A stretch of DNA of 64,000 nt from Candidatus Limnocylindrales bacterium. GTDB lineage: Bacteria > Patescibacteriota > Microgenomatia > Levybacterales > UBA12049. Shown in pieces: positions 1 to 64,000 of this stretch; the first letter of the stretch is position 1, and the number at the start of each line of letters is the position of its first letter. The stretch is from positions 20,222-84,221 of the forward strand of contig DATLDE010000012.1 of assembly GCA_035526025.1 (NCBI GenBank). The letters are read 5' to 3'. The notes beneath the pieces were generated by a model that did not search any database, was not told the DNA's origin, and saw only the letters and a list, made by a program, of their open reading frames with translations. Both the position numbers and the translations under genes were made by a program.

Positions 1-491
1 CTTTCCCAGAGATTCTCAGATTTTACGAGTTTGTAAAGAATTGCCTTATCTTTGTCGGCTAAATAATCTCCCAAGATATATCCGGCAGAGGAATCAACCA
101 AGTCCCAATTATTCACTCGCTTTGTATTCTTAAGATAGAAATCTACAATCTTCTTCTTTTCTTGCGCTGCCTGCCCTGAGCCTGCCGAATGGGAGCTTGC
201 CGAAGCATCGACTGCTTTATTATATTTGTATACTAGAATAAATAGAGCAACCAAACGGATCTCATGGAATTTGTTATTCAACATTTCCGAAAGATCCCTC
301 AATTCTAAATCAATATATTTCCTTGCAATCTTTCTTTGCTCGGGAACAGTAATCCCCAAAAATTCATCCCCTTCCCCATACTGTCCTTTTCCTGTTTTGA
401 AAAACCGTAACAAAAACTTCCCTTTTTCCGGATTCTTTAACTCCATTAATTCTTTTGTAATTTTGGAAAGAAAGATATTGCTATATTTCAT
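1..491 (-). CDS. DNA alkylation repair enzyme (AlkD/AlkC-like HEAT-repeat glycosylase), partial; C-terminus beyond window start
   Basis: Minus-strand translation from ATG (revcomp of 489-491) gives MKYSNIFLSKITKELMELKNPEKGKFLLRFFKTGKGQYGEGDEFLGITVPEQRKIARKY..., matching the family N-terminal signature (PEKAxFLxRFFKTGKGxYGEGDxFLGIxVP). No stop before position 1, so it was missed by the ORF track. Confidence 0.6.
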   Translation of the reverse strand, partial: MKYSNIFLSKITKELMELKNPEKGKFLLRFFKTGKGQYGEGDEFLGITVPEQRKIARKYIDLELRDLSEMLNNKFHEIRLVALFILVYKYNKAVDASASSHSAGSGQAAQEKKKIVDFYLKNTKRVNNWDLVDSSAGYILGDYLADKDKAILYKLVKSENLWE

Positions 492-520
492 TTTCTTAAT
501 TTACCATATCCATTAATGTG

Positions 521-548
521 TTGACACACACAAAAGTAAATATAAAAT
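521..548 (+). promoter_or_regulatory. Sigma70-like promoter (TTGACA-16nt-TAAAAT) immediately upstream of the ATG at 557; likely leaderless transcript
   Basis: TTGACA at 521-526 and TAAAAT at 543-548. The ATG at 557 sits ~8 nt downstream of the -10 with no SD. Confidence 0.35.
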
Positions 549-556
549 GTATTTAG

Positions 557-1738
557 ATGTTTAACAGAAATTTTTGGCTTTTCCTGCTTTTATTTCTTGC
601 ACTTAATATCTTGCTCTATTCTTTCATATCCCTTTATCACCATAAAGTACCATTCAGTTCCGATAATTACAAATCAAATGCATATCATTTTTTATCGGAC
701 CCGCGGAGTGAAACAGATAATGATTTTGTTCTTTTGCGAGCATTGGGACAATACGACGCTCAATGGTATTTGAGAATTGCAACTCACGGATATCCAAAAA
801 ATCCCCCCAATGAAAACGTCAGTCTACAAAATGCACAAAACGGTTTATCTTATGCTTTTTTCCCTCTATATCCAGTCTTATTATCAATAACAGATATCCC
901 TATTCAAAACATCGAGCTGACTGCATTCTTGATATCAAATATACTTATGCTTGCAATTTTTGCAAGCCTTTATTTTGTGATACAAAGTTTTTACAATGTA
1001 AATACAGCCGTAAAAACTATCTTCCTCTTGTTTTTGTTTCCTTTTAGCATTTTTTATAGAAGTTATTTTACTGAAGGATTATTTTTACTTATTCTTATAT
1101 GGTTTTTGTATTTCCTGATAAAAAAACGCTTTATTGTATCTGCGGTTTTTCTGGCACTCACTTGCATCACAAGACCCAATGGACTACTTCTAGCCCCTTT
1201 CTTTTTATTTATTATTGCATATGACTACATATGGGAAAGGATCTCTTTAAAAATATTACTTGTATCTCTTTTAATAAGCGCCGTTCCATTTTCTGGGTGG
1301 CTGTTGTTCTGTTACATAAATACTGGTAGTCCTTTTTACTGGGCTAGTGTTCAATCAAACTGGACAAGTAATCAAAATATTTCTTTTCCCCTATTACATA
1401 ACATCGATACTTTTCTGAGGCTCCCCTCCCTTCCTTTGCATACATTCCACGCTTCAAAATTGGAAACTCTAACAGTTGCTTCAGTAGGCATACTATTGGT
1501 TTTAAGCAGGAAGAAATTAAAACCTGAGCTATGGTGGGTTAGCTTTCTATTTTGGCTATTTCCTCTGCTTTTTAAAGACACAATGTCTTATACCAGATAT
1601 CAAATTGTTTCTTTTCCTCTGTTTCTATATCTTGCCCAAAAAACAAACCGTACAGGATTTATTATCTTACTAATACTTTTTAGTATTGGACTATTGTTAC
1701 TGTCTTTATTTTTTATAAATTGGTATTGGGTGGGATAG
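557..1738 (+). CDS. Polytopic integral membrane protein, putative GT-C-type glycosyltransferase/mannosyltransferase-like
   Basis: 393 aa with ~10 hydrophobic helices, F/L/Y-rich. Looks like a DUF2029/PMT-like envelope glycosyltransferase. Function inferred from topology only. Confidence 0.35.
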   Translation: MFNRNFWLFLLLFLALNILLYSFISLYHHKVPFSSDNYKSNAYHFLSDPRSETDNDFVLLRALGQYDAQWYLRIATHGYPKNPPNENVSLQNAQNGLSYAFFPLYPVLLSITDIPIQNIELTAFLISNILMLAIFASLYFVIQSFYNVNTAVKTIFLLFLFPFSIFYRSYFTEGLFLLILIWFLYFLIKKRFIVSAVFLALTCITRPNGLLLAPFFLFIIAYDYIWERISLKILLVSLLISAVPFSGWLLFCYINTGSPFYWASVQSNWTSNQNISFPLLHNIDTFLRLPSLPLHTFHASKLETLTVASVGILLVLSRKKLKPELWWVSFLFWLFPLLFKDTMSYTRYQIVSFPLFLYLAQKTNRTGFIILLILFSIGLLLLSLFFINWYWVG

Positions 1739-1768
1739 GATATGTTATACTAAGATCAATCTGCTCAT

Positions 1769-2947
1769 ATGAAATTTGTTGATGAAGTTGAAATAAAAAA
1801 TAAAAGAATTCTTCTCCGCGTGGACTTTAACGTTTCTCTTAATCCCAATCACTCAATCGCTGATGACGCACGGATCAAGCAATCCCTCCCAACTATTGAA
1901 TACCTTCTCAAAGGGAATAACAAACTTATACTAATTGCACATCTTGGAGAGCCTGAAAAAAGAAACGCAGCTGATTCCCTGATGCGCGTGAAAAATCGAC
2001 TTCACGAATATCTGCCAAAATACAAGATTAACTTCGTTGAGGATTTTCTAAAAAATCCTGATACAGCAACCCAAAACGATGCAGAGATTACGATGCTTGA
2101 GAATATCAGATTTTATGAAGGTGAAACAAAAAACGATCCGGAATTTGCCAAACAACTTGCAAGCCTGGGTGAGGTCTATGTAAATGACGGATTCAGTGTC
2201 AGTCACCGATCCCATGCTTCTGTCACAGGACTGGCATCTGTCCTCCCCTCTTATGGTGGACTACTTCTCAAAAAAGAAATTACCAATTTAACCAAATTAA
2301 CTGAGCACCCTAAAAAACCTTTTGTTGCCATAATGGGCGGAAAGAAAATCACAACTAAAATAAAGTTCATAAACAAACTCATTACTCTTGCAGATTATTT
2401 GCTTCTGGGCGGTGGACTGGCAAATACTTTTCTCGTTGCAGAAGGAAACAATCTGGGAGATAGTCTAGTCTCAGAAGACGATTTAAAACTCGCAAAACAA
2501 ATCCTCTCGCACGCCAAAAAAGAAAACACACAAATCATATTGCCAAAAGACGGAGTGGTGGCAAACGATATCCATAGTCATACCAGTGAGGTCAGAAAAA
2601 TATCAGAGATCAAACCAAAAGACGAAATTCTTGATATCGGTCCTGAAACAGAAGCGGAGTTTGGTAAAATCATAGATGATGCTGCAACCATTGTCTGGAA
2701 CGGACCAGTGGGTTACATGGAAAATCCGGTATTCAAAAGAGGTACTGACTTTCTTTACTATTCTATAACTGAGAATACTAAAGCCATATCAGTTATAGGA
2801 GGCGGCGACACACTTGCTGCAATTTCCAAAAAAGAATATCTTGATAAAATAACTCACATCTCAACAGGAGGCGGCGCAATGCTTGAATTCATCGAAAACG
2901 GCACCCTCCCCGGCATTGAGGCATTAAATCATGCAGACAGATCTTAA
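1769..2947 (+). CDS. pgk: Phosphoglycerate kinase
   Basis: N-terminal RVDFNVSL motif, FVAIMGGKKITTKI, GGGLANTFL, WNGPVGYMENPVF and GGGDT motifs; 392 aa. Confidence 0.93.
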   Translation: MKFVDEVEIKNKRILLRVDFNVSLNPNHSIADDARIKQSLPTIEYLLKGNNKLILIAHLGEPEKRNAADSLMRVKNRLHEYLPKYKINFVEDFLKNPDTATQNDAEITMLENIRFYEGETKNDPEFAKQLASLGEVYVNDGFSVSHRSHASVTGLASVLPSYGGLLLKKEITNLTKLTEHPKKPFVAIMGGKKITTKIKFINKLITLADYLLLGGGLANTFLVAEGNNLGDSLVSEDDLKLAKQILSHAKKENTQIILPKDGVVANDIHSHTSEVRKISEIKPKDEILDIGPETEAEFGKIIDDAATIVWNGPVGYMENPVFKRGTDFLYYSITENTKAISVIGGGDTLAAISKKEYLDKITHISTGGGAMLEFIENGTLPGIEALNHADRS

Positions 2948-3620
2948 ACTGATTATTGAGCAGATAACTACTAACTCTCTTTTTGCACGACTTAAAGATA
3001 TTCAGCAAAATCATAAAGGTTGGCATGACCATGAAAGCATTTTTGATCACAGTGTAAAAACAGCTGATATTGCCAAAATTGTCTGTGAGGGTGATTTCAT
3101 AACAAATCCTCAAGCAGATCAATTATTTTCAGATTGGATAAATGAAGATCTTTATAGGTTAAAACGCAAAGAGATTGTTGTGCTCACAGCACTTGTTCAT
3201 GATTGCGGCAAAATCCTAAACACTCGCGATGAGGAACAATTCTCAACACTATCTGTCCAAAAACCCAATTATCAAAATCAGAATATATTCCCAGGACATG
3301 AATACTGGGGAGGAGAATTGGTTGTCCCTAAAATTCTTAAGGATACAGATCTTCCCTCAGGGGCCAAACAATTAATCGCATCGGTTGTTAAGCAACATGG
3401 TGTTTTTTCTGATTTTTTTAATTCAAGGAAAGACTGGCCAATTAAAGATCTTATTAATTTTGTTAAATCCCAAGCTGAGGGATATTATATGGAATCATTG
3501 TTCAACATGTATTGTGATGGATTCACAGCTTCTGGATTTTTATATGGCAAAAAAAGAATAGAAGAATTATTTAATGAATCTACTCTGTATATAAAACGTG
3601 AATATTTTATTACTGAATAA
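2931..3620 (+). CDS. HD-domain phosphohydrolase
   Basis: H...HD signature (HDHESIFDHS ... ALVHDCGK). Overlaps the pgk 3' end by 17 nt. Confidence 0.55.
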   Translation: MQTDLKLIIEQITTNSLFARLKDIQQNHKGWHDHESIFDHSVKTADIAKIVCEGDFITNPQADQLFSDWINEDLYRLKRKEIVVLTALVHDCGKILNTRDEEQFSTLSVQKPNYQNQNIFPGHEYWGGELVVPKILKDTDLPSGAKQLIASVVKQHGVFSDFFNSRKDWPIKDLINFVKSQAEGYYMESLFNMYCDGFTASGFLYGKKRIEELFNESTLYIKREYFITE

Positions 3621-3641
3621 TAAATCTGTTATAATTATTTT

Positions 3642-4346
3642 ATGGATATTCTCACCTTTGTGCTTCATCTTGACGAACATCTTACCAACATCGTTAATCA
3701 ATTTGGCACCCTCACTTATGGACTTATTTTTCTTGTCATTTTTGCAGAAACAGGATTTGTCGTCACCCCTTTTCTACCCGGAGATTCACTTCTTTTTGCA
3801 GTCGGTGCACTTTCAGCTTCTGGAATTCTTAATATTTGGATTATTTATTTTTTACTTCTTGCTGCAGCCATACTTGGAGATACTGCCAATTACTGGATCG
3901 GGAAAAGAATAGGACCCAAAGTGTTTTCAAAGAAAAATTCAAGAATATTCAATCAAGAATATCTGGCCAAAACGGAAAATTATTATGCCAAATATGGTGG
4001 GAAAACAATTATTATCGCCCGTTTTCTTCCGATAGTTAGAACTTTCGCTCCCTTTGTTGCAGGTGTGGGAAGAATGAACTACAAAACCTTTTTTCTCTAT
4101 AACGTAATTGGGGGATTTATCTGGGTCACAACTTTTGTTTGGTTAGGGTTTTTCTTCGGGAGAATCCAAATCATAAAAGATAATTTTGAATTTGCAGTAA
4201 TAGGCATAATCCTCTTCTCCTTAATTCCTGTTGTCTATGAATACATTAGCCATAAAAAAGATAAATCCAACCATAAGAAGACTGATAATGAAGTCTCTTA
4301 CAAAGACGTTAAGAAGACATTTGAAAAAGAAAACTTCAAAGATTAA
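3642..4346 (+). CDS. DedA/SNARE-associated family membrane protein
   Basis: Canonical DedA motif GLIFLVIFAETGFVVTPFLPGDSLLFAVGAL with multiple TM helices and a K-rich C-terminal tail. Confidence 0.85.
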   Translation: MDILTFVLHLDEHLTNIVNQFGTLTYGLIFLVIFAETGFVVTPFLPGDSLLFAVGALSASGILNIWIIYFLLLAAAILGDTANYWIGKRIGPKVFSKKNSRIFNQEYLAKTENYYAKYGGKTIIIARFLPIVRTFAPFVAGVGRMNYKTFFLYNVIGGFIWVTTFVWLGFFFGRIQIIKDNFEFAVIGIILFSLIPVVYEYISHKKDKSNHKKTDNEVSYKDVKKTFEKENFKD

Positions 4347-5206
4347 TATTTCGAACTTGCAACGCTGTATGTAATCCCATCCGAGGAGATTCTTATACTT
4401 CCCTGTTTATCTGTCCTAAATGTTTTTATATTACCAGTTTTTAAAAAGCCCAAGATGTTTGGAGCAGGGTGCTTGTATCTATTCTTGTCACCAACTGATA
4501 TGACAGCGAGCTCAGGTTTTGTAACATTTAAAAACTCAGAATCAAACCCAGTACGTGATCCGTGGTGCGGAACTTTCAGTACGTCTATATCTCCTACGAT
4601 ATTATCTACTAAATCCTCTACTCCCTCGCCTGCATCACCTGTTAATAGAAGCTGAAAGTCTTTGTATGATAATAGTCCAACCACTGAATTATCATTTGGG
4701 TCTGTGCTCAGAATTGTCTTGCTCAAATCACAACTCCTAGGCCAAAGAATCTCAAAGCTTACTCCGCTTTTTAAAGAAAATTTATCTCCCTGACAAATAA
4801 AGCGCTTTGGAATCTTTTGGTTATCCAAAATCCCAGCCAATGCCTTATATCCCGAGTCTGATTCCCGAACAAGAGACGATGCGAACGAAAGCACTTTATA
4901 ACTCTTGGCAATACTTATGAGTCCCGTGTAGTGATCTGCATGCGGGTGCGTCAGAATCATCAGCTCAATTTCCCGATCCCAAAAAGGCATGTTTTCGCTT
5001 AGACAAAGCAAGATGCTATTATCAGGTCCACCATCAACTATGATATCTTGTCCCTCAGGAGTCCTGATATATATCCCGTCCCCCTGCCCAACATCACAAA
5101 AAACCACTTTTAGCTTTCCGTTATTAATTTCTTTGTCTTGATAAATAAAAAGCAATAAAAATGATATTAAAAACAACAACGTGAGAAATATTCTCTTTTT
5201 ACTCAT
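4343..5206 (-). CDS. ComEC/Rec2-related metallo-beta-lactamase fold protein (standalone), N-terminal membrane anchor
   Basis: VVFCDVGQGDGIYI ... ILTHPHADHYTGL ... VLKVPHHGS motifs typical of the ComEC C-terminal MBL domain, plus a signal/TM N-terminus. Confidence 0.75.
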   Translation of the reverse strand: MSKKRIFLTLLFLISFLLLFIYQDKEINNGKLKVVFCDVGQGDGIYIRTPEGQDIIVDGGPDNSILLCLSENMPFWDREIELMILTHPHADHYTGLISIAKSYKVLSFASSLVRESDSGYKALAGILDNQKIPKRFICQGDKFSLKSGVSFEILWPRSCDLSKTILSTDPNDNSVVGLLSYKDFQLLLTGDAGEGVEDLVDNIVGDIDVLKVPHHGSRTGFDSEFLNVTKPELAVISVGDKNRYKHPAPNILGFLKTGNIKTFRTDKQGSIRISSDGITYSVASSKY

Positions 5207-5246
5207 TTTCTTTATTGTAAATCAAAAATGAATATTTTCTGCTATA

Positions 5247-6194
5247 ATGTCATTTATGAAAAAGCAAACAAGTAAGAAGTCAGTCAAAAATAAAGCAGTA
5301 GTAAAAAAAACTTTGGCAAGAAAAGTCAAAACACCTGCTAGCAAAATAAAAGCCGTGGAAGCAAAATCAACTGTTAAAGAACAGGTTCTACCAATTGTCT
5401 TTACCGTAATCACAGCAGCTTTCCTGATTGCTGTAATTTATCTTGAGATAATCACGCTAAACATTTTTACCCCAACTGATATCCTGACCAAGATCCAATT
5501 GAGTGATATACTGATAGGGTTGACAATTTATCTTAAGACATCAGTCGACTTTGCAATCTTCATCGGTAATTTGATGGCTTCGTACCATGGATGGAAAAAC
5601 AGGATCTCAATTGAAATAGGAACAGCAGTTGGAAATGCACTGGGAACAGTCATAATACTGGCAATTTGGGATTTCTTTAAAGAAATAAAGCTACTTCTTG
5701 CTGCTATGATCCTTATTGCAGCTCTAGTACTCCTCAAGCTTGCTGAGGAGAGCCTTTCACACGTTAAAGACCAGGAAGTCGGTGCCAAGGAGCGATTATT
5801 GACAATTGCCAAAAGAATTGAAACCGTCCTTTCCCCGATAAATAAATTCCTGCATGGCGGACTAAAATACATAATGCCAAATCTCTCCATGAAGCCTAAG
5901 CTGAATTTAACTTTTTGGGGGTTACTCGCAACATCATTCACAATTCCATTCATCCTCGGGCTTGATGACTTCGCAGGATATGTTCCGGTATTTAATATTG
6001 TTAATGTTTTTGGCTTTTCAATTGGAGTTATTGTCGGACATATGATTTTAAATATTTTTCTTTTCATCTCACCAGCCAACACTATCAAGGCAGTTAAAAA
6101 TCCGGTTGTGTCAGTTCTCGGAAGCCTCGCTTTCATCGGCCTTGCGATTTGGGGATTCTACGAAGTATTCAATATCCTATTCCTGGGTCACTAG
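5247..6194 (+). CDS. Hypothetical integral membrane protein with lysine-rich N-terminus
   Basis: 315 aa with a K-rich N-terminal ~45 aa followed by ~7 TM helices. The antisense ORF 5528..6136 looks non-coding by composition. Confidence 0.4.
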   Translation: MSFMKKQTSKKSVKNKAVVKKTLARKVKTPASKIKAVEAKSTVKEQVLPIVFTVITAAFLIAVIYLEIITLNIFTPTDILTKIQLSDILIGLTIYLKTSVDFAIFIGNLMASYHGWKNRISIEIGTAVGNALGTVIILAIWDFFKEIKLLLAAMILIAALVLLKLAEESLSHVKDQEVGAKERLLTIAKRIETVLSPINKFLHGGLKYIMPNLSMKPKLNLTFWGLLATSFTIPFILGLDDFAGYVPVFNIVNVFGFSIGVIVGHMILNIFLFISPANTIKAVKNPVVSVLGSLAFIGLAIWGFYEVFNILFLGH

Positions 6195-6199
6195 GCTTA

Positions 6200-8902
6200 C
6201 TATTTCTGAGAGAATTTTAAATTTACTTCCCTGTCTTCCGACAAGAGAGTTTCATAAATGACTCTTCCCCCTAAATCAATTGCCCCATTTTCAACGCTGA
6301 TTGCCTTGAATTTGGCAGGGTAAGAGAAGGTCAGCTTATAGGGATCCTCAACCGTTCCGGGTTGCTTAAAAAGCATTGTATTGTATGAAAAAGCAGACGA
6401 GTTGATATTGACTGCTTGGGACGGAAGATATCTTATCTCAACTTTTTTGGTAGTGGATATCGGCACAGTCATAAAAAAAGCTATGACTTCTTTTCCCCCG
6501 ACCTTACTACTCTCTACTTCAACTTCCTGATCTAGTAAAGCATTATTAACAGATCTATTAACTGAATTGGTAACCGCATCAACAATTTCAAGATTTTTCC
6601 CGTCAATTGCAATAGAGCGCAAATCAGCACCATTTGGCAGAAGGAACCTCAAGTAATTTTTGTACTCTCCCCCGAACTTACTATCCTTCTTACTGGTATT
6701 CTCATATGTAATAGTCGCTGTTGCTTCCAATCCTCCGCTATCTGTTACCCTGATGTCTTGCGCAATCGAGCGTTTTAAATAGTAATTTCCTTTATTTGCG
6801 CCTATATTGGCGTCCACTGTGCCGAAGAAATCGGAAAAGGAATTTTGACCGGTTACTTTTATGTCACGAAGCGTGCTTGAAAGATTATTTACTGAGAAAA
6901 CTTCCTGAATTGCCGTATCAGAAAAAGCCATAAGCAAATGTTTTTCTTTAATTGATTTTTCAGCAGCCTTGGAAAGATTAAGATAAGAAAAATTATTTTT
7001 GCTAGAACCTTTATCTATCATGCTGTTAAGAAGTGCTCTTAGAAAATCTTTTTTCTGAGTCGAGCCGGGGAAGAAATTATCCTCTGCGTGCTTCTGGGTC
7101 AGGATATAAAAATTATCTGCGCTGACATCCTCTTTATAATCCTCAACCCTAACTGTTCCTAGTACCTCAAGGATGTTTTTAATGAAATTTGTGTCAATTG
7201 CAATCACACCGTCAACATTTTCCCCAACAGAGCGCATAAGTAGATCTGCAGATGCCGCTGCATTGGTCACAAAATCAACGTCAAAGTTACTGTCTCTCAA
7301 AAACCAGTGAGTTACACCTCCATAACGCTTGAGCCCATATGGCGGCTCTACATGAGTTGTGAGCTTGCCGTCTGCATCATAAACATCATGTATTTTAATC
7401 TGGGGAATTTTCCCGTTTTCTATATCTGCAATTGCGTATGAACCGATGAATCCCCCACCTGGGCGAATTTCCATGTTATTCTGAAACAGAACAAGATACT
7501 TCTTTTTTCCCTCAAAACCTAACAATGTGGGCAGCGTGTCAATCGTGTTCTCAAAAAGAGTCAGCATGAATCCAGCGCTATCAAGTTTTTTTACTACCTC
7601 TTGTGGAAGCTGGTTCTGAGCTTTCATTTCCTCAAGCTTAAGCAAAGAATTCTTGGTATTTGAAAGCGCATTTTGAAACTCAACAGGCGTTATCGGTTTT
7701 TCAGACTGATTATAAATGTCACTAAATGTGTTTAGTGATGCAAATAAATTACCCCCAATTTCTGAGACATGCTTACCAGACCGTAAGCTTTGAACAATAT
7801 TGCTTTTTGTTGCCCCCACAACATCAAGAACAACATAATTCTGCGTTGCGAATTCTGAAGCAGCAAAGGCATTCCGTGAGAACTTTGAATACTCGCTTGC
7901 GCTTTTGAACTTGCCGCTTTCTGCCTGCTTGAGGGCTATAGAAAGCAATATCGCTCCCATGAGAAAAGCGATTAGAATAACTGCAAGCGGCAAGGCAAAA
8001 ACTCCGATAATAACCAGCCAGATCGTTTTGAAGCTAAAACGTTTTTGCGTTGGTGCATCCGTAATCTTTCTCTCAGGAACCGATGACTCCCCTCCCTGAT
8101 GACTTAAGCTAATTTGCCTTAGCCCATTTTCAAGATCATATGACTTGAACACATACTTCCCATCCGCTGGAATAAAGTATTGTGGATTTCTAAGTTTTCT
8201 TTTACTGAAGTCTATTTTTAGAGTAGGGTTAATTTTTTGAAATATCCTGGCAACTGTCATCTCGCTTATTGGGAATCTGGGAAATACAAATATTCTTTTA
8301 TCAATTGTGTCTTGTGAGAAAGCGCTGGCAATTATTACAGCGAGTAGGTCATTGATAAAGACAGGGTACAATTTCCCTATACCCTCATTTGGGATCTCCA
8401 GTCTTCCGTATTTTCTCGCCTGATAAATGAACAGATTAACCATATTTCCGATACTTATCAGCTCATCAAAGACTTCACCATAAACAACAACATGCATTGC
8501 GTGATAAAGATGATTGGAAAGTCTGGCAAAAAGAGATTTGCTACTGTTAAGAAGTGGTGTTAAAAAGAACACTTTTCCTTTTGACGAATTTGCTTTTGTC
8601 ATCAATGCCGGAAGCATTGAAAGAATTTCCTCTTCACCATTATAAAAAACAAAAATGTGTGAGTATGAGTTATCAGGAATAATAGGGGTTTTTTTACGGA
8701 AAGGGATGTGGATAATATTATTGTGAAATTCAAGCTCTTTACCGCTGACCAGAACGACAAGGAATTGCTCTTTTAATTTGTTGGCCAGTGCTGATCCGAC
8801 AAATCCTTTTTTATCAATTACAAGAACTGGTAGGGCATTATTTTCTTCGGTCGCGACAAGACGTGGGCGGTCCCTTTTCATTTCATACTTATCATACAAC
8901 AT
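6200..8902 (-). CDS. Large membrane-anchored protein: cytoplasmic Rossmann-like N-domain + TM + DUF4012-like extracytoplasmic domain
   Basis: 900 aa. N-terminal VIDKKGFVGSALANKL looks like a degenerate SDR glycine-rich motif. A single TM (IWLVIIGVFALPLAVILIAFLMGAILL) is followed by a large domain with a MEIRPGGGFIGSYA motif that resembles DUF4012 (from memory). Confidence 0.5.
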   Translation of the reverse strand: MLYDKYEMKRDRPRLVATEENNALPVLVIDKKGFVGSALANKLKEQFLVVLVSGKELEFHNNIIHIPFRKKTPIIPDNSYSHIFVFYNGEEEILSMLPALMTKANSSKGKVFFLTPLLNSSKSLFARLSNHLYHAMHVVVYGEVFDELISIGNMVNLFIYQARKYGRLEIPNEGIGKLYPVFINDLLAVIIASAFSQDTIDKRIFVFPRFPISEMTVARIFQKINPTLKIDFSKRKLRNPQYFIPADGKYVFKSYDLENGLRQISLSHQGGESSVPERKITDAPTQKRFSFKTIWLVIIGVFALPLAVILIAFLMGAILLSIALKQAESGKFKSASEYSKFSRNAFAASEFATQNYVVLDVVGATKSNIVQSLRSGKHVSEIGGNLFASLNTFSDIYNQSEKPITPVEFQNALSNTKNSLLKLEEMKAQNQLPQEVVKKLDSAGFMLTLFENTIDTLPTLLGFEGKKKYLVLFQNNMEIRPGGGFIGSYAIADIENGKIPQIKIHDVYDADGKLTTHVEPPYGLKRYGGVTHWFLRDSNFDVDFVTNAAASADLLMRSVGENVDGVIAIDTNFIKNILEVLGTVRVEDYKEDVSADNFYILTQKHAEDNFFPGSTQKKDFLRALLNSMIDKGSSKNNFSYLNLSKAAEKSIKEKHLLMAFSDTAIQEVFSVNNLSSTLRDIKVTGQNSFSDFFGTVDANIGANKGNYYLKRSIAQDIRVTDSGGLEATATITYENTSKKDSKFGGEYKNYLRFLLPNGADLRSIAIDGKNLEIVDAVTNSVNRSVNNALLDQEVEVESSKVGGKEVIAFFMTVPISTTKKVEIRYLPSQAVNINSSAFSYNTMLFKQPGTVEDPYKLTFSYPAKFKAISVENGAIDLGGRVIYETLLSEDREVNLKFSQK

Positions 8903-9098
8903 GAAAACTCAAAAATTCAAAGTGAAAAGTTTCACAGATTTAATGTTGCAGGTTGTATAATTTTCATTTATTAGGTTCAGGCATTGATAAAAAATACTAG
9001 AATGGCTTGTGTTGACAATCAAATCTTCCAGAAATTTTCTAGTCCTGGTAAATTAAAGATTCAATAATGAATAGTGTTTTCACGAAGAATTAATCAGT

Positions 9099-10607
9099 CT
9101 ATTTTAAATAGTTTTTATTCTTAACTTTTATCCAACACAAGCCGATTACAAATGCAAATAAGAGTTGACCTTGTTGGAGCGTCAGCCAGTAGTGATCAAA
9201 TATCCCAATTATTAAAATTGCAGAAAGAACTATTAACAAAGTGCTTCTGACTTCTGACTTCTGACTTCTGACTTTGTAAAAGGTTTTTGTTAAAAACCAT
9301 ATAAAAAGTCCCAGCCCGATAAGTCCTGTCTCTGCTGCTACGAGCAAAAATATATTATGAACCGGCTGAAGATAAGTGGAGGTGGTTAAAGGTTTCTGGA
9401 TCTCAGCAAGGCTTGGGAGAAATTGACCAAGCCCAACACCAATTAGGGGAGACTTCCCAATCATCTTAACTGAGGAATCTATAAGGGTTGTTCTTTGAAC
9501 AATCGCCTCATCATTTGTTTTTATATTTGTGAACCTTGATCCAATCGGACTGAATATAAAAATACTAATTATTCCGGATATAAAAATTAAGACCACAGCC
9601 ATCTTAATCTTGAATCTATCCTTTTTTAAGTTCCAAAACGCATCGTGCTCAATTCTACCGTACAGCTGAGCTTCTTCGTCCTTCTCCAGAGGAGGGATTA
9701 GGCGTGAAATCCAAAACCAAATTAAAACTACCATCCACGCTACAATCGCAATTCTGCTCATCGTAAGAAATAAAGCAATTGTGCCAAGCGCAAGTGTTGT
9801 TGCTTGAATTAAGAAGGAAGAATTAAGAATTATGAGATTAATCATTCGCTGGACAAGACTTGCTTCTTGCTTCTTGCTTCCTGCTTCTTTTTTTAACTTT
9901 TGAAACTTCAGTGAAAACAATACCAAGATCATCGCAACCAGCAGATAACCAGCCAAAACGTTTGGATGGGGGAGGGTACCATATGCTCTTAGCACAAGCT
10001 CCCCATTCAACGACGCATTCGCAATTCCTGGTGTGCCTGAATTAAAAGATCTCTCGCCCAAAAAATATAATAGGCGCCCAATTGATCCTTTATTCAAAAA
10101 TTGCGTTATCGCAATTACAGACTCAGTGATTGCCCCAAAGCTTAATGCAAAAATAATTTTTTGGAAAATATTTTTACTTACTATAAATTTGGCGCTGTAG
10201 TACGCTACAAAGGCCATTTCTAGCAATTTGAACAAACTGTAAAGACTTCCTAGTCTTCTTCCAGAAATTAGAATATTAATGACCAGAAACACAACGATAA
10301 ACATAAGGAATAAAAACAACTTAGATTTTTTTAAGTTTTTAGTTTTAAGCTTTAAGTTTGCTCTTGAACCTTTTCCAAATGCCCTAGGTAACCACAATAC
10401 AAAAATAAACAACACGAGAAGGTCGGTAAGATATACGGTGGGGGAGAGATAATCAATTCTGATGCCCCGTACATATGCAAAATCCGGCCAGAAGTGTTTG
10501 CCTAGCTGAGTTGGGATTAAAAAGACTAAGGAGTAAAAAAGAAATGATTCTATTCGAGAAGCTATTGTTGAATCTGGAATTAGAGGTTTGTAATTTTTAA
10601 TTTTCAA
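9099..10607 (-). CDS. O-antigen ligase/polymerase-like polytopic membrane protein (Wzy_C-like); start codon uncertain (TTG)
   Basis: 502 aa with ~12 TM helices and a central large loop, typical of O-antigen ligase-like proteins. The first in-frame start after the stop is TTG. Contains three 7-nt x4 tandem repeat tracts in K-rich loops. Confidence 0.45.
   Translation of the reverse strand: MKIKNYKPLIPDSTIASRIESFLFYSLVFLIPTQLGKHFWPDFAYVRGIRIDYLSPTVYLTDLLVLFIFVLWLPRAFGKGSRANLKLKTKNLKKSKLFLFLMFIVVFLVINILISGRRLGSLYSLFKLLEMAFVAYYSAKFIVSKNIFQKIIFALSFGAITESVIAITQFLNKGSIGRLLYFLGERSFNSGTPGIANASLNGELVLRAYGTLPHPNVLAGYLLVAMILVLFSLKFQKLKKEAGSKKQEASLVQRMINLIILNSSFLIQATTLALGTIALFLTMSRIAIVAWMVVLIWFWISRLIPPLEKDEEAQLYGRIEHDAFWNLKKDRFKIKMAVVLIFISGIISIFIFSPIGSRFTNIKTNDEAIVQRTTLIDSSVKMIGKSPLIGVGLGQFLPSLAEIQKPLTTSTYLQPVHNIFLLVAAETGLIGLGLFIWFLTKTFYKVRSQKSEVRSTLLIVLSAILIIGIFDHYWLTLQQGQLLFAFVIGLCWIKVKNKNYLK
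9244..9274. repeat. Heptanucleotide tandem repeat (CTTCTGA)x4 inside coding sequence (coding sense AAGTCAG x4)
   Basis: Four perfect units read directly from the sequence at 9244-9271. They encode KVRSQKSEVRS in a loop of the membrane protein. Confidence 0.9.
9861..9888. repeat. Heptanucleotide tandem repeat (TGCTTCT)x4, one variant unit, inside coding sequence
   Basis: Read directly from the sequence; encodes KKEAGSKKQEAS. Confidence 0.9.
10329..10356. repeat. Degenerate heptanucleotide tandem repeat (TTTTAAG-like)x4 inside coding sequence
   Basis: Units ttttaag / tttttag / ttttaag / ctttaag; encodes NLKLKTKNLKK. Confidence 0.8.
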
Positions 10608-10698
10608 TTTAAAATTTGAAATGAATATTCAATGTTTTAAATTTAAATTTTCAAGTATTTAAAGTTCAATGAAAATTGAAAATTTCGAATTGAAAATT
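10608..10698. repeat. AT-rich intergenic repeat region (TTGAAAAT/ATTTTCAA direct and inverted repeats)
   Basis: aattttcaatttaaaatttgaaat ... gaaaattgaaaatttcgaattgaaaatttt shows repeated ttgaaaatt motifs in both orientations between jag and the downstream membrane protein gene. Confidence 0.7.
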
Positions 10699-11172
10699 TT
10701 AAGCCTTTGGTTTGATAATAAGTACCCTGTCCCGTCCCGATCCTGCTGATTCAGATGTTACTTCTTCGTCATCTTGGAGTATCATGTGAACTATTCTTCT
10801 CTCCCATGACTTAAGAGATTCTACCACCTGCTCGCTATTTTCTGTCAGTGCTTTCTCACGCATTTGAGCTGCAAGTTTTTCCAGATACTCAGTTCTGTTT
10901 TTCTTATACCCATCAACTTCTATCGAAACTCGTATGAATTCGCCTAATTTTTTGGCAATAATAAGGGAGATGATGAGCTGAAGAGATTCAAGCCCTTCAC
11001 CATGATATCCGATAACCATACCGCTGTCTTTTGTGTCCATAAGGATGTCGAGGGTGTTTTCCTCATTCTGGGTAACTTCAAACGTACCTGTGATTTCAAG
11101 GAGCGAGAAAAGCTTTTCTGTAATTTCCTCAACCTTTTTTAGATCTTTTGCTGTTAGTTTTCCGTCCTTCAT
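10699..11172 (-). CDS. jag: Jag/KhpB-like KH + R3H domain RNA-binding protein (SpoIIIJ-associated protein)
   Basis: 157 aa, ends with an R3H-like region (VIGYHGEGLESLQLIISLI). It lies immediately downstream of yidC, as in the conserved yidC-jag arrangement. Confidence 0.75.
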   Translation of the reverse strand: MKDGKLTAKDLKKVEEITEKLFSLLEITGTFEVTQNEENTLDILMDTKDSGMVIGYHGEGLESLQLIISLIIAKKLGEFIRVSIEVDGYKKNRTEYLEKLAAQMREKALTENSEQVVESLKSWERRIVHMILQDDEEVTSESAGSGRDRVLIIKPKA

Positions 11173-11173
11173 A

Positions 11174-11983
11174 TTATTTTATTCCATCTCTCAGACTGCC
11201 CCAGCCACTGATTCTGTATTGCTGTATAATACCAAAAATTGTGAAAGTATTCCAGTACAAGGATAAACCGATAGGGAATCCAAATGAAAATACACCAATC
11301 ATGATTGGTAAAATATATAGCGTTTGGGACTGGAATGTGCTTGCAAAATCCATTTTTTTCTCTTCTTGTTTTGCAGGAAGATTGGTCTTCTTAGATTTCT
11401 CTTCTGGTGTTTTTGGAACTGCCATCATCTTTGATTGAATGAACTGAGACGCACCTGTAAGAACAGGTACCAGGATTATTGCAAACCCAACCACAGGTAG
11501 TAACTCACGCGGAGTCTTTCCAAGAGGCAAACCAAAAAAATTCTTATCCCACAGTTGCGAGATCTTTAATGAGTCTGTGTAGAGAAGCTTATTGATTTCT
11601 TCTATAGATTTTAAGTTCACAGCCTTCTGAAGAACTCCATAAAGTCCGAAAAAGATAGGGAGCTGAAGAAGAGCTGGAAGACATCCTGCTGCAGGATTTA
11701 GATTGTGCTCTTTGTAAAGAGCCATGGTAGCTGCTTGTTGTCCCTTCATGTCTCCCTTATGTTTTTCTTTAATTTTATTTAGATGAGGTGCAATGTCCTG
11801 CATCTTTTTTTGTGTTTTCATCTGAGAAGCTGTTAATGGATAAAGAAGTAAACGTATAGCTGCTGTAAGAGCAATTATTGAAAATCCCAAAGCATAGGGC
11901 ACATTGACTGAAACCAATCCCTGATAAATCGCAACAAGCGCGTTGGTAATGGGTTGTTGAACTAAAATTGTAAAAATATTCAT
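11174..11983 (-). CDS. yidC: YidC/Oxa1 family membrane protein insertase (short form)
   Basis: 269 aa with 5 TM, conserved YidC core, and a K-rich C-tail. Found in rnpA-yidD-yidC synteny. Confidence 0.85.
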   Translation of the reverse strand: MNIFTILVQQPITNALVAIYQGLVSVNVPYALGFSIIALTAAIRLLLYPLTASQMKTQKKMQDIAPHLNKIKEKHKGDMKGQQAATMALYKEHNLNPAAGCLPALLQLPIFFGLYGVLQKAVNLKSIEEINKLLYTDSLKISQLWDKNFFGLPLGKTPRELLPVVGFAIILVPVLTGASQFIQSKMMAVPKTPEEKSKKTNLPAKQEEKKMDFASTFQSQTLYILPIMIGVFSFGFPIGLSLYWNTFTIFGIIQQYRISGWGSLRDGIK

Positions 11984-12207
11984 ATACTGTATTTAAATTT
12001 GTTTAATTTCAAGGGCTGGCAGGAAATTATGCGCTTCAATGACAAAAAAACTCCCTTTGCGCTTCCTTGTTTTTTAATTACTGAAAGTGCATAGTCAGAA
12101 CAGGTTGGGGAATAACGGCAAAAACTTTTTACTCCAAATACTTGTTTTAATGCAGGAGAGATAAATAATTTATATATTAAGATTAATTTCAATAATAGAT
12201 ATTTCAT
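11980..12207 (-). CDS. yidD: Membrane protein insertion efficiency factor YidD
   Basis: 75 aa; ISPALKQVFGVKSFCRYSPTCSDYA matches the YidD signature (CRFxPTCSxY). Confidence 0.85.
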   Translation of the reverse strand: MKYLLLKLILIYKLFISPALKQVFGVKSFCRYSPTCSDYALSVIKKQGSAKGVFLSLKRIISCQPLKLNKFKYSI

Positions 12208-12533
12208 GTTAAAAGCTTTTTTTCAGTCAGAAGCTTGTGTAAATCTTTGAAGATTATCTCCCGCTTTTTTTCTATTATACCTTTTTCCAAGACAAAAAGC
12301 ATGTCATAACCCAATTTTATTTCATTAATCATTTCTTCTATGCATGACCTAAACACCCGCCTGGTCCTATTTCTGACAACTGCCCTTTTGTCCAGCGCTT
12401 TACGCACAACAAATCCAAAGCGAGATACTGGCAGATCATTTGGGGAGATTCTGATAGTAAAATCCGGAGTTTTAAAAAACGATGAGTTCCTGAATTTCTG
12501 CTTTGCGGGTAAACGATGGACTTTTTGTAACAT
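12204..12533 (-). CDS. rnpA: Ribonuclease P protein component
   Basis: 109 aa basic protein between rpmH and yidD; N-terminal LPAKQKFRNSSFFK is typical of RnpA. Confidence 0.7.
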   Translation of the reverse strand: MLQKVHRLPAKQKFRNSSFFKTPDFTIRISPNDLPVSRFGFVVRKALDKRAVVRNRTRRVFRSCIEEMINEIKLGYDMLFVLEKGIIEKKREIIFKDLHKLLTEKKLLT

Positions 12534-12544
12534 GAAGGAGTTTT

Positions 12545-12679
12545 TTATGCTGAAAGCTTCTTGCGTCCCGTTGCGCGTCTTCTTTTTAAGACTTTTCTTC
12601 CACCGTGGCTTTTCATCAATACTAGAAATCCATGTTTTCTTTTTCTCTTAACCTTTTTGATCTTCGTCATTCTTTCCAT
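12545..12679 (-). CDS. rpmH: 50S ribosomal protein L34 (missed by ORF track, <60 aa)
   Basis: Manual minus-strand translation gives [44 protein letters not shown] with stop TAA at 12545-12547. It matches the L34 consensus (KRKRxHGF ... GRKxLxRRRxKGRKxL). An alternative start ATG lies at 12670. Confidence 0.8.
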
Positions 12680-12790
12680 GAAGGTGAGTATACCATAACA
12701 ATTGACAGTTCACAATTAACAACTTGGGCATTAATTAAGGAGATATATTGTTAAAGGTTAAAAGTTAAATGTCAATTGCTAAACTGCCTC

Positions 12791-12820
12791 TTGACAAAGA
12801 GTTATCCACATTACTACACT
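12791..12820 (+). promoter_or_regulatory. dnaA promoter (TTGACA -35) with a consensus DnaA box TTATCCACA in the spacer (autoregulation site)
   Basis: TTGACA at 12791-12796, TTATCCACA at 12802-12810, TACACT -10-like at 12815-12820; dnaA ATG at 12854. Confidence 0.5.
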
Positions 12821-12853
12821 GGTAAACCTCGCCCGTATTTCTGCTTTTGCATT

Positions 12854-14218
12854 ATGGACATTCATTTAACTACTGTCTGGAACAGCGTATTGGCTGACAT
12901 AAAACCTCAGGTTTCTGATGGTAAATTTGGCACACTTCTTAAGCCAACGGAGTTATTGTCCTTAACTGATGGACTGGCGACTATAAGTGCGCCTTCTCCA
13001 ATAATTATCAATATGTTGAGGGAAAGATTTTTGCCTGAAATCAAAATACTGCTTGAGAAACACTCCAAGATAAAAGATATTTCTATTGTTTTTGTTCCCA
13101 GTGCCTATCAAAAAAAATCTAAAAATACTTCTACAGAGGAGCCTCCGCTTCTGTCAATTGACTCTGAACCAATTGCAAAAGCTCAAACCTCAATTGGTCA
13201 TTTGCCAAGAGTAAGGGCGGATTTTACATTTGAGAACTTTGCTGTATCAGGAAGTAACCAACTGGCTTTTGTGTCAAGCACGACGGTCGCCAAAAACCCT
13301 GGAAAATCGTATAATCCGCTTTTTATCTATGGCCCTGTTGGAGTTGGTAAAACCCATCTTATGAATGCAATAGCCAATGAGGTCTATTCCAATAATCCAA
13401 ATAGGAAAATTATTTATATAACAAGTGAGGAGTTCACAAATGAGGTGGTGGACGCGATCAGACACAATGAAACAGCCCAAATGAAACGACGTTTCCGTTC
13501 AGCACAACTTCTTCTAATAGACGATATACAATTTATAGAGGGTAAGGAAAAGGTTCAGGAAGAGCTTTTTCACACTTTTAATATCTTAATTGATGGTGAA
13601 TCACAAATTGTTCTTTCATCAGACAGGCCGCCTCATGAAATAAAAAAGCTTGAAAAAAGATTATCTTCTCGTTTTGCGGGGGGATTAAGCGTTGATGTTG
13701 GGCCACCTGATTTTGAACTTAAAACTGCAATTATTTTGATAAAAGCGAAAAAATATGGTCATGAAATCCCAATGGATGTAGCAAAGCTCTTGGCTGATAA
13801 CGCACAGGATACGCGTTCGCTTGAAGGACTTTTGCTCAGAATTATAACCCTCTCTACAACAACGGATAAAGAAATTACTTTGGAAATGGCTGAAAGAGCG
13901 ATAGGGGGTGTAACCCAGGAAAGAAGCAAGCATATTCACCCAGATGATGTTATCAATTATGTCTGTGAGTACTACAGAATAAAAACAACACAACTTAAAG
14001 GTCCAAAAAGAGATGCAGCACTTGTAAAAGCCCGGCATGTTGCAATGTACATATTGAAAAACAATCTCAAGCTTACTTTAAAAGATATCGGGGGTTTACT
14101 AGGAGGAAGGGACCACACAACAATTATGCATGGTGTGGAAAAAGTCGAGAAAAGTGTGAATAACAAGGGTGAGATCGTCGAGGATATAATGGGGATTACT
14201 AAATTATTAAGTGGATAA
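12854..14218 (+). CDS. dnaA: Chromosomal replication initiator protein DnaA
   Basis: Start placed at MDIHLTTVWNSVL (typical DnaA N-terminus) rather than the upstream ORF-track start. Carries Walker A GPVGVGKTHL, sensor LLIDDIQF, and the C-terminal DNA-binding helix DHTTIMHGVEKVE. Confidence 0.93.
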   Translation: MDIHLTTVWNSVLADIKPQVSDGKFGTLLKPTELLSLTDGLATISAPSPIIINMLRERFLPEIKILLEKHSKIKDISIVFVPSAYQKKSKNTSTEEPPLLSIDSEPIAKAQTSIGHLPRVRADFTFENFAVSGSNQLAFVSSTTVAKNPGKSYNPLFIYGPVGVGKTHLMNAIANEVYSNNPNRKIIYITSEEFTNEVVDAIRHNETAQMKRRFRSAQLLLIDDIQFIEGKEKVQEELFHTFNILIDGESQIVLSSDRPPHEIKKLEKRLSSRFAGGLSVDVGPPDFELKTAIILIKAKKYGHEIPMDVAKLLADNAQDTRSLEGLLLRIITLSTTTDKEITLEMAERAIGGVTQERSKHIHPDDVINYVCEYYRIKTTQLKGPKRDAALVKARHVAMYILKNNLKLTLKDIGGLLGGRDHTTIMHGVEKVEKSVNNKGEIVEDIMGITKLLSG

Positions 14219-14368
14219 GATCATGATAAAAAAGACATTTAATTTAATCAACATACTGTACCCATTTTTATCAACTTGTTATCCACATATTTCTAAGGTT
14301 AGATTTTCGTGTTTTATTGCTTTTCTCCACTTTTCCCGATACACTACAACAACAACTAAAATTAATAT
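14219..14368. other. Candidate oriC segment: AT-rich dnaA-dnaN intergenic region with DnaA boxes
   Basis: TTATCCACA at 14279-14287, TTATCAACT at 14267-14275, a degenerate box near 14330, and an AT-rich flank, in the classic dnaA-dnaN location. Confidence 0.4.
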
Positions 14369-15475
14369 ATGAAGATAAATATATTAACAATAAACATCCA
14401 GAATAAACTTTCTTTTATTAACCACGCAATATCTCTCAAGAGCCAAATACCTATTCTTCTTAATGTACTTCTTGAAACACAAGATGGAAGTTTAAAAATC
14501 AGCAGTACAGATCTAGAAATAGGAATTGAGGTTTTTGTGCCGGCAACAATTGAAGAAGAGGGGAGTATTACTGTTCCTGCAAAGACATTCATAGAATTAA
14601 TTAGTTCTATTTCAGAGGAAACAATAACACTTGAAACAGACAAAGAAACACTTACAGTTAAAAGTAAAAAAACAAAAAGTCTTTTCCAAACCATAAAAAG
14701 CGATGAATTCCCTAAGTTATATAAAGAAAAAGGAGAGAAATTAGTAACACTCCAGGAAGAAGAGATTCAGAAGGATTTTTCAAGTGTTATATTTGCAGCG
14801 GCTACTGATACAACAAGGCCTGCATTATCTGGAGTTTTGGTAAAAAACGAAGAATCAGGTTTTTTACTAGTGGCAACTGATGGTTATAGACTTTCTCTAA
14901 AACACCATAAAACTCTCAGTAAAAGCACAGCGTCTAATAATATTATTGTCCCGGCAAGAGTTTTTAAAGAATTGATGTCAATCAAAGAAGAAAGTCATGA
15001 TATCGAAGTTTTTACTTCAGTAGAGAGTAGTCAAGTGATATTTTCCCAAGGCAAAACAACTCTTATTGGAAGACTTATTGAGGGAGCATTTCCAAATTAC
15101 GAAAAGATCATACCAACTGATTTTTCAACCAGTGCAGAATTTGACCGCGAAGAAATGCAGAAAGCAGTTAAGATATGCTCCATTTTTGCAAGAGATAGTG
15201 CCAATATAATAAAGCTTTCTTTGAAAAAGGATCATATAGTCGTTTCGTCTCAATCACCATCTATAGGGGAGAACACAGTGACAGTGGAAGGGATATTAAA
15301 AGGTGAAGAAAATGAAATCGCATTCAATGCTCGTTATCTTCAGGATTTATTATCAGGATTATCAAATAATGAGATGGTTTTTGAGATGACAGGACCCCTT
15401 AACCCAGGAGTTTTTAAGATAAAGGATGATATATCATATCTTCATTTGATAATGCCGGTCAGGGTTCAAGGCTGA
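14369..15475 (+). CDS. dnaN: DNA polymerase III beta sliding clamp
   Basis: 368 aa with three-domain clamp architecture, conserved N-terminus MKINIL...LETQDGSLKISSTDLEIGIE, and C-terminal ...MPVRVQG ending at TGA. Confidence 0.9.
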   Translation: MKINILTINIQNKLSFINHAISLKSQIPILLNVLLETQDGSLKISSTDLEIGIEVFVPATIEEEGSITVPAKTFIELISSISEETITLETDKETLTVKSKKTKSLFQTIKSDEFPKLYKEKGEKLVTLQEEEIQKDFSSVIFAAATDTTRPALSGVLVKNEESGFLLVATDGYRLSLKHHKTLSKSTASNNIIVPARVFKELMSIKEESHDIEVFTSVESSQVIFSQGKTTLIGRLIEGAFPNYEKIIPTDFSTSAEFDREEMQKAVKICSIFARDSANIIKLSLKKDHIVVSSQSPSIGENTVTVEGILKGEENEIAFNARYLQDLLSGLSNNEMVFEMTGPLNPGVFKIKDDISYLHLIMPVRVQG

Positions 15476-16080
15476 GCAGGGATATCTTCACCATACTTTT
15501 TCACATACTCCTCAACTTTCATAGGTGAGAAAAGATGATATTCTAAAACCTCATCCCTGCTAGGTTTTGCTATAAAGGCAATACCTAACTCCGGATAAAT
15601 ATATGTTTGAGCTTCAGGGCCATAAAAAATGGAACCTTTAAAAATCCACTTCGCTGGGCCATAACTATCAGTGTAATCTGTTATTTTAACAGGATATCCT
15701 GGACTAATTACAGATCTTTGAAATTGTACATCATGTGTATTCTTTGCATAAATTATATTTGGTCGGGTAGGAACCTTGGACACAAAAGTATATTTAATTG
15801 TTTTGTCTGGAAGAATTTCTTTACTTTGTATACTGGGCATTTCATCCAAAGACTCTTCAATACTTTCTGGTCTGTCCTCGGAAAGTGTTTTATTTGGTAT
15901 AACAAAAGGAGGAGAGTTTTTAGGGGAAGTAGATGGGGTGGGTAGATTCTGTTTTTCTGTGCCTGTGGGACTAAAGATATATGTAAGTGTAGTAATTAAG
16001 AAAATTAAAGGAATAACTGGAATAATAATCCACCTAAATTTAATCAAGTTTTTTTTAAAATTACTAAAAAAAGAATTCAT
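15466..16080 (-). CDS. Hypothetical membrane-anchored, proline-rich protein (last gene of T4SS-like operon)
   Basis: 204 aa; N-terminal TM (IIIPVIPLIFLITTLTYIF), then a P/S-rich linker and a globular domain; no recognised motif. Confidence 0.35.
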   Translation of the reverse strand: MNSFFSNFKKNLIKFRWIIIPVIPLIFLITTLTYIFSPTGTEKQNLPTPSTSPKNSPPFVIPNKTLSEDRPESIEESLDEMPSIQSKEILPDKTIKYTFVSKVPTRPNIIYAKNTHDVQFQRSVISPGYPVKITDYTDSYGPAKWIFKGSIFYGPEAQTYIYPELGIAFIAKPSRDEVLEYHLFSPMKVEEYVKKYGEDIPAQP

Positions 16081-16084
16081 ATTA

Positions 16085-16816
16085 TCAACAACCAGGTTGC
16101 CAAACTGGTAAATAAGGATCTAGTTTTACATCAAGGTGGAAGTGATTCTCATGTCCCTTTTGCTGCATCATGACCATTCCTGATGACCTACCAGAGCCCT
16201 TAGGATCATTTACAAATTCAAGCACATCATTATTAACCGGCTGGTCATTGTACCAAATATTAACGACTTGATCTGTGGCTGCAAAAATCTGACCCAGCTC
16301 AACTGTCGCCGGGCGATTATAAGGACCAAAATTTCCAGTCATGTCTGCAACTCTATCCGCACCGTCTGTCGTTGCAACTAGATCAACAGCTCGTCCCCAT
16401 TTATGTGATGAGTGAGGAGGGTTAGGTCCGTTAAGATCATTTATAAATAAATAACCCCCCGAATGTTTTTGCTTCCATGTTTTTGCTACAGAATAAAGTA
16501 CTGTAATTAATTCCTTCGATCCATATAGGCAATCACCACTAGTGATTAATCTATATGATCCATCGTCAGATTCTGGCATTTTACAGTAACCATCATCACG
16601 GCAAGCAAGCCCGGGGGGAGTTATAAGCCCATTTGGCCCGATTGGGCCAACAGCTGTCTGGCATTCTGGTGGAAGGACTGGTTTTTGGTCACCTATATTG
16701 CCTATTTTTGTAATCACACAATTACTTTTTGCTGTTTGAGCATAAACAATGATGGGTAATACAAGAAAAATGAATAACGCACTAGATGCAATGTAGAAAT
16801 TAATCCTGATTTTCAT
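16085..16816 (-). CDS. Secreted LAS-family zinc metallopeptidase (peptidase M15 / VanY-like D-Ala-D-Ala carboxypeptidase fold), putative cell-wall hydrolase
   Basis: Signal peptide, then HSSHKWGRAVDL (SxHxxGxAxD motif) and ENHFHLDV (HxH motif), characteristic of M15/LAS peptidases. Confidence 0.6.
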   Translation of the reverse strand: MKIRINFYIASSALFIFLVLPIIVYAQTAKSNCVITKIGNIGDQKPVLPPECQTAVGPIGPNGLITPPGLACRDDGYCKMPESDDGSYRLITSGDCLYGSKELITVLYSVAKTWKQKHSGGYLFINDLNGPNPPHSSHKWGRAVDLVATTDGADRVADMTGNFGPYNRPATVELGQIFAATDQVVNIWYNDQPVNNDVLEFVNDPKGSGRSSGMVMMQQKGHENHFHLDVKLDPYLPVWQPGC

Positions 16817-16837
16817 AAATTTATTTAAGTATAAAGC

Positions 16838-17404
16838 CTAACATCCCTCAGCCAAAGGACTAAAAGTATAGTTCTTATCCCTTAATTGACCCAATACATT
16901 TCGGCTTAAATAAAACACCACTGGGAGATCACAAATTCCCTGTTGGCTTAAGCCTTGTGACTTTAACCACGCAGTGGCATCTGCTTTTGCCTGAGCGATA
17001 TCAACAGTAATGATCTCAGCCTGAAACTGATCTGCAGCATTTGTGTAATCAATAATAATTGTTGGAGATCTGTAGAGAACGCCCGAAACTTGTCCTGCTG
17101 GGAGAAGTGACAATAACTTTTCTCTAGCTTCTGTATCGTTTTGTGATAGGGTAGTTTTGTTATTTAGCTTATCCAGCATCTTGCGCGCTGAGTCCTGGTC
17201 ATATTGTATGGGAGGGTTGGTTTTTGCTTCAATTGGTAGGGGTGTTGGCTCAATGGAGGTGGCAGATTCAGGGATGGGGGTAGGAGTAGCTATTTCTTCC
17301 GTCTTTTCTCTTGGAGAAAGCGCAAAGAAAATAACAGCAACCGTAATTATTATTAATATAATTGCAAAAATAACAATGATTACACGTTCTTTTTTAATTG
17401 TCAT
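16838..17404 (-). CDS. Hypothetical bitopic membrane protein (position and size compatible with a VirB8/PrgL-like T4SS component)
   Basis: 188 aa with an N-terminal TM and ~150-aa extracytoplasmic domain, immediately downstream of the VirB1-like hydrolase. The VirB8-like assignment is inference from gene order only. Confidence 0.3.
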   Translation of the reverse strand: MTIKKERVIIVIFAIILIIITVAVIFFALSPREKTEEIATPTPIPESATSIEPTPLPIEAKTNPPIQYDQDSARKMLDKLNNKTTLSQNDTEAREKLLSLLPAGQVSGVLYRSPTIIIDYTNAADQFQAEIITVDIAQAKADATAWLKSQGLSQQGICDLPVVFYLSRNVLGQLRDKNYTFSPLAEGC

Positions 17405-17416
17405 ACTAGTAATACT

Positions 17417-18931
17417 TTAACATGAATATTTTCCCCAGACACTTCTGGCACTTGCCCAATAGCGGAAATTACAACCAAGCAGCTTCATATTGTAATCAAT
17501 TGCCTTTGTTGTCTGTATTTCCCAATTTAAATCTCCCCGGTCATATATCCCATTTTTTCCGGGCTCAGTTGGGGGTTGGCCGGAAGGCTTGCTGCTACCC
17601 ATTTGATATAATCCCCAGGCACCTGCACAATCAAGTGAGCATTGGACTCCAACTGGTGGTGCAAACGCATTGGGGCTAAAACCACTCTCAACAGGGACGA
17701 TCATATCAAACCAGATATTGACAAATTCAGGGTTAGGCTCCTTCGACTGTAGGTGTTTGTAAAGATTGTCTTTGCTGAAATTACACTTGGGATCGCCATA
17801 ATTACCAAGAGGATTCTGCTCAGGGTATTTTGAAAAATTATATTTTCCACCACAATCATCATTTGGTGCTGGGGGCACATAGCCGTCTGAAATAGGCCCT
17901 CCGCCACCCCCTCCGTTTGTAGGGGCAGCATACGGAGTTACTGTTCCCTCAGCTTGGTTAAAAATAACTAAGTCGTTTTTAACTGCGCGAAGTTTTATGG
18001 CCAGTATTGAATTGACATTGCTCAGGATAGCGCCGGGCGAGGCCTGAAAATCTTTTAAGTTCCAAGTAGCAGTTTTTGTTACGGGATCAAATTGTGCGGA
18101 TGGACTTGAATCAACATACTCAGTCCCTTCCGGAATTTTATCAGTAATAACAATATCTATTGCCTGCTCAGGGTATGCAACTGTAATTTCATAGGGAAGT
18201 TCCTGGCCGTTTTGCGCTTCTATAGGACCTGTTTTGGTTATGGTCAGTTTGGGCGCATTGGGATCAGCCTCGCTTGGTCCTCCCATTACGACTACAATTA
18301 AGAACAATATTATTCCAAGCGGAATCATAACTTGACCGACAGGACTGCTTACAATAGCGCCTGCAATTGCAATTTTTTTAAGAGTCTTATGCTTGTCAAG
18401 GAATTGTTTTGCTTTTAAAGCAACCTGGGCTTCAGGTCCTGCTGCCTTTGCAGCTTTATTCACAACCCTATTCACGCTTTTTTTAAGCATTGCCTTGGTT
18501 CGGCTTTCTTCTCCTCCTGCTCGAGGATTTTTTGCAGCTCCCTTGGCGGCACCTTTAGCACCCCCTTTGGCTGCTCCCTGCATTCCCCCTTTGGCTGCTC
18601 CCGCAGCTCCACCGACTGCGGCGCCCCCAGCAGCGCCTGCACCAGCACCTAAGGCTCCGCCTATAGCCGTTCCCACGCCAGGCAATATTGCAGTGCCTAC
18701 CGCTGCGCCTGCTTTTCCACCAAGCTGAGCTCCTTTTTGTGCCCCTTTTACAGCACCCTTTGCTCCTTGAATTGCAGCTTGTTTGCCTGCTTCTTTCGCA
18801 GCTCCGCTTGCAGCACCTTTCGCAGCATTTCCCATACGACTTTTACTGCGTCCTCCTCGCTTGCTTGTAGAGCCTGCGCCTTGTTGGGGATACTGGTCTT
18901 CTTGGGGATCTTGAGAATCTGCTTCACTCAT
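17417..18931 (-). CDS. VirB1/PrgK-like lytic transglycosylase (SLT domain) with long Ala/Gly/Lys-rich disordered cytoplasmic N-terminus and one TM
   Basis: C-terminal VPVESGFSPNAF ... AGAWGLYQM matches the SLT catalytic motif (ES-x-FNP-x-A ... AxGLMQ). The N-terminal ~170 aa are GAKGAAKGA-type low complexity, followed by TM IPLGIILFLIVVVMGG. Confidence 0.6.
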   Translation of the reverse strand: MSEADSQDPQEDQYPQQGAGSTSKRGGRSKSRMGNAAKGAASGAAKEAGKQAAIQGAKGAVKGAQKGAQLGGKAGAAVGTAILPGVGTAIGGALGAGAGAAGGAAVGGAAGAAKGGMQGAAKGGAKGAAKGAAKNPRAGGEESRTKAMLKKSVNRVVNKAAKAAGPEAQVALKAKQFLDKHKTLKKIAIAGAIVSSPVGQVMIPLGIILFLIVVVMGGPSEADPNAPKLTITKTGPIEAQNGQELPYEITVAYPEQAIDIVITDKIPEGTEYVDSSPSAQFDPVTKTATWNLKDFQASPGAILSNVNSILAIKLRAVKNDLVIFNQAEGTVTPYAAPTNGGGGGGPISDGYVPPAPNDDCGGKYNFSKYPEQNPLGNYGDPKCNFSKDNLYKHLQSKEPNPEFVNIWFDMIVPVESGFSPNAFAPPVGVQCSLDCAGAWGLYQMGSSKPSGQPPTEPGKNGIYDRGDLNWEIQTTKAIDYNMKLLGCNFRYWASARSVWGKYSC

Positions 18932-18950
18932 GCTTTAATACTAACAAATA

Positions 18951-21065
18951 TTAAGATTCCGGTAAAACCGATGGACTGGGAGAGGGCGCAGGGGATATCG
19001 GCGACTGTGGTGATGGCGTAGGGCTCGGCTCTGCTGATGGGACTGGGGAAGAGCTGGGGGACGTATCCATAGGTTGAGGCGTGGTCTCAATGCCCGGGGC
19101 TTGTGGCTCAATCGCTGTTGGGCTTGGTGAGATTGTGGTATTGGATAAGATCTCATTCATGTTGGTGCTGATTGCATTGGAGGTAGGAGCTGCTTCTTCG
19201 GCTTTTGTCTGGCTCGCATTTGCAGCAGCGTCTTCCTGTCTCTTCAATAATTCCATAGGATTGGAGGTGATTAATTCATGTTCAAAAGGAGCTGCGAAAA
19301 CCTTCATTGCTACGTGATTTTGTCCTGCAAAGAATAAGCCCTCACCAACGTCAGAGGACAATAAAAGGGCTTTTTCCCCCTCTGATAGATAGAATGTGTC
19401 TGCGATCATATCCACTTCAGCTGTTCCCTGCTTCAAAAGGATCTGAATAGACGAATTGGTTAACACAGCCTTGCCGTATTCATTTTTGAGAAAGTCTTCA
19501 ACGTCTTGAGTAGCAGTGGTCATTCCTAGATAATATTTTCTAGCTCTTTTTGCAATTGAATAAACAAATGACGCTGAGTCCTGGTACTTCATCATGTACC
19601 ATCCCTCGTCCAGTATGAGAATTCGCTTTTTCAAAGTCTTTTTGACTTTTGTCCACACAAAATCGAGAACTATGTGCATGGCAACAGGGCGAAGTTCTTC
19701 TTCAAGATTACGTATCGAAAAAACAGTTAGGGGATTGTTGATCTCAAAATTAGATTGCTGGTTGAAAATACCAGCTGCTGATCCTTTAATGAATTTTTCA
19801 AGCCTGAAAGCCAGATCTTTTGAGGGCTGTGTCTCCATTCCAAGAAGGGTTTTGTACAAATCCTCCATCAGGGGGGGCTGCCTTTTTTGGGTTGCAGGGT
19901 CGGTTGTGATTCCTTTTTGGCGGTAACACTCAATAAGTGCACGATCCAGGATAGCGTCATGTTCTGCATCAAGATCCCCTGTGATAAGCTTTAACAAACC
20001 GTGAAGGGATAGGATTTTAAGTCCCAATTCATTTTCACCCTCTTCAAATACATCAGAAAGATCGAATGGGTTTATCTTTATGTCAGAATTAGATGAGAAC
20101 TCGACTACTTCTCCACCAAGCGCCGGGACCATGGTTCCATATTCTCCCTCAGGATCAATTACGATTACCTCAGCGCCAAGCATAAATTGTCTGGCAATTT
20201 CAAGCTTGATGCAGTATGATTTTCCGGCACCTGATTTACCCAGAACCACCTCGTTTGCGTTTTCTAGCGAGAATCGGTCAAAAATAATGAGTGATCCATT
20301 CTGTTGATTTACCCCGTACATCACTCCTTTATTTTGAGTAAGAATTGCTGATGTGAATGGAAAAGTTGACGCAAGGGATGACGTGTCCATGTTTCGGGTA
20401 ACATACAGCCTGTCTTGTCCCATGGGAAGGGTTGATTTAAATCCTTCCTCCATTTGAAGCGTTGCTGTTTTTCCAGCAAGCAGAAGAGACGCCAGGGTAG
20501 TTTGGAGCTCTTTGGTAGTCTGTTGAAGCTCTGCCAGGTCTGGTGCTGAAACAGTGATATAGAATCCGAATTGGAAAAATCTTTCAATTCCCTTTGCGAG
20601 TTCTTCCTGCAGTCCCAAGGCATCTTCAAGTGCTGCTTCAACCGTTGGATCAGTGACTTTTCCAGCCTCTGCGTCCGATGACAAAGTTGCCTGCATCTCA
20701 CCAATTTTTCGCTTCAAATCGGCCAGCACGTCTGAGCTTGAGGTCGGATAGCAAAACATTGATATATCTAGGGTATGATCATAATCAATAATTGGCTGAA
20801 GCCAACCAGGGGATACATACCGTGGATAGCCTGAGATAAAAAGCGTTGAGTAGAACGCTTCCCCGACTCTTATAAATCTAAAATCAACCTCAACAGAAGA
20901 GGGTGCGATAATATCTATTATTGAGGTCAGTCCTTTTTCGGTTGCTTCAATGCTCTTGCTTACAGGAGGTTGAGCCTGTGCGCCTGCTGTTTTTTTGCTT
21001 TTTACAGGATTTGCTGAAGCAGTTGGTGCTGCTTTGGGAGATTTATTCAAAAAAGGGAGTTTCAT
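18951..21065 (-). CDS. virB4: VirB4/TrbE/CagE-family type IV secretion ATPase with Pro/Ser-rich C-terminal tail
   Basis: Walker A VVLGKSGAGKSY, Walker B ILILDEGW, and conserved TQ...DF (ATQDVEDFL) motifs. 704 aa, of which the C-terminal ~90 aa are SPxP low complexity. Confidence 0.85.
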   Translation of the reverse strand: MKLPFLNKSPKAAPTASANPVKSKKTAGAQAQPPVSKSIEATEKGLTSIIDIIAPSSVEVDFRFIRVGEAFYSTLFISGYPRYVSPGWLQPIIDYDHTLDISMFCYPTSSSDVLADLKRKIGEMQATLSSDAEAGKVTDPTVEAALEDALGLQEELAKGIERFFQFGFYITVSAPDLAELQQTTKELQTTLASLLLAGKTATLQMEEGFKSTLPMGQDRLYVTRNMDTSSLASTFPFTSAILTQNKGVMYGVNQQNGSLIIFDRFSLENANEVVLGKSGAGKSYCIKLEIARQFMLGAEVIVIDPEGEYGTMVPALGGEVVEFSSNSDIKINPFDLSDVFEEGENELGLKILSLHGLLKLITGDLDAEHDAILDRALIECYRQKGITTDPATQKRQPPLMEDLYKTLLGMETQPSKDLAFRLEKFIKGSAAGIFNQQSNFEINNPLTVFSIRNLEEELRPVAMHIVLDFVWTKVKKTLKKRILILDEGWYMMKYQDSASFVYSIAKRARKYYLGMTTATQDVEDFLKNEYGKAVLTNSSIQILLKQGTAEVDMIADTFYLSEGEKALLLSSDVGEGLFFAGQNHVAMKVFAAPFEHELITSNPMELLKRQEDAAANASQTKAEEAAPTSNAISTNMNEILSNTTISPSPTAIEPQAPGIETTPQPMDTSPSSSPVPSAEPSPTPSPQSPISPAPSPSPSVLPES

Positions 21066-21733
21066 TTCTTGTCTCCTCCTGTAACTATTGATGCGCCAAC
21101 AGCGCTTCCAAGTTGTTCAACCTCAATATTGGTCCCATTGTTGTAAATGTCGTAATAAAGCTTTATCAAGTCATCCCGTTCAAGAATTCTTGCTGATACG
21201 GCAAATTTTTGAAGCTGTCCTAGCACTTGCTCTGCTTTAGACTGCAGATTTTTAGCCGCACCTTCAGGAAGAGCAGTGGTCGTTGCTTTTTTGCTTTTCT
21301 GAGTAGTCGCCTTAGCTCCGGACACTCCCATTTCAAGAGATGAAAAGGGAATGACGATATAAAAAGATTTACTCAAAACAACGTTAACTGTGACCATTTC
21401 CTGAACAAAGTCCCGATAATAGCTGATATATGAGCTAAGTTGCGGATTTTTGCTGTTTTTTATAATTTCATCAAGATCCTTAAGGTAATTTGAGATGTCA
21501 ATTCTTTTATTTCTTATTAAGATTTGAATAGGAAAAGAAAGTGAATTAAGAAGAGATGCATAAGAAAAGATTCTTGAATCCTGCTCTCTTTTGGAAAGAA
21601 GCGCGAAGTTACTGGCTGTAATCTCAATTATCAAACATGCTGCCCCGCCCTGTAAAACCACCATGTTATCAACAAAATCTGTTATTTCAGTAAATTTCTG
21701 AGTTGAAGCGTGAATTTTTTGGGCAGCACTCAT
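21062..21733 (-). CDS. Hypothetical cytoplasmic protein in T4SS-like operon
   Basis: 223 aa, no TM, translationally coupled to virB4 (4-nt overlap). No recognisable motif. Confidence 0.4.
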   Translation of the reverse strand: MSAAQKIHASTQKFTEITDFVDNMVVLQGGAACLIIEITASNFALLSKREQDSRIFSYASLLNSLSFPIQILIRNKRIDISNYLKDLDEIIKNSKNPQLSSYISYYRDFVQEMVTVNVVLSKSFYIVIPFSSLEMGVSGAKATTQKSKKATTTALPEGAAKNLQSKAEQVLGQLQKFAVSARILERDDLIKLYYDIYNNGTNIEVEQLGSAVGASIVTGGDKK

Positions 21734-21734
21734 T

Positions 21735-22961
21735 TTAACTAAATAATTCCTTTCTTAATTCTTCTCTTTTGTCATAAGAAATGATTTCAATAGGAAGCAT
21801 GATTTGGCCATTTGCCGTGATGTTGATCTCATCAAATGTGTGGAGCTTTTTAGGATCCTCAAGAGAGATTGTATAAGTGCCAGAGGATAGTGGAGTGGCT
21901 GATGCGAAATTTCCAAGCGTGTTGGTCTTAAAAGCCCTTACGGGATTGTTATCTTTGTCTTTTATCTCGACCAAGATGTTTGGAAGCACGTTGTTTCTTG
22001 AATCTTTTACCATCCCTGAAACAACATTTGGAGTGTCAGATACAAGAATGCCCATTTTTTTATTCAATTCCTTTGGCACACTTCTAACATGGCCAACAGC
22101 TTTGGGTATTTCAGCATCAGGCTTTCTAATCACCTGTGTAATTACAGGGGCTTTCTGGGTGAGCAATTGTGATTTTAATTTAACTATTTCTTGCTCAAGC
22201 ATCTGTTTTTGAGAATGAATTTGTTGAACTTGAGCCTCAAGATCTAATGTTTTCTGGTGAATTGCAGCGAGTGCTTTCGGGTCATGTTGGGCAGACTCGT
22301 CTTTTTTTGCAAATTCAAGCTGTTTTTTAAGCGCTTCCTCTTTTGCCAACAGCACTTGTGGGGATGGGATTTGTGGCGAGGGATTTATTTGATTTGGGCT
22401 TATTGGACTTATCGGATGTGGTGGAGTCGGCTGCAGGGGTGTAGGGGTCAGGCCTGGTGCGGAAGTAGAGAGTGATTTGAGAAATGCAGCTTCTCTTGCA
22501 TCCTGAGGATTATGTATAGATTTTGCGGCGCTGGTGATTAAGATCTTTTGAAGTGCCAAGCCGCGGCTATTGATCATTTGTTGTTGAGGTGTAGATCCGG
22601 GGTGCTCAGTTGCAGGTTTTACAGCTTTTTGCGCATGGAAGCTTGAAAAACTGAATTTATTATCATTTTTATGATAAACATATTGATTTGGTGAAAGCAG
22701 CGCTTTAAAAAAATTTCCGGCCATTACATCAATTGGTCTTCCATCAATTGGAAGGAATGCTGCGATCGCACCGCTTGCGCCTAGAAATGGAATTAAAAAG
22801 GCTTTTATAATTACGCCAAGCAATCCCTTAATGGGCAAGTAGTAAGCTATAAATGCTCCAATTACGCCTACCGCAACATAACCAAATTGTTTAACCGTCA
22901 TAGCTCCAATGAGCTTGAACTGAAATCCTGTTACGTTTTGTGGAATAGGGTGTTGATCCAT
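21735..22961 (-). CDS. PrgI/VirB3-like two-TM N-domain fused to Pro/Gln-rich coiled-coil linker and C-terminal beta-sandwich (CarboxypepD_reg-like) domain
   Basis: N-terminal FQFKLIGAMTVKQFGYVAVGVI ... two TM resembles the PrgI family (VirB3 analog) found upstream of VirB4 in monoderm T4SS. C-terminal SGMVKDSRNNVLPNILVEI ... TYTISL is transthyretin/CarboxypepD_reg-like. Confidence 0.45.
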   Translation of the reverse strand: MDQHPIPQNVTGFQFKLIGAMTVKQFGYVAVGVIGAFIAYYLPIKGLLGVIIKAFLIPFLGASGAIAAFLPIDGRPIDVMAGNFFKALLSPNQYVYHKNDNKFSFSSFHAQKAVKPATEHPGSTPQQQMINSRGLALQKILITSAAKSIHNPQDAREAAFLKSLSTSAPGLTPTPLQPTPPHPISPISPNQINPSPQIPSPQVLLAKEEALKKQLEFAKKDESAQHDPKALAAIHQKTLDLEAQVQQIHSQKQMLEQEIVKLKSQLLTQKAPVITQVIRKPDAEIPKAVGHVRSVPKELNKKMGILVSDTPNVVSGMVKDSRNNVLPNILVEIKDKDNNPVRAFKTNTLGNFASATPLSSGTYTISLEDPKKLHTFDEINITANGQIMLPIEIISYDKREELRKELFS

Positions 22962-23065
22962 GGCGTGCTAAAAAAGTGTATAACGTGAAAAATAGCAATG
23001 CAACTCACACAAAGTAGGTCAAACGAATCATGTTTTGAGGCTAGCGTGTGAAAACTCAGAGGTGA

Positions 23066-23488
23066 TTATTTGCAACCGCCAGTGTTAATCTGGTTGATGT
23101 CTGTAATGCAATCTTTGGAGTTGGTGATATATCCTATGAAGTATATAATTGCAAAAGAAGACATGATAACAATTGTGCCTATTATGGCGTACGTCATAAT
23201 TTGTCTAGCCGCCTGGACTTGCTTTGGGTCCCCACCTGAGGTGACCAATTTAATTCCTGAGTAGATAATAAGTACCAGCGCAACAGCGCCAGCAAACATA
23301 AGAAATGCAGTAACTACGTTTTGAAATATAACAGGCACGCAGCGGAGGCTCGCAACCTCCGTAGTTTTGCCTGAGGTTGTTATTTTGTCGGTGCAGCCTG
23401 ACCAGTCTTTGAACTGCGCAGCAGCAGGCTGTGGTATTGCTGCGGAAATTAAAAAAGCTATAGCAAATGCTAAAAATGTATTTTTCAT
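23066..23488 (-). CDS. Putative T4SS pilin (VirB2/TrbC-like): signal peptide + two hydrophobic helices
   Basis: 140 aa; cleavable signal (AAIPQPAAA-QF), ~40-aa spacer, then helix-loop(GGDPKQVQAARQ)-helix topology typical of VirB2 pilins; first gene of the operon. Confidence 0.4.
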   Translation of the reverse strand: MKNTFLAFAIAFLISAAIPQPAAAQFKDWSGCTDKITTSGKTTEVASLRCVPVIFQNVVTAFLMFAGAVALVLIIYSGIKLVTSGGDPKQVQAARQIMTYAIIGTIVIMSSFAIIYFIGYITNSKDCITDINQINTGGCK

Positions 23489-23529
23489 ATCTAACCTAAG
23501 ACTAGCAAATAAAAATACATAAAAGCAAG

Positions 23530-25743
23530 TTATGGGGATACTTTGTATATTTTAGTATTTTGACTTTGGTAAATAATTTTACTTAACTTCTGAAATTTTT
23601 GCTCAGACAAGGCAGGGTATTTTTGATACTCTAGTGTTCCTATGAAAACGTATTCTACGTCGTACTTTTTAAGTAAAGCCTGAGCCTCTTTTAAATCTAA
23701 TGTTTCATAAAGAGTTTTAATCTCAGCAATTCTGGGGGAGGGGATATCGTAAGTTCCCCGCCAAAGCCATTCGTGAACAGTCCACCCAAGAACAGTCGGC
23801 AGGCCTGTGTTTGCAGATACTCTTGCATAATCAGTGTATGAATCGCCTTGTGCTTCAAGAATTATCGGTTGCTTGGCAACATTTTTTCTTAACCATTCTA
23901 TTGCTTTAAAATCATCCGGATACAGATTTTTAAGATACTTTGTGCCATCAAGCCCCGCAGGTTTCTTAAATTTACCCTTCTCGTCTTTTTGATCAAGCCC
24001 GTAATATGAGTTAATTGCAAGGTATGGATATGTCATGACAAGAGAGATTAGACCAATAACCAATAACAGATAGCTAATAGTTAATAACTTTTTTCCTAGA
24101 TTTATTTTCTTAAGCTTAACACTTGATAGTATTCTGACAATTATATATCCGCATGAAACAGAGAGCATAATGAAGGACTGAAATACAAGCTTGAACATGG
24201 TATTGGCGCGGTAGTGGGCCGGGTAAATATCTTTAAGGTAAATAAATTCAGGCAGGATAATGAGAAATGTCGAAAGCAATATCAGAAGTAAAACAAATGT
24301 ATCTGTTGGGAGAAGTTTTTTTGTGCGATTGATAAAAACCAGAAAAGATATAACAAAAAAATAGAAAAAACCATAGAGTATTAACAGCTGCCACCAGGGT
24401 GAATGTTGACAAAAGTTTTGTTCAAATAAAAATGGACCTATTTTACCGATTTTGGTTAAGAATTCCGGCGCACATAAAATTCCCATGCCAGAGGTAAACG
24501 GTTTGAAAAAGTAATTATAGGGAAGTGAAAATAGCGCAAGGCTTACTGAAGTGATAAAAACTGAAAGAAAAAATACTACTAGATTTTTGTGATAAATCGT
24601 AAATAGAACAAGTATAGATAGAAGCAGGTAAATTCCTCCGTCCCAGGCATTGGTCATATACATAATAGCAAGAAGAAAACCGAGCAGGAGCAGGCCGTAG
24701 ATTCGTTGGTCGAAATATGATAATAATCCCATTCTTGCGTTTTTCTGAACCTGAGAAGAATCAGATTTGGGTTTGGAAATCTCGGAGTTAATAAAGAGCG
24801 ATAGAAGAACAGCTATAGTTAAGAGAACAAATGGGATGTCAAGTACATGTCCATGAAGATCGGCAACTACCCAGGAGTATATTGGAAATTCATGTATCGT
24901 ATTGTGGATAAAACGCGTTGCATTCGGGTACCAATATGAATTCGGGAAAGTAACCGGGAGAAAAGGAAGATCCCAGAAGGGTACTGGTTTGTCATTTGTG
25001 TAGGGTTTGAAAAAACCATAGACAATATGGAGATTTCCTGCAAAAGTTACAAGAAGGGCCGTCAAGAGTCCTGAAACAAATCTTTTTGCTTCTGAGATTT
25101 TTTCACTTTTTTTCATAAAGCTATAGATATTGGCACCTAGTGAAAATGTTTGGGTAAAGCAAAAGGCAAAAATGGTTGAAAGCATTAAATTAAATGTAAT
25201 ATTTGGTGAAAGCGCGCTAATTCTGGTCAAGACCGCAGTTACTAAGTGGCCGAAATAATAATAATTAATAAAAAGCGGTGTCAGCCACATGTCTTTTGGT
25301 GGGAAATAGTCGCTTCTGAGAATCGAGTTTATAAATCCATAATCCATGTATTTCTCAAGACCGTGAATGTCCGGATTAAAAGAGTGAATGTATGCCCACA
25401 GGAATAAGGTCGCCAGGAATAGTAGTTCTTCAAATACAAATATTAAGAAGTTCTGTTTGATAACCAAAAATAAATCTCTTTTACCTGGAGTCAATCCGTA
25501 TATCAAGCTCGCAATTAGAAAAAACATCAGCCAGGAGTTAATTTCGGTAAAGGGTAGGATATGAAGAATTCCAAGTAAAAGAATTACATAAGTCAGGATG
25601 CATAGGCTTAATAATTTGGAAAAAATATATCCTTTGTCAAAGAAGTTTTTAAACAGCAGAAAGGTTAAAGGCAAAAATCCTGTCCCTAGTATAAGGATTG
25701 CCAACCACCATTGTAGAATTGAGCAAATATCAGACGGAAGCAT
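23530..25743 (-). CDS. Chlor_Arch_YYY-domain (DUF2298-like) polytopic membrane protein, putative GT-C-type glycosyltransferase
   Basis: 737 aa, >15 TM, contains the hallmark YYYxG motif (FINYYYFGHL) and a C-terminal soluble domain. Confidence 0.55.
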   Translation of the reverse strand: MLPSDICSILQWWLAILILGTGFLPLTFLLFKNFFDKGYIFSKLLSLCILTYVILLLGILHILPFTEINSWLMFFLIASLIYGLTPGKRDLFLVIKQNFLIFVFEELLFLATLFLWAYIHSFNPDIHGLEKYMDYGFINSILRSDYFPPKDMWLTPLFINYYYFGHLVTAVLTRISALSPNITFNLMLSTIFAFCFTQTFSLGANIYSFMKKSEKISEAKRFVSGLLTALLVTFAGNLHIVYGFFKPYTNDKPVPFWDLPFLPVTFPNSYWYPNATRFIHNTIHEFPIYSWVVADLHGHVLDIPFVLLTIAVLLSLFINSEISKPKSDSSQVQKNARMGLLSYFDQRIYGLLLLGFLLAIMYMTNAWDGGIYLLLSILVLFTIYHKNLVVFFLSVFITSVSLALFSLPYNYFFKPFTSGMGILCAPEFLTKIGKIGPFLFEQNFCQHSPWWQLLILYGFFYFFVISFLVFINRTKKLLPTDTFVLLLILLSTFLIILPEFIYLKDIYPAHYRANTMFKLVFQSFIMLSVSCGYIIVRILSSVKLKKINLGKKLLTISYLLLVIGLISLVMTYPYLAINSYYGLDQKDEKGKFKKPAGLDGTKYLKNLYPDDFKAIEWLRKNVAKQPIILEAQGDSYTDYARVSANTGLPTVLGWTVHEWLWRGTYDIPSPRIAEIKTLYETLDLKEAQALLKKYDVEYVFIGTLEYQKYPALSEQKFQKLSKIIYQSQNTKIYKVSP

Positions 25744-26291
25744 TATTGTTTATCATTGAATATCATCTTGATTTTGGAAATTGCAAAGATATTCTCTGAA
25801 ATAACTTTATCAATCTGATCCTGATTAAGCCAAAAAAATTTTGTTTTTACGTTGTATTTTGCAACGTGCTTGAGCAGAGACAGGTCGTCATCAACATAAA
25901 TATTGAGCCTAAGTCTCTTAATAACATCATTTTTGAATTCATGAGGCTGTTGATTGCCGAAATTGAAATACAGTTCATCAAATACCTTGTCCAGATCATA
26001 ACGTTTGACGAGCTTTAGAGTTCTTTTTTCTAAAAATTTAAAACGGCTTGAGATAAGATAAAGCTTATTGTTTTTTTTGGGGATGTTTCTAAGAAATTCA
26101 AGATTCTCTTTGATAGCAGGACGAAGAAGCGGAAAATGGCTGATTCTTCTAAATACTTGTTCAGGATAGGCAGGTATTCTGTAAAGCAAGCCACCATTGT
26201 CCTTTTTTTTATATAATTTATCAATTAATTTGGGCGAGACAAGAGGGGGATAGTCAATAAAAACTTTATCTAAGTCAAAGCCAATATTCAT
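25743..26291 (-). CDS. HAD-superfamily hydrolase-like protein
   Basis: N-terminal FDLDKVF (DxDx[TV] motif I), ISSR (motif II) and YVDDD (motif IV-like). Confidence 0.45.
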   Translation of the reverse strand: MNIGFDLDKVFIDYPPLVSPKLIDKLYKKKDNGGLLYRIPAYPEQVFRRISHFPLLRPAIKENLEFLRNIPKKNNKLYLISSRFKFLEKRTLKLVKRYDLDKVFDELYFNFGNQQPHEFKNDVIKRLRLNIYVDDDLSLLKHVAKYNVKTKFFWLNQDQIDKVISENIFAISKIKMIFNDKQ

Positions 26292-26296
26292 AGTTA

Positions 26297-27340
26297 TTAA
26301 AATCGTGAAATTAGATTTAGTATCTTGAAATTCCAGCCAACTCTGTGTGTATTGCCGATTTTTCCATGAACACTTTTTCTATTCTGCTTGTACCAGAGAT
26401 AACTCTCAAGAAACAGATCCTGATTTGATTTTTTAGGCTGCCAGTGCAAAAGTTTTTTTGCTTTTTCAACTGAAACATACGAATCAACAGGCATAGTTTT
26501 GTAATGCCAGGCCGCAATTGGTGAAAGGCGTAGGACCTCAAGCGCTTGAAGAATGAACTGGGATGGCAAGGTAGGAAGCCCAGTGATTTTTGATTTGGAC
26601 TTAGTTTGCTTAATTACATATCCCAAGTCAGATTTCCATGTACCGAATTTTTCAGCTCCTATGTTGAAAATCTCGCCATTTACACGTGTTGTTAGTGCTT
26701 TTTCTATGGCATCAGCAATATCTGTAACTGCCAGTAGTTGATATTTATTATTTCCATCTCCAAGTATAAAAACCCGTTTGTCAGTATAGATTGCCTCAAA
26801 CCACAACTCAAAAACCCCTAGTCTTTCAGTTCCCAGGAAAGTTTTTGGACGGATGATATTTACTTGCAGGCCCTTTTTCTGATACTCCATGCATAGCTTT
26901 TCTCCCTCAATTTTTGATATACCATAGTGTCCGATTGGGTCAAGGGGTGATGTTTCGGTTTCTGGGAGGTGTTTGGGGACACCATAGACAGCTGTACTGG
27001 AGATGAAAACAAGACGTTTTATCTTATTTTTTAAGGCAGATGATAATATGTTTCTTGTGCCATCAATATTTACTGAAAATATTACTTTTTTATCAACTTG
27101 GATGGGAAGAGCGGCCGCTGCGTGAACTATATAATCCTGGCCAATCAAGGCTTTGTTAATTATTTTGGAATCTCTTATGTCACCTAGTACAACTTTTACC
27201 TTGCCAATCAAATCTTCCGCGTCTAGTTCTGCTAGGTCAAAAAGTGTAACAACGTACTTTTCTTTTAAAAACTTACGGGCTAAATGAACGCCCAAAAATC
27301 CCGTTCCGCCTGTAATGAGAACCTTTTTTGTCATGTGCAT
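26297..27340 (-). CDS. NAD-dependent epimerase/dehydratase (extended SDR)
   Basis: KKVLITGGTGFLGVHLARKF Rossmann motif and catalytic YGISK (YxxxK). Confidence 0.8.
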   Translation of the reverse strand: MHMTKKVLITGGTGFLGVHLARKFLKEKYVVTLFDLAELDAEDLIGKVKVVLGDIRDSKIINKALIGQDYIVHAAAALPIQVDKKVIFSVNIDGTRNILSSALKNKIKRLVFISSTAVYGVPKHLPETETSPLDPIGHYGISKIEGEKLCMEYQKKGLQVNIIRPKTFLGTERLGVFELWFEAIYTDKRVFILGDGNNKYQLLAVTDIADAIEKALTTRVNGEIFNIGAEKFGTWKSDLGYVIKQTKSKSKITGLPTLPSQFILQALEVLRLSPIAAWHYKTMPVDSYVSVEKAKKLLHWQPKKSNQDLFLESYLWYKQNRKSVHGKIGNTHRVGWNFKILNLISRF

Positions 27341-27401
27341 TCATTGTACTATTTTGGGGATTGCTGAAGCAAGAGAGGCATCTCTGAAATTAATTTAAAA
27401 A

Positions 27402-29096
27402 CTATTTTGTTTTCAAAATTACCTTGTCAAACAGTTCCATGTTTTTGTAAAACACTTTTTCACTACTCATTAAGTATTGGGTTGAATAATCGTTCAAAAT
27501 GCTCTCAGAAGATAAGTTAGTGAAATTCTGAGGAAGGACGATTAGAATATATGATTCGGAGGCATTTCTGGTGAGCAGCTCTTTAAGTTGTTCTGCGGAT
27601 GTAATGTCAATTATCTGATGCTTTTGAGTAAGATAGGGAAGAGGGTGTACACTGTTAATGGCTGGCCAAACAGTATTGCCAAGGAAAAAGGTAATTGTAG
27701 GTCTATCAACCGGAGCATTGATAATCTTTTGTGCCTCCCACGCACGAAACTCATTGATATAAAGTGTTTTTTCCCAAATGTTTTGAACGAAGTATAGCTG
27801 CAAATTGTAGATTGCAAAACCAACACATATCATGACAACAAATCCTTTTGCTATTTGTTTTCCAAGGGTTTTTTGTATCAATTGGGCAGCTTTGGTTATT
27901 CCACTGGCGGTAAGTAAGATAATGATCGGTACAACAGACATTAAGCGGTGAGTGTAGTTGATCTCTGTAAGCAATGCGCTATTGAAAAAAGGAATACCCA
28001 AAATTGCAGCAATTAAGAGGAGGAAATTGGCATTTTTTATATTTCTAATCACAAAATAAAGCCCGATTAAAAATAGTAATGAAAAGGGCAGAACAAGAAA
28101 CGGCCCACCATAATGATAATGAAAATTGATCGGCTCATAAATATATGCCAGAAGAGAGTGCGCATAATTTGTAATCAAATGTAAAAATTCATTTCCCGCG
28201 CTTGTAACCTGCGCAGTTCCAGCTGCAAATGCTTCAGTAGGTCTGGTCTTGAAAACTACGAGTTCAGGCCCGATAGCGATTAGAAAGAAAGAAAGAAAAG
28301 TGATTATTGAGCGGAGGCGATTGGTTTGTGACCTTTGAGACATAATGAAGATTATCGTTGTTAGTAATACGATCGCTCTTAAACCGCTATAGAAATGAAG
28401 CCCAAATCCAAGCGTTATTGCAAGTAAGATAATGGAATAAATCGAGCGGCGTTGTATATAGACAGAAAAGACGAGTAAAATCACAAGCGCATAAAAACTG
28501 TCAAAAAGATTAAGAAACTCAGTGCGGCTGAAATGAATATGGACATGATATGTAGCAAGAAGAAGCATCGCAACAAGCCCTGTTTTTTTATCAAACAATT
28601 TTTTGGCAAGAAAATATATGAGGATTATCGAACAAACCCCAAAGAATGCTGAGAAAAAGCGGACTTTTAACACGGGGTTACTAAAAAGCAGATGCGGAAT
28701 AGTGGATAAAGCAAAAAAGAAATTATTAATTCCGGCATAGTATCCAAAAAAATCAGCTAGTTCCCCTGTTAAGATTTTTTGGGGAAAAAATCCGGTATCT
28801 TTTGCTTCATCATGGGTCAATATGGGAATTGTGCTGAGGCTTGCAAATCGGACTAAAATGCCAAGCAGTAAGATGCTTAAAAAATCCCAATGCTTTCTGA
28901 GTAATTTTTTCAGATGGAATTTTTGAGGCAGGAAGCTTGGCAGCTTTTCATTATGGAGTATAAAGCCCAGGGAATAGACAATGGATATGAGCCAAAGCAT
29001 CAGAGAGGGAAGAGAGCGTGTAGGATTTTGGGAATATAAAAAAATTGAGAGAAAAGACGAGAGAAGAATGACAGACAGAAAGAGTATATTTCCCAT
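27402..29096 (-). CDS. GT-C fold glycosyltransferase (family 39 / ArnT-PMT-like), paralog 1
   Basis: 564 aa, ~12 TM N-terminal half plus C-terminal soluble domain; architecture of polyprenol-P-sugar dependent GT39/GT83 enzymes. Confidence 0.5.
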   Translation of the reverse strand: MGNILFLSVILLSSFLSIFLYSQNPTRSLPSLMLWLISIVYSLGFILHNEKLPSFLPQKFHLKKLLRKHWDFLSILLLGILVRFASLSTIPILTHDEAKDTGFFPQKILTGELADFFGYYAGINNFFFALSTIPHLLFSNPVLKVRFFSAFFGVCSIILIYFLAKKLFDKKTGLVAMLLLATYHVHIHFSRTEFLNLFDSFYALVILLVFSVYIQRRSIYSIILLAITLGFGLHFYSGLRAIVLLTTIIFIMSQRSQTNRLRSIITFLSFFLIAIGPELVVFKTRPTEAFAAGTAQVTSAGNEFLHLITNYAHSLLAYIYEPINFHYHYGGPFLVLPFSLLFLIGLYFVIRNIKNANFLLLIAAILGIPFFNSALLTEINYTHRLMSVVPIIILLTASGITKAAQLIQKTLGKQIAKGFVVMICVGFAIYNLQLYFVQNIWEKTLYINEFRAWEAQKIINAPVDRPTITFFLGNTVWPAINSVHPLPYLTQKHQIIDITSAEQLKELLTRNASESYILIVLPQNFTNLSSESILNDYSTQYLMSSEKVFYKNMELFDKVILKTK

Positions 29097-29794
29097 TATT
29101 GTGCTCTTCTTAATTTATACAATCCTAAAATGTTCCGCAAGGCGATATCGAAAATCTTATTGGATTTGTAAACTTGGGTGCTGCCATTGAGTCGCTCTCT
29201 GTGGTTGATGGGGAGTTCATGGACTGCTATATTTTTCTTTACACACATACCGATAAACCCCCACCAAAAGCCTTCTTTTAGAAAACGTAAGTAGGGAATG
29301 TGGGGATGAACCGTTGCTTTTTTAAATAACACAAAAGGGGCACTGGGATCATGGATGTTATTGGGAAAGAGAAAAGTAAATAATTGTTTAAATGCCTTCG
29401 AAAATAACTTTCGCTGAAGTGGGTCAGCTCTATTTGTACGGTGCCCAATCAGAATTGGCGCTTTATGTTTTTTATCCCAAAATTTCGTGAAATCCTTAGG
29501 GTCACACTGACCGTCAGAATCAATACAGAGAATATACTCAGACTTCGCAGCTACAATTCCATCAATAACCGCGCCACCATATCCTCTGCGCTTTTGCTTC
29601 TGGCTAAGTATAATAGGGAATTTTTTACCTAATTTCTTAAGTAACTCTTTTGTTCCGTCCGTTGATCCGTCCTCACAAATTACAAAAGAAAAAGAAAGTT
29701 TTTGCTGCTTAAGCATTTGTTGCCATTCCTTAAGGACTGTTTCAATCGTATCTTTTTCATTATAAACCGGTAAGATGATATTTAATTTATACAT
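29096..29794 (-). CDS. GT2 polyprenol-phosphate glycosyltransferase (DPM1/ArnC/GtrB-like)
   Basis: ILPVYNEKDTIETVL ... CEDGSTDGT ... IDSDGQCDP (GT2 DxD-containing motifs); 232 aa. Confidence 0.8.
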   Translation of the reverse strand: MYKLNIILPVYNEKDTIETVLKEWQQMLKQQKLSFSFVICEDGSTDGTKELLKKLGKKFPIILSQKQKRRGYGGAVIDGIVAAKSEYILCIDSDGQCDPKDFTKFWDKKHKAPILIGHRTNRADPLQRKLFSKAFKQLFTFLFPNNIHDPSAPFVLFKKATVHPHIPYLRFLKEGFWWGFIGMCVKKNIAVHELPINHRERLNGSTQVYKSNKIFDIALRNILGLYKLRRAQ

Positions 29795-29797
29795 GTC

Positions 29798-30841
29798 CTA
29801 GAGGGTCTCCACCTGTAATGGTTTTTCGCTGATAAACCATTCAATTGTGCTCTCAAGCCCGCGTCTTAGATCATACTGCGGCTGCCACCTGAGAATCTTT
29901 TTGGCTTTTGTGTTATTAAGTGCCCGTGTCTTCACTCCTTCCGGTTTGGTTTTATCAAATATTATTTTTTTAGGGTGCCAATTTATAATATCAAAAATCA
30001 TTTCCACCACTTCTTTTATAGTATAACGGGTGCTCGTGCCAAGATTGATTACATCACCATTTGTGATTTTCTCACAAGCGGCAAGGGTTCCGGATGCTAT
30101 GTCATCAACATAGGTGAAATCACGGTCTTGATTGCCCGAACCCCACACGATATATGGATCCTGCCGCTCCACTGCGCGTCTTATAAGCATGATTATTGCA
30201 TGGGTGTCGTTTTCCCAAGGGCCATAGGCTGTTACATAGCGTGCCCCCGATCCCTTCAGTCCATACTGTTTGTTATATGCTTTTAGGGTCATTTCTCCCA
30301 TTAATTTTGCCCATCCATATTCCTGGTCTGCATTTGCCCAGTTATTTTTAATTGCGTCAGTTTCTTTTAACAAATAAGTTGAGTCATATTCTTTTTGTAA
30401 ATCATGAGGGTAAACACATGCACTGGATGCAAAAAATACCCTGTCAATGCCACAGGCAGAAGAAGCTTTTATGACATTTTGGTTTATTGCAAAACCCTCT
30501 GAGCAATCCGCAGGATGGGTGTCAATATAGCCGCGGCCGCCAAAATTGGCTGCCAGGTGGAAGACAATATCGTGGTCTTTGATTGTTTCAATGGCAACTG
30601 AAAAATGTTCATAATTGGCATTAACAAACCGGTGGCCTTTATTGGCTGATAATCCTGTCTTTGTTTTTCTCCATTTGAGGTCATTTTCTTTCCAAACTCT
30701 CTGAATATTTTGCAGGCTACCAGATGACAGATTGTCACCGATTGTTGTTATAGCACCTTTTTTAATTAGCTGGTTAATAAGGGCTGATCCGATAAAGCCC
30801 GCACCACCGGTTACCAACACCCGCTTTCCTTCATAGAACAT
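29798..30841 (-). CDS. NAD-dependent epimerase/dehydratase (nucleotide-sugar modifying SDR)
   Basis: KRVLVTGGAGFIGSALINQL and catalytic YGWAK (YxxxK). Confidence 0.8.
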   Translation of the reverse strand: MFYEGKRVLVTGGAGFIGSALINQLIKKGAITTIGDNLSSGSLQNIQRVWKENDLKWRKTKTGLSANKGHRFVNANYEHFSVAIETIKDHDIVFHLAANFGGRGYIDTHPADCSEGFAINQNVIKASSACGIDRVFFASSACVYPHDLQKEYDSTYLLKETDAIKNNWANADQEYGWAKLMGEMTLKAYNKQYGLKGSGARYVTAYGPWENDTHAIIMLIRRAVERQDPYIVWGSGNQDRDFTYVDDIASGTLAACEKITNGDVINLGTSTRYTIKEVVEMIFDIINWHPKKIIFDKTKPEGVKTRALNNTKAKKILRWQPQYDLRRGLESTIEWFISEKPLQVETL

Positions 30842-30857
30842 ATCAGATCATTATAGA

Positions 30858-32558
30858 TTATCTTTTCTTGAAAATCATTACTTTCGGATGGTCATAGACT
30901 GTAAATGATTCATCTGCGCTTTCGTCATTGATTGGGATATTGAAAATCGGGATGTTTGGGTAATTTGTGAATTCTGCAACTTTTTGAAAGGGGGAATTTC
31001 CGGCAAACAGATTTTTGTAATAAGTTGCAGTCATGGGAAAGCAGCTATTTATAGGCAAGGACCTGCAGTCAGTTAATTTAAGAAGGGGCGTGTAGAGTCT
31101 GTTGGAGGCAATTATCACGTAATCAGCTTGCTGAAGCTGGGTATTTATCTGTGCCCACTTCATTTCAGTATCCGGGTCATAGAGATTAAGAGTTAACATT
31201 TGGTAATTTGACTGAATAGCAAGTGGCAATCCGTCGTCCCAGTGTTCAATTGCAATGACTTTTCCAACCGGGATATTTTGCCTAATCCAGAAAGTTGCAT
31301 CAACTCTGGTATTATTTCTGGTGTAAATATTTAAAAAAGTCAAAGGCCATATTACGCTTATAACTAAAAACAAATAACCAACAACAATACGAGTGTTTTT
31401 GGATTGGATGCTAACAATAATTCTATAAACTAATAATGCGGCGAACAATGCAAGGAGCGGATAGAGGGGCAGCATGTAGCGCATGAATCCTACCGAGAAT
31501 CTTCCAACAACAATTAAGTAAGATAGGAAAAATACAAAAATAATAAATTCTTTTGCAAATTGGGAATTGCGTTCTTTTTTGAAAATGAGAAACGTAAAGT
31601 AAATTAAACCTGAGAATGCGAGAGTGCCAAGTACCGGGCCTAGTCCCCAGAAGAAAACATTTTTAAGTTCATAGATATAGGGAATTTTTCCTACATACTG
31701 AAGAGTATAGGGAAAATAAAATGGGTTTTTGGTAAGTTCTGATTGCTGGAGGGTTTGGGACCAGAAGCTTTGGAAATCTATCAAAGCGTAGGGTTCAAAG
31801 AATGCAAAGGTTAAGAAAGTTACTAACACGATAGCTACGCCATGCGTAAGAATACGTTTTATGGAAGCAGGCATAAGAGGGAGCCAGTGCTTAATTTTAT
31901 GGGGACTTTTCATAAATATCAAAAGAAAATCGGCTGTCAGAGTGAGCCCGATTGATAAAATTAAAACAACTGCGCTTATTTTTGTCGCAAGCGCTAAGCC
32001 AAATAAAAATCCTACCATCAGTGATCTGGTAAGCGAAGGCTTTTCATAAAAGCGCAAAAGTGAATAAAGCGTTGCGAGGGTAAAGCAGGTCAGAAGAGTA
32101 TCAACTGCGAAGAAGTGGGAAAGCTGGATTGGCAGGACGCTTATTGTGTAGAAAAAAGCCGCCAATAGACCTGAAGGTGTATTGAATAATTTGCGGGCAA
32201 TTTTATAGATTAAAAAAACCGAAAAAAGATCAGCAAGAGCGGACAACACCCGTCCAACAAGATGGAGTGAGGGATAATGACTAAGTGTGGGATCCAAAAC
32301 GCTTAAAGAGTCTCCTGTGACACGCAGGAGATACATAGGGAAAGATCCGTAAGCGAAGAATTTAGGATTCCAGGAGCTTTGGGGAGAAAGAAAGTAATTG
32401 ACGTTATTTGGAAATTTTAATTTATCAACTGCCATGAGTATGGCCCGTTCATCAGGATGCAATTGATGCCCGCTATCCCAATTGATATTATAAAAGCGGA
32501 AAGTCGCCGCAAGGAGAAGAATTAAAACTAGAATTAACTTATCTTTGGAAAATTTCAT
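30858..32558 (-). CDS. GT-C fold glycosyltransferase (family 39-like), paralog 2
   Basis: 566 aa polytopic membrane protein with a DE-containing first loop (LHPDERAIL, as in the PMT/ArnT DE motif) and a C-terminal soluble domain. Confidence 0.55.
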   Translation of the reverse strand: MKFSKDKLILVLILLLAATFRFYNINWDSGHQLHPDERAILMAVDKLKFPNNVNYFLSPQSSWNPKFFAYGSFPMYLLRVTGDSLSVLDPTLSHYPSLHLVGRVLSALADLFSVFLIYKIARKLFNTPSGLLAAFFYTISVLPIQLSHFFAVDTLLTCFTLATLYSLLRFYEKPSLTRSLMVGFLFGLALATKISAVVLILSIGLTLTADFLLIFMKSPHKIKHWLPLMPASIKRILTHGVAIVLVTFLTFAFFEPYALIDFQSFWSQTLQQSELTKNPFYFPYTLQYVGKIPYIYELKNVFFWGLGPVLGTLAFSGLIYFTFLIFKKERNSQFAKEFIIFVFFLSYLIVVGRFSVGFMRYMLPLYPLLALFAALLVYRIIVSIQSKNTRIVVGYLFLVISVIWPLTFLNIYTRNNTRVDATFWIRQNIPVGKVIAIEHWDDGLPLAIQSNYQMLTLNLYDPDTEMKWAQINTQLQQADYVIIASNRLYTPLLKLTDCRSLPINSCFPMTATYYKNLFAGNSPFQKVAEFTNYPNIPIFNIPINDESADESFTVYDHPKVMIFKKR

Positions 32559-33130
32559 GACTTCAAACTTGTGGTTTTCGGTTTTGTTATTAGTAAAACC
32601 ATCAATAAATTAATAATTACAATGTAAAGAGGATATGAAAAATCTTTAATTGCATATGCGGAAAGTGCAAGCAGGTTGAAAGCTCCTGCGACAGAATCTA
32701 GCAGGAAAAAACTCCATACTTCTGTATTTGGTTTGTGATAAGTTTTGATAATTGTTGGAATCATGCCCGTAAAGTCTGCGAAAATGGCAAAATACAACGC
32801 GATCACTGGATTGTTTGTTGTTTGCCATAAAATAATTCCAGCAATAGCGATAATCAGACAGGCTACATCGGTTTTTGTCCATCCACCCATTCCATACTTA
32901 AAACTAAGTACAAAAACAATAATTGATTGTAATAGCGAAACCCCAGCAAGCCAAACTGCAACATTGTTATGCTGGGCTATTAATGAGGCTGCTGCAAGAG
33001 TATTAATTAGAAGCAGAACAAATCGAGTAGTGCGATGTGGCTTCGCATCGCCTCTTAAAATAGCTTTGGAGTAAATGATTGGAGAGATTACAGGGAGAGC
33101 GGTGCTTATTATTAGGAAAATTGTTTTCAT
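32555..33130 (-). CDS. Small polytopic membrane protein (6 TM), function unknown
   Basis: 191 aa hydrophobic protein, translationally coupled between two GT-C genes. Confidence 0.4.
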   Translation of the reverse strand: MKTIFLIISTALPVISPIIYSKAILRGDAKPHRTTRFVLLLINTLAAASLIAQHNNVAVWLAGVSLLQSIIVFVLSFKYGMGGWTKTDVACLIIAIAGIILWQTTNNPVIALYFAIFADFTGMIPTIIKTYHKPNTEVWSFFLLDSVAGAFNLLALSAYAIKDFSYPLYIVIINLLMVLLITKPKTTSLKS

Positions 33131-33150
33131 CTTACTACAAATTGTAGCAT

Positions 33151-34959
33151 TTATTTGCTGGCTTTTTTAAATATCATTACCGTTGGGCGGTCAAAAACCA
33201 TTGCAGTTTCTTCAAATCTAAATACAGGGTCGTTAAGGTAGGTGATGCGGCAGAAAATATCACATGGTGTTTGATATATCTTTTCCCATTGTTCGCTATT
33301 TATTAATTCGGAATAGAACAAATGTCCATTGGGGAATTTAGCCCTTTTTGGCAAACGGGAAATGAGAAGTCTTTGGCTTGGTAAAATCATATATTCTGTT
33401 GAGCTCAAATCTTCTTTGAGTTTTTGTTGCGTAAACTCAGGTGAGTTATTGTCCAGCTCATAAAAATTAAACATATTAATAGGATCGCTAAAATTAAAGG
33501 GTATCAGTCCCAAATCATAAGGTTCACTCATAACCTTAGAACTAAAAGGTATATTTAATTTTGCAAATTCACTAGCAATAACTCTTGTGTCCGGTCTTGC
33601 AAAAGCTGTTATAAAATATGAAACTCCGAACAGAATATTTAAACCTAAAAAAATACTAAATACTAAATACCTAATTCTTAATACTTGTTTCTTTCTATCC
33701 ACCAAATCCCATAAGTGCGCAAACGCAAGGGATAGCGTTAAGTACATGAATGGGAGCGCGGGTACTATGTAGCGGGTCCATTTGGCAAAAAGAACCGCTT
33801 GAGGTAAGAAAAGGGTTAAGAAATAAAAATTAAGAAGTAAGAGCGGCACGCTTTTGGTCTTAGCCGCTTGGAATAATAGATACAAGAATGCTGGCACAAA
33901 CATGGCTGTGAGTAGAGGATTTAAAATGAATGGGAAAATCCTATTAAATTGAAAAATAATCGGAATTGTGTCGTAAAACCCTTGGGTATAAAAAACAGGA
34001 AGTGAGCCGAGGGCGAGACCCGATTCATACTTCATGCTATTAAGAAATGATTGATAGTCAAAGTGGACAAAGGGATTGCTGATAAAATAAGTTGCTGTCG
34101 CAACGGCAGCAAAAAATAATATACGGATTATAGCTTTAGTAAAGCGTTTCATGTGGAGAGATAATGTGTTTTTTGGGTCATTATGTTTTGTTCGAAAAGT
34201 TGCATGGTAATATTGAAAATCCTTGTAAAGAATAGCAATAATTGGCAAAGGAAGGATCAGAATGTGAGAAATTTTTGTGGCAATAAGTATCCCGCTTATT
34301 ATCGCGAGAAGAAAAATATTGGATGCAGTAAGCTTCTCTATGCAGCGTAAGCAAAGCCAGAAGAGGAGTGTAGTGAAAAATGTCAGCCACATTTCAAACG
34401 TTCCGAAATGTGCGAATTGAATAAAGCCAACGCTAAATGCCGCAAAAAATGCAGCCAAAAGGCCAGTTTTCGTACCCTTCAAATTTTTACCGATAAGATA
34501 GAGCAAGGGGATAAGAAGTGTTGAAAAAAAAGCGGAGTAAACCCGACTTATGACTATTGCCTGCTCAAAAGATGATTTACAATCAGCAATTAACAATTGA
34601 CAGGACGTAAAAAAGTTATAAATAAGGCCAGAAAAATAAATTGCATAAATAGGCAAAGAACCATAAGCAAAAAAATTAGGATTCATTTGCTCTGGAAATC
34701 TTAACTGCGCAACGGCAGTTGCGATATTACGCTCATCAGGGTGGAAATAAAATGGAGCCCCCCAGTTGAGATTGTAAAATCTCAAACAAACACCGATTAA
34801 AATTAAAGCTAATAAGACAATGTTTATTATTCGAGCTTGTCGAGAACTTCTCGATTCGCTTTGCTCACTCGAAGAAGATGGCATAGACTTTATTGTAGTA
34901 GCTTTCAGCCTCGTTGACAAATGGCTTATAAGATGATATATTTCAGCCCATGGCATCAT
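33151..34959 (-). CDS. GT-C fold glycosyltransferase (family 39-like), paralog 3
   Basis: 602 aa with FHPDERNIA (DE motif in first loop), many TM, and a C-terminal soluble domain ending ...VMIFKK like paralog 2 (...VMIFKKR). Confidence 0.55.
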   Translation of the reverse strand: MMPWAEIYHLISHLSTRLKATTIKSMPSSSSEQSESRSSRQARIINIVLLALILIGVCLRFYNLNWGAPFYFHPDERNIATAVAQLRFPEQMNPNFFAYGSLPIYAIYFSGLIYNFFTSCQLLIADCKSSFEQAIVISRVYSAFFSTLLIPLLYLIGKNLKGTKTGLLAAFFAAFSVGFIQFAHFGTFEMWLTFFTTLLFWLCLRCIEKLTASNIFLLAIISGILIATKISHILILPLPIIAILYKDFQYYHATFRTKHNDPKNTLSLHMKRFTKAIIRILFFAAVATATYFISNPFVHFDYQSFLNSMKYESGLALGSLPVFYTQGFYDTIPIIFQFNRIFPFILNPLLTAMFVPAFLYLLFQAAKTKSVPLLLLNFYFLTLFLPQAVLFAKWTRYIVPALPFMYLTLSLAFAHLWDLVDRKKQVLRIRYLVFSIFLGLNILFGVSYFITAFARPDTRVIASEFAKLNIPFSSKVMSEPYDLGLIPFNFSDPINMFNFYELDNNSPEFTQQKLKEDLSSTEYMILPSQRLLISRLPKRAKFPNGHLFYSELINSEQWEKIYQTPCDIFCRITYLNDPVFRFEETAMVFDRPTVMIFKKASK

Positions 34960-35723
34960 CTATTGAAGCAATACTTGCATACCAACAAGCACAAGCAGAG
35001 CCTGACAGAGCTCAAGAGATTAGTCGGTTAAGAGATGTTATTAAGCGTGCAAAAGAAGATGGAGTGATCGATGAAAGCTTGCCCCCGACACGTGTAGCGA
35101 CAGCAAGGGAAGAAAGGGATAGGCTTACGCGGGAGGTTCAAGATCGCGCACGCGCAACCTATATGTTGTTAGAAGGTGTGAGAACTCCAACAAATGAGGA
35201 CATGGAGGCATTAAGAGGTGCTAGGGTTTTTGATATTGAACCTGTTTCGCTAGGGAGATTGGTAGAAGATCATCCAGAGCATTTTAAACGAGGTCAAATG
35301 GATATTCTTGATGGACGTAGACGTAGTGAGCTTAAGAATTATGTGCCCCCTGCAATGGCAGTTGTCATGAGATTTGATGTCCTAGATCATCCACGTGGTC
35401 AGGGTGAACAGGGTTTTCTAAAAGTTTTAAATGCAGTTGATGATTACTCAGAAAGTGAGATTAAGCCACGAAATGCTGATGCTCAGGCGGTTCTGTTGCC
35501 TGCATCAGCACTTGCTCAAATAGACATTAGCCTTGCGGCAGAAGGTAAGGCACTATTTTCCAGCCATTGCACGAGCGTATTAGATAATTATGGCGCTATG
35601 CGTATTGGGCGTGGTGGACCAGCGGGGAGATTGGTTGTAGGTGATTGGGTTGATGGGCTTGCGGGAGTCCATGTACGAATCACTCCTGGAATAGTATTTC
35701 CCAAAAATAGATCCTCCCAATAA
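34950..35723 (+). CDS. Hypothetical cytoplasmic Arg/Glu-rich protein encoded on a GC-rich (~46%) segment; probable horizontally acquired gene
   Basis: 257-aa ORF, the only long ORF in this segment. Compositionally distinct from flanking genes (R-rich rather than K-rich; GC well above the ~35% background). Confidence 0.45.
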   Translation: MASSIEAILAYQQAQAEPDRAQEISRLRDVIKRAKEDGVIDESLPPTRVATAREERDRLTREVQDRARATYMLLEGVRTPTNEDMEALRGARVFDIEPVSLGRLVEDHPEHFKRGQMDILDGRRRSELKNYVPPAMAVVMRFDVLDHPRGQGEQGFLKVLNAVDDYSESEIKPRNADAQAVLLPASALAQIDISLAAEGKALFSSHCTSVLDNYGAMRIGRGGPAGRLVVGDWVDGLAGVHVRITPGIVFPKNRSSQ

Positions 35724-35737
35724 TTCAGAGTTCTAAA

Positions 35738-36985
35738 TTATGAATTCTGAATTAGGTCTGCTACTTTTTCTCCCATCTCAATTGCGTAGTTGGTGCCGCG
35801 GTCCCATGGATAGACCATATCCATATTGGCGAGATAAACATTTTTAATTGGAGTTACAAATTCAGGTTTAATTCTTGAATAATTAATAGGAAAGACAGGT
35901 TGGGCGAAGTAGCCAAGGAACATTTCGTAGTCAATTATATTTTTTTTCAGATCATACTCAGGATTTATTCTTTGAAGATAGGGCGTGAACTTTTTGAGTA
36001 TTTCCTTTTTATCCATTTTCAAAAGCGGATGGTCAATCGGCAAATAATTTACAAGCCACATCAAATTTTGTCCACCGTAGTGCTTGGGATCTACAAAATT
36101 GGTATGCTGGACAACTCCGACAAAGGGAAATTCAGAATCACTGACATTTAGCCAGTAGCTTTTCTTAAGAAACTTTTCCTTTGTGACGAGAAGCATGTTA
36201 AAGGCATGAAGATGGGGGATTTGGTTGATTTTGTCTTTGTAGTGATCAGGCAAATCAGGGAACATTTTCACAAATACAGCAAGAGGCGTAGTGACAATTA
36301 CTTTGTCAAACTTAGATATTAATTCCGGATTAAATGATTTACCAAGATTTATTGTTGCACCGTTTTCCTTTATTTTCTCAGCCAATTTTTCAGATAGACT
36401 CTGGTATCCACCTCCCAGATAGCCCAAGGAAAAAGTCCTTTTGTAAATGCGTGCCCAGAACCAAGCCATGTTAACTGTTTCTGCAAAAGGGCCAAACTTA
36501 CCGTTTAGAAGTGGTTTCCATACTTTTTGCCACACCTCTTCTCCGTAGTATTTTCGGATCCAATCACGGGCCGTGGTTTTTTCAAATTTAACAGCTATTT
36601 GTGGGGGAATAGATTTTAGGACAAGGCTTACAAAGCCCAATCTGATTCTGGAGACAAACGAAAGCGGTTTGAGATTTAATATGTCAAAAGGTGAGTTTAG
36701 GGGATAGATTTTATTTTCCAAAAATACATCAGTCCTGGGTTTTTTGAAAAAAAGATCATCACCAAGGCCAACTTCTTTTATAAGATTTATTGCATAGCTA
36801 TCATTTGCAAACCAGTGGTGATAGTGTTTTTCCAAAGACCATTCCCAATTTTTATTTTTAAATCCTACCGCAAGCCCGCCAACTCTATTTTCTTTTTCAA
36901 AAACAGTGACGTCATGTCCTTTTTCTGTGAGCCTTAAAGCTGCCGTAAGGCCTGTAAAACCCGCTCCTATTATTGCAATTTTCAT
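35738..36985 (-). CDS. FAD-dependent oxidoreductase (amine-oxidase / UDP-galactopyranose-mutase-like superfamily)
   Basis: MKIAIIGAGFTGLTAALRL...VTVFEKENRVGGLA dinucleotide-binding motif; 415 aa. The UGM-like possibility rests on its position in the glycosylation cluster and is inference. Confidence 0.7.
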   Translation of the reverse strand: MKIAIIGAGFTGLTAALRLTEKGHDVTVFEKENRVGGLAVGFKNKNWEWSLEKHYHHWFANDSYAINLIKEVGLGDDLFFKKPRTDVFLENKIYPLNSPFDILNLKPLSFVSRIRLGFVSLVLKSIPPQIAVKFEKTTARDWIRKYYGEEVWQKVWKPLLNGKFGPFAETVNMAWFWARIYKRTFSLGYLGGGYQSLSEKLAEKIKENGATINLGKSFNPELISKFDKVIVTTPLAVFVKMFPDLPDHYKDKINQIPHLHAFNMLLVTKEKFLKKSYWLNVSDSEFPFVGVVQHTNFVDPKHYGGQNLMWLVNYLPIDHPLLKMDKKEILKKFTPYLQRINPEYDLKKNIIDYEMFLGYFAQPVFPINYSRIKPEFVTPIKNVYLANMDMVYPWDRGTNYAIEMGEKVADLIQNS

Positions 36986-37015
36986 ATTTTAGATTATTAA
37001 CTTGAAGATATTTTA

Positions 37016-38434
37016 TCAGATAAGTAAGAAGATTAATCCCCCAATTCCGATGGTTAATATAGTTCCAATTATCCCCAAGATCAATGCTGAACTCCCGCTT
37101 GCAGGAATTGGTGGAATTGTTATGACAGTAGATGGTGAAAGGACCGGAGCGGAAATTATAAGTGTAGGCGCTATAACAATAGCAGTAGGTTGTGTTGAGG
37201 GCGCAAGAGTTGGTATGACAGTTGCCGTTGGAGCTTGAGTGGCTATGGGAGCTGTGACAGAAGGCGCAGGCCTTGTCGTGGGAGTTGGGGTAGTAGCTGA
37301 GGCTGGGGAAATTGATGGTTCTGTAAACTGACTGCCTTCTGCGAATACTGTAAACGAGCGAGTTAATGTCTGAAGGATGCCCTGCGCGTTTAGTGTTTTT
37401 ATTGTGATTTTATGAACTCCAGGTTCTAGCTTTGTATTCGGGCGGAATTGCCAGTTGCCATTCTGGTCTGATTGTACGGTTGCTGTGATCGGATCTGATT
37501 GGATGGTGATCTCAACATCGCTTTGAGGCAAAGCTTTGCCTTCAAATAGAGGCTGTTGATCTTCAAATTTTTCATTACTTGTTGGGGTAAGAATTTGAGG
37601 GCCAGACTGAGTGGTTTCTCCTTCCGGAAGTGCCGGGAATTCAGGAATTTTTGCTGATTCACTTGCTGATGAGGAGCCCACCTGTTCAATTGTAAAGTCG
37701 TAGTCTTTGGAAAGAATTATTGGTGGAATTGAGTCTGCCAAATTTGCAAAAAACGAAATTTTAGATTGCAACACTGAGTCATTTATCGTCATTGTTAGAA
37801 TGGATTTGTCATCAAGCTCAAGTGATCCTGATAAATCATTTTTTAATAATTTTTGGATGGTAAATTCATACTTGCCATCTGGTTTAACAAGCGATGATAT
37901 AAGTTGTGAGTCACTTGTTTTCAGATATGCTATAGCTTCATTTGGAGCCTTTGTTCCATCAATTGTTATAGCGCCTTTTACGGTAATGGACTTTGGAAGA
38001 GAAGTTCCCGCATTTGACGCAGTTGTTAATTCATAAGGAACACTATCTTTTTGAAAAATGCCATCACCTGAAATAACTGAAAAGAAGTACTTTGTTCCCG
38101 GATCAAGGCCGGTTAGATTGATGTAATGAGCCACATGTTGGGCAGGGGATTGAGCGTCGCGGGTATCAAATCCGACTTGACCAAGGCTTATATCTTTTCC
38201 ATATGACACGCTTCCAATAACGCTAGCATCTGTCGTAAAAGAAATAGTAGCCGAATTGTCAGTTATATTACTTATTTCTACATTTTTAGGAGTGTTGCCA
38301 AGCGCTGCCTTGCCCTCAAAGAGCACTACATTACCACTAAGCCAAAAGATAGAACCAATAGAAAGCAGTAGCACAAAAAACCCCAAAAATCTAGGTATTG
38401 GCTTGTTCCAGATCTTGTTATCGTTAAATGTCAT
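37016..38434 (-). CDS. Cell-surface protein: N-terminal anchor/signal, FN3-like + Ig-like (Big) domains, Pro/Thr-rich stalk, C-terminal TM anchor
   Basis: ATISFTTDASVIGSVSYG...YFFSV FN3-like; later DVEITIQSDP...HKITIKT Ig-like; C-terminal TPTPTTRPAPS linker and hydrophobic end ALILGIIGTILTIGIGGLIFLLI. Confidence 0.5.
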   Translation of the reverse strand: MTFNDNKIWNKPIPRFLGFFVLLLSIGSIFWLSGNVVLFEGKAALGNTPKNVEISNITDNSATISFTTDASVIGSVSYGKDISLGQVGFDTRDAQSPAQHVAHYINLTGLDPGTKYFFSVISGDGIFQKDSVPYELTTASNAGTSLPKSITVKGAITIDGTKAPNEAIAYLKTSDSQLISSLVKPDGKYEFTIQKLLKNDLSGSLELDDKSILTMTINDSVLQSKISFFANLADSIPPIILSKDYDFTIEQVGSSSASESAKIPEFPALPEGETTQSGPQILTPTSNEKFEDQQPLFEGKALPQSDVEITIQSDPITATVQSDQNGNWQFRPNTKLEPGVHKITIKTLNAQGILQTLTRSFTVFAEGSQFTEPSISPASATTPTPTTRPAPSVTAPIATQAPTATVIPTLAPSTQPTAIVIAPTLIISAPVLSPSTVITIPPIPASGSSALILGIIGTILTIGIGGLIFLLI

Positions 38435-38769
38435 TGTCCTTGTATTTGAAAAGAATCTTTTGGCGAAGGCAGTTGGGCAGGTGTGTCGGCCGAAGGGGAC
38501 GTTTGTATGGGTTGATTAGGATTAGTGCTCGCTGAGCCGCTTGCGGAATCAAGTTGGTATACTGGAATTACTTTTTTCCGAGTTTTAATCTTATCAAGTG
38601 ACTGGGTATTAAAAGCGGGATCAATTGGCGTGATTTGTAATTGTAAATCAGGTTCAATCGTTGAGTCCGCTCTGCCATGATAAATGTTAAAGCCTATCCA
38701 TAATGCAACAACTACAAATATCGATATTGAAATCCAAAGTAGGTCTTTTTGAGCTCTATTTTTTTTCAT
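38431..38769 (-). CDS. Small bitopic membrane protein downstream of pilO (possible PilP-like component)
   Basis: 112 aa, N-terminal TM, P/S/Q-rich C-terminal region; operonic with pilN-pilO. Confidence 0.35.
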   Translation of the reverse strand: MKKNRAQKDLLWISISIFVVVALWIGFNIYHGRADSTIEPDLQLQITPIDPAFNTQSLDKIKTRKKVIPVYQLDSASGSASTNPNQPIQTSPSADTPAQLPSPKDSFQIQGQ

Positions 38770-38785
38770 TTTTTTTTAGGTCAGA

Positions 38786-39400
38786 TTAATACTTGAAATA
38801 AGCTTTTCCCCTGAGATTTAAAATTAGCTGATTTGAGTCCGATGACTTACTAAGAGTAATTGATTCTACTGTCAGGACCCTACTGATATTGGTTAAATCT
38901 TTTGAAAAATCTATTAACTCTTGGTAGCTTCCCTCAGCCTCAAGTGAAAATCCAAAAGATAAAATTGCCTTACTCTTATTTGGAGTCAAAGGAGCCTCTG
39001 ACAAATCCAGTGATTTAATGGATATTTTTTTTTCTTTTGCCAAACCCAGTATTTCCCCTGCAAGAATTGGAGCCTTAGGGTTATTTGGTATCGCTTCCTG
39101 AAGCAGGGGCAAATCTGATTCAATTATTTTATATTGTTGCTGGAGGGAGTCCAGATTTTGAATTTTTGTTTTTAGATTTGCATAAACAAGATGACTATCA
39201 GCCAGTTGCTTTTTTAGCTTTACAATAGTTGAAATCGTTGGATTTATGGCAAAAATTCCAAAGAAGGACATTGCGAAAAAAGTAAGAATTAAGGTAGTTA
39301 TTATACGGGTATTTTCCTGTTTCATGCTTGGTAAGAGCTTTAGGTACTCGCGGTACCTGGCAATAGATGTGGTATTTAAGAAGTTTTTTGGGATTTTCAT
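38786..39400 (-). CDS. pilO: PilO-like type IV pilus assembly protein
   Basis: 204 aa; N-terminal TM, then coiled coil and ferredoxin-like C-domain, overlapping the pilN stop by 4 nt. Confidence 0.45.
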   Translation of the reverse strand: MKIPKNFLNTTSIARYREYLKLLPSMKQENTRIITTLILTFFAMSFFGIFAINPTISTIVKLKKQLADSHLVYANLKTKIQNLDSLQQQYKIIESDLPLLQEAIPNNPKAPILAGEILGLAKEKKISIKSLDLSEAPLTPNKSKAILSFGFSLEAEGSYQELIDFSKDLTNISRVLTVESITLSKSSDSNQLILNLRGKAYFKY

Positions 39401-39945
39401 AGTTTGGTGCCAAGTTGTTCAATTCGAGCTGTAATATCTGCATTTATTAAAGAGCTACTTGTTTTGGTCTCAATACTGCCTATGCTTACAGAGACAATTC
39501 CTGGGTAGTTTTTGAGGGTATTAACAAAAAGAGTCAGGGCATTTCCGTTAGGCGCTTGTGCCTCAATTTTTACAGTGCCACTTGAAATAACTAATTTTTT
39601 GAATGTGATTTTTGCTCGTCCCATCTCGATAATGTCAGATAAGATGAGGGAAGCATTATTGTTTTTATTTCCATATGTTTCGGTTAGAGCGAGTCTTGTT
39701 TGGATGTCGCGGAAAGCTTGTTCTTTCTGATACTGCTGAACAATAGTGCTATTATATTTAATATTGTCATGGAGATCTATGATTTTCATGTCAATAGAGA
39801 ACCTGTAAATGAATGTCCCTAGAGCAAGCGTTTCTGTGAGTATGATAAGGAGCCTTCCAATAGTTAAGGCCCACCCCAAAAATTGATCTACAAAGCCACC
39901 GTTTTTATTGGGAAGCAGGTTTATGGATTTTATTTTTTCTGCCAT
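39397..39945 (-). CDS. pilN: PilN-like type IV pilus assembly protein
   Basis: Canonical N-terminal INLLP motif (MAEKIKSINLLPNK), then TM and coiled coil; 182 aa. Confidence 0.55.
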   Translation of the reverse strand: MAEKIKSINLLPNKNGGFVDQFLGWALTIGRLLIILTETLALGTFIYRFSIDMKIIDLHDNIKYNSTIVQQYQKEQAFRDIQTRLALTETYGNKNNNASLILSDIIEMGRAKITFKKLVISSGTVKIEAQAPNGNALTLFVNTLKNYPGIVSVSIGSIETKTSSSLINADITARIEQLGTKL

Positions 39946-40118
39946 AGCGACAAATCGCTAACTTTTAGCGACTACTTTTAGCATATGTAAAGCGAATTAA
40001 AAAGTCAAAGAAAAAATGGAGGAGTCTGGAAATTAGAGTTTGCTTATGCTATACTCGTGTTAATCCCAAAACTTTTCGTAAAAAACGAGAAGACGAGGGA
40101 TGATTTTTTTATAAATTT

Positions 40119-42245
40119 ATGGCTGATCAATCAAGAAACGTACCGCTAGATAAAATCCGTAACATCGGCATTATTGCCCACATTGACGCTGGAAAAACTA
40201 CCACAACTGAGCGAATTCTGTTTTATACGGGAAAAACCTATAAAATCGGGGATATTGATGAGGGTAATACTCAGATGGACTGGATGGAGCAGGAAAAAGA
40301 GCGAGGAATCACTATCGTTTCAGCCGCAACCACTGCTTTCTGGACACATGCTCAGAATCCAACAGATCCTTACCGCATTAACATAATTGATACACCAGGA
40401 CACGTTGATTTTACAGCAGAGGTTGAGCGCTCTCTACGTGTTCTTGATGGAGGGATTACAGTTCTTGACGCCGAAGAGGGTGTTCAGTCACAGTCAGAGA
40501 CGGTATGGCGCCAAGCTGATAAATACAAGGTTCCACGTCTTTGCTTTGTTAACAAAATGGACAAATTGGGTGCTGATTTTCTTTACACAGTTGGTACTAT
40601 TGAAGACCGACTCGGTGCAAATTGTGCCATAATGGTTCTTCCAATTGGTGCTGAGAACACATATGTCGGAAACGTAGATCTTCTTTCGCGCAAATCTTAC
40701 ACTTGGAACTCTGAAGAGTTGGGAGCAAAATATGATGTAAAAGACGAGGTCCCAGAGGACATGAAGGACAAGGTTGAGGAGTACAGGTCTAAATTAATTG
40801 AAAAGATTTCAGAAACAGACGATGCGTTACTTGAAAAATATCTTGGAGGAGAAGAGCCAACAGTTGACGAGCTTAAGGCAGCACTCCGCGCCGCTGTTAT
40901 TGCATATAAGTTAGTTCCGATTTATGCAGGTACGTCACTAAGAAATAAAGGCGTACAGCCACTTCTTGATGCAGTTATAGATTATCTCCCCTCACCTGTT
41001 GATCTTAAAGAGGTAAAAGGTCTTCATCCCAAGACTGGTGAGGCAGTGCTTCGTCAATTAGTTCCTGATGAAGCATTTTCAGGACTGGCTTTTAAAATTC
41101 AGAATGATCCACACGTTGGTAAGCTTTCGTATTTTAGAGTGTATTCAGGAACTTTGGTTTCTGGTTCATATATCTACAACAGCACAAAAGGTGTTAGAGA
41201 GCGCGTTGGTCGGATACTTCTTATGCATGCCAACAACCGCGAAGAGGTTAAGGAAGCCTATGCTGGAGAAATTGTCGCAATTGTAGGCCTTAAAGACACT
41301 ATAACAGGAGACACTCTTTGTGATGAGGCCAAGCCAATTGTTCTAGAGCAGATTACGTTCCCTGAGCCTGTTATCTCACTTGCAATTGAACCAAAAACAA
41401 AATCAGACCAGGAGAAGCTTGGGTTCTCTATAAAAAGACTAACTGAGGAAGACCCGACTTTCTCTGTTAAATCCAACCCGGAAACAGGCCAGACTATCAT
41501 CTCAGGAATCGGAGAGCTTCAGCTTGAGATTATGGTTGACAGGATGAAGCGGGAATTTGGTGTAGAGGCCAACGTCGGTGCTCCTATGGTTGCTTATAAA
41601 GAAACAATTGAGGCTGAGACTGAGGCTGAGGGAAAATACATCAAGCAGTCAGGGGGTCGCGGACAATACGGCCATTGTTACTTGCGTGTGACACCTGTTC
41701 CACGAGGAGAGGGATACTCATTTGTTAATGCCATAAAAGGTGGAGCGATCCCAGCTGAATTTGTCAAAGCTGTTGAAAAGGGAGCCAAAGAAACTCTTGA
41801 AAACGGTGTGCTTCTTGGATATCCACTGATTGATGTCAAAGTTACCTGTTATGACGGATCTTATCACGATGTTGATTCAAGTGAGATTGCATTTAAAATC
41901 GCGGCAAGTCAGGCAATCCAGGCTGCTACCAAAAAAGCTGGTATCACCCTTCTTGAGCCTATTATGAAAGTTGAAGTTACAACTCCATCTGATTATATGG
42001 GAGAAGTAATTGGGGACTTGTCATCAAAAAGAGCACAGATACTAGGATCTGAGGAGAAAAATAAAGCAACGATTATCATGGCTATGGTTCCTCTTGCTGA
42101 ATTTTCAGGATATGCCACACAGCTTCGATCACTCACTCAGGGAAGAGCTCACTACTACATGGAACCTTCTCACTACGAAGCAGTGCCCAAGAACATTGTC
42201 GAAGGCCTCCTCGCCAAGTCCACATTTACAGGAAGAGTAGAGTAA
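40119..42245 (+). CDS. fusA: Translation elongation factor G
   Basis: G1 motif [24 protein letters not shown], and full five-domain length of 708 aa. Confidence 0.97.
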
Positions 42246-42265
42246 AAACTCCATACATCCCATAG

Positions 42266-42294
42266 TTGACAGCAAGTATTTTATATTATATAAT
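42266..42294 (+). promoter_or_regulatory. Textbook sigma70 promoter TTGACA-17nt-TATAAT placed so that transcription would start at or next to the ATG at 42301 (leaderless)
   Basis: TTGACA at 42266-42271, TATAAT at 42289-42294, ATG at 42301, no SD. Confidence 0.45.
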
Positions 42295-42300
42295 ACAGCT

Positions 42301-42591
42301 ATGATTAGAGAGCGTGAACCCTTTGTGGGTCCTATGATGGGCCAATTTAGATTGGAAAGAGTGGATGCTATGGAGCAGGCTGCAGGTGAATTTGATATGC
42401 CCTTTGAGCGCATAGCAGTTGAAGGCGAGACCTTGTTGACTGACACTGGAAAAAGAATTGATATTATGCAAGGTCATATGTTTGTGAGCGTTGGTACCGG
42501 CCTAGAAGGTTGGCTTACTCGATTTTGGAAACGGGTTGATGAGATATCACCTAAAGCCCCTCCAATAAAAGTATCCCAAGGGAAAATCTAA
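42301..42591 (+). CDS. Hypothetical small protein, GC-elevated (~45%), Arg/Glu-rich; first gene of the fusA-tuf insertion
   Basis: 96-aa ORF with a perfect upstream promoter and composition unlike the host background; no recognised motif. Confidence 0.35.
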   Translation: MIREREPFVGPMMGQFRLERVDAMEQAAGEFDMPFERIAVEGETLLTDTGKRIDIMQGHMFVSVGTGLEGWLTRFWKRVDEISPKAPPIKVSQGKI

Positions 42592-42625
42592 AAGACCGAA
42601 AAACCACACTAAAGTTTAATTAATA

Positions 42626-42697
42626 ATAGAAAGTAAAAGTTATATCAGTTATAATATCCTCATGTCTACTGTTCTCGGGGTTTTTGCACATCCAGAT
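42626..42697 (+). repeat. Direct repeat copy A: duplicated promoter + first 12 codons of the PIG-L deacetylase gene (MSTVLGVFAHPD then stop)
   Basis: ~80% identity (first 14 nt, TATAAT box, and codons 1-12 nearly identical) to 43245-43316. Confidence 0.8.
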
Positions 42698-42733
42698 ATT
42701 TCATAACTTCTCCAAAAGTGCTATAATTTAGTC

Positions 42734-43009
42734 ATGTCACTCAAGTTCCCAATCACTATCAAAATCATCTACGAAAAAGAGTCAAAGGATGCACCATTTG
42801 TCGCATATATTCCTGAATTTGATGTTTCATCATGTGGTAAAACAGAAGAGGAAGCAAAAAGCAATGTAAAAGAAGTGCTGGAAATTACCCTTGAAACAGT
42901 CAAAAAGCAGAATAAGCTTGAAGAATTTTTGAAAGAAGCAGGAGTTTCTGTCAAAAAGCCAAGTCTATTCCCCAAAATCAGTTTTGAGCCATTTGTGTTC
43001 TCTGCCTAA
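42734..43009 (+). CDS. hicB: Type II toxin-antitoxin system HicB-family antitoxin (UPF0150-type, short)
   Basis: 91 aa; ITIKIIYEKESKDAPFVAYIPEFDVSSCGKTEEEAKSNVKEVLEITLE is typical of the HicB RNase-H-like fold; immediately followed by hicA. Confidence 0.65.
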   Translation: MSLKFPITIKIIYEKESKDAPFVAYIPEFDVSSCGKTEEEAKSNVKEVLEITLETVKKQNKLEEFLKEAGVSVKKPSLFPKISFEPFVFSA

Positions 43010-43240
43010 ATGCCTGCAATAAAGCCAATTCATCATAAAAAATTAGTAGAGTTTTTTGAAAAGTCAGGTTGGAAGTATGAGCGGACTAAAGGTGATCATA
43101 TAATTTTCACCAAAAAGGGATATCTCAGGCCAGTGGTAATTCCAATGTATAAAACAATTCCGGTTTTTATAATCAAAAACAATCTGAGAACCGCAAAGAT
43201 AAGTAATGAGGAATACTTCAAGGGATTAAAATTAAATTAG
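43010..43240 (+). CDS. hicA: Type II toxin-antitoxin system HicA-family mRNA interferase toxin
   Basis: 76 aa; KKLVEFFEKSGWKYERTKGDHIIFTKKG...PVVIPMYKTIP matches the HicA/YcfA family (GSHH-type region as GDHI). Confidence 0.7.
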   Translation: MPAIKPIHHKKLVEFFEKSGWKYERTKGDHIIFTKKGYLRPVVIPMYKTIPVFIIKNNLRTAKISNEEYFKGLKLN

Positions 43241-43244
43241 ACCA

Positions 43245-43316
43245 ATAGAAAGTAAAAGGGAGTTCCGCTATAATATTCTCATGTCTACAGTTCTCGGAGT
43301 ATTTGCGCATCCGGAT
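43245..43316 (+). repeat. Direct repeat copy B: native promoter/5' end of PIG-L deacetylase gene
   Basis: Pairs with 42626-42697. Confidence 0.8.
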
Positions 43317-43934
43317 GATGAAGCTTTTTTTACAGGCGGTACGCTTGCCACACTTGCCAAAGAGCACGATGTCTATACGATTTGTATCACAGATGGTGCT
43401 GCTGGGGAGAATAGTAGCAATAAAGAAGGCGAACTCTCAGAAATTAGGCGCGATGAGCTTCTGGATGCTGGAAAAATTCTCGGTGTAAAACAGACTTTTT
43501 TCCTAGACTATAAAGATGGAACTCTCTCAAACAATCTCTATCATGATATCGCAGAGAAGATACAAAAAATTACAGATGAACTGAAGCCTGAATTGCTCCT
43601 TACATTTGAGCTCCGGGGTATATCAGGACATATTGATCATATGGCGACATCTGTGATCACCTCCTATGTTTTTGAGAAGGCAGAATACATAAAAGAGCTT
43701 TGGTATTTCTGTAATACAGAGCAAATTAAAGAAACAGTTGGAGATTATTATATTTTTTGGCCACCAGGATACAAAGATTCTGATATCTCAAAGACTATTG
43801 ATATCTCTCCTGTTTGGGACACAAAAGTCTCAGCGATGATAGCTCACAACTCTCAAATGCATGATGTGATGCGTATTCTCAAGCGTGCTGAAACCCTGCC
43901 AAAAGAAGAAAATTTCATAATAATTAAAAAATAA
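43281..43934 (+). CDS. PIG-L/LmbE family N-acetylglucosaminyl deacetylase
   Basis: VFAHPDDEAFFTGGTLA ... HIDH motifs; TATAAT 10 nt upstream of the ATG (leaderless-like). Confidence 0.8.
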   Translation: MSTVLGVFAHPDDEAFFTGGTLATLAKEHDVYTICITDGAAGENSSNKEGELSEIRRDELLDAGKILGVKQTFFLDYKDGTLSNNLYHDIAEKIQKITDELKPELLLTFELRGISGHIDHMATSVITSYVFEKAEYIKELWYFCNTEQIKETVGDYYIFWPPGYKDSDISKTIDISPVWDTKVSAMIAHNSQMHDVMRILKRAETLPKEENFIIIKK

Positions 43935-43938
43935 CAGT

Positions 43939-44331
43939 ATGGCTTTTTCAAAATATAGAATTCTCATATATTCAGAAAATCCGGACAAGCTGATGGAATT
44001 TTATCGTGATGTCTTGGGCTTTGAACTGCTTGAACATTTAGATATTCCAGGAGACTATGGCTATATGCTTAGGGTTATTGATGATCTCTGGGTTTGGATT
44101 GGCAAGCACTCTGAAATTAAAGGAAAAGCCAAGGAAAATTTCAGGCATTTATTTAATCTTTATCCAGAAGAAGGAGTTGGATACTGGTTTAATAAAATCA
44201 AGAATAGTCCTCAAGTGAAAATTATTGCTGAGCCATTTTTGGCTCCTTTCTCAACTCCTGACAATCAGGTTTGGTTCTGTACTTTTCTTGATCCAGAAGG
44301 AAATTGCTGGCAATTTGTGGGTAAGAAGTAG
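43939..44331 (+). CDS. VOC/glyoxalase-bleomycin resistance family protein
   Basis: 130 aa; N-terminal ...LMEFYRDVLGFEL pattern typical of the VOC fold. Confidence 0.5.
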   Translation: MAFSKYRILIYSENPDKLMEFYRDVLGFELLEHLDIPGDYGYMLRVIDDLWVWIGKHSEIKGKAKENFRHLFNLYPEEGVGYWFNKIKNSPQVKIIAEPFLAPFSTPDNQVWFCTFLDPEGNCWQFVGKK

Positions 44332-44349
44332 AAAAGGTATAATAGGGAA

Positions 44350-45447
44350 ATGAAAAAGTTTCTTTTTCTGATGTCCCTGCTGGTGGTTTTTCTGTTTTTT
44401 GGCTTTAAAGTTGTTCGGCAGAATGTAAAAAATGATCTAGCCGCTCCAGTCTCTCTTCCCTCCCCAACGCCCATCCAGACATCTATTAAAAACGTAAAAG
44501 GAGTTCGTAGCGCGGATATTAAAAAGTCTATTTTTGTGCCTTATTGGGGGCTAAATGGCGAGGATATTGAGGATAAGTACGATAGCTATTTATACTTTGG
44601 AGTAGTCCCGACAAGATCAGGCATAAATAAGAAAGAAGCAGGGTATATAGGTATAGATAAATTTTTAAAAGTAACTCCAAAAAGCTCTGAGAAAAAACTA
44701 GTTATTCGGATGCTAGATCCTGACATAACCTTTCCGGTTTTGAAGGATACCGCAGCACAAAAAGTTGTTATTCGTGACAGCTTAAGGATTGCGATAGAGC
44801 ATGGATTTTCAGGAGTAGTTCTTGATCTGGAAGTTTCTGCGGTTCCATTTGACTCTCTCATTAAGCAGATAAATGAATTTAGCAAATTATTTTATGAGGA
44901 ATCAAAAGATAAAGACTTGGGTTTTGCAATCATGTTTTATGGTGATACTTTTTACAGAATTCGCCCCTTTGACATAAAAGCTTTATCAGCAAATGCGGAT
45001 GAATTTTTAATCATGAGCTATGATTTCAGCAAAAGTCGTGGAAATCCAGGTCCTAATTTCCCGCTTCGGGGTAAAGAAGTTTATGGCTACGATATGACAA
45101 CTATGATTGATGATTTTTCACGATATCTGCCAGATGAAAAGACAACTATTGTCTTTGGTTTATATGGTTATGATTGGGAAGTTGATGACAAGGGGAATGC
45201 AGTTGGAACAGGGGAGGCGAAATCCTATCAAAAAATAAGCAAGGAATTTTTAGGAAAATGTGAATACAAAGAGTGCAGTGTTAAGAGCAAGAATGATTCA
45301 AGGGAAACTGAGATTCGCTATACAGATAGCGAGAATAAAAAGCATATTGTCTGGTTTGAGGATATGGAATCAGTTTCCGCAAAACAGAATTTCTTAAAAG
45401 CAAAGGGGATTAGCAATTTTTCTTTCTGGGCCTACTCGTATTTTTAA
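44350..45447 (+). CDS. Secreted glycoside hydrolase family 18-like protein (degenerate DxDxE motif)
   Basis: Signal peptide; GFSGVVLDLE (GH18 DGxDxDWE-like region retaining D-x-E) and LIMSYDF (MxYD motif). Confidence 0.45.
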   Translation: MKKFLFLMSLLVVFLFFGFKVVRQNVKNDLAAPVSLPSPTPIQTSIKNVKGVRSADIKKSIFVPYWGLNGEDIEDKYDSYLYFGVVPTRSGINKKEAGYIGIDKFLKVTPKSSEKKLVIRMLDPDITFPVLKDTAAQKVVIRDSLRIAIEHGFSGVVLDLEVSAVPFDSLIKQINEFSKLFYEESKDKDLGFAIMFYGDTFYRIRPFDIKALSANADEFLIMSYDFSKSRGNPGPNFPLRGKEVYGYDMTTMIDDFSRYLPDEKTTIVFGLYGYDWEVDDKGNAVGTGEAKSYQKISKEFLGKCEYKECSVKSKNDSRETEIRYTDSENKKHIVWFEDMESVSAKQNFLKAKGISNFSFWAYSYF

Positions 45448-47700
45448 TTACTCAACAATTTCACTTACTTCAACGGCTGTTAAGCCAGTCCTTAACAAAG
45501 GCTTATCAAATACTGGAGGAGCAGGAGTGTAATTTGGTTCCTGATCAAGTTGCCTGAAGTAAAAAACAACGTTTAGGTAATTATCAGGTTCAGGCAAAAA
45601 CGTAAGCGGGAGAATTTGCTCTGAAGTTGCCTGATCGAAAAAGGATATGAATACATAAGGACTGTTAGTCTTGGTCTTGCCAACCCGTACTAGGTCTTTT
45701 ATTTCTTTTTCATTTAATCCAAGTTTTTTAGCATATTCTCTGAGCACTTTTTCTATCTCTGTTTTTTTAGTAATAGATCCGCGGGTAGGGGGATTGAGTT
45801 TCCTTAGGTTTGAAAGATAGTCATAGTTAATGGCTTGATATGAGTTTCCGTTAATCAGCATTTTCCCATTGTTCCCTAGGGTAACATCATAACCGCTATT
45901 GTAAGAAGGTTTATCATTATAAACTGCTGTTAAGATCTGAACTCTCACGTTTTGGCCCTCATTTCCGTATAAATACAGAGGCGATTGGTTGCATTTTCCT
46001 TCTGCTCTGAGTTGGACCCTTCTATCCATAATGCACTGGTTGCGGTTATAGCCCATTATTCCACACTGCTCAAGTGCCAATGAGGTACAATTTACGGTTT
46101 TAGTTAATTTATAGGTCTGACGGGTGGGCACTGGACCTGTGGGAATAGGCGTTGGGATTGGTTTTGTCTGTTGCTCTTGTCTTTTTATAGTTAGAGACGG
46201 TTTGAAAAGAAAGGTTTTAAGTTGAAGATTTTCCTGAGATGGTTTATCTGAATAAAGATCAATAATTGTTACATTGGGATCTGATGGGTTTCCGCCTTGT
46301 GCATATGCTTTCATGCCGAGCACCTTTTGAAAATAATTTGAGGGAAGAGTTGTGACATACTGAAAATGTGTGTCGCTTACCGGGATTCTGAAGGCTTGAT
46401 TAGTTTTGGGATCGAAATTGAAAAGCTGTGTCAGTGATGGCGCGTACACTTCTCCTAAATTCCCTAGGCTTGATGCAGAATCGTCAATTGTTGCAATTAG
46501 ATATTTATCAGTAGTAAAGCTTGAAACAAGGGAATTGGATCCTGGAATTTTCAATCTGTTTGGTTTTTGACTTGTAAGATCGTATCTAAAAAGTCCATTT
46601 TTGTTTTCGATTTTTGAAATTACAGTAATCATAATGTTATTTGACGCTCCGCCCCATTCCGCTGTTGGATAAATGTCATTGTTTGATAGGTTAGTGAGCT
46701 TCCTGCGAGCTAGAGTTGACGTGTCTAGAAGCTCAATTGTGTTAGGAGTTAAAAGAGCCTGGCGAAATCCCTCCGGAGCCGCTTTACCATCACCATTCTT
46801 ACCATCATATCCTGCAAAAACAAGAAACTTTCCATCATGCGATAAGGATGGCTGCGTTCCATAAGAGCCTTCTTTCATTTGGTCCAGTTCCCTCTTATTG
46901 CTGCCTGTAAAATCGGAAACACCCATTCCGTATGCCCAGCCTGCTCCGCCGTTGGGGTCATTTGGCAGGAATTTATCCGTAAATACTTTTCCGTCATTAA
47001 GTATGGCCCGGGGATAATGAATTGGCTCGGTTGCCAGCTCGTCGTACAATAGCTGTTTATTGCCCGGAGTGGATAATTTAACTGCAAATACCCGGGAGCG
47101 GCCACCTTGTAATACTTCAGATCTAGGCGCAAATCTTACTTCCCAAATTACCATGTATTCTTTGTTGGGAGAAAGAATATAGTCATCAATTCCAAATCCC
47201 GGGGAGGCAGTAACTAGTGTCTTTGATGACTTTTCTTTTATCTGAAAACTTGTGATTTGCGTTCCATAATCTCTGTTATCAGTTTGATTAATAAATATCA
47301 AATTTTCAGGGGATAATACGCTGACTTTTTTGATATTAAAAGGGAGAGTTGCGATTTGAGCTGATTTATTTGATAGAAGGTCAATTGATGTTATTACAGA
47401 TTGTTCACCCTTCCACGACCCGTACACAATCGTATTTGAGGTCTTAAATTTCTCGATTATTGCTTGATTTTCTTTTTGTTTTTGGGCTGATGTTTTTGGG
47501 CTTTGCGAGTTTTCCTGTACGGTATTTATCTCATCTTCATTTTTGATAGAAGTTTTTGTTGAAAATAAAAGGATTGTAAAGACAAATATAAGCGCAAGAA
47601 ATACAATACCAGAAGTCAAAAGAATTGTTTTTTTTGAAAATCTCCCGTGTTTAGGGATTGATTCAGGGGATTCTGGGTTAGTTATGTAAGTTTCGGACAT
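45448..47700 (-). CDS. Large membrane-anchored surface protein, beta-propeller (PD40/TolB-like) region + Cys-containing C-terminal domain; paralog A
   Basis: 750 aa; N-terminal TM; LSHDGKFLVFAGYDGKNGDG PD40-like repeats; conserved C-terminal ~200 aa shared with the upstream paralog. Confidence 0.55.
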   Translation of the reverse strand: MSETYITNPESPESIPKHGRFSKKTILLTSGIVFLALIFVFTILLFSTKTSIKNEDEINTVQENSQSPKTSAQKQKENQAIIEKFKTSNTIVYGSWKGEQSVITSIDLLSNKSAQIATLPFNIKKVSVLSPENLIFINQTDNRDYGTQITSFQIKEKSSKTLVTASPGFGIDDYILSPNKEYMVIWEVRFAPRSEVLQGGRSRVFAVKLSTPGNKQLLYDELATEPIHYPRAILNDGKVFTDKFLPNDPNGGAGWAYGMGVSDFTGSNKRELDQMKEGSYGTQPSLSHDGKFLVFAGYDGKNGDGKAAPEGFRQALLTPNTIELLDTSTLARRKLTNLSNNDIYPTAEWGGASNNIMITVISKIENKNGLFRYDLTSQKPNRLKIPGSNSLVSSFTTDKYLIATIDDSASSLGNLGEVYAPSLTQLFNFDPKTNQAFRIPVSDTHFQYVTTLPSNYFQKVLGMKAYAQGGNPSDPNVTIIDLYSDKPSQENLQLKTFLFKPSLTIKRQEQQTKPIPTPIPTGPVPTRQTYKLTKTVNCTSLALEQCGIMGYNRNQCIMDRRVQLRAEGKCNQSPLYLYGNEGQNVRVQILTAVYNDKPSYNSGYDVTLGNNGKMLINGNSYQAINYDYLSNLRKLNPPTRGSITKKTEIEKVLREYAKKLGLNEKEIKDLVRVGKTKTNSPYVFISFFDQATSEQILPLTFLPEPDNYLNVVFYFRQLDQEPNYTPAPPVFDKPLLRTGLTAVEVSEIVE

Positions 47701-47714
47701 GATACTATTTTTAA

Positions 47715-49949
47715 TTATTCAACGATTTCACTAATTTCTATAGCTGTAAACCCTGATCTGTTTATAGGTTTCTCAAAAGTCTGTGGAATTGGTGAATAAT
47801 TAGGTTTTGTATTAAGCAGTTTGAAATAAAACACAACATTTAGATAATTATCTGGGGTAGGGGCAAATGAAAGGGGGAGTATGTTGGTTGATGTTTCGTG
47901 ATCAAAGAAAGATATAAATACGTATGGAGTTGTTACTTTATTCTTTCCTGATTTTACCAAATAATCTGTTTCTTTCGTATTTAGCCCTAATTTTTTGGAG
48001 TATTCTCGAAGAACCCTCTCAACTCCCATGCGTGGCACTATGGTTCCTTTGGTAGGTGGATTTATCCTTCTGAGGTTGGAGCGGTAGTCGTAATTTAGTC
48101 CTTCATAGCTTTGTCCATTGACCAGCATTTTACCCTCTTCTTGGAGGGTTACACTATATCCATCAGAGTATTTTGGTATATCGTTATAAATTGTTGCCTG
48201 CACCCTAACTTTTACCTGTTCCCCAGTTGACCCATATAAATAGAGAGGTGATTTGTTGCATACGGCTTCAGGAGTTCCTTTGGTTGCCCTATTTGCATCC
48301 CACGCTTTGCTATGACAGTCTCTGAATCCATCTGAGTCTTCCTGATAACCCATCGCAAGGCATTGCTCTGTTGCAAGGTCCCGACAGGAAACAGTTTTTG
48401 TAAGAGTCGGAAGGCTGCGTACTGGTGTAGGAGCATTTGGGGTATTTGGAGGAGTTGTTGGTTTTGGGGGTGTACTTTGCTGTTTTTCCCTGACTGGTGC
48501 AAGTGCTGGTTTCATCAAAAATGTTTTAAGCTGGAGATTTTCCTGCGATGGCTTGTCAGAATAAAGGTCAATTATGGTCACATTGGGTTGTCCGGGGTTG
48601 CCTCCTTGAGCATATGCAATCCCTAATACATTTTGAAAATAATTTGACGGGAGTACTGTAATGAATTGCGCCAGAGAATTTCCAAGCCTGATGTTCTGCA
48701 GATCTCCTGTGGTACTGTCTTGAGTATAAAGTGTTGTTAGGGAAGCAGCATATTCTTCGCCAAGATTTGCAAGTGATGATCTTGAATCATCCGATATTCC
48801 AATAAGAGATATGGTTGGTGATAAATTACTGATAAAGGCGTAAGGAGGTTGAGAATTTTCTGGGAGAATAACTTTTTTCAAAGATTTTGAAGAGGTGTTA
48901 TATGTAAATAATCCGCTCTCGCCATCTATTTTTGAAAGGAGGGTTACGATGATACTTCCCGAAAGATTGTCCCAGAAAACATTTGAATATATATTGCTGT
49001 TTGGAAGATTTTCAAGTCTACTTCTTTGAAGCGTTGTTGTATTGAGTAGCTCAACTGTATTGGGAGTCAGAAGAGCCTGACGTATCCCGCCTTTTATAAC
49101 TTTTCCATCTCCAAGTGATCCGTCATACCCTGCAAAAACCAGCGAATTTCCATCAGGAGACAGGAAAGGTTGGGTCCCGTAGGTCCCATGGACCATTGAT
49201 TCGACGTCCTTTTTGTTGCTTCCGTCAAAATCAATAACACCCATTCCGTATGCCCATCCCATGCCTGAACTAGGATCATTTGGGAGGAATTTATCGGTGA
49301 ATACTTTTCCGTTATTAAGTATGGCTTTTGGATAATGGATAGGTGTCGTATTGGCAACCTCATCATAAAGTAAGCGTTTCAGAGATGGGTTAGAAAGATC
49401 CACTGCATAAACCCGAGATCTTCCTCCTTGTAGAATTTCTGACCCGCTTGCAAAGGATACCTCCCAAATGGCCATGAATTTCTTGTTTGGGGAGAGTATG
49501 TAATCATCAATTCCAAATCCATTGTCGGCTGGAATGTTTGCTTTTTCTTTTTTATCTTTTAGCTCATAAATTTTAATTTGTTTTCCGTGGTCACGTATAT
49601 TTGTATCATCAATATAGGCAAGTGAATTGGAATTAAGGACGCTTACTTTTTTGATGCTGATTGGCAAGGAAGCTATAACTGATGAGTTTAGGCTACTCAA
49701 ATCTACAGCAGTGATCTCAGAATTTGAGCCGGTCCAGCTTCCATACACAATTGTATTAGGGGCTATTGGCCTAGTATTACCCGAAGGAGTAGGTCTTTGA
49801 GCTTGGTTTGGATCAACTGGATTACCTGAGTTTGGGTTGTTCCGAACTGTCGTAAAACCTGCAGCGCCTAGAACTAGGACGATAACTATGAATGCAATCC
49901 ACCCCAAGGGGTTTGTGCGGGGAGTTTGGGCAGCCTCGTTTTTATCCAT
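47715..49949 (-). CDS. Large membrane-anchored surface protein, paralog B (tandem duplicate of 45448..47700)
   Basis: 744 aa; collinear similarity with paralog A, e.g. IVYGSWTGSNSEITAVDL vs IVYGSWKGEQSVITSIDL, and C-termini ...GFTAIEISEIVE vs ...GLTAVEVSEIVE. Confidence 0.55.
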   Translation of the reverse strand: MDKNEAAQTPRTNPLGWIAFIVIVLVLGAAGFTTVRNNPNSGNPVDPNQAQRPTPSGNTRPIAPNTIVYGSWTGSNSEITAVDLSSLNSSVIASLPISIKKVSVLNSNSLAYIDDTNIRDHGKQIKIYELKDKKEKANIPADNGFGIDDYILSPNKKFMAIWEVSFASGSEILQGGRSRVYAVDLSNPSLKRLLYDEVANTTPIHYPKAILNNGKVFTDKFLPNDPSSGMGWAYGMGVIDFDGSNKKDVESMVHGTYGTQPFLSPDGNSLVFAGYDGSLGDGKVIKGGIRQALLTPNTVELLNTTTLQRSRLENLPNSNIYSNVFWDNLSGSIIVTLLSKIDGESGLFTYNTSSKSLKKVILPENSQPPYAFISNLSPTISLIGISDDSRSSLANLGEEYAASLTTLYTQDSTTGDLQNIRLGNSLAQFITVLPSNYFQNVLGIAYAQGGNPGQPNVTIIDLYSDKPSQENLQLKTFLMKPALAPVREKQQSTPPKPTTPPNTPNAPTPVRSLPTLTKTVSCRDLATEQCLAMGYQEDSDGFRDCHSKAWDANRATKGTPEAVCNKSPLYLYGSTGEQVKVRVQATIYNDIPKYSDGYSVTLQEEGKMLVNGQSYEGLNYDYRSNLRRINPPTKGTIVPRMGVERVLREYSKKLGLNTKETDYLVKSGKNKVTTPYVFISFFDHETSTNILPLSFAPTPDNYLNVVFYFKLLNTKPNYSPIPQTFEKPINRSGFTAIEISEIVE

Positions 49950-50083
49950 AGTATACTAATATTGTTATGCAATATAGATTCTTTGTCAAGCATTTTTCCC
50001 TCTTGACGGTATAAAAAAAATATTGTATCATTACATTCATCTCATTCTCATTGAGAACTGGGATTTATTTTTTTGTATTAACT

Positions 50084-51268
50084 ATGGCAGACACAAAATT
50101 TAACAGAAGCAAACCACACGTAAACATCGGAACAATCGGTCACGTCGATCACGGCAAGACCACTCTATCTGCTGCAATTGCAACAGTTCTCTCCAAAGCA
50201 GGTGGGGGAAAAGCAATGAAATATGAAGATATCGATAATGCCCCTGAAGAAAAAGCCCGCGGAGTCACAATTAACATTTCCCACTTAGAGTATGAAACAG
50301 AAAAACGCCATTACGCTCACATTGATGCTCCAGGACACGCTGATTATGTTAAGAATATGATTACAGGAGCTGCTCAAATGGACGGAGCAATTCTAGTTGT
50401 ATCAGCACCAGATGGACCTATGCCTCAGACTAGAGAGCACATCCTTCTAGCAAAGCAAGTTGGAGTTCCATCAATTTTAGTTTTTCTTAACAAATGTGAC
50501 ATGGTTGATGATGAAGAGCTTCTTGATTTAGTTGAGATGGAAGTCCGTGAACTTCTTAACAAATACGAATTCCCAGGTGACACAACTCCTATCATCCGTG
50601 GATCTGCGCTTAAAGCGCTTGAAGGTGATGCTGCTGCAGAAGCTGCAATAACAGAACTGATGAAAACAGTTGATGAGTATATTCCAACACCTGAGCGCGC
50701 GCTAGATAAGCCATTCCTGATGCCTGTTGAAGATGTTTTCTCAATTAAAGGACGTGGAACTGTTGTAACAGGAAGAATTGAAAGAGGAGTTGTAAAGGTG
50801 AATGAAGCTGTTTCAGTAGTCGGACTTGATAAAAATAAAGAATCAGTGGTAACAGGAGTAGAGATGTTCAAGAAACAGCTTGAAGATGGACAAGCAGGAG
50901 ATAATGTAGGATTACTTTTGAGAGGACTTGAAAAAACAGATGTTGAACGCGGACAAGTTATCGCAAAGCCAGGAAGCATCACTCCTCATACAGAATTTGA
51001 AGCAGAAGCATATATCCTTACAAAAGAAGAAGGAGGACGTCACACACCTTTCTTTACAGGATATCGACCGCAATTCTATATCAGAACAACCGATGTTACT
51101 GGAACCGCAACTCTTCCAACAGGCGTTGAGATGGTAATGCCAGGTGATAACACAAAAATGACAGTCAAGCTTATTGTGCCAGTTGCTCTTGAAGAAGGAG
51201 TCAGATACGCGATCAGAGAAGGTGGAAAGACAGTTGGAGCAGGAGTTATTACAAAGATTATTAAGTAA
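50084..51268 (+). CDS. tuf: Translation elongation factor Tu
   Basis: [39 protein letters not shown] motifs; start placed at the ATG at 50084 rather than the upstream TTG of the ORF track. Confidence 0.97.
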
Positions 51269-51281
51269 AAAACTTAATAAG

Positions 51282-51304
51282 AACCCGGGAAACCGGGTTT
51301 TTTG
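51282..51304 (+). terminator. Rho-independent terminator after tuf
   Basis: aacccgg-GAAA-ccgggtt perfect 7-bp stem with tetraloop, followed by a T5 run. Confidence 0.7.
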
Positions 51305-51330
51305 TTCTTTAAAAGTTTGTTAGGAGACAT

Positions 51331-51639
51331 ATGCCGAAAGGAAGAATCAGAGTCAGATTAAAAAGTTATGACGCACGCGTCTTAGATGCTTGTTGTCAGC
51401 AAATTCTTGATTCCGTAATCAGAACAGGCGCCAAAGTTATTGGTCCAGTTCCGCTTCCAACAGACAGATCCCTATACGCTGTAAACAAATCACCTTTTAT
51501 TGACAAAGACGCAAGAGATCATTTCGAAATTAGAGTTCATAAAAGGCTGATTGATATTATGTCGCCAACAGACAAAACTATTGACAGTTTGACAAATCTA
51601 TCACTCCCAGCAGGAGTTGATGTTGAGTTGAAAATGTAG
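51331..51639 (+). CDS. rpsJ: 30S ribosomal protein S10
   Basis: MPKGRIRVRLKSYDARVLD...; SD AGGAG 8 nt upstream. Confidence 0.95.
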   Translation: MPKGRIRVRLKSYDARVLDACCQQILDSVIRTGAKVIGPVPLPTDRSLYAVNKSPFIDKDARDHFEIRVHKRLIDIMSPTDKTIDSLTNLSLPAGVDVELKM

Positions 51640-51755
51640 TTTTAATTTAATAATAGATGCCCAAAACAATTAAATACATGGTAGATCGATTAAAAATGCT
51701 TAAGCTAAGCCACCCCGATTAGAGGGGATCAGATCACAAAGGATTGTGAAATATG

Positions 51756-51787
51756 ATGATAGCCTTAAGGGGTTATCATTTTTTTTT
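51756..51787 (+). terminator. Strong intrinsic terminator/attenuator hairpin 30 nt upstream of rplC, inside the S10 operon
   Basis: atgatagcc-ttaagg-ggttatcat: 9-bp stem (one G.U pair), 6-nt loop, followed by 8 T. Confidence 0.55.
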
Positions 51788-51816
51788 GACGAAAAAACAA
51801 AACAAATAAAATTATT

Positions 51817-52746
51817 ATGATAAGTACACTAATTGGACAAAAATTAAATCAAGCACAGGACTTTTACCAAAATGGCAAAAGAGTCCCTGTCACAGAAATT
51901 GTAGTGTCTGAAAATGTTGTTTTACAAGTTAAAACAACCGACAAGGATTCATATTCTGCTATTCAGCTTGGGTATGGCAACAAGAAAAAGCCGATCAAGG
52001 CTCTGTTAGGGCACTCAAAAAAAGCTGGAGTAAAGCATGCGCCATTAAAAGCTCGGGAAGTATCAGTTAAAGATGTAGCAGAAGACGAGATGCCTAAAAC
52101 CGGTGATTTGATCAAAGTTGACGCTGTATTCAAGCCAGGAGATATAGTCCAGGTTAGCGGAATTTCAAAAGGAAAGGGTTTTGCAGGAGGAGTTAAGAGA
52201 CATGGTTTTAAAGGGGGCCCCAAGACTCATGGTCAGTCAGACAGGCACCGAGCTCCTGGATCAATCGGTCAGGGAACAACTCCTGGAAGAGTATATAAGG
52301 GAAAAAGAATGGCTGGTCGTATGGGTTCTGACACCGTGACGCTTAAAAACTTAACAGTAGTTGATGTGGATGCTGATAATAACAGGCTCTATATCAGTGG
52401 TCTTGTGCCAGGACACAGAAATTCGTTGGTATATGTCACAAAGACTGGTGAGAGAAAAAACTTTGTTCAACTCCTTTCATCATTTGAAAAAGAAGAAGCA
52501 GAGTCAAACGCAGCTGAGGCAAAAGCTGCAGAAGAGGCAGCCAAGGTAGTCGAGGAAGCGCCTGTTGTTGAGACGCCAGCTGAAGAAGCAAAAGTTGATG
52601 AAGCGGTAGCCGAAGAAGCACCAACAAATGAAGAAAAAACTGAAGCAGCAGCAGGCTCAGCTGATGAGAAAGTTGTTGAGGAAGAAAAGCCAGCTGAGGT
52701 AATAGAAGATGCACCTATTGAAAAGGAGGAAAAGAAAGATGCCTAA
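51817..52746 (+). CDS. rplC: 50S ribosomal protein L3 with ~100-aa acidic Glu/Ala/Lys-rich C-terminal extension
   Basis: L3 core (MISTLIGQKLNQAQDFYQNGKRVPVTEIV ... GKGFAGGVKRHGFKGGPKTHGQS) plus an EEAESNAAEAKAAEEAAK... tail. Confidence 0.9.
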   Translation: MISTLIGQKLNQAQDFYQNGKRVPVTEIVVSENVVLQVKTTDKDSYSAIQLGYGNKKKPIKALLGHSKKAGVKHAPLKAREVSVKDVAEDEMPKTGDLIKVDAVFKPGDIVQVSGISKGKGFAGGVKRHGFKGGPKTHGQSDRHRAPGSIGQGTTPGRVYKGKRMAGRMGSDTVTLKNLTVVDVDADNNRLYISGLVPGHRNSLVYVTKTGERKNFVQLLSSFEKEEAESNAAEAKAAEEAAKVVEEAPVVETPAEEAKVDEAVAEEAPTNEEKTEAAAGSADEKVVEEEKPAEVIEDAPIEKEEKKDA

Positions 52747-53548
52747 GGAAAGTTCAAAGTTGAAAGTTCAAAGCGCAAAGCCAAAAAAGCTGCCAGTAAA
52801 GAGCAAAACTGTAGCAGCTAAAAAAACGCCAGTTGTTAAAAAAGAGGCAACAGTTAAAGCTGTCACGCCAGTTGTAAAAGCAAAGGTTGTTGAGAAAAAG
52901 GAAAACTCTCTCTCAATAAGTGTTTATGATCTTCAAGGAAAAGTGTCTGGTAAGGTATCTCTGAGCTCTGAGATCTTTGGACAACCGATAAATAAAAAAC
53001 TTCTCGCACAAGCTGTAAGAGTTTATCAGGCAAATAAAAGACAAGGAAATGCGTCAACAAAAACCAGGGGAGAAGTAGACGGATCAACACGCAAGATTTA
53101 TAGACAAAAAGGAACAGGAAATGCGCGTCACGGATCACTCAGAGCACCTATCTTTGTAAAGGGTGGAATAGTACATGGGCCAAAGCCACGGGATTTTAAT
53201 CTTGAACTCCCAAAAAAGATGAGAAGAAAAGCGCTTTTATCAGCACTTTCCGGAAAATTTGCAGATTCAGAGATAAGAGTTGTGTCAGGATTTGAAAAAA
53301 TTGATGCAAAGACAAAGGGATTTGCAGTAGTTCTTAAGAGCCTTACTCTTGATTCCAAAAAAGGCAAATTGTTACTTATTACACCAGACAGTTTTGAAAG
53401 CGTAAAAAGAGCTTCCGGAAATATAACTGGCGTAAATAGTACCTCAGCAAATAGGCTTAATGCTCTTGAGGTTTTAAGACACAAGAATTTATTGATTGCA
53501 AAAGAATCAATTGCTGAGATGGAGAAATTTTTATTAAAAAATGAATAA
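52739..53548 (+). CDS. rplD: 50S ribosomal protein L4 with ~65-aa Lys-rich N-terminal extension
   Basis: Start ATG at 52739 overlaps the rplC stop (ATGCCTAA), with SD AAGGAGGA upstream. L4 core from ...SVYDLQGK. Confidence 0.85.
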   Translation: MPKESSKLKVQSAKPKKLPVKSKTVAAKKTPVVKKEATVKAVTPVVKAKVVEKKENSLSISVYDLQGKVSGKVSLSSEIFGQPINKKLLAQAVRVYQANKRQGNASTKTRGEVDGSTRKIYRQKGTGNARHGSLRAPIFVKGGIVHGPKPRDFNLELPKKMRRKALLSALSGKFADSEIRVVSGFEKIDAKTKGFAVVLKSLTLDSKKGKLLLITPDSFESVKRASGNITGVNSTSANRLNALEVLRHKNLLIAKESIAEMEKFLLKNE

Positions 53549-53867
53549 TATTAATCAAAACGTAATCATAAAACCAATTGTTACTGAGAAATCAATGCAG
53601 GGAAACTTAGGAAAATACACTTTTTTGGTTGCGCATTCTGCAACAAAAGCTGAGATCAGAAGTGCTTTTAAAAAGTTTTTTTCAGTAAATATCGTTTCGA
53701 TCTCAACAAGCAAGGTAAAGGGAAAAAGAAAAAGAATCGGTGCAAGAAGAGTTGAGGTAAATGATTCATTAACTAAGAAAGCAACAATCCTTTTGAAAAA
53801 AGGTGAAAAGTTATCAATTTTTGAATCAGGAGAAGACAAGAAAGAGAACAAAAAGAAAAAGAAATAA
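53541..53867 (+). CDS. rplW: 50S ribosomal protein L23
   Basis: IIKPIVTEKSM...YTFLVAHSATKAEIRSAF; K-rich C-tail. Confidence 0.9.
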   Translation: MNNINQNVIIKPIVTEKSMQGNLGKYTFLVAHSATKAEIRSAFKKFFSVNIVSISTSKVKGKRKRIGARRVEVNDSLTKKATILLKKGEKLSIFESGEDKKENKKKKK

Positions 53868-53894
53868 TACATTCGGCAAGCTCAGTATAAAATT

Positions 53895-54650
53895 ATGAAA
53901 AGCTTAAAAACTATTAAAAAGAAAAATTCAGGCAGAGATGCAAGCGGACAGGTAGCTGTTAGGCATCAGGGCGGACAGCATAAGAGATTTTTAAGAGCAA
54001 TTGATTTTAAAAGAGACAAGATTGGAATAAAGGGAAAAGTTATAGCAATTGAATACGATCCCAACAGAAGTTGTGATATCGCACTTGTTCAATATACAGA
54101 CGGCGAGAAGCGATACATATTGAGTCCCTCAGGACTGAAGATAAATGATATAATAAGATCCGGTAAAAATTCAGATGTGTCTTTGGGTAATTCGCTGACA
54201 CTTGCTGAGATGCCAGTTGGGACGATAGTTCACAATATAGAGATCACACCCGGAAAGGGTGGTCAGATCGCAAGAGGGGCCGGAACAGGCGCAATCGTAA
54301 CAGCCAAAGAAGGAGAATTTGCACATCTTAAGTTGCCATCAGGCGAGATGCGTAAATTCAGAATGGATGCACAAGCTACGATAGGACAACTTGGTAATGC
54401 TGATTGGAAAAATGAAGTAATTGGAAAAGCAGGAAGAGCCAGGAACATGGGAAGACGTCCAACCGTCCGAGGAGTGGCTCAAAATCCAAGATCTCACCCA
54501 CATGGTGGAGGAGAAGGACGATCTGGAATTGGTATGCCAGGACCAAAAACATATGCAGGTAGGTCAGCAGTTGGAAATACAAGAAAGAAGAAGAAGTACT
54601 CAGATAAATATATTCTAAAGAGAAGAAAAACAAAGAGGGGACAGAAATAA
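53895..54650 (+). CDS. rplB: 50S ribosomal protein L2 (N-terminally short)
   Basis: [14 protein letters not shown]...[25 protein letters not shown]...GGGEGR. An in-frame stop 27 nt upstream of the ATG precludes a longer N-terminus. Confidence 0.9.
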
Positions 54651-54651
54651 T

Positions 54652-54936
54652 ATGGGAAGAAGTATTAAAAAAGGACCATACATAGACGAAAAATTGATGA
54701 AGAAGGTTATGCTGCAAAAAGCAGGCAGTAACCGGGATGGAATTAAGACTTGGGCAAGAGCTTGCCAAATTCCACCAGAGTTCGTAGGACACACATTTAT
54801 GGTCCATAATGGTAAGAACTTCATAAAAGTCCTAGTTAGTGAAAATATGGTCGGTTACAGGCTTGGTGAATTCGCGCCAACAAGAACATTTAGAGGTCAT
54901 GGAAAAGTTGTTTCAAGAGAGGTAAGTAAGACTTAA
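54652..54936 (+). CDS. rpsS: 30S ribosomal protein S19
   Basis: [12 protein letters not shown]...[15 protein letters not shown]. Confidence 0.95.
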
Positions 54937-54940
54937 TACT

Positions 54941-55405
54941 ATGCAAGTAAGAGCAGTAGCAAAATCAGTTAGAATGAGTCCAAGAAAAATTCGCTTAGTT
55001 GCGGACGCGATAAGGCAGCTTTCAATAGCTGATGCTTTTCAGATTCTTGAAGCAACCCAGAATAGAGCAGCTGGTCCGATTTCAAAGACTCTTGAGTCAG
55101 CAGTTGCGAATGCAGTCACAAATAACAACTTGGACAAACAAAATTTGATAATTGAGAGTATCATGGTCAATGAAGGGCAGGCTTTAAAAAGATTCCATCC
55201 CTCATCCCGCGGACGAGTGCATCCTTACAAAAAAAGAAGCAGTCACATCACAATTGTTTTGAAGGAAAAAGCTGTTAAAAAAGTAGCAGTTGCAAAAGTA
55301 GACAATAAACAAGCAAAAAAAGATGATAAAAAAGAAACAGTATTTGTTAAGAAGACAAAAGATAAATCCATTCGGCAAGCTCAGGACAAGGGAGGTAATA
55401 AATAA
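54941..55405 (+). CDS. rplV: 50S ribosomal protein L22 with K-rich C-terminal extension
   Basis: MQVRAVAKSVRMSPRKIRLVADAIRQLSIADAFQILE... Confidence 0.93.
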   Translation: MQVRAVAKSVRMSPRKIRLVADAIRQLSIADAFQILEATQNRAAGPISKTLESAVANAVTNNNLDKQNLIIESIMVNEGQALKRFHPSSRGRVHPYKKRSSHITIVLKEKAVKKVAVAKVDNKQAKKDDKKETVFVKKTKDKSIRQAQDKGGNK

Positions 55406-56049
55406 TGGGACAGAAAATTAATCCACACGTCGTCAGACTTGGAAATGTATTTAGCTGGTCAAGCCGCTGGTTTGATGAGAAAAAGTACAAAGAAACGCTT
55501 TTTCAGGACTATACTCTTCGAAAAATGCTTATGGACAAGCTAAGAGGAGCTGGAGTTGCAAAAGTTGAGATTGAGCGATCAATCAACAGTTTGAAAATTA
55601 TTATCTTTGTTTCGCGTCCCGGAATAGTTATCGGACGAGGGGGATCTGGACTTGAAGACTTGAAAAAAAGCATTACAAAGTTCTTTATCAAGCAAAAAGG
55701 ATCAAATATGCCAAAGCTTGATATAAGAGTAGAGCCTGTAAAAGAGCCAAATCTTGATTCGTATTTGGTAGCAACAAATATCTCAGATCAGCTGATAAGA
55801 CGATTACCATACAAGAGAGTCCTAAATAGCACAGCAGAGCGCGTTATGGGATCTGGTGCAAAGGGAGTAAAGATCTTGTTGGCTGGAAGAATTGCAGGCT
55901 CAGAAATTGCAAGACGTGAGAAAATAAGGCTTGGAACTGTTCCATTATCAACCATAAGAGAGAATATCGCATACTCAAGCTACGCATGCTTGACCAAAAA
56001 AGGATATATCGGAATAAAGGTTTGGATCAACAAACCAGAGGAGAAATAA
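55405..56049 (+). CDS. rpsC: 30S ribosomal protein S3
   Basis: [14 protein letters not shown]... KH domain; SD GGGAGG upstream. Confidence 0.95.
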
Positions 56050-56053
56050 AATT

Positions 56054-56467
56054 ATGTTAATGCCAAGAAGACAAAAGTATAGAAAGCAAATGAGAGGAAG
56101 CATGAAAGGAAATGCGCTGCGGGGCATTAAGCTTTCATTTGGAGACTTTGGACTCCAAACCCTTGAGACTGCCTGGATATCTGCAAGACAAATTGAAGCT
56201 GGAAGACGGGCTATCACTCACTATACGCAAAGAGGTGGAAGGGTCTGGATCAGGATATTTCCTGATAAGCCGATCAGCAAGAAGCCAGCTGAAGTTAGAA
56301 TGGGTGGAGGAAAAGGTGATACGCATGAGTATGTTGCACCAGTCAGGCCTGGCAGAATGCTCTTTGAGATATCAGGTGTAACACATGAAATAGCAAAAGA
56401 AGCTTTGAGACTTGCGTCACATAAATTACCAGTTAAAACAAGATTTGTATTTAAAGGAGAAAGATAA
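56054..56467 (+). CDS. rplP: 50S ribosomal protein L16
   Basis: [15 protein letters not shown]... Confidence 0.95.
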
Positions 56468-56470
56468 ATT

Positions 56471-56731
56471 ATGAAATTAAATATTAAAAAAGAATTACAC
56501 ACTAAATCATTAGCTGAGCTGAGAGCTCAACTGAAAGTGGCAAAAGAGGAAAAACGCGTACTGAATCTTGATCACGAGATGGGAAAATTAAAAAACACCA
56601 GTGCGGTTAATCAGAAAAGAGTTGAAATTGCCGTGATCAGCACAATTATAAAAGAGAAAACAACTGAAGCCGAAGCGCTTGCAGCAAAAGCATTAGTCAG
56701 TGAAATTAAAGAAAAAGGAGGTAAAAAATGA
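56471..56731 (+). CDS. rpmC: 50S ribosomal protein L29
   Basis: LHTKSLAELRAQLKVAKEEKRVLNL... Confidence 0.85.
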   Translation: MKLNIKKELHTKSLAELRAQLKVAKEEKRVLNLDHEMGKLKNTSAVNQKRVEIAVISTIIKEKTTEAEALAAKALVSEIKEKGGKK

Positions 56732-56970
56732 GTAAAGTATTAGTAGGAAAAGTAGTATCTATAAAAATGACAGACACTGTGCTTGTGGAGGTAACCCGAA
56801 GAACCCCTCACAAGCTATACGGAAAGCTAATAAAGAGAAGCAAGAAATTTAAAGTTGCTTTGAATGGACTCGCACCAGTTATCGGTAATACTGTAAAGAT
56901 TGAAGAAACCAAACCAGTTTCAAAAGAAAAGTATTTTAAATTGATTGAGATTGAGGAGAAAAAAATATGA
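56728..56970 (+). CDS. rpsQ: 30S ribosomal protein S17
   Basis: [30 protein letters not shown]... Confidence 0.9.
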
Positions 56971-57341
56971 TACAGCTTAGAAGCATAATAAATAGCGCAG
57001 ATAACTCGGGAGCCAAGCAACTTGCCGTGATACACGTTTATGGTGGATCAAAGCATAAATTTGCCAGAATTGGGGATGTTATCCACTGCGTTGTAAAAGA
57101 AGCTGCACCAAACGGGCAGGTAAAAGATAGTGAGATGGTAAAATGCGTTGTTGTCAGAACCAGAAAAGAATTCAGACGAGCTGACGGGTCATATATCCGC
57201 TTCTCAGATAACGCAGCTGTAGTAATTGACAATGCCAAGGATAAAAACGTTCGAGGAACTAGGATCTTTGGCCCAATTGCAAGAGAAGTAAAAGATCGCG
57301 GATTTGCAAAAATTGCCAGTATGGCAACAGAAGTTTTATAG
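56967..57341 (+). CDS. rplN: 50S ribosomal protein L14
   Basis: [24 protein letters not shown]... Confidence 0.95.
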
Positions 57342-57351
57342 AAATAAATAT

Positions 57352-57657
57352 ATGAAATTAATAAAAGGAGACATAGTTAAAGTAGTAGCAGGAAAAGATA
57401 GCGGTAAAACCGGCAAGATTGAGCGAACAGACTCTAAAAAGGGAAGAGTTCTTGTTGAAGGTGTCAATCAATACAAGAGACACATTAAAGCTAAGATGGC
57501 TGGTCAGAAATCAGAAATTATCACGATTACAAAGAGCTTGCCAGTATCAAATGTTGCATTGCTTTGTCCGAAATGCAAAAAGCAGACAAGAATAGGCTAC
57601 AAGGTCTTAAAAGAAGGAAAAAGCAGAATTTGCAAGAAATGTAATAAAGAAATATGA
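57352..57657 (+). CDS. rplX: 50S ribosomal protein L24 (KOW) with C-terminal CxxC...CxxC zinc-ribbon-like extension
   Basis: Start placed at MKLIKGDIVKVVAGKDSGKTGKI (ATG at 57352; the ORF-track start at 57304 overlaps rplN). C-terminal CPKCKKQTRIGYKVLKEGKSRICKKC. Confidence 0.85.
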   Translation: MKLIKGDIVKVVAGKDSGKTGKIERTDSKKGRVLVEGVNQYKRHIKAKMAGQKSEIITITKSLPVSNVALLCPKCKKQTRIGYKVLKEGKSRICKKCNKEI

Positions 57658-58208
57658 CAGACTTACGAAAAAGATACACAGAAGACATGGTTACAAAACT
57701 TCAGAAAAAACTGAATGTTAAAAATCCAATGAGTGTTCCAAAGCTCTCAAAGATAGTTATCAACATGGGTGTTAAAGACGCTGTTGCTGACAAAAAGAAC
57801 ATTGATAAGATGAGCACTGTTCTGACACAAATTACAGGACAAAAAGTCAAAGTGACACGTGCTAAAAAAGCTATTGCTAGTTTTAAGCTTAGAATTGGTG
57901 ACCCGATTGGTCTAGTTGCAACTCTTAGAGGGGCAAGAATGTATGATTTTTATGACAAAGTAGTCAAAATTGTCCTTCCAAGAATAAAAGACTTCAGAGG
58001 AGTCAAAAGAACAAGTTTTGATAAATCAGGAAATTATACTTTGGGACTTCGTGAATATTCTGTATTTCCAGAAATTGATCCGGGAAGTGTCGAGAAGCTT
58101 CAGGGAATGGAAGTGGTTATTGTAACAACAGCAAAAAACACAAATGATTCGTTGGCGCTTCTTGAAGAATTAGGTATGCCTTTTACGAAGGAGGCAGCAA
58201 AAGAGTAA
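57654..58208 (+). CDS. rplE: 50S ribosomal protein L5
   Basis: ...PKLSKIVINMGV...; 184 aa. Confidence 0.93.
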   Translation: MTDLRKRYTEDMVTKLQKKLNVKNPMSVPKLSKIVINMGVKDAVADKKNIDKMSTVLTQITGQKVKVTRAKKAIASFKLRIGDPIGLVATLRGARMYDFYDKVVKIVLPRIKDFRGVKRTSFDKSGNYTLGLREYSVFPEIDPGSVEKLQGMEVVIVTTAKNTNDSLALLEELGMPFTKEAAKE

Positions 58209-58255
58209 TAATAGGAGAAAGTGTGCTATAATCGTGCGTAGCAAAATATAATAAT

Positions 58256-58441
58256 ATGGCTAAGAAATCAAACGTAGTTCAATCAGCAAAAAAACCAAAA
58301 TTCTCGAGTAGAATTGTTAATCGCTGTGGAATTTGCGGAAGATATCGTGGCTATTACAGAAGATTTGGATTGTGCAGAATTTGTTTTAGAGAAAGAGCGA
58401 TGAAAGGAGAATTGCCAGGCGTGCTAAAAGCCAGCTGGTAA
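58256..58441 (+). CDS. rpsZ: 30S ribosomal protein S14 type Z (zinc-binding)
   Basis: 61 aa; [20 protein letters not shown]. Confidence 0.93.
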
Positions 58442-58449
58442 ATAAATAT

Positions 58450-58830
58450 ATGTATCATGACTTTGTTATTCAACTAAAAAATGCGGCAATGGCTCGTAAA
58501 AAAGATATCGTAACGCCATACGCGAACCTAAATAAAGCAATTGCAAAAGCGCTTATTAAAGAAGGGTTTTTGGAGACTGTTAAAGAAGAGACAGAGGATG
58601 GCAAAAAATCTCTTACTGTTCGTCTTCGCTACCAAAGACGAAAGCCGGCTATTACTGATTTATTGCTTATCTCGAAACCATCTCTTCGAAAATATGTAAC
58701 AACTGGCGAGATCGCAAGAATTCAGGGAAAAGCAACAGTTGCAATTCTTTCAACAAACACAGGCGTAATATCAGGAAGGGAGGCAATAAAGAAGGGCGTT
58801 GGAGGCGAGCTATTATTCAAGATCTGGTAA
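58450..58830 (+). CDS. rpsH: 30S ribosomal protein S8
   Basis: 126 aa; ...LKNAAMARKKDIV...IAKALIKEGFL... Confidence 0.9.
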   Translation: MYHDFVIQLKNAAMARKKDIVTPYANLNKAIAKALIKEGFLETVKEETEDGKKSLTVRLRYQRRKPAITDLLLISKPSLRKYVTTGEIARIQGKATVAILSTNTGVISGREAIKKGVGGELLFKIW

Positions 58831-58934
58831 CAGGTTTTGTTTAAACTTAGTAACCAGCCTTAATATCAAAGATTAAAAATCAAATATTAAAAATATTTTT
58901 GATCTTTTATATTTAATTTTTTATTTTTTAACAT

Positions 58935-59489
58935 ATGTCAAAAGTCGGAAAATTACCAATCACTATTGCCAATGGAGTTAACCTCACTGATTCTGAAAAA
59001 TCTGTACAGGTAACAGGACCTAAAGGATCAGCAACTGTAAATAAGCCTGAAGGACTTGATCTTGCAGTAAATGAGGGAATAGCAGTAGTGAGCGCTAAGG
59101 ATCCAAATGACAAAAAAATAAGAGCAATGTTCGGGATGTTCAGAGCCAATTTAGCAAACGCTGTAAAAGGAGTAGACACAGGATTTGAAAAAAAACTTGA
59201 GATGACAGGAGTTGGATATCGAGCAGTTATTCAGGGAGCTGATCTGGTTCTCTCAGTTGGTTACTCACATCCTGTAAAATTCAGCCCAAAAGAGGGAATA
59301 AAATTGGCAGTTGCAGATAATGTGATTTCAGTATTGGGAATAGATAAAGCAATGGTTGGGGAAATGGCTGCTGAAATAAGAGCAGTCCGCCCACCAGAAC
59401 CATACAAAGGAAAAGGAATAAGGTATCAGGGAGAATATATTAGAAGAAAAGCCGGTAAGGCAGCAAAAGCAGCAGGAGCAACCAAATAA
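58935..59489 (+). CDS. rplF: 50S ribosomal protein L6
   Basis: MSKVGKLPITIANGVNLT...VTGPKG. Confidence 0.93.
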   Translation: MSKVGKLPITIANGVNLTDSEKSVQVTGPKGSATVNKPEGLDLAVNEGIAVVSAKDPNDKKIRAMFGMFRANLANAVKGVDTGFEKKLEMTGVGYRAVIQGADLVLSVGYSHPVKFSPKEGIKLAVADNVISVLGIDKAMVGEMAAEIRAVRPPEPYKGKGIRYQGEYIRRKAGKAAKAAGATK

Positions 59490-59493
59490 TAAT

Positions 59494-59838
59494 ATGAATA
59501 TTAAAACTACAAGACTCAAAAGACAAACAAGAATCAGAAAAAAAGTAAGTGCAAGTTCAGACCGTGTGAGACTTTCTGTATTCCGTTCAAACAAGTATAT
59601 CTATGCACAGATAATTGATAAAAATGGTGACACTTTGATGGGAATTTCTGAAAAAGCATTAGCAGCAAAAGGAAAGGTCACACCAACAGAACGGGCAAAA
59701 GAGCTTGGAGTAGCAATTGCAAAGTTGGCGCTTTCCAAAAAAGTCAAAGAAGTAGCTTTTGATAAAGGAAGATTCTCATATCATGGAAGAGTTGAAGCTG
59801 TTGCAACTGGTGCAAGAGAAGGAGGGTTGAAATTCTAA
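59494..59838 (+). CDS. rplR: 50S ribosomal protein L18
   Basis: ...RLSVFRSNKYIYAQIID... Confidence 0.9.
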   Translation: MNIKTTRLKRQTRIRKKVSASSDRVRLSVFRSNKYIYAQIIDKNGDTLMGISEKALAAKGKVTPTERAKELGVAIAKLALSKKVKEVAFDKGRFSYHGRVEAVATGAREGGLKF

Positions 59839-60347
59839 TGAGACAACGACCACAAAATCGATTAAATTCAACACCTAGTGAATTTGAGGAACTGATTGTT
59901 CAGATCAATAGAGTTTCTAAGAAAACAAAGGGTGGAAATAAAGTTGGTTTCTCAGCGCTGACTGTAGTAGGGGACAAAAAGGGAAAAGTAGGCGTAGGGC
60001 TTGGTAAAGCTCCAGACGTTGCGGCTGCAATTCGTAAGGGAATCTCACAAGCAAAAAAACACTTGGTTGATGTGCCACTTGTTAATGGTTCAATTCCTTT
60101 TAGAATTGACATAAAGCTAGGTGCTGCAAGAATCATGCTTAAGCCTGCTCCTCATGGATCAGGGGTTATTGCAGGTGGATCTGTGAGAAGTGTCGTGACC
60201 TTAGCTGGAATTGAGAATATCTCATCCAAAGTCTTGGGCACAAGAAACAAAATCAGCAATATCTATGCAACGCTTGAAGCTTTGAGACGAGTTAGTGAAA
60301 GAGGCCAGAAGCAAAAAGACAGATTGGAAGCAAAAGGAAAGAATTAA
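59838..60347 (+). CDS. rpsE: 30S ribosomal protein S5
   Basis: ...ELIVQINRVSKKTKGGNKVGFSALTVVGD... Confidence 0.93.
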   Translation: MRQRPQNRLNSTPSEFEELIVQINRVSKKTKGGNKVGFSALTVVGDKKGKVGVGLGKAPDVAAAIRKGISQAKKHLVDVPLVNGSIPFRIDIKLGAARIMLKPAPHGSGVIAGGSVRSVVTLAGIENISSKVLGTRNKISNIYATLEALRRVSERGQKQKDRLEAKGKN

Positions 60348-60352
60348 AATAT

Positions 60353-60790
60353 ATGAACTTAAATAATCTTGAAAAAATAACAACTAAAAAGAAACGACGC
60401 GTAGGGCTAGGTCACGGTTCAGGACGTGGAAAAACCAGTGGACGGGGAACTAAAGGTCAAAAAGCCAGAGGAGATGTGCCGCTAGATTTTGAGGGAGGAG
60501 CGCTTCCTCTTATAAAGCGTCTTCCATTTCTCCGGGGAAAAGGAAAAAACAAAACATTTAGAAAAGATCCATATGTTATAAATGTTGGTCTTTTGAATAC
60601 GCTTCCAAAAAATTCAACTGTTGATATTGAAAGTCTTGCAAAACTAAGACTTGTAAATCTTGAGGACGCAACTAAAAACGGCGTTAAGATATTGGGAGAT
60701 GGGGAACTATCTGTAGCGCTGACTGTTAAGCTTCCTGCATCAAAAAGCGCTATTGAGAAAATTACAAAAGCAGGAGGAAGCGTAGTTTAG
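60353..60790 (+). CDS. rplO: 50S ribosomal protein L15 (follows S5 directly; no L30 gene)
   Basis: ...RRVGLGHGSGRGKTSGRGTKGQKAR... Confidence 0.9.
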   Translation: MNLNNLEKITTKKKRRVGLGHGSGRGKTSGRGTKGQKARGDVPLDFEGGALPLIKRLPFLRGKGKNKTFRKDPYVINVGLLNTLPKNSTVDIESLAKLRLVNLEDATKNGVKILGDGELSVALTVKLPASKSAIEKITKAGGSVV

Positions 60791-60867
60791 TAATTAGTAT
60801 TTTGTATTTAGTAATTTCTTGTTTTACTCTATACTAGATATTAGCTACGAAACATCTTTCCAAGAAC

Positions 60868-62154
60868 ATGAATAGCTTTCTCGACACTCTCAAAAATGCA
60901 TTTAGGTCCCAAGACATCAGAAAGAGGATCCTCTTTACCCTCGGCATATTTCTTGTATTTAGATTCCTAGCACATATTCCGGTATCAGGAGTTGATGTAG
61001 TAGCTCTTAAAAATCTTTTTGCGGGCAATCAATTTTTGGGATTATTAAATATTTTCTCTGGCGGAACCCTGGCCAATTTCTCAATTATGGCCCTTGGGCT
61101 TAATCCATACATTAACGCATCAATTATTCTCCAGCTTTTGACTATGGTTTTTCCAAAGCTTGAAGAGCTCTCAAAAGAAGGAGAGTCAGGGAGAAGGAAG
61201 ATCAATCAATATACGAGATTTTTGACAATTCCACTTGCAGCTCTTCAGGCTATTGGAATGTATGCCTTGTTAAGAAGTCAGGGAATTGTGACAACTCTTC
61301 AGCCTATTACTTTCGTTGCGTTTATTGCAACGCTGGTCGCGGGGACAATGTTTTTGGTTTGGCTTGGGGAACTTATTACAGAACGAGGAGTGGGAAATGG
61401 AATATCTCTTATGATTTTTGCTGGTATCGTAGGAGGCTTCCCTGTGTTATTTGGACAGACTATTTCAACAGCAACTGCTGAAAATTCACTAAGTCTTATT
61501 ACTCTTGTTGGGCTTGGGTTGGTTGTTGTAGCAGCTGTTATCCTGATGACTGAGGCAACCAGGCAAATTACAGTTTTCTATGCAAAAAGAGTCCGCGGAA
61601 ATAAGATGAGTGGGGGAGAGTCTACTCACCTTCCATTAAGACTAAATCAAGCAGGGGTTATACCTATTATTTTTGCGGTATCAATTGTTTTATTGCCCTC
61701 TCTTCTTGCTAATTTTTTCCAGGCTTCCAAGAACCCGCTTTTAGCTGGATTTGCACAAAACGTAAATATTTGGTTTGCACCAAGTAGTATTCCATATAAT
61801 GTGTTATATTTTCTTTTGGTTGTTGGTTTCACTTTTTTCTATACTGCTATTGTATTTAATCCTAAAAAAATCTCAGAAGAGATCCAGAAGCATGGAGGAT
61901 TTATACCAGGTATAAGACCAGGTGGGCCAACGACTAAATACCTTAATTATATTTTAACAAGAATAACTCTAGCGGGCGCATCCTTTCTAGGTATCATAGC
62001 AATTCTTCCTGAAATCGCTAGATCAATAACCGGGGTGCAAACTCTTTTAATTGGAGGTACAAGTATTTTGATTATTGTCAGCGTGGTTTTGGAAACATTT
62101 AAGGCAATTGAAGCAAAACTCGTAATGCGTAATTACGAAAGCTTTCTGAAATAA
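60868..62154 (+). CDS. secY: Preprotein translocase subunit SecY
   Basis: 428 aa, 10 TM, conserved SecY core; follows rplO. Confidence 0.93.
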
Positions 62155-62156
62155 TT

Positions 62157-62696
62157 ATGAAGATAATTCTTATTGGAATCCAAGGATCAGGCAAATCTAC
62201 ACAAGGCACACTTCTGTCTAAAAAACTCGGCGTACCATATCTTTCAACAGGACATATTTTCCGTTCCATGGCCAAGGAACATACTCCACTTGGCAGGCAG
62301 ATAAAAGTTGTTATGAATGCAGGCCTTCTTATATCTGATGCCAAGACCCTGAAAATTGTAAGCGAGTACTTGGGAAGAATCGAATACAAAGACGGCTATA
62401 TTCTTGATGGTTTTCCAAGGACATTGGGGCAAGTAAAAGCATTCAAAAATGGAATTGATAAGGTTGTTTATTTAAAAATAACAGATAAAGAAGCTCTTTG
62501 GAGAATATCAGGACGGGACGGAGAGGCTAGAGAGGACGAAACCCTGATGGCTGTTCGGAAAAGAATTGACTCATTTCATAAATTTACAGAGCCTGTTCTT
62601 GAGCATTATAAGAAGAAAGGTAACCTCATAGAAATTGATGGTGAACAAAAGGTTGAAAAAATCCACAAAGAGATAATGCAAAAGCTTAAAAAATAA
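62157..62696 (+). CDS. adk: Adenylate kinase (short form, no zinc lid)
   Basis: MKIILIGIQGSGKSTQG P-loop; 179 aa. Confidence 0.88.
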   Translation: MKIILIGIQGSGKSTQGTLLSKKLGVPYLSTGHIFRSMAKEHTPLGRQIKVVMNAGLLISDAKTLKIVSEYLGRIEYKDGYILDGFPRTLGQVKAFKNGIDKVVYLKITDKEALWRISGRDGEAREDETLMAVRKRIDSFHKFTEPVLEHYKKKGNLIEIDGEQKVEKIHKEIMQKLKK

Positions 62697-63388
62697 TGGC
62701 TGAGAATAAAGGATTTGTGATAGCAATTGATGGACCCGTCGCCTCAGGTAAAGGAGCTTTAGCTGCACAGCTTGCTAAAAAGCTTAAAGGATTCTATCTA
62801 TATACCGGTGCAATGTATAGAAGCGTTGCTTTCTTATGCATCGAAAAAGGAATTGATCTGGAAAATGAGAGCGATGTCGAATCAGTTTTATCAGATCTTA
62901 ATATAGAACTTGAAAACGACAGAGTAATACTTAACGGGCAAGATGTAACTGAAAGACTGAATGAGCCAGATACCGCAAGCGGTTCATCAGTTGTTGGGGT
63001 TTATCCAAATGTAAGGCAAGTAGCAGTTCTCAAGCAGCAGGAAATAGGGGAAAAAGCAATAAAAAATGGCAAGATAGTGGTTGCAGAGGGGCGTGACATA
63101 GGAACGGTGGTTTTTCCAAATGCGGCGGCTAAAATTTATCTAACAGCAAGACCGGAAATACGTGCAAAGAGACGGATGGAACAATTTATTACCCAGAAAA
63201 AAGATTTGACCAAGGAGCTGCAAAACTTAAAAACCAGGGATAAAAGAGATACCGAGCGGGAAGTAGGTCCTTTACCATCTGATCCTGAAAATCTAGGATA
63301 TTTTATTTTGGATAATTCAGATTTAACAGAAGACCAGACTATGGAAAAAGTACTTGGGGAACTTAAAAAGCGGAATTTAATAATATGA
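62696..63388 (+). CDS. cmk: Cytidylate kinase
   Basis: VIAIDGPVASGKGALAAQLAKKL; 230 aa; its TGA stop overlaps the map ATG (ATGA). Confidence 0.85.
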   Translation: MAENKGFVIAIDGPVASGKGALAAQLAKKLKGFYLYTGAMYRSVAFLCIEKGIDLENESDVESVLSDLNIELENDRVILNGQDVTERLNEPDTASGSSVVGVYPNVRQVAVLKQQEIGEKAIKNGKIVVAEGRDIGTVVFPNAAAKIYLTARPEIRAKRRMEQFITQKKDLTKELQNLKTRDKRDTEREVGPLPSDPENLGYFILDNSDLTEDQTMEKVLGELKKRNLII

Positions 63389-64000
63389 TAGATATTAAAA
63401 CAAAAAAAGAATTAGAAATAATGAAAACCGGAGGGCATATGCTTGCCGAAGTTCTAAATGATGTAATGAATGCAATAAAGCCTGGGGTTACGGAATTGGA
63501 ACTAGATCAGTTGGCTGAGAAGCTGATAAGGCAAAAAGGCGGTGAGCCGGGGTTTAAAAAAGTAAGAGGATATCATCACAGTATCTGCATGTCCACAAAT
63601 GATGTTGTGGTTCATGGAATTCCAGGGGGTTATGTAATCAAAGAAGGGGACGTGGTAGGGGTTGATTGCGGGGTATATTACAAAGGTTTTCATACGGATA
63701 TGGCTGAAACAATTCTCGTTTCAAGTCAAAAGTCAAAAGTCAAAAGTCAAAAGAATGTGGAGAAATTTTTAGAGGTTGGGAAGCAGGCGCATGAGGTGGG
63801 TGTAAAAGTAGCAGTAATAGGTAATAGAGTAGGTCATATTTCAAAAGCTATTCAGGATATTGTTGAGAGAGAATCAGGATACTCAGTCGTTCGCAGCCTG
63901 ATCGGTCATGGAGTGGGACGCGCGCTTCATGAGGATCCAGAAGTGCCAGGCTATTTGGTAGGTAGAATTGAAAAAACACCACTACTTCAGGAAGGTATGA
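63385..64000 (+). CDS. map: Methionine aminopeptidase type I, partial (C-terminus beyond window)
   Basis: MIDIKTKKELEIMKTGGHMLAEVL...GYHHSICMSTNDVVVHGIP...DCGVYYKGFHTDMAET; contains an in-frame heptamer repeat insertion. Confidence 0.85.
   Translation, partial: MIDIKTKKELEIMKTGGHMLAEVLNDVMNAIKPGVTELELDQLAEKLIRQKGGEPGFKKVRGYHHSICMSTNDVVVHGIPGGYVIKEGDVVGVDCGVYYKGFHTDMAETILVSSQKSKVKSQKNVEKFLEVGKQAHEVGVKVAVIGNRVGHISKAIQDIVERESGYSVVRSLIGHGVGRALHEDPEVPGYLVGRIEKTPLLQEGM
63723..63753 (+). repeat. Heptanucleotide tandem repeat (AAGTCAA)x4 + AAG inside map coding sequence
   Basis: Read directly from the sequence; encodes SQKSKVKSQK, inserted where MAPs normally have a short conserved loop. Confidence 0.9.

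Follow-up and report, generated by a model that had tools for sequence, protein, structure and literature searches.

Tandem repeats with heptanucleotide units are a known group of repeats in cyanobacteria, where they are referred to as STRR heptamers. The classical contingency loci are LPS and surface genes in which the tract is a tetra- or pentanucleotide repeat or a homopolymer. Palindromic sequences inserted in frame into coding genes are known as Rickettsia palindromic elements, and very small dispersed hairpin repeats occur in Nostoc. In the article by Rehm et al. (2015, PMC4692102), heptameric SSRs are described as over-represented in many bacteria, with mostly four units in Xanthomonas, and Mrazek (2007) is cited for the GGGAATC arrays of Xanthomonas and the GGGGA(T/C)T repeats of Nostoc and Anabaena. 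Tandem heptanucleotides are also mentioned for Calothrix, and slippage related to the footprint of the polymerase has been proposed as a hypothesis for heptameric SSRs (PMC4692102). In the neuO gene of E. coli K1, a coding (AAGACTC)n repeat with a copy number of 3 to 53 drives phase variation, and the gene is OFF in 65.6% of the genomes (PMC13001214). The tracts of the classical contingency loci are long, hypervariable, located near the 5' end and restricted to non-essential surface genes (cf. PMC3315296). No specific report of heptanucleotide repeats was found in the literature on CPR, Patescibacteria or Microgenomates.

The stretch of 64,000 nucleotides examined here, which we refer to as the window, comes from an AT-rich genome (38.6% GC) and contains a gene for a polytopic membrane protein with several heptamer tracts. 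The features of this gene and its surroundings are as follows.

9099-10607, minus strand: gene for a Wzy_C / O-antigen-ligase-like polytopic membrane protein of 502 amino acids, TTG start (ORF list, Pfam)
9244-9274, minus strand: tract 1, (TCAGAAG)x4.4 on the coding strand, perfect (TRF: CTTCTGA x4.4, 100% matches)
9806-9841, minus strand: tract 4, degenerate, adjoining tract 2, (AATTCTT)-like x5 (TRF: GAATTAA x5.0, 75% matches)
9859-9889, minus strand: tract 2, (AAGAAGC)x4.4, one mismatch (TRF: CTTGCTT x4.4, 91% matches)
10329-10359, minus strand: tract 3, (AAACTTA)-like x4.4 (TRF: TTTTAAG x4.4, 83% matches)
10586-10700, minus strand: heptamer-rich AT leader, between jag/khpB and the ligase gene (TRF: period 7 x13.7, 61% matches)

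The gene is part of a conserved synteny block with the gene order dnaA / rnpA-yidD-yidC-jag-ligase-DUF4012. The protein matched Pfam PF04932 over residues 271-436 (64.7 bits, cut-off 31.7, E=1e-17), and the only significant fold match in the PDB for its AF2 model (pTM 0.81) was WaaL 7TPG_B (E=1.1e-4, probability 1.0, TM 0.42-0.50). By its profile and its modelled polytopic fold, the protein is a member of the Wzy_C/WaaL family. Patescibacteria are generally believed to be without LPS, so that the term O-antigen ligase is used here only as a family label. No Rfam family was matched across the whole window, and no near-identical strain of the window was identified by exact-protein look-up or in the first metagenome scan. 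The leader upstream of the ligase gene also displayed periods of 22 and 47 nt (TRF) and imperfect inverted repeats, and it extends into the first ligase codons, where (AAAATTA)n encodes MKIKNYK, a start that is shared with several ligase orthologues.

The heptamer units of the ligase gene leave the frame open, and all three phases are read, which yields Lys-rich loops with a periodicity of 7 amino acids. The product of tract 1 is VRSQKSEVRS (residues ~445-455) in a turn between the helices at 419-447 and 451-470 of the AF2 model, that of tract 2 is KKEAGSKKQEA (residues ~240-250) in a loop between the helices at 215-236 and 248-282, and that of tract 3 is NLKLKTKNLK (residues ~83-93) in a loop between the helices at 60-83 and 92-115. 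All three inter-helix loops had low pLDDT values, and they are probably cytoplasmic rather than surface epitopes. The product of the degenerate tract 4, NLIILNSSFLI, is located within a membrane helix.

An earlier note on this DNA had described three period-7 arrays in the ORF and the peptides KVRSQKSEVRS, KKEAGSKKQEAS and NLKLKTKNLKK; TRF recovered all three arrays, and all of the peptides were found in the translation. The claim that each tract contains exactly four units was correct as to the constancy across tracts but not as to the count, since each tract spans 31 nt and corresponds to 4.4 rather than 4.0 units. The prediction that gain or loss of a single unit shifts the frame was borne out by simulation, in which the addition or removal of one or two units truncated the ORF at every tract.

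In our own repeat scan, arrays of at least 3.8 copies had almost exclusively a period of 7, and there were three in the window. Short A/T-rich repeats are expected in a genome with this GC content, and the tracts could in principle be chance low-complexity sequences or assembly artefacts. However, no arrays of at least 3.8 copies were observed in 30 Markov-1 shuffles, which approximately preserve the dinucleotide composition, and the same architecture was present, always in frame, in about 150 assemblies that were produced independently, by different studies and with different assemblers. We regard this explanation as effectively refuted already.

The tracts are not a special feature of the ligase gene, as similar arrays were identified elsewhere in the window, both in coding and in intergenic DNA.

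33651-33685, minus strand: period-7 array x5.0, 82%, in the gene for a PMT_2-family glycosyltransferase (TRF, Pfam, translation)
35722-35753 and 58894-58930: further intergenic period-7 arrays (TRF, ORF map)
52749-52773, plus strand: (AAAGTTC)x3.6 in the N-terminal extension of ribosomal protein L4 (TRF; L4 identified by eye)
60787-60816, no strand: intergenic (TTAGTAA)x4.3 between two ribosomal-operon ORFs (TRF, ORF map)
63723-63753, plus strand: perfect (AAGTCAA)x4.4 in the methionine aminopeptidase gene (TRF, sequence)

The array in the methionine aminopeptidase (MetAP) encodes SQKSKVKSQK, which constitutes a loop insertion of 6 amino acids relative to solved MetAPs in a PDB sequence alignment, whereas the products of the arrays in the PMT_2 glycosyltransferase and in ribosomal protein L4 are VLRIRYLVFSI and SSKLKVQS, respectively.

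The comparison with related genomes was based on about 1.9 Mb of DNA from Levybacteria/Microgenomates. A total of 144 period-7 arrays was identified in 2.03 Mb, and a breakdown by period in 1.43 Mb gave 96 arrays of period 7, as compared to 5, 15 and 12 arrays of periods 6, 8 and 9, respectively. The lengths of the perfect period-7 runs were bimodal, with a decay at 14-18 nt, nearly no runs of 21-23 nt and a second mode at 24-39 nt with a peak at 31 nt, and among the periods compared this was seen for period 7 only. The length mode of 31-32 nt was common to coding and non-coding arrays, and 71% of the coding arrays were 28-35 nt long. The constant unit number mentioned in the earlier note is thus not a property of the ligase gene but an expression of a lineage-wide mode of about 31 nt that is found in non-coding DNA too. 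About three quarters of the arrays were located inside ORFs (99 in long ORFs versus 26 in clearly non-coding DNA), and the 132 arrays for which units were classified, taken over all loci, could be grouped into 68 unit classes, and most units contained 1-2 G/C.

We considered the possibility that four units arise from one unit plus three, an in-frame addition of 21 nt, and rejected it as the sole cause because the mode of 31-32 nt is seen in non-coding arrays as well; furthermore, the arrays in RuvC add no length, the MetAP tract adds 6 rather than 7 amino acids, and the C-loops of the ligase orthologues are extended by 3-5 amino acids. Many non-coding arrays of 3 units are expected under stepwise slippage, but few exist. 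The mode at about 31 nt suggests that the arrays are born in one step or that their length is set by a ruler. Arrays shorter than 28 nt accounted for 12% of the coding and 31% of the non-coding arrays (p=0.033), and there may be a weak frame filter on array length.

These arrays resemble the heptameric long SSRs of other prokaryotes in that period 7 is favoured over the neighbouring periods, with a mode of about four units, and in that the same sites are occupied in related genomes with variable length and sequence. The excess of period 7 over other periods and over shuffled sequences, which characterizes that class, was found here as well. Unlike the known arrays, which are G-rich, lie essentially between genes and are built from one or a few units specific to the genome, the arrays described here have AT-rich and diverse units, are located mostly inside ORFs and are read in three frames. 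With 99 arrays in ORFs, 26 in non-coding DNA and 68 unit classes, they do not constitute a mainly intergenic set of few G-rich units.

The arrays were not evenly distributed among genes. The density was 0.40-0.44 per kb in the ligase genes versus 0.038 per kb elsewhere, and only 2 arrays were found in 158 kb of non-ligase ORFs for which four or more membrane helices were predicted, which corresponds to a 12-30-fold enrichment in the ligase gene family, also relative to other genes for polytopic membrane proteins. By a rough estimate of about 45 arrays in about 12 kb of ligase loops versus about 27 non-coding arrays in about 150 kb of intergenic DNA, the ligase loops are denser in arrays than intergenic DNA. 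The array density of the ligase genes exceeds what passive tolerance accounts for.

Within the ligase family, the three short Lys-rich loops that hold the window tracts were also the sites of the arrays in orthologues (relative positions 0.16-0.23, 0.48-0.57 and 0.87-0.90), with nearly constant loop length and highly varied units. Many orthologues had no arrays, and the array-bearing C-loops were just 3-5 amino acids longer than the array-less ones. Among relatives with 85-92% nucleotide identity, one ligase loop contained no array, (ATTTCCA)4.6 or (TGGAGAA)4 and another contained (ATTGGAA)4.4 or (CATTATC)4, in all cases in frame. Two genomes with 91% identity had different arrays at one intergenic spot with flanks that were about 95% identical, and in strains with 98-99% identity 9-10 of the 19 variable sites fell within arrays. 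The loop homologous to tract 2 encodes KEARSKSQES in L001/P0002, the tract 3 loop in the orthologues carries (AAATCAA)n and other arrays, and at the site of tract 4 the unit class AAGAATT recurs in L001 and L037 and is found in ValRS genes as well. The earlier note had set phase variation against the possibility that orthologues carry the tracts as fixed low-complexity coding sequence. The tracts are fixed in the sense that they occupy the same loops at near-constant length, but not in the sense of their units, which turn over fast, nor of their length, which is polymorphic in frame.

The location of the tracts raises the question of whether selection acts on the protein, such that the tracts are maintained as Lys/Arg-rich, heptad-periodic helical linkers that follow the positive-inside rule, with the DNA periodicity being incidental. 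The three window tracts all encode K/R-rich turns between helices, and the loop length is near-constant among orthologues. Furthermore, the tract 1 unit was found at the equivalent site in the 51% identical orthologue L161, with 27 consecutive identical nucleotides, which is a higher conservation than in the flanks. Judged from these sequences, the conservation would be odd if the loop were neutral. On the other hand, hydrophobic or neutral peptides such as LRFTIYD, FQISNFK, ISYQLSV and NGKWQMA are frequently encoded by the arrays at the same loops in orthologues, the non-coding arrays match in period and size, and many orthologues lack arrays altogether. We therefore consider protein-level selection a very unlikely explanation.

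Another process appears to act at the array sites, as suggested by nested mini-hairpins. GC-rich palindromic inserts of 20-50 nt were located in the middle of arrays in the ligase orthologues L132, L142, L084, L030, L035, L093, L115 and L037, and also in ValRS of L025. Their presence or absence differed between sequences with 99-99.9% identity, both for L071 versus L132 (+30 nt) and for L163 versus L162 (+45 nt, including about 3 extra heptamers). As with the Rickettsia palindromic elements and the Nostoc repeats, protein loops tolerate these in-frame hairpins of 20-50 nt, which are polymorphic among near-identical strains. Unlike the Rickettsia palindromic elements, the hairpins are far shorter and nested specifically in heptamer arrays, while the window tracts contain no hairpins. 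The arrays could be by-products of, or landing pads for, such elements, if insertion, excision or stalling renewed the flanking heptamers to about 2 units per side, leaving 4 units after hairpin loss. An origin from 2+2 units fits the four-unit mode in coding and non-coding DNA, and the inserts are found in many orthologues and are polymorphic between near-identical sequences. However, most arrays, and every one of the window arrays, lack a hairpin in their vicinity, neither a transposase nor a target-site duplication was identified, and the hairpins may just accumulate at permissive loops. An origin of the arrays from these elements seems improbable to us.

A role of the tracts themselves as hairpin arms or arms of an inversion switch was discarded, since the RNA fold of tract 2 with tract 4 gave z=-1.2 and since the similarity of reverse-complement units within a locus was barely above the background between loci; the apparent reverse-complement pairs of L108 and L112 probably reflect base composition. 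Copying and pasting of arrays within the genome was likewise rejected, as unit similarities of at least 6/7 were obtained for 14.8% of the same-locus pairs versus 9.7% of the different-locus pairs, which is a weak difference.

The unit length and the location of the tracts are those of a phase-variable gene. As in neuO, a 7-nt unit resides in the ORF of a surface-glycan enzyme gene, the frame depends on the unit number, and three units correspond to one heptad of 7 amino acids. In common with the SSR contingency loci of Haemophilus, Neisseria and Campylobacter, the ligase gene is an envelope polysaccharide gene with a frameshift-prone tandem repeat. Slippage at any of the three tracts could thus switch the ligase OFF and ON and diversify the surface against phages or hosts. 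Consistent with this, any change by one unit truncates the protein, as 7 nt inside an ORF is not divisible by 3, and the ligase family is enriched for arrays. In addition, the ligase of L065 was encoded in two frames that were split exactly at the C-terminal array (3.6 units), and the addition of one unit restored an ORF of 476 amino acids. The break at the array, exactly one unit short, indicates that slippage happens in nature.

However, L065 was the only out-of-frame case among the 151 non-redundant ligase orthologues and among the about 99 coding arrays. Three further OFF candidates (L026 19014, L047 6638 and L070 9417) are probably not frameshifts, as they are gene-end or intergenic arrays with units that seemingly contain stop codons, and the truncated P0125 (260 amino acids) was found to be cut by a contig end rather than frameshifted. 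A wide range of unit numbers and many OFF alleles, as expected for a phase-variable gene, were thus not observed; most arrays had 4-5 units. In neuO there is one tract, at the 5' end, with 3-53 units, and 65.6% of the genomes are OFF; the ligase has three internal tracts of 4.4 units. The ligase tracts also differ from those of the classical contingency loci in that they are short, are distributed over the gene and belong to a genome-wide class. Two of the three window tracts are imperfect (91% matches in tract 2 and 83% in tract 3), so that less slippage is expected, and near-identical assemblies differed by in-frame changes only, with no differences in unit number.

Furthermore, the arrays were not confined to dispensable surface genes. 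Arrays of the same types were found in the housekeeping genes for ValRS, where there were two recurrent sites, RuvC, MetAP, TsaD, Fmt, YidC and L4. In RuvC, the array (CAAAGTT)n encodes QSSKFKVQSF in a beta-hairpin of the same length as in array-less orthologues. Since these essential genes cannot be turned off, a switch function of the arrays is not supported. Of the proposal in the earlier note that the ligase tracts are phase-variation switches, the geometry of 7-nt units in an open frame remains, but the switch is not supported, given the single OFF allele, the arrays in essential genes, the shared length mode and the probably cytoplasmic location of the loops. Programmed phase variation is in our view unlikely.

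We consider it probable that the tracts are lineage-wide heptamer modules that are born by slippage at persistent permissive sites and are tolerated rather than serving as a programmed switch. We infer that slippage is the generator and selection the frame filter. Misalignment during replication, strongly favouring a 7-nt register, would amplify a local heptamer into a module of about 31 nt, corresponding to 4-5 units, and would keep re-homogenizing or replacing the heptamers where arrays already exist. The survivors in coding sequences would be stop-free units with a frame-preserving net change in length, and only at sites where the protein accepts any sequence, which in the ligase gene would be the three short loops with a positive charge that connect membrane helices on the presumed cytoplasmic side. 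The arrays would then remain at the same positions in orthologues, while their sequences turn over fast. The ligase tracts are in this view latent frameshift sites, and they are most likely self-perpetuating mutational features.

A more far-reaching possibility, which we regard as distinctly less probable, is that a process specific to the Microgenomates lineage may install and renew quantised modules of about 31 nt at fixed hot spots, including the interiors of essential genes, with units swapped in frame between close relatives and with nested mini-hairpins, and with a possible three-site switch in the origin-proximal ligase gene. If so, the arrays would represent a coding microsatellite or micro-mobile-element system of a new, self-perpetuating kind.

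On the practical side, the tracts and the nested hairpins will give rise to frameshift and length artefacts in gene calls from metagenomes. As a rule, coding microsatellites whose unit length is not divisible by three are either purged or restricted to contingency genes, whereas in this uncultivated lineage such arrays occupy conserved positions in dozens of genes, among them those for an aminoacyl-tRNA synthetase, RuvC and MetAP, and turn over faster than the rest of the gene. If this holds generally, protein loops in Patescibacteria would evolve in a distinct way, and the arrays would form a strong mutational signature, specific to one period, that might point to an unusual replisome or repair system. 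An envelope glycan gene of host-attached organisms would then also contain latent frameshift sites.

The ligase gene, whose name is a family label, was found to contain four heptamer arrays by Tandem Repeats Finder (TRF), three of which we refer to as tracts 1 to 3:

9099-10607, minus strand: ligase open reading frame, 502 amino acids with a TTG start, matching Pfam Wzy_C (O-antigen ligase) at 1e-17
9244-9274: tract 1, CTTCTGA x4.4, perfect
9859-9889: tract 2, CTTGCTT x4.4, 91% matches
10329-10359: tract 3, TTTTAAG x4.4, 83% matches
9806-9841: degenerate fourth array, x5.0, 75% matches

Tracts 1, 2, and 3 are each exactly 31 nt long. Arrays of at least 3.8 copies in the window were almost exclusively of period 7, and none was found in 30 Markov-1 shuffles of the window, which approximately preserve dinucleotide composition. 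The three tracts that an earlier note had described from the sequence alone are thereby confirmed, and with no comparable array in the shuffles there is next to no chance that they are an artefact. The peptides quoted for them occur in the translation, with the expected period of 7 amino acids: three 7-nt units make 21 nt, or 7 codons, over which translation passes through each of the three phases. It was also borne out that a single unit gained or lost would shift the frame, as simulated changes of one or two units truncated the reading frame at every tract.

The AlphaFold model of the protein (pTM 0.81) had the WaaL O-antigen ligase 7TPG as its sole significant fold match in the PDB. The tracts were located in short, Lys/Arg-rich turns joining membrane helices (residues ~83-93, 240-250, and 445-455); that they are kept by protein-level selection for such cationic linkers is, in our judgement, very unlikely. 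According to the positive-inside rule and the alternation with two conserved, presumed extracytoplasmic loops, the three loops should be cytoplasmic, which, if correct, makes antigenic diversification unlikely. The spacer that separates the ligase gene from jag/khpB (10586-10700) is AT-rich, with degenerate heptamers (period 7 x13.7, and also periods of 22 and 47 nt) and imperfect inverted repeats, and could hold a promoter or a terminator. It extends into the first codons of the ligase gene (MKIKNYK), a start shared with several orthologues, and the true start codon is uncertain.

The heptamer tracts are not peculiar to the ligase gene, as further period-7 arrays were located elsewhere in the window:

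33651-33685: inside a PMT_2 glycosyltransferase gene
35722-35753, 58894-58930, and 60787-60816: intergenic
52749-52773: N-terminus of ribosomal protein L4
63723-63753: perfect AAGTCAA x4.4 (TRF), inside the essential methionine aminopeptidase (MetAP) gene

The MetAP array encodes SQKSKVKSQK and makes a loop 6 residues longer than in solved MetAPs, and on the coding strand its unit is one base apart from that of tract 1 (TCAAAAG vs TCAGAAG). The unit AAGTCAA was also noted in the genes for valyl-tRNA synthetase (ValRS; locus L023), glutamate dehydrogenase (L016), and the N-terminal loop of the ligase (L063).

The exact ligase protein had no match in the sequence collections scanned, the best homologues being 58% to 59% identical. 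A profile scan of GTDB genomes yielded 80 loci, mainly labelled Candidatus Levybacteria/Levyibacteriota, along with some Shapirobacteria, Gottesmanbacteria, and "Patescibacteria group", and a metagenome scan added another 80. The ligase neighbourhood is conserved and origin-proximal (dnaA, then rnpA-yidD-yidC-jag-ligase-DUF4012), with the ligase and DUF4012 genes being conserved members of this block across Levybacteria. In the window, dnaA is on the plus strand (12776-14218) and rnpA, yidD, yidC, and jag diverge from it on the minus strand (10699-12533), so that the window looks like it covers the chromosomal origin region.

An alignment of 27 homologues and DNA surveys placed the arrays of the orthologues at the same three loops, at relative positions of ~0.2, ~0.5, and ~0.88, with many different units. 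In the C-terminal loop, for example, we identified (AATGGCA)n, (ATTTACG)n, (AATTTCA)n, and (AGAATCA)n, which encode NGKWQMA, LRFTIYD, FQISNFK, and RIKNQES, respectively. A strong array was present in this loop in about 14 of 59 orthologues, the remainder having a unique loop that was 3 to 5 amino acids shorter. The comparison of orthologues proposed in the earlier note gave a divided answer: arrays recur at the same loops, but the units differ and in-frame length differences occur.

Altogether, 132 arrays fell into 68 unit classes. In three genomes with ligases that were 85% to 92% identical, the N-terminal loop contained no array, (ATTTCCA)x4.6, or (TGGAGAA)x4, and the C-terminal loop either (ATTGGAA)x4.4 or (CATTATC)x4, with a length difference of 3 nt. 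Similarly, one intergenic spot in two genomes of 91% identity contained (AAATACC)x3.9 vs (TCTTAAA)x4.4 between flanks that were ~95% identical. In strains that were 98% to 99% identical, 9 to 10 of 19 variable ligase sites fell within the three array regions (~10% of the gene length), which had not changed in length. Unit turnover is fast. A counter-example is tract 1, which is shared with the 51% identical orthologue in L161 over 27 consecutive identical nucleotides, the flanks being ~70% to 75% identical.

Loci L023 and L025, from the two genomes of 91% identity, differed in small ORF insertions (L023:1-1173 and L025:19720-20020), one of which was read by eye as a GIY-YIG-nuclease-like candidate. 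They were also told apart by CTAGTWA-type heptamer arrays that directly precede start codons and, at L023:4391, by an indel of three units (21 nt). Plant/telomere-type heptamers were also observed in Levybacteria contigs, namely (CCCTAAA)x3.6 in L047 (6638-6662), exactly where the ligase gene ends, and (TTAGGGT)x2.6 in L161 (19263-19280); these are probably two more unit variants.

In the window and the first 80 loci (1.43 Mb), TRF identified 96 arrays of period 7 and 57 of period 14, compared with 5, 15, and 12 of periods 6, 8, and 9, and over 2.03 Mb the number of period-7 arrays was 144. The lengths of perfect period-7 runs were bimodal, as seen at no other period, with a geometric decay at 14 to 18 nt, a near-empty interval at 21 to 23 nt, and a second mode at 24 to 39 nt that peaked at 31. 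Arrays of more than ~40 nt each combined two ~31-nt modules that differed in their unit. The mode at 31 to 32 nt was common to arrays in long ORFs and in clearly non-coding DNA, although arrays shorter than 28 nt made up 31% of the non-coding vs 12% of the coding arrays (p=0.033). Hence the constancy of four units, earlier taken as a feature of this gene, is real as a length of ~31 nt but is a lineage-wide property that the reading-frame filter sharpens only slightly. Rare perfect arrays with periods of 8, 9, 11, and 12 had the same total length of 31 to 34 nt (L014:8417-8450, L137:771-804, L054:13158-13188, and L072:13722-13752), and the few cases hint that total length rather than copy number is the fixed quantity. 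Together with the ~31-nt mode and the scarcity of 3-unit arrays, these few outliers hint at a one-step birth or a length ruler.

Period-7 arrays numbered 0.40 to 0.44 per kb in the ligase orthologues vs 0.038 elsewhere, and just 2 arrays were counted in 158 kb of other ORFs predicted to have at least 4 membrane helices. Much of this enrichment can be due to the inheritance by orthologues of a few old, self-renewing sites, and recurrence at old sites was likewise seen in ValRS and RuvC. Even so, a rough estimate gives the ligase loops a higher array density than intergenic DNA. Simple tolerance would leave both this density and the ~31-nt mode unaccounted for.

ValRS contained arrays at two recurrent sites, one of which lies within the helix before LLHPFMPF. 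In RuvC, the β-hairpin of many lineages (QSSKFKVQSF and variants) is encoded by a (CAAAGTT)n array, which translates exactly into QSSKFKVQSF (for example L026:17923-17956, L054:14423-14455, and L080:19173-19202). Its length equals that of array-less orthologues, suggesting that an old array has been evolving in situ inside an essential enzyme. Further coding arrays were identified in TsaD, Fmt, YidC, glutamate dehydrogenase, and DUF4012 proteins. The array-bearing essential genes could not be phase-variable contingency genes.

These arrays bear on the earlier reading of the ligase tracts as slipped-strand phase-variation switches. L065 was the only one among 161 loci (151 non-redundant) with a ligase gene split in two frames. 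The break occurs at the C-terminal array AGAATCA x3.6, and exactly one added unit restores an ORF of 476 amino acids that includes the conserved DHYFLTLQQGQ motif. Unless it is an assembly error, this allele implies that unit loss by slippage occurs in nature. However, only 1 of 151 ligase genes was out of frame and the range of copy numbers was narrow, whereas neuO, a known coding heptanucleotide switch, has 3 to 53 copies and is OFF in 65.6% of genomes (PMC13001214). Near-identical assemblies, furthermore, showed in-frame differences only. With arrays also present in essential genes, the switch reading was not supported, and a true contingency switch at the ligase tracts is rather unlikely.

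In the relatives, GC-rich palindromic inserts of 20 to 50 nt were observed mid-array in many ligase orthologues and one ValRS gene, with roughly two units per side. The stems were of the type TCCCGC...GCGGGA, some with GCGAAGC-type mini-hairpins, and the mini-inserts at the sites named below measured 23 to 48 nt (examples are TCCCGCGGAGCGGGATCCTGCTCTGCAGGA and CTCGCCTCGCGGCGAAGCGGGCA). These hairpins were polymorphic for presence or absence between sequences that were 99% to 99.9% identical, always in frame. For example, L132 contained 30 nt more than the 99.9% identical L071 in the ligase mid-loop, and L162 (1750-1800) contained 45 nt more than L163, consisting of a hairpin and about three extra heptamers; other sites were L025:18082-18130 and, in coordinates of the extracted ligase gene, L142 ~1255 and L084 ~352. 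Either the hairpins gather at the permissive loops where the arrays also lie, or there is a mechanistic link between them and the renewal of arrays. They may represent a tiny element, mobile or hairpin-like, for which arrays are the target or which renews them. The extra heptamers in L162 favour arrays driven by such elements, but no hairpin was found next to the tracts in the window, and we consider this explanation unlikely.

On the reading with the best support, which we think reasonably probable, the tracts are lineage-wide heptanucleotide microsatellite modules that arise from misalignment and persist under a selection filter. Replication misalignment with a strong preference for a 7-nt register would generate the modules, which would persist and renew at sites already holding an array, and selection would retain those that keep the frame, lack stop codons, and are structurally tolerated. 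Every tract would then be a latent frameshift site, with L065 as an outcome. An excess of heptameric repeats in bacteria and a polymerase-footprint hypothesis have already been published (PMC4692102), and coding heptanucleotide switches are likewise known. In the literature searched, we found no description in Patescibacteria of AT-rich, unit-diverse heptamer modules of ~31 nt at conserved coding positions, including in essential genes, nor of hairpins nested within such modules. The interest lies in the lineage-wide array phenomenon rather than in phase variation of one ligase gene.

Follow-up and report, generated by a model that had tools for sequence, protein, structure and literature searches.

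T4SS of Patescibacteria have been described by Wang et al. 2023 (PMC10633639) and surveyed by Quiñonero-Coronel et al. 2025 (PMC12102498), and they are widespread and often lie close to dnaA/dnaN (PMC12102498). Southlakia epibionticum strictly requires its T4SS, which has pilins but neither a relaxase nor a coupling protein, for epibiotic growth (PMC10633639). VirD4 homologues occur in 2,918 Patescibacteria genomes, near virB4 in only 148 of them (PMC12102498). Here, an operon in a 64-kb window (the whole stretch of DNA that was analysed) from a Levybacteria (Microgenomatia) genome was compared to these systems. A preliminary description of this DNA had pointed to Saccharibacteria T4SS loci for comparison, and the operon coincides with the published description of Patescibacteria T4SS (PMC12102498, PMC10633639): it is a real but typical pilus-bearing T4SS of the ultrasmall Patescibacteria (CPR) near the origin, of a kind already described between 2023 and 2025 and not new. 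Overall, we consider it highly probable that the operon is a chromosomal, vertically inherited Patescibacteria T4SS derived from monoderm (MPF-FATA) conjugation machinery, most likely for contact-dependent host interaction.

Operon layout and the VirB4 ATPase

We confirmed all eight co-directional open reading frames proposed at 15466-23488 on the minus strand, each with an ATG start and encoding, from the pilin end to the dnaN end, proteins of 140, 408, 223, 704, 504, 188, 243 and 204 aa. The intergenic gaps are 4, 21, 12, 19, -4, 1 and 104 bp from low to high coordinate, so that "mostly overlapping" was an overstatement: the sole overlap within the operon is that of the TrsD/VirB4 pair, where the trsD stop overlaps the virB4 start by 4 bp. 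Five of the products are recognisable as T4SS parts (the pilin, PrgI/VirB3, TrsD, VirB4 and the DUF11 plus lysozyme/SLT-like hydrolase), with component identities assigned by profile or motif, and profile searches uphold the proposed monoderm-type core of VirB2-like pilin, PrgI/VirB3 and cell-wall hydrolases around VirB4.

The 704-aa protein (18951..21065, minus strand) is a VirB4 ATPase, as had been proposed, and its profile matches place it in the monoderm CD1110 family. It scored 381.5 bits against NCBIfam conju_CD1110 NF045971 (cut-off 325; positions 178-734 of 752) and E 1.2e-24 against Pfam P-loop_TraG, its Walker A (GKSGAGKS at aa 276) and Walker B (ILILDE at aa 482) motifs are both intact, and its top solved structure was the Thermoanaerobacter VirB4 C-terminal domain 4ag5 (E 1e-45). 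The C-terminal tail (~aa 601-704) is of Pro/Ser/Thr-rich low complexity. The 223-aa protein (21062..21733, minus strand), which has no membrane helix and had been left as an unknown cytoplasmic protein, can be identified as TrsD, the split-off N-terminal domain of VirB4. It matched NCBIfam TrsD/TraD NF041427 (E 4.7e-5; 23 bits, under the curated cut-off of 200) and profile positions 101-233 of VirB4_plasma NF045975 (E 8.8e-8), and when TrsD and VirB4 were concatenated they aligned in a single stretch both to NF045975 (positions 102-893, 290 bits, compared to 250.7 bits for VirB4 alone) and to TIGR00929 (positions 6-726). A natural TrsD-VirB4 fusion is found in one related locus (L043) as one 832-aa ORF.

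The pilin and the PrgI/VirB3-like protein

The 140-aa protein (23066..23488, minus strand) scored 36.3 bits against Pfam PF18895 T4SS_pilin, above the gathering cut-off of 26.6, which bears out its reading as a VirB2-like pilin, and it matched the NCBIfam Mbov_0395 pilin-like family with E 1.6e-4. Its signal peptide is followed by two hydrophobic helices with an SGGDPK loop between them, and four conserved Cys lie in exposed N- and C-terminal segments. Cys and loop are kept in the orthologue alignment; the surface-exposed, Cys-containing termini differ from genome to genome. The window holds a single pilin gene, and relatives carry arrays of at least three.

An alternative explanation is that the reduced gene set builds a host-attaching VirB2 pilus through which no substrate is moved. 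The variation of the exposed pilin termini among genomes is consistent with it, as are the divergent pilin arrays in relatives, one of which has a TraX pilin-acetylase homologue, and a locus without the channel parts VirB6 and VirB8 and the substrate receptor VirD4. However, type IV pili already serve Patescibacteria adhesion (PMC12857230). In most Levybacteria relatives, moreover, a candidate VirB6-like polytopic protein is encoded 5-8 kb upstream of virB4, which suggests a channel. We know of no precedent for an adhesin-only VirB4 system, and a pure attachment organelle is in our view quite improbable.

The 408-aa protein (21735..22961, minus strand) scored 31.3 bits against PF12666 PrgI (cut-off 27). 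Its PrgI/VirB3-like part, a two-helix hairpin (aa 5-96), is fused to a C-terminal extension in which a Pro-rich linker leads to a coiled coil (~aa 204-272) and then to a CarboxypepD_reg-like beta-sandwich (aa 314-383; PF13620, 31.2 bits, slightly under the cut-off of 32.3). Since 32 of 33 orthologues match PrgI and 31 of 33 match CarboxypepD_reg, the fusion is conserved, in agreement with the long coiled-coil/beta fusion noted before.

Cell-wall hydrolases

A membrane-anchored VirB1-type hydrolase is present downstream of VirB4, with the window copy under Pfam thresholds. This 504-aa bitopic protein (17417..18931, minus strand) begins with a region rich in Gly, Ala and Lys (aa 1-190), which is followed by a membrane helix (~aa 195-225), a DUF11 Ig-like domain (aa 229-299; 28.2 bits, cut-off 24.6), a poly-Gly linker and a C-terminal lysozyme/SLT-like domain (~aa 350-504). 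No Pfam SLT match of the window's own protein was found at E <= 1. The family profile of its C-terminal part matched PDB C-type lysozymes over the catalytic ES...GxxQ region (E 1.2e-3), and the 25 orthologues included matches to Pfam SLT (6/25, best E 2e-5), Lys, the C-type lysozyme family (3/25), and Transglycosylas (2/25); a Glu, GAWGLYQM and DRGDxxW are invariant in the family. Because of these orthologue matches, the family profile and the invariant Glu and GAWGLYQM, the protein belongs to the lysozyme-like superfamily, as either a hydrolase or a lytic transglycosylase, so the earlier label "SLT" stands at the superfamily level only, through family profile and orthologues. One orthologue (L012) has an additional Peptidase_M15_4 domain and two loci (L040 and L043) have a protein with M23 in this position instead; relatives' hydrolases at the same position gain or swap M15_4, M23 or CHAP modules, which Gram-positive VirB1-type enzymes likewise carry.

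The 243-aa protein (16085..16816, minus strand) has a signal peptide, and its SxHxxGxAxD (H138...D145) and HxH (H225, H227) motifs are invariant in six orthologues, which points to a secreted LAS (M15/M74-like) zinc peptidase. Its Pfam matches were weak (Peptidase_M74/MepA E 0.013, M15_4 E 0.11), the best PDB match of the family profile was MepA 1tzp (E 0.11), across the His/Asp motif, and hhalign gave a probability of just 5.6% against the genuine M15_4 domain of L012. Like that of the 504-aa protein, this hydrolase assignment lies under curated thresholds for the window's own sequence. The original "M15 family" call holds at the level of the LAS superfamily only, and of the two weak matches that to M74/MepA is the stronger. 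Only 5 of the 53 related loci have this gene.

The 188-aa and 204-aa bitopic proteins

Confident AlphaFold models were obtained for both remaining proteins. The 188-aa protein (16838..17404, minus strand) is anchored by an N-terminal membrane helix, from which a Pro-rich linker leads to a C-terminal alpha/beta domain of ~120 aa that contains two invariant Cys (C158 and C188). In the 204-aa protein (15466..16080, minus strand), a disordered Pro-rich linker connects the N-terminal membrane helix to a C-terminal domain rich in beta structure (aa 84-196). The 188-aa protein had been listed as a VirB8-sized bitopic protein in a VirB8-like order of genes, but its predicted fold is not VirB8/NTF2-like; the model of the 204-aa protein showed no resemblance to VirB8 either. 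Among the folds expected of the small membrane proteins in this neighbourhood, pilin and PrgI were recovered above Pfam cut-offs, and a VirB8-like (NTF2-fold) bitopic protein was not found in the operon. The two proteins are lineage-specific and probably accessories.

Origin-proximal position and inheritance

The operon is chromosomal and adjoins dnaN (14369-15475, plus strand), which, like dnaA (12776-14218, plus strand), is convergent with it; the 3' end of the 204-aa gene overlaps dnaN by 10 bp. Four DnaA-box matches (14134..14287, outside the machine itself), with the sequence TTATCCACA at 14134, 14155, 14210 and 14279 (at most one mismatch), sit at the dnaA 3' end and in the dnaA-dnaN spacer, and the cumulative GC skew reaches its minimum at ~12-14 kb. 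This DnaA-box cluster is the probable oriC, ~1.2 kb from the operon end, and the placement next to dnaA/dnaN given before is thereby borne out. In ~35 of 53 related loci the T4SS genes are likewise followed by dnaN and dnaA, encoded on the other strand, and the order pilin(s)-PrgI-TrsD-VirB4-hydrolase-bitopic proteins-dnaN-dnaA is kept in ~35 Levybacteria/Microgenomatia genomes, whose VirB4 identity ranges from 47 to 90%; the relatives in this range are patescibacterial-type loci. Many of the relatives' records name Levyibacteriota, Microgenomates, Roizmanbacteria, Parcubacteria or Patescibacteria group, and many others bear non-CPR labels, e.g. 'uncultured Gammaproteobacteria'. The nearest non-CPR VirB4 homologues are all monoderm, at ~37% identity. 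The GC3 of the operon (0.23-0.42) is that of the remaining window, and its rise in GC stems from Ala/Gly/Pro-rich low complexity.

This conservation across ~35 genomes, together with a GC3 that does not stand out within the window, indicates that the operon is vertically inherited and no mobile element. That it instead belongs to an integrative conjugative element or plasmid inserted beside dnaN, either as a remnant or still functional, might be argued from the descent of every recognisable part from conjugation machinery and from the nearest plasmid VirB4 homologues, which are found on conjugative or large plasmids of Bacillota and Actinomycetota. Such an insertion is nevertheless extremely improbable given the same place and gene order across 47-90% VirB4 identity, a GC3 equal to that of the flanking genes, intact genes with conserved catalytic motifs, and searches of the window that returned neither an integrase, relaxase or T4CP nor a tRNA gene or any Rfam RNA family.

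Missing components and proposed function

As the preliminary description had it, searches of the 64-kb window returned neither VirD4 nor VirB6 nor a relaxase, and those of the 10 kb to its left neither a relaxase nor a T4CP. Profile searches covered all ORFs of 230 aa or more apart from those of the ribosomal-protein operon; precomputed Pfam matches covered the latter together with the left-hand 10 kb. No polytopic protein is encoded within the T4SS operon, and no homologue of the relatives' VirB6-like candidate family was found in the window. The upstream 737-aa membrane protein is a DUF2298/chlor_Arch_YYY protein and is syntenic in the three closest relatives only. VirB6 and VirB8 are normally required for the T4SS membrane channel; since neither was found here, the machine is either incomplete within the window or built with unrecognised parts, and a VirD4, VirB6 or relaxase may be encoded elsewhere in the genome.

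Lacking a relaxase, a coupling protein and the hallmarks of a mobile element, the operon most likely encodes a machine for contact-dependent interaction with a host cell and not for conjugation, a function extrapolated by analogy from another class, the Saccharimonadia; the original suspicion that it is probably not a conjugation system is supported. The machine could export proteins or take up macromolecules of the host. In the scheme we propose, in which assembly order, PrgI extension topology, substrate and direction of transport are all inferred, VirB4 would be split into TrsD and an ATPase body, probably translationally coupled, and would dock at the membrane via the PrgI/VirB3 hairpin. 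It would then drive the extraction of the Sec-exported VirB2-like pilin and its assembly into a polymeric pilus or conduit, while the membrane-anchored lysozyme/SLT-like hydrolase and the LAS peptidase may locally open the cell's own peptidoglycan, or the host's, and the 188-aa and 204-aa bitopic proteins may act as lineage-specific extracytoplasmic accessories.

Helicobacter ComB and the archaeal Ced system are T4SS without coupling protein or relaxase, and a ComB/Ced-like machine could bring DNA, RNA or nucleotides of the host into a cell unable to make them. The gene content would suit ComB-type logic, as pilin, VirB3, VirB4 and hydrolases are present and neither T4CP nor relaxase was found in the window, VirB4 weakly matches the Ced import ATPases CedB (E 5e-12; 45 bits, cut-off 700) and CedD, and tubular structures, possibly T4SS pili, have been reported at the interface with the host in a cultured Minisyncoccota parasite that acquires host RNA (2026 preprint 10.64898/2026.06.21.733656). 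However, the CedB and CedD scores are far under those for conjugative VirB4 families, and profile searches of the window matched neither ComB6-10 nor the Ced membrane components (CedA/CedA1/CedA2). In addition, comEC deletion in S. epibionticum abolished competence and left viability unaffected; natural transformation is therefore no essential route by which this species acquires nucleotides, whereas its T4SS is essential (PMC12857230). Such uptake is unlikely, and it is a sub-case of host interaction that does not contradict it.

Comparison with known systems

Mycoplasma ICEs share with the window a Mbov_0395-family pilin-like protein and a VirB4 whose profile (Mbov_0397) aligns end to end with TrsD+VirB4 at 290 bits, both window scores being far under the equivalog cut-offs (40 and 590 bits), so a pairing of pilin-like protein and VirB4 exists in monoderm MPF-FATA systems. 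Unlike the operon, these ICEs are mobile with their own DNA-processing genes, and their VirB4 is one polypeptide. Among the closest in the plasmid collection is a locus (L054) on the Pontibacillus sp. ALD_SL1 megaplasmid (NZ_CP062975.1, 351.8-361.4 kb), with a CD1110 VirB4 of 37% identity and a shared order of two PF18895 pilins, a PrgI/TraL-like 116-aa protein, a TrsD-like 274-aa protein (hhalign probability 99.9%), VirB4 and a large hydrolase. It differs in a 779-aa TrbL/VirB6-like protein that separates the pilins from VirB3, a short PrgI without extension, an NlpC/P60 and M23 hydrolase where the window's is lysozyme-like, and its location on a Bacillota megaplasmid beside flagellar genes, not at a chromosomal origin. 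The plasmid is typed non-mobilizable.

The TrsD-containing MPF-FATA systems of the pGO1/pSK41/pIP501 type have the gene orders trsC-D-E-(F)-G-H and traC-D-E-(F)-G-H and share with the operon the succession of VirB3-like protein, TrsD, VirB4, membrane-anchored hydrolase and small bitopic protein; the 188-aa protein is the positional counterpart of TraH, but its fold is not VirB8-like. This type carries a relaxase, a VirD4-type coupling protein, a VirB6-like TraL and VirB8-like TraH and TraM, none of which was found in the window, and has no pilin, whereas the operon has a VirB2-like one. Of the features of conjugative MPF-FATA systems in general (pCF10, pIP501, pGO1 and CTn2 types), the relaxase and VirD4/TcpA-type coupling protein were not found in the 64 kb plus 10 kb, nor the VirB6-like polytopic channel protein (PrgH/TraL) or VirB8-like bitopic proteins (PrgL/TraM/TraH) within the window; the membrane-anchored VirB1-type peptidoglycan hydrolase encoded after VirB4 is shared.

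The closest likeness is to the Patescibacteria T4SS, from which the operon departs in detail. S. epibionticum (SEML1_0006-0019) has six pilins and most Levybacteria relatives three or more, compared to one here; its VirB6 gene is essential, whereas the cluster in the window has none; the PrgI of the window bears a ~300-aa coiled-coil and beta-sandwich extension; and the 188-aa and 204-aa families were found only in Levybacteria-type loci and not in the more distant Microgenomatia loci examined. Shared with the Patescibacteria T4SS, and all found in the operon, are the MPF-FATA-related VirB4 with TrsD beside it, the PrgI/VirB3 protein and VirB2-like pilin, the peptidoglycan hydrolases downstream of virB4, and a relaxase- and coupling-protein-free chromosomal cluster that in Microgenomatia lies near dnaA/dnaN.

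Operon architecture and position at the origin

The eight co-directional minus-strand ORFs that the preliminary description had grouped into a T4SS operon (15466-23488) were recovered at exactly those coordinates in the ORF listing, each with an ATG start. In the direction of transcription, they encode a 140-aa pilin (23066-23488), a 408-aa PrgI fusion (21735-22961), a 223-aa TrsD (21062-21733), a 704-aa VirB4 (18951-21065), a 504-aa lysozyme/SLT-like protein (17417-18931), a bitopic 188-aa protein (16838-17404), a 243-aa LAS-family zinc peptidase (16085-16816) and a bitopic 204-aa protein (15466-16080). The genes had been thought to be mostly overlapping, which did not hold: the gaps, from the dnaN side, are 4, 21, 12, 19, -4, 1 and 104 bp, so that the packing is tight and the sole overlap is that of TrsD and VirB4.

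The chromosomal siting by dnaA and dnaN was borne out. The 15466-16080 gene adjoins dnaN (14369-15475, plus strand), overlapping the 3′ end of this convergent gene by 10 bp in the ORF listing, four DnaA boxes are clustered at 14134-14287, and ~12-14 kb is the turning point of the cumulative GC skew. Genes lie on the minus strand throughout 15466-39945 (~24 kb, T4SS operon included), with ORF 34950-35723 as the sole exception; since the origin is placed at ~12-14 kb and the GC skew is positive to its right, this block runs head-on to replication. In all related loci, a set of 53 obtained by scanning species-representative genomes, the T4SS likewise runs head-on to dnaN. Consensus scans of the window were uninformative for promoters (51 sites vs 37.5 by chance) and for terminators (18 sites vs 12.6 by chance), and no tRNA gene or Rfam RNA was detected in it.

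Immediately upstream of the pilin gene, a surface-glycosylation cluster (23530-34959, minus strand) comprises a DUF2298/chlor_Arch_YYY protein, three PMT_2 family glycosyltransferases, a GT2 enzyme and two NAD-dependent epimerases. The gap to the pilin gene is just 41 bp, which makes co-transcription possible; the same surroundings were seen only in the three closest relatives (L001, L039 and L051). The lone plus-strand ORF amid these minus-strand genes (34950-35723, 257 aa) has a GC content of 45.6% (GC1 64%) vs ~37% in its neighbours, has no NCBIfam match and shares 10 bp with the start of the neighbouring PMT_2 gene; foreign origin or a spurious ORF call could explain it. Further to the right, 45448-47700 and 47715-49949 (minus strand) encode tandem paralogues of ~750 aa that share an N-terminal membrane anchor and large near-identical parts, match nothing in Pfam or NCBIfam, and are probably large surface proteins.

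Pilin, PrgI fusion and a split VirB4

The 140-aa protein scored 36.3 bits against T4SS_pilin (Pfam gathering cut-off 26.6), in agreement with its proposed VirB2-like nature. We also confirmed the PrgI/VirB3-like fusion with a beta domain: the 408-aa protein matched PrgI at 31.3 bits (Pfam gathering cut-off 27) and carries a CarboxypepD_reg-like domain slightly below the Pfam cut-off, and the two domains were matched in 32 and 31, respectively, of 33 orthologues, indicating that the fusion is conserved. Profile searches against PDB sequences returned no match for the PrgI N-terminus or for TrsD.

The 704-aa protein is the VirB4 ATPase, as had been proposed. It exceeded the cut-off of the NCBI CD1110 family of VirB4-like conjugal ATPases (381.5 bits vs 325), its Walker A (GKSGAGKS, aa 276) and Walker B (ILILDE, aa 482) motifs are intact, and the closest solved structure is the C-terminal domain of Thermoanaerobacter VirB4 (4ag5, E 1e-45). 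The match was restricted to CD1110 profile positions 178-734, indicating that the N-terminal part is missing from this protein. The neighbouring 223-aa product, previously listed as unknown, matched the TrsD/TraD family as well as the N-terminal portion of a Mycoplasma ICE VirB4 profile. Joined to VirB4, it aligned in one stretch with NF045975 (102-893, 290 bits, vs 250.7 bits for VirB4 alone) and with TIGR00929 (positions 6-726), while in a Microgenomates genome TrsD and VirB4 form a single 832-aa ORF, a natural fusion (L043:9404-11902). The joint full-length alignment and this fusion identify the 223-aa protein as TrsD and argue that VirB4 is split into TrsD and the ATPase in the window. The VirB4 C-terminal tail (aa ~601-704; 18951-19260) is a long low-complexity segment rich in Pro, Ser and Thr.

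Predicted cell-wall hydrolases

The 504-aa protein, initially called an SLT lytic transglycosylase, gave a Pfam match to DUF11 only and no SLT match of its own; its placement in the wider lysozyme-like superfamily stood, on the family profile and on orthologues. The C-terminal domain (~150 aa) has invariant Glu-Ser, GAWGLYQM and DRGDxxW motifs, the family profile matched C-type lysozymes over the catalytic region (E 1.2e-3), and Pfam assigned SLT to six, Lys to three and Transglycosylas to two of 25 orthologues. The protein, which stands in the VirB1 position, is thus predicted to be a lysozyme-like superfamily enzyme with a membrane anchor, and could act as either a hydrolase or a lytic transglycosylase. 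Its cytoplasmic N-terminus (aa 1-190; 18362-18931) is rich in Gly, Ala and Lys with GAAKGA-like repeats, and orthologues range from 310 to 1217 aa. The hydrolase at this position is modular in relatives, like VirB1-type enzymes of Gram-positive systems: one orthologue has an extra Peptidase_M15_4 domain (L012), M23 takes the place of the lysozyme-like domain in L040 and L043, and a CHAP protein is encoded next to it in L052.

For the 243-aa protein, assigned earlier to family M15, the invariant SxHxxGxAxD and HxH motifs are those of LAS enzymes, which upholds the broader part of that call; the profile matches were weak and favoured MepA/M74 over M15_4. "LAS-family zinc peptidase" is therefore the safe name for this predicted enzyme, whose gene was found in only five of the 53 related loci.

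Bitopic proteins and missing components

The 188-aa protein had been suggested to be VirB8-like, a reading that its predicted fold does not bear out. AlphaFold2 models of the 188-aa and 204-aa proteins were confident (domain pLDDT >90) and neither resembled VirB8, TraM or PrgL, which agrees with the finding that VirB8 is undetectable in most Patescibacteria (PMC12102498). The fold of the 188-aa family had no PDB match. At 50% identity, a library of 1.84 billion proteins yields 577 clusters of this family, and tandem duplication is frequent. By hhalign, the two families were neither paralogues of each other nor akin to the bitopic protein that occupies the same position in distant Microgenomatia.

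We confirmed that VirD4, VirB6 and a relaxase are missing from the sizeable ORFs of the window. Outside the operon, these ORFs encode YidC, a Wzy-like protein, DUF4012 and DUF2298 proteins, three PMT_2 glycosyltransferases, epimerases, EF-G, EF-Tu, PGK and others, with the ribosomal-protein/SecY operon at the right end. The gene list for the 10 kb left of the window holds an aminoacyl-tRNA synthetase and an alpha-2-macroglobulin, the latter a 1710-aa alpha-2-macroglobulin-like protein with PT-HINT/intein-type domains ~1-6 kb from the window. The upstream DUF2298 membrane protein was considered as a VirB6 substitute and rejected, as it is a member of the glycosyltransferase cluster and syntenic in the three nearest relatives only.

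Relatives carry upstream genes that the window does not, namely those for an OmpR-type regulator, a ~1000-aa protein and a polytopic family of ~635 aa. In most Levybacteria relatives, genes for the polytopic proteins (~460-700 aa) are found 5-8 kb upstream of virB4 (L012:44-1951, L003:17-1969, L020:14-2125, L043:2047-3432 and about 10 further loci). They had no Pfam or NCBIfam match, and aligned with the TrbL/VirB6-like protein of a Pontibacillus megaplasmid locus at 95% hhalign probability. Judged by this profile likeness, the family is a candidate for the divergent "missing" VirB6 of Microgenomatia; no homologue of it was found in the window. The surroundings of the pilin array in relatives also include genes that are absent from the window. 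A ~442-aa protein with an OmpR-type winged-helix DNA-binding domain is encoded beside the arrays (L012:5000-6328, with counterparts in L003, L020 and L036), and L017:7280-7990 (minus strand), between the pilins and PrgI, encodes a TraX homologue (PF05857). PF05857 is the F-pilin acetylase family.

Conservation and inheritance

In roughly 35 of the 53 loci, the order is pilin(s), PrgI fusion, TrsD, VirB4, hydrolase and bitopic proteins, followed by convergent dnaN and dnaA, with VirB4 identities of 47 to 90% across loci of conserved order. The window has one pilin gene and most relatives three or more. GC3 does not differ between the operon and the rest of the window, and the rise in GC at 17-21 kb (local peak 0.44-0.47) involves codon positions 1 and 2 only, caused by low-complexity stretches rich in Ala, Gly and Pro at the N-terminus of the hydrolase and in the tail of VirB4. 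Deep synteny and native codon composition make an alternative explanation, that the operon is the remnant of an ICE, very unlikely; recent horizontal transfer was rejected on the unchanged GC3, the restriction of the GC rise to codon positions 1 and 2 and the synteny. Shared order, GC3 and origin siting instead indicate that the T4SS is an old, vertically inherited chromosomal feature rather than an inserted element.

Many of the 53 loci come from records labelled Levyibacteriota, Microgenomates, Roizmanbacteria, Parcubacteria or Patescibacteria group. Many loci of near-identical architecture come under the labels Gammaproteobacteria, Acidiferrales, Sulfotelmatobacter or Nanoarchaeia (L002, L004, L008, L009, L042 and others), and the public record of the window's contig is labelled Candidatus Limnocylindrales. 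These non-CPR labels look wrong, since gene content and relatives point to Levybacteria/Microgenomatia.

Proposed function

The best-supported reading is a VirB4-driven, PrgI-anchored pilus or conduit with dedicated wall-cutting enzymes, which would serve contact-dependent interaction with a host rather than conjugation. At that contact it may export proteins, import host macromolecules or merely adhere. We keep import alive because possible T4SS pili have been described at the interface of an RNA-feeding parasite (2026 preprint, 10.64898/2026.06.21.733656). A bolder proposal, to which we give little credence, is that the Levybacteria T4SS would work without VirB6, VirB8 and a coupling protein in the part that spans the envelope, relying instead on the fusion of PrgI, coiled coil and beta-sandwich and on the lineage-specific 188-aa and 204-aa families. 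If true, this machine would represent a new minimal architecture, and possibly one that draws macromolecules from the host cell instead of exporting them.

Three leads from this locus may help to dissect the system outside Saccharimonadia: TrsD and VirB4, which from their alignments appear to act jointly as a single split VirB4; the extension of PrgI, conserved across Microgenomatia; and the two uncharacterised bitopic families, always located between the hydrolase and dnaN.

Comparison with known systems

Southlakia epibionticum cannot grow as an epibiont without an unusual Gram-positive-like T4SS; its pilins are likewise essential, and neither a coupling protein nor a relaxase is recognisable in it (Wang et al. 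2023; PMC10633639). In a survey of Patescibacteria, VirB4 formed a monophyletic clade allied to MPF-FATA; TrsD, PrgI and VirB2-like pilins were abundant beside virB4, relaxases were very few and VirB8 was undetectable, VirB6 was scarce in Microgenomatia, and T4SSs lay close to dnaA/dnaN in both Microgenomatia and Paceibacteria (Quiñonero-Coronel et al. 2025; PMC12102498). The same picture is given in a 2025 review (PMC12857230). The kind of system is thus already known. The observation made in the preliminary description is confirmed, and its interpretation, supported once two components are corrected (TrsD; no VirB8), re-derives a published result. The locus adds no new principle and is a clean, compact Levybacteria example that has one pilin and lacks VirB6, VirB8 and VirD4 in its vicinity; what interest remains is in the lineage-specific parts and in channel components being apparently absent. 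Patescibacteria T4SSs, essential for epibiotic growth in the sole species tested, are among the few molecular handles on host exploitation by ultrasmall, metabolically dependent bacteria.

Outside CPR, the nearest plasmid-borne VirB4s were all from monoderms (~37% identity). One such locus, on a Bacillota megaplasmid typed as non-mobilizable (Pontibacillus sp. ALD_SL1; NZ_CP062975.1, 351.8-361.4 kb), adjoins flagellar genes and encodes two PF18895 pilins, a VirB6-like, a PrgI/TraL-like and a TrsD-like protein, a CD1110 VirB4 and an NlpC/P60+M23 hydrolase. Its arrangement is the same (pilins-VirB6-VirB3-TrsD-VirB4-hydrolase), indicating that pilin-bearing, split-VirB4 systems are not confined to Patescibacteria, and it bears on the origin of the pilin.

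Follow-up and report, generated by a model that had tools for sequence, protein, structure and literature searches.

A conserved Microgenomates gene cluster encoding GT-C-type proteins and a DUF2298 protein: a candidate lipid-carrier-dependent glycosylation locus

Introduction

A published framework comprises a UbiA synthase, a 5-phosphatase of HAD or PAP2 type, an epimerase that is either an SDR or DprE1/E2, a flippase, and a GT-C enzyme (PMC11127046). Haloarchaeal Agl23 (TIGR03663, PMT_2-like), a GT-C-like protein, has been reported as a flippase, complementing rft1 in yeast and, in liposomes, flipping lipid-linked oligosaccharide (PMC11182771), and a neighborhood of DUF2298, PMT_2, Rossmann protein, and PMT_2 genes has been listed for Chloroflexi (PMC8756737).

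Within a 64-kb stretch of DNA (the window) from a Levybacteria-like member of the Microgenomates, we analyzed a minus-strand cluster at 23530–36985 that carries a DUF2298/Chlor_Arch_YYY gene, three PMT_2-type GT-C genes, a GT2 gene, two extended SDR genes, and an FAD oxidoreductase gene, together with genes for a HAD-like protein, a 7-TM protein, and a plus-strand orphan (table 1). The eight reading frames named in a first-pass annotation all exist on the minus strand, at the coordinates of table 1; the HAD-like, 7-TM, and orphan genes had been overlooked there. Its interpretation held in part: the extracytoplasmic GT-C logic stands, whereas the linear route, the UGM-like flavoenzyme, and the recent duplication do not. 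We give slightly better than even credence to the reading, drawn from sequences and structural models, that the locus is a lipid-carrier-dependent, multi-GT-C glycosylation machine acting outside the membrane and fed by polyprenyl-phosphate sugars, and that it is the Levybacteria-type form of a locus passed down vertically through the Microgenomates, ultra-small bacteria of the candidate phyla radiation (CPR). The most likely role of the cluster is to attach lipid-carried sugars to surface proteins or to the cell wall.

Table 1. Genes of the cluster and of its upstream neighborhood
Feature	Position	Strand	Match or remark
DUF2298/Chlor_Arch_YYY protein	23530–25743	−	TIGR03662 504.8 bits (cut-off 300); DUF2298 303 bits
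HAD-like phosphatase (predicted), 182 aa	25743–26291	−	Four HAD motifs
SDR1, conserved extended SDR	26297–27340	−	Epimerase 145 bits; 3Beta_HSD 78.9 bits
GTC_A, accessory PMT_2-type GT-C protein	27402–29096	−	PMT_2 44.7 bits
GT2, soluble Dpm1/ArnC/GtrB-like	29096–29794	−	Glycos_transf_2 77.9 bits
SDR2, extended SDR	29798–30841	−	Epimerase 157 bits
GTC_B, conserved GT-C-fold glycosyltransferase (predicted)	30858–32558	−	PMT_2 65.7 bits; PMT 30.2 bits
MP191, small 7-TM membrane protein	32555–33130	−	Seven hydrophobic segments predicted
GTC_C, conserved PMT_2-type GT-C membrane glycosyltransferase (predicted)	33151–34959	−	PMT_2 30.3 bits
Orphan ORF, 257 aa	34950–35723	+	Interrupts the cluster
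FAD oxidoreductase, PRK07233 family	35738–36985	−	NF005560/PRK07233 410.8 bits (cut-off 252)
Surface protein: fn3/Big_6/Big_13, S/T/P-rich stalk, hydrophobic tail	37016–38434	−	Pfam
PilN-like and PilO-like genes and 112-aa membrane protein	38431–39945	−	PilO 52.7 bits; PilN 18.5 bits

Results

Genomic Setting and Conservation

The locus lies between dnaA/oriC and the EF-G/ribosomal operons, with dnaA/dnaN at 12776–15475 on one side and EF-G, EF-Tu, and ribosomal genes on the other. Its GC content of 35–40% equals that of the flanks, and neither this nor its position fits the earlier description of the cluster as an island. The housekeeping neighbors TIM, UvrD, FemAB, MurJ, and Lgt are syntenic in subsets of the loci.

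Core gene order is preserved in 48 species-level genomes drawn from several classes of Microgenomates, and because it recurs in this way the cluster is real and not due to chance. All core counts refer to 48 orthologous loci spanning the core, one per species-level genome, for which the presence of DUF2298 (48/48) was the selection criterion; GTC_C and GTC_B are kept together with it in every one. The conserved core consists of the FAD enzyme, GTC_C, GTC_B, SDR1 (or DUF362), the HAD-like protein (or PAP2), and DUF2298. The HAD-like gene (38/48) and PAP2 (8/48) occupy the same slot and never occur together, and the same is true of SDR1 (40/48) and DUF362 (6/48); the SDR and phosphatase slots are conserved despite the change of gene family. 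From GTC_C through DUF2298, genes overlap or are separated by gaps of no more than 61 nt. This tight spacing, the 48-genome core, and the slot-wise non-orthologous replacement therefore argue for functional coupling beyond synteny.

It is very improbable that these genes are neighbors only through a gene order frozen near the replication origin, without forming one system. Such an explanation would draw on the placement between dnaA/dnaN and the EF-G/ribosomal operons and on the unrelated housekeeping genes that are likewise syntenic in subsets of loci, yet the cluster genes are packed on one strand with overlaps or short gaps, their functions are all glycan-related, the core is retained from class to class although its flanks vary, slots are refilled by other families of the same activity, and the reading frames of UbiA and GTC_C overlap in at least seven loci.

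The orphan ORF has a GC content of 44–47% versus ~37% in its surroundings, no Pfam match, and no homolog in any of the other loci compared; at NCBI it is HUQ85582.1, a hypothetical protein in a singleton cluster. Just upstream of it, at 34914–34942, is the region's best promoter-like match (11/12, with TG). This ORF is probably not part of the system.

The GT-C Proteins

All three PMT_2-type proteins called as GT-C enzymes by the first-pass annotation exceed the PMT_2 cut-off of 26.1 bits, and each bears a D-E motif in its first long loop, which comes after a TM helix that has a K/R-rich segment ahead of it. In GTC_C the HPDER motif falls within loop 63–134, after TM1, and in GTC_B the residues H34, P35, D36, E37, and R38 are invariant across 27 homologs; by the positive-inside rule this loop is predicted to lie outside the membrane in both proteins. 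The sharing of HPDER and VMIFKK by GTC_B and GTC_C, reported earlier, was confirmed. Since the two proteins are only 27% identical over their full length (E 4e-50) and every one of the 48 genomes has a separate ortholog for each, the recent duplication formerly suggested is wrong, and their sequences mark them as ancient paralogs. GTC_A is only remotely related to this pair (pairwise E 0.005 to GTC_B).

The AF2 model of GTC_B (pLDDT 79, pTM 0.82) was compared with the PDB by Foldseek, and all 26 matches at E ≤ 1e-3 were GT-C enzymes, headed by STT3/AglB (8e-10) and including ALG9/12, DPY19, Pmt4, PglB, ArnT, AftD, Emb, and AftA. Even a family profile retrieved no sequence relative of PMT from the PDB (E 0.17). 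Relatives of GTC_B are encoded in more than 547 genomes. Profile matches and the model identify GTC_B and GTC_C as predicted GT-C-fold glycosyltransferases, and the candidates did not fall into O-antigen ligase or transporter families; the PMT_2 matches, the D-E motif, and the structural matches of GTC_B sustain the general logic proposed before, namely lipid-carrier glycosylation by GT-C enzymes outside the membrane. Because a minus-strand promoter-like site lies ahead of GTC_C at 34920–34892 and the long form of the protein is absent from the protein collection, its true start is probably Met26 (nt 34884).

DUF2298 proteins are common to Archaea and Chloroflexi. The one encoded here is the final gene of the string; its TIGR03662 score and NYYYFGH motif bear out the earlier YYY call, and at least 12 TM segments are predicted. 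Its AF2 model (pLDDT 72.6) has long low-confidence loops, and its sole confident Foldseek matches in the PDB are the GT-C enzymes AftA (3.6e-4, prob 1.0) and ArnT (prob 0.97), for which the TM-scores are low (0.31–0.40); hhalign against the GTC_B family returned 4.7% probability. The structural model suggests that it is probably a fourth GT-C-like membrane enzyme.

At least one of the GT-C-like proteins (DUF2298, GTC_C, or GTC_A) could instead be a flippase or scramblase of lipid-linked sugars, which we consider distinctly unlikely. The activities reported for Agl23 set the precedent, the three PMT_2 proteins match TIGR03663 weakly, and the conserved core includes no MATE, SMR, or GtrA-type flippase; these scores of 18.6–23.5 bits are, however, far under the cut-off of 126, and the invariant acidic motif and the large, strongly conserved domains predicted to be extracytoplasmic suit catalysis. 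A flippase role of this kind is compatible with glycosyl transfer by the other GT-C proteins.

Core Enzymes and the UbiA Lead

The FAD gene occupies the slot upstream of GTC_C in 34/48 loci. Its product matches Amino_oxidase over residues 10–412 (112.5 bits), and the family profile finds protoporphyrinogen oxidase 1sez as best PDB relative (1.4e-14), with UGM 1i8t at just 1.3e-6; these matches assign it a protoporphyrinogen/amine-oxidase fold. No GLF domain was found, and single-sequence UGM matches are confined to the N-terminal Rossmann part. The earlier idea of a UGM-like flavoenzyme was rejected in favor of the PRK07233 family, UGM standing far behind protoporphyrinogen oxidase and amine oxidases with the family profile. 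We propose that this protein acts as a tailoring enzyme for the lipid-linked sugar, and that SDR1 may be an epimerase/reductase on the same substrate. The PDB matches of SDR1 span residues ~6–250, those to nucleotide-sugar enzymes ending at ~230–250; its family matches are of the HpnA, 3-beta-HSD, and sterol-4-carboxylate dehydrogenase types, and HpnA, the top NCBIfam match (108.7 bits), scores far below cut-off.

The HAD-like protein has no Pfam or NCBIfam match. The four HAD motifs are represented by D6, D8, K120, D134, and D135, which do not vary, and by S81, which is almost invariant, and its homologs weakly match HAD families only (Acid_phosphat_B, HAD_2, LNS2, PNKP). Its distant relatives have GT4 glycosyltransferases as fusion partners and never UbiA, and the protein does not match NF006088, a UbiA model of 482 positions in which the UbiA part begins after the first ~190; both results count against the reading proposed here.

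Of 80 loci, counted here instead of the 48-locus set, 15 have a UbiA gene as the immediate upstream neighbor of GTC_C, and in relatives the GTC_C frame overlaps the upstream UbiA (PPPRS-like) or lies within ~11 nt of it. UbiA adjoins the FAD gene or shares its gene string in L036, L057, L064, L082, L084, L086, and L087, and in the 48-locus set the two are almost mutually exclusive (34 with FAD versus 9 with UbiA, both in 1). All eight UbiA proteins tested match decaprenyl-phosphate phosphoribosyltransferase models over the full length at 150–224 bits (cut-offs 207/234), with 133–166 bits on the generic PRK08238 UbiA model and no more than 66 bits on quinone, heme, and chlorophyll-type models. 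The 64-kb window contains no UbiA gene or remnant, so the UbiA step is inferred for it; none was found in the 10 kb upstream of the window either, and UbiA is missing within 10 kb in 30/48 Levybacteria-type loci; these absences and the near exclusivity of FAD and UbiA count against the reading. From the UbiA genes of relatives and the published framework, the donors probably include PRPP-derived pentofuranoses tailored on the lipid.

The FAD enzyme, SDR1, and the phosphatase might instead have the lipid carrier, not the sugar, as their substrate, turning polyprenol into a dolichol-like alpha-saturated carrier for the GT-C enzymes by dephosphorylation, oxidation to an aldehyde, reduction of a double bond by a flavoenzyme resembling CrtI/RetSat, and re-reduction. 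We find this route highly doubtful, even though the FAD superfamily includes phytoene desaturases, the top family matches of SDR1 are lipid-acting, PAP2 enzymes usually act on lipid phosphates, and both the occurrence of DUF2298 in Archaea and Chloroflexi and its Chloroflexi neighborhood would agree with it. The PRK07233 family has no member of known function, the locus has no polyprenol kinase, and a literature search yielded no such bacterial pathway; moreover, the FAD gene is found repeatedly beside UbiA of the phosphoribosyltransferase type, which points to a sugar pathway.

The Accessory Module

SDR2, GT2, and GTC_A, with the 7-TM protein MP191, form an accessory Gtr/Arn-like module. SDR2 displays GxxGxxG and YxxxK, and its top PDB relatives, GDP-mannose 3,5-epimerase (2.7e-34) and GDP-fucose synthase, match full length up to the C-terminus, so that it is likely a nucleotide-sugar epimerase/reductase. 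The first-pass annotation had both SDRs acting on sugar nucleotides, which agrees with SDR2 but not with SDR1, where such matches stop early. It had also called GT2 a polyprenol-phosphate-sugar synthase, in keeping with its best solved relatives, Pyrococcus furiosus Dol-P-Man synthase (5mlz, 8.5e-15), ArnC, and GtrB; the NCBIfam matches (AglJ, ArnC, Dol-P-hexose transferase, PpgS) all fall below cut-off, no TM segment is predicted, and we regard the protein as a candidate polyprenyl-phosphate sugar synthase. GTC_A carries an HDE motif in loop 94–144, shares 1 nt at its start with the GT2 stop, and had no close relative in a metagenome scan; related accessory PMT_2 genes fill the same slot in many loci. 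MP191, whose gene shares 4 nt with the start of GTC_B, weakly matches PnuC (E 0.0069), and a homolog weakly matches the KDEL receptor (E 0.0011). Its homologs occur in only 3/48 loci, each time beside extra PMT_2 genes, and it may tentatively be considered an accessory lipid-linked-sugar flippase.

None of the 48 orthologous core loci contains GT2 or SDR2, and the conserved GT-C enzymes therefore cannot depend on them; GT2 genes of similar type are present in the Gottesmanbacteria versions L084, L086, and L087. This absence tells against the single linear pathway envisaged initially, in which both SDRs and the flavoenzyme supply GT2 and, through it, all GT-C paralogs in a PMT-like protein O-glycosylation. 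The resemblance of GT2 to Dol-P-Man synthase/ArnC/GtrB and of SDR2 to GDP-sugar epimerases, the PMT/PMT_2 matches and PMT-type DE motif of the GT-C proteins, and the S/T/P-rich membrane-anchored proteins encoded nearby would all accord with that pathway. Nevertheless, we judge it unlikely: the GT-C core, FAD, SDR1, and HAD genes persist in loci without GT2 and SDR2, the flavoenzyme is not UGM-like, SDR1 is without a recognizable nucleotide-sugar-binding C-terminal half, three to four different GT-C enzymes exceed the needs of a PMT-type system, and the structural best match of GTC_B is STT3/AglB, with no PMT found at the sequence level.

Acceptor Candidates

In 39/48 loci the surface protein gene is the next one upstream of the FAD/UbiA slot. 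Its orthologs in all 48 have a 60-aa window with 50–82% S+T+P, at ~78% of the length (background mean 27%, 95th percentile 35%), and several carry LPxTG-like motifs ahead of the tail; such composition makes this protein a plausible candidate acceptor, as suggested in the first-pass annotation. The locus is accompanied by type IV pilus alignment genes (PilO in 37/48), and in L082 the FAD gene is separated from UbiA by PilB, PilC, and pilin genes. In 30/48 loci, the gene after DUF2298 encodes an LCP ligase. Candidate acceptors are thus the S/T/P-rich wall-anchored protein upstream, pilus proteins, or a wall-linked glycopolymer.

Discussion

In the glycosylation machine that we propose, a polyprenyl-phosphate sugar donor would be made at the cytoplasmic face of the membrane. 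In relatives, a UbiA of the decaprenyl-phosphate phosphoribosyltransferase type would form polyprenyl-P-ribose-5-P, the phosphatase would take off the 5-phosphate, and the FAD enzyme and/or SDR1 would alter the configuration of the sugar on the lipid. The donor would then be flipped across the membrane, where the GT-C enzymes would attach sugars sequentially to an extracytoplasmic acceptor. The window also encodes what would be another donor module, complete in itself and of the Gtr/Arn type: SDR2 would modify a nucleotide sugar that GT2 loads onto polyprenyl phosphate, MP191 may flip this donor, and GTC_A would transfer the sugar.

This reading gives DUF2298, a protein family of unknown function, its first functional context. 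The kind of system is known, and the present version is not described in the searchable literature. Set beside the published framework (PMC11127046), the locus and its relatives together would fill the same roles of synthase, phosphatase, epimerase, flippase, and GT-C enzyme. The proteins proposed for the epimerase position differ, which counts against the reading: DprE1 belongs to FAD_binding_4 and is not homologous to the amine-oxidase-fold FAD enzyme found here, and DprE2 is a classical SDR, while SDR1 is an extended one.

Organization and Chromosomal Setting of the Locus

Within the minus-strand locus at 23530-36985, the genes from GTC_C to DUF2298 are separated by intergenic gaps of at most 61 nt and three of their junctions overlap, and the 779-nt gap between the flavoenzyme gene FAD and GTC_C is filled by a single plus-strand ORF (34950-35723). 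The domain calls that the first-pass annotation had made for eight ORFs of the interval were borne out by Pfam and NCBIfam. In Pfam, the PMT_2 model matched the three GT-C proteins GTC_A, GTC_B, and GTC_C with 44.7, 65.7, and 30.3 bits, respectively, Glycos_transf_2 matched GT2 with 77.9 bits, and Epimerase matched the extended SDRs SDR1 and SDR2 with 145 and 157 bits.

Genes of the minus-strand locus and the replication-origin region of the same window
Feature	Coordinates	Strand	Source	Contents
FAD oxidoreductase	35738-36985	minus	ORF list	
GTC_C	33151-34959	minus	ORF list	
MP191, 191-aa membrane protein	32555-33130	minus	ORF list	
GTC_B	30858-32558	minus	ORF list	
SDR2	29798-30841	minus	ORF list	
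GT2	29096-29794	minus	ORF list	
GTC_A	27402-29096	minus	ORF list	
SDR1	26297-27340	minus	ORF list	
HAD-like protein, 182 aa	25743-26291	minus	ORF list	
DUF2298 protein	23530-25743	minus	ORF list	
Origin region	11983-15475			yidC, jag upstream, then dnaA 12776-14218, dnaN 14369-15475

All relatives of the locus came from Microgenomates (Levybacteria, Daviesbacteria, Shapirobacteria, Gottesmanbacteria, and Roizmanbacteria). The window also carries EF-G, EF-Tu, and the S10/spc ribosomal operon besides yidC, jag, dnaA, and dnaN, with a cumulative GC-skew minimum at 12-14 kb that coincides with dnaA, and its GC content is uniform (35-40%). The kinship of the relatives, the origin and ribosomal neighbors, and the uniform GC content indicate a core chromosomal locus near the origin and not an acquired island, horizontal acquisition being rejected on the uniform GC content together with the synteny of the core. 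The NCBI label of the genome, "Candidatus Limnocylindrales" (Chloroflexota), is contradicted by every homolog and by synteny, which place it in Microgenomates as Levybacteria-like; many related MAGs carry similarly discordant labels, such as Gammaproteobacteria or Methylomirabilota. No tRNA genes were found in the window, nor did Rfam yield any match there at gathering score.

The plus-strand ORF at 34950-35723 encodes an orphan of 257 aa with a GC content of 44-47% against ~37% around it, for which we found no Pfam match and no homolog in any related locus; in the protein collection it is a singleton (HUQ85582.1). Just upstream of this ORF, at 34914-34942, we found the strongest promoter-like site of the region. 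The FAD-GTC_C gap is occupied in relatives by UbiA or other variable genes. Directly downstream of DUF2298, a minus-strand block at 18951-23488 resembles type IV secretion/conjugation genes, comprising a T4SS pilin (23066-23488), a PrgI-family protein with CarboxypepD_reg, a TraC-like protein, and a VirB4/TraG-type ATPase; most other Levybacteria have LCP ligase and triosephosphate isomerase genes at this position. Beside these T4SS-like genes, the minus-strand gene at 17417-18931 encodes a protein of 504 aa that begins with a long low-complexity stretch rich in Gly, Ala, and Lys, has a single TM segment and a DUF11 domain, and contains Cys in its C-terminal region.

A Conserved Core and an Inserted Accessory Block

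Gene-neighborhood analysis was performed on 80 loci fetched around GTC_B relatives and compared by BLAST and clustering, among which 48, from species-level genomes, span GTC_C to DUF2298. GTC_B and GTC_C had separate orthologs in every one of these 48 genomes. The FAD gene was present in 34/48 loci, and UbiA, a candidate donor synthase gene, occupied the slot directly upstream of GTC_C in nine, with FAD and UbiA found together in a single locus. SDR1 (40/48) shares its slot with a DUF362 protein (6/48) and the HAD-like protein (38/48) with a PAP2 phosphatase (8/48), and neither pair ever occurred together. SDR2 and GT2 were present in none of the 48 core-spanning loci, accessory PMT_2 genes of the GTC_A type were variably present in the slot after GTC_B, and MP191 was found in three loci, every time next to extra PMT_2 genes. 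From this pattern of presence and absence, the window consists of a core (FAD, GTC_C, GTC_B, SDR1, HAD-like, and DUF2298) into which a block comprising MP191, SDR2, GT2, and GTC_A is inserted.

The 347-aa DUF362 protein replaces SDR1 between GTC_B and the phosphatase gene in L042, L047, L051, L052, L054, L056, L059-L061, L066, and L071. Its occupation of the SDR1 slot hints at a redox or epimerase-like role of DUF362 in the pathway.

The first-pass annotation had proposed one linear scheme for the whole interval, in which a sugar donor is modified, loaded onto a lipid by GT2, and transferred outside the membrane. Its observation of the gene cluster was confirmed, and its interpretation was supported in part. 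The scheme itself, with a nucleotide sugar that would be modified, loaded, flipped, and transferred, fits the MP191-SDR2-GT2-GTC_A block well. The closest solved relatives of GT2 are the P. furiosus Dol-P-Man synthase (5mlz), ArnC, and GtrB, and a DxD motif is visible as D92-S-D94; with its GT-A GT2 domain, GT2 thus probably belongs among the polyprenyl-phosphate sugar synthases of the Dpm1/GtrB/ArnC/PpgS type. No NCBIfam equivalog cut-off that would name the sugar was reached by GT2 (best scores 28-51 bits against cut-offs of 325-529). GDP-mannose 3,5-epimerase and GDP-fucose synthase both aligned with SDR2 over its whole length. The GT2 and GTC_A genes share one base, and MP191 has seven predicted TM segments with weak hints of a PnuC/KDEL-receptor-type fold.

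Sequence and Structural Analysis of the GT-C Proteins

Over their full length, GTC_B and GTC_C align as paralogs with 27% identity (E 4e-50), and the kinship of GTC_A to the other GT-C proteins is remote (E 0.005). The HPDER and VMIFKK motifs shared by GTC_B and GTC_C, previously read as marks of a recent duplication, are more probably motifs conserved for their function: across 27 GTC_B homologs, H34-R38, with D36 and E37 among them, were invariant, as were D556-H557-P558 at the C-terminus, and K559, I562, and F563 were nearly so. A recent duplication is excluded by the low identity and by the separate orthologs of each paralog in all 48 genomes, the latter of which indicate that the duplication is ancient.

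The AlphaFold (AF2) model of GTC_B (pLDDT 79) produced 26 Foldseek matches in the PDB at E<=1e-3, all of them GT-C enzymes, with TM-scores of 0.41-0.57; these included STT3/AglB (best, 8e-10), ALG12/ALG9, DPY19, Pmt4 (1.5e-5), PglB, and ArnT, and AftD, Emb, and AftA matched at weaker E-values. The model thus points to a GT-C fold for GTC_B, and the same fold is predicted for GTC_C from its homology to GTC_B. Moreover, in all three PMT_2 proteins the HPDER/HDE motif is carried by the first long loop to follow a TM helix with a K/R-rich segment ahead of it, which is the placement expected of the acidic motif in GT-C enzymes on the predicted topology. The genomic context, with GT2 and UbiA-type synthase genes as neighbors either in the window or in relatives, suggests that the donor may be a polyprenyl-phosphate sugar.

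Assignment specifically to the GT39 protein O-mannosyltransferases (PMTs) could not be established. PF02366 (PMT) matched GTC_B only, with 30.2 bits (cut-off 22.7) over model positions 86-219 of 245, and the structural matches show that PMTs are not its closest neighbors. A single-sequence search with GTC_B found no solved PMT in the PDB, its profile reached Pmt2 at best (E 0.17), and no MIR domain was found by Pfam in the GT-C proteins. PDB sequence searches likewise returned no match for GTC_A, GTC_B, or DUF2298, and a metagenome scan revealed no close relatives of GTC_A. An invariant E-H-W-D-D at GTC_B residues 438-442, opening the C-terminal soluble domain, recalls the WWDYG of STT3/PglB/AglB; together with oligosaccharyltransferases, not PMTs, as the best matches of the model, it suggests that GTC_B could perform en-bloc transfer.

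The annotated start of GTC_C is probably too far upstream (region 34884-34959), with Met26 at nt 34884 as the candidate start. The long form is absent from the protein collection, Met26 precedes the K/R-rich segment and TM1, and a minus-strand promoter-like site at 34920-34892 falls within the first 25 codons.

The DUF2298 protein scored 504.8 bits against TIGR03662 (Chlor_Arch_YYY; NCBIfam curated cut-off 300.25), and within its NYYYFGH motif (residues 160-166) Y161-Y163 and G165 were invariant in 28 homologs. Comparison of the DUF2298 and GTC_B families by hhalign revealed no significant similarity (4.7% probability). The DUF2298 model (pLDDT 72.6) has long low-confidence loops, and its only confident Foldseek matches were AftA (best) and ArnT, both GT-C enzymes, with low TM-scores. 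On the basis of this model, a GT-C-like enzyme is probable for DUF2298, though not proven.

Candidate Donor-Processing Enzymes of the Core

The FAD protein matched Amino_oxidase with 112 bits (Pfam) and NF005560 (PRK07233, "hypothetical protein") with 411 bits, and by these matches it is a full-length member of the amine-oxidase/protoporphyrinogen-oxidase/phytoene-desaturase superfamily. The possibility of a UGM-like mutase, raised in the first-pass annotation, found no support: the family profile of the FAD protein matched protoporphyrinogen oxidase best (1.4e-14, over the N-terminal 173 residues) and UGM (1i8t) far more weakly (1.3e-6), single-sequence PDB matches to UGM covered residues 2-63 only, and no GLF domain was found by Pfam. 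A role is proposed for this enzyme only because its gene neighbors UbiA and GT-C genes. Its Amino_oxidase/NAD_binding_8 composition lacks the FAD_binding_4 (VAO-type) fold of DprE1, and SDR1, with 347 aa, belongs to the extended SDRs (Epimerase family) and not to the classical short SDRs like DprE2.

In a comparison with loci L001-L062, the FAD protein of the window shares 75-86% identity with a few near relatives, whereas its identity to Gottesmanbacteria proteins is 50-59%. Its identity to the syntenic FAD of most Levybacteria is lower (40-49%) than that of the neighboring genes (50-85%), which suggests two FAD lineages or a replacement.

The HAD-like protein has no Pfam or NCBIfam annotation, and its profile found no match among solved HAD proteins in the PDB. 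The four HAD motifs are kept in its orthologs, with D6, D8, K120, D134, and D135 invariant and S81 nearly so, and several orthologs matched HAD families, and only these, weakly. That PAP2 stands in for it at this position in some loci speaks for a phosphatase being required there. A fusion of the HAD-like protein with UbiA, sought as a direct sign of a phosphoribose phosphatase, did not appear; the fusions found were with GT4 glycosyltransferases instead, in which distant relatives of the HAD-like protein form the N-terminal domains of ~550-aa proteins whose remainder is GT4 (GT-B; P0389, P0392, P0398, P0402, P0413, P0439, and P0486). These fusions support a candidate phosphatase coupled to glycosyl transfer and not specifically a phosphoribose phosphatase.

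UbiA and a Predicted Pentofuranose Route

UbiA was detected at 15 of the 80 loci overall, and additionally in the neighborhoods of four FAD homologs from Gottesmanbacteria. In L086, the gene order is Big_1, FAD, UbiA, PMT, GT2, SDR, PMT_2, PMT_2; in L087, Big_1, FAD, UbiA, PMT, a 644-aa protein, GT2, and then PMT_2; in L084, FAD, an acyltransferase, UbiA, PMT, and then a GTC_B-like protein and GT2; and in L082, FAD, PilB, PilC, pilins, UbiA, and PMT. The PMT-like neighbor of UbiA is the counterpart of GTC_C both by position and by best match, and the UbiA and GTC_C reading frames overlap in seven Shapirobacteria-type loci. Eight UbiA proteins matched decaprenyl-phosphate phosphoribosyltransferase models over their full length with 150-224 bits, just below the cut-offs of 207 and 234, compared with 133-166 bits on the generic UbiA model PRK08238 and at most 66 bits on quinone, heme, and chlorophyll types.

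BLAST and tblastn revealed no UbiA gene or remnant in the window, including the FAD-GTC_C gap, and none was listed among the genes of the 10 kb upstream of it; most Levybacteria-type loci are likewise without UbiA within 10 kb. Because UbiA is missing from the window and from most of these loci, the donor synthase of the window would be encoded elsewhere or be a different one.

A widespread route for adding pentofuranoses outside the membrane has been described, in which a UbiA-type synthase makes polyprenyl-P-ribose-5-P from PRPP and a HAD-type phosphatase removes the 5-phosphate, mycobacteria using Rv3807c, unrelated to HAD enzymes, for the latter step (Kelly et al. 2024, PMC11127046). The lipid-linked sugar is then epimerized by an SDR (ribose to xylose) or by DprE1/DprE2 (ribose to arabinose), exported by a flippase, and transferred by a GT-C enzyme (PMC11127046). 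TfpW, by which type IV pilins are arabinosylated in P. aeruginosa, likewise draws its donor from this route (bioRxiv 10.1101/2020.04.19.049825). By analogy, the Microgenomates locus has candidate genes for each enzymatic role of this route. No Pfam match to a MATE or SMR/GtrA flippase was found in the interval, the 7-TM protein MP191 being of another kind. Flipping of lipid-linked sugars has been reported for the GT-C-like Agl23 (PMC11182771), so that a flippase could be among the GT-C-like proteins here.

Taken to its full extent, it is possible, though on balance we consider it rather doubtful, that Microgenomates carry an unseen envelope glycan or protein glycosylation of PRPP-derived pentofuranoses. 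This would involve three new GT-C families, among them DUF2298 with its first function, and epimerization on the lipid by a PRK07233 flavoenzyme unrelated to DprE1, the target being the S/T/P-rich wall-anchored protein or a type IV pilus for host contact.

Candidate Acceptors Among Surface and Pilus Genes

The protein encoded just upstream of the locus (37016-38434) contains fn3, Big_6, and Big_13 domains (Pfam), and all of its 48 orthologs (48/48) have, at an unchanged relative position within the protein, a stalk of 50-82% Ser+Thr+Pro, behind which several orthologs carry LPxTG-like motifs and a hydrophobic tail. Linkers of the S/T/P type also occur in other membrane-anchored proteins of the window. 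An LCP-family ligase gene follows DUF2298 in 30/48 loci and is missing from this window. PilN/PilO accompany the locus in 37/48 loci, and PilB, PilC, and pilins lie inside the L082 string; no type IV pilin signal motifs were found in the window. The product may be either an O-glycosylated protein or a wall-linked polymer.

On the minus strand, 45448-47700 and 47715-49949 encode tandem paralogs (750 and 744 aa; 53% identity), each of which combines a TM anchor at the N-terminus with a linker rich in Pro and Thr. Pfam gave no match for either, and both are possible further surface or glycosylation targets. Additional envelope-glycan genes outside the locus (557-1738, 6200-8902, 9099-10607, and 43281-45447) include a weak "AZOBR_p60025 cell surface glycopolymer formation" match, a 900-aa DUF4012 protein, a Wzy_C/O-antigen-ligase-like protein, a PIG-L deacetylase, and a GH18 hydrolase.

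Significance of the Locus in CPR Bacteria

CPR bacteria have tiny genomes and rely on contact with host cells, and their surface cover is little known. In all Microgenomates genomes examined, the locus is kept close to the replication origin; it is accompanied by pilus and wall-anchored protein genes and is likely to be important for the envelope or for attachment. Its interest lies in the functional context that it gives to three unannotated or uncharacterized families, namely DUF2298/Chlor_Arch_YYY, the PRK07233 flavoenzymes, and the new HAD-like candidate phosphatase, for which testable functions can now be proposed. The comparison would also add the CPR to the Proteobacteria and Actinobacteria in which the lipid-linked pentofuranose pathway was recently defined, with a testable link near pilus genes. 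If the flavoenzyme replaces DprE1, the reaction in question, which is a validated drug target in tuberculosis, would have a second enzymatic solution.

Comparison with Known Systems

The locus is a conserved CPR version of a known type of system, and we found no description of it in the searchable literature. In its proposed roles, it resembles the three-component system of Citrobacter youngae O1/O2 (PMC11127046) in the UbiA synthase, encoded here in relatives directly upstream of GTC_C, in the 5-phosphate phosphatase role (HAD-type there, HAD-like/PAP2 here), in the optional epimerization of the lipid-linked sugar by an SDR, and in GT-C transfer outside the membrane. By description, it is set apart by three to four conserved GT-C proteins versus one GT136, by the added PRK07233 flavoenzyme and DUF2298, by the lack of a MATE/SMR flippase and of UbiA in the window, by a HAD-like protein whose detectable resemblance to known HAD families ends with the motifs, and by a CPR host without O antigen.

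The mycobacterial decaprenyl-phospho-arabinose/arabinan pathway comprises Rv3806c, Rv3807c, DprE1, DprE2, and the Aft/Emb GT-C enzymes (PMC11127046, PMC10994848), and the succession of synthase, phosphatase, flavin oxidase with SDR reductase, and several GT-C enzymes building a wall polymer follows the logic proposed here. PAP2, of the Rv3807c family, fills the phosphatase slot in 8 loci, the LCP ligase gene follows DUF2298 in 30, and AftA is the best structural match of DUF2298. The flavoenzyme here has an amine-oxidase fold as opposed to the FAD_binding_4 of DprE1, SDR1 is an extended and not a classical SDR, and the GT-C proteins are of PMT_2/DUF2298 types without sequence similarity to Aft or Emb; FAD/SDR1 thus have only the oxidase-plus-reductase logic in common with the DprE1/DprE2 pair.

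In P. aeruginosa Pa5196, TfpW is a GT-C enzyme that O-glycosylates type IV pilins from a PPPRS-derived lipid-linked pentofuranose (bioRxiv 10.1101/2020.04.19.049825). The pilus association is comparable here, with PilN/PilO accompanying the locus and PilB, PilC, and pilins between FAD and UbiA in L082, whereas this window has no pilin with a class III signal motif and no DprE1/E2 homologs.

The Gtr/Arn/PpgS-Rv3779 systems combine a GT2 polyprenyl-P-sugar synthase, a small flippase, and a GT-C protein. The SDR2-GT2-GTC_A block of the window, with a 7-TM protein nearby, is similar, although its GT2 is without a membrane anchor and its putative flippase resembles neither GtrA nor SMR proteins. 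With the GT39 PMTs of eukaryotes and Actinobacteria, the GT-C proteins share Pfam PMT/PMT_2 matches, the loop-1 DE motif, S/T/P-rich candidate substrates nearby, and their NCBI name, "glycosyltransferase family 39 protein". They differ in the lack of a significant match to a solved PMT even by profile, in the lack of a MIR domain, in having several paralogs instead of one, and in a GTC_B model at least as close to STT3/AglB. Lastly, as with haloarchaeal Agl22/Agl23 and the TIGR03662/TIGR03663 pair, a TIGR03662 gene lies beside PMT_2-like proteins and a Dpm1-like GT2 corresponds to the Agl22 role; unlike Agl23, GTC_A, GTC_B, and GTC_C score 23.5, 22.8, and 18.6 bits against TIGR03663 (cut-off 126.25), and for this reason they are not members of the Agl23 family.
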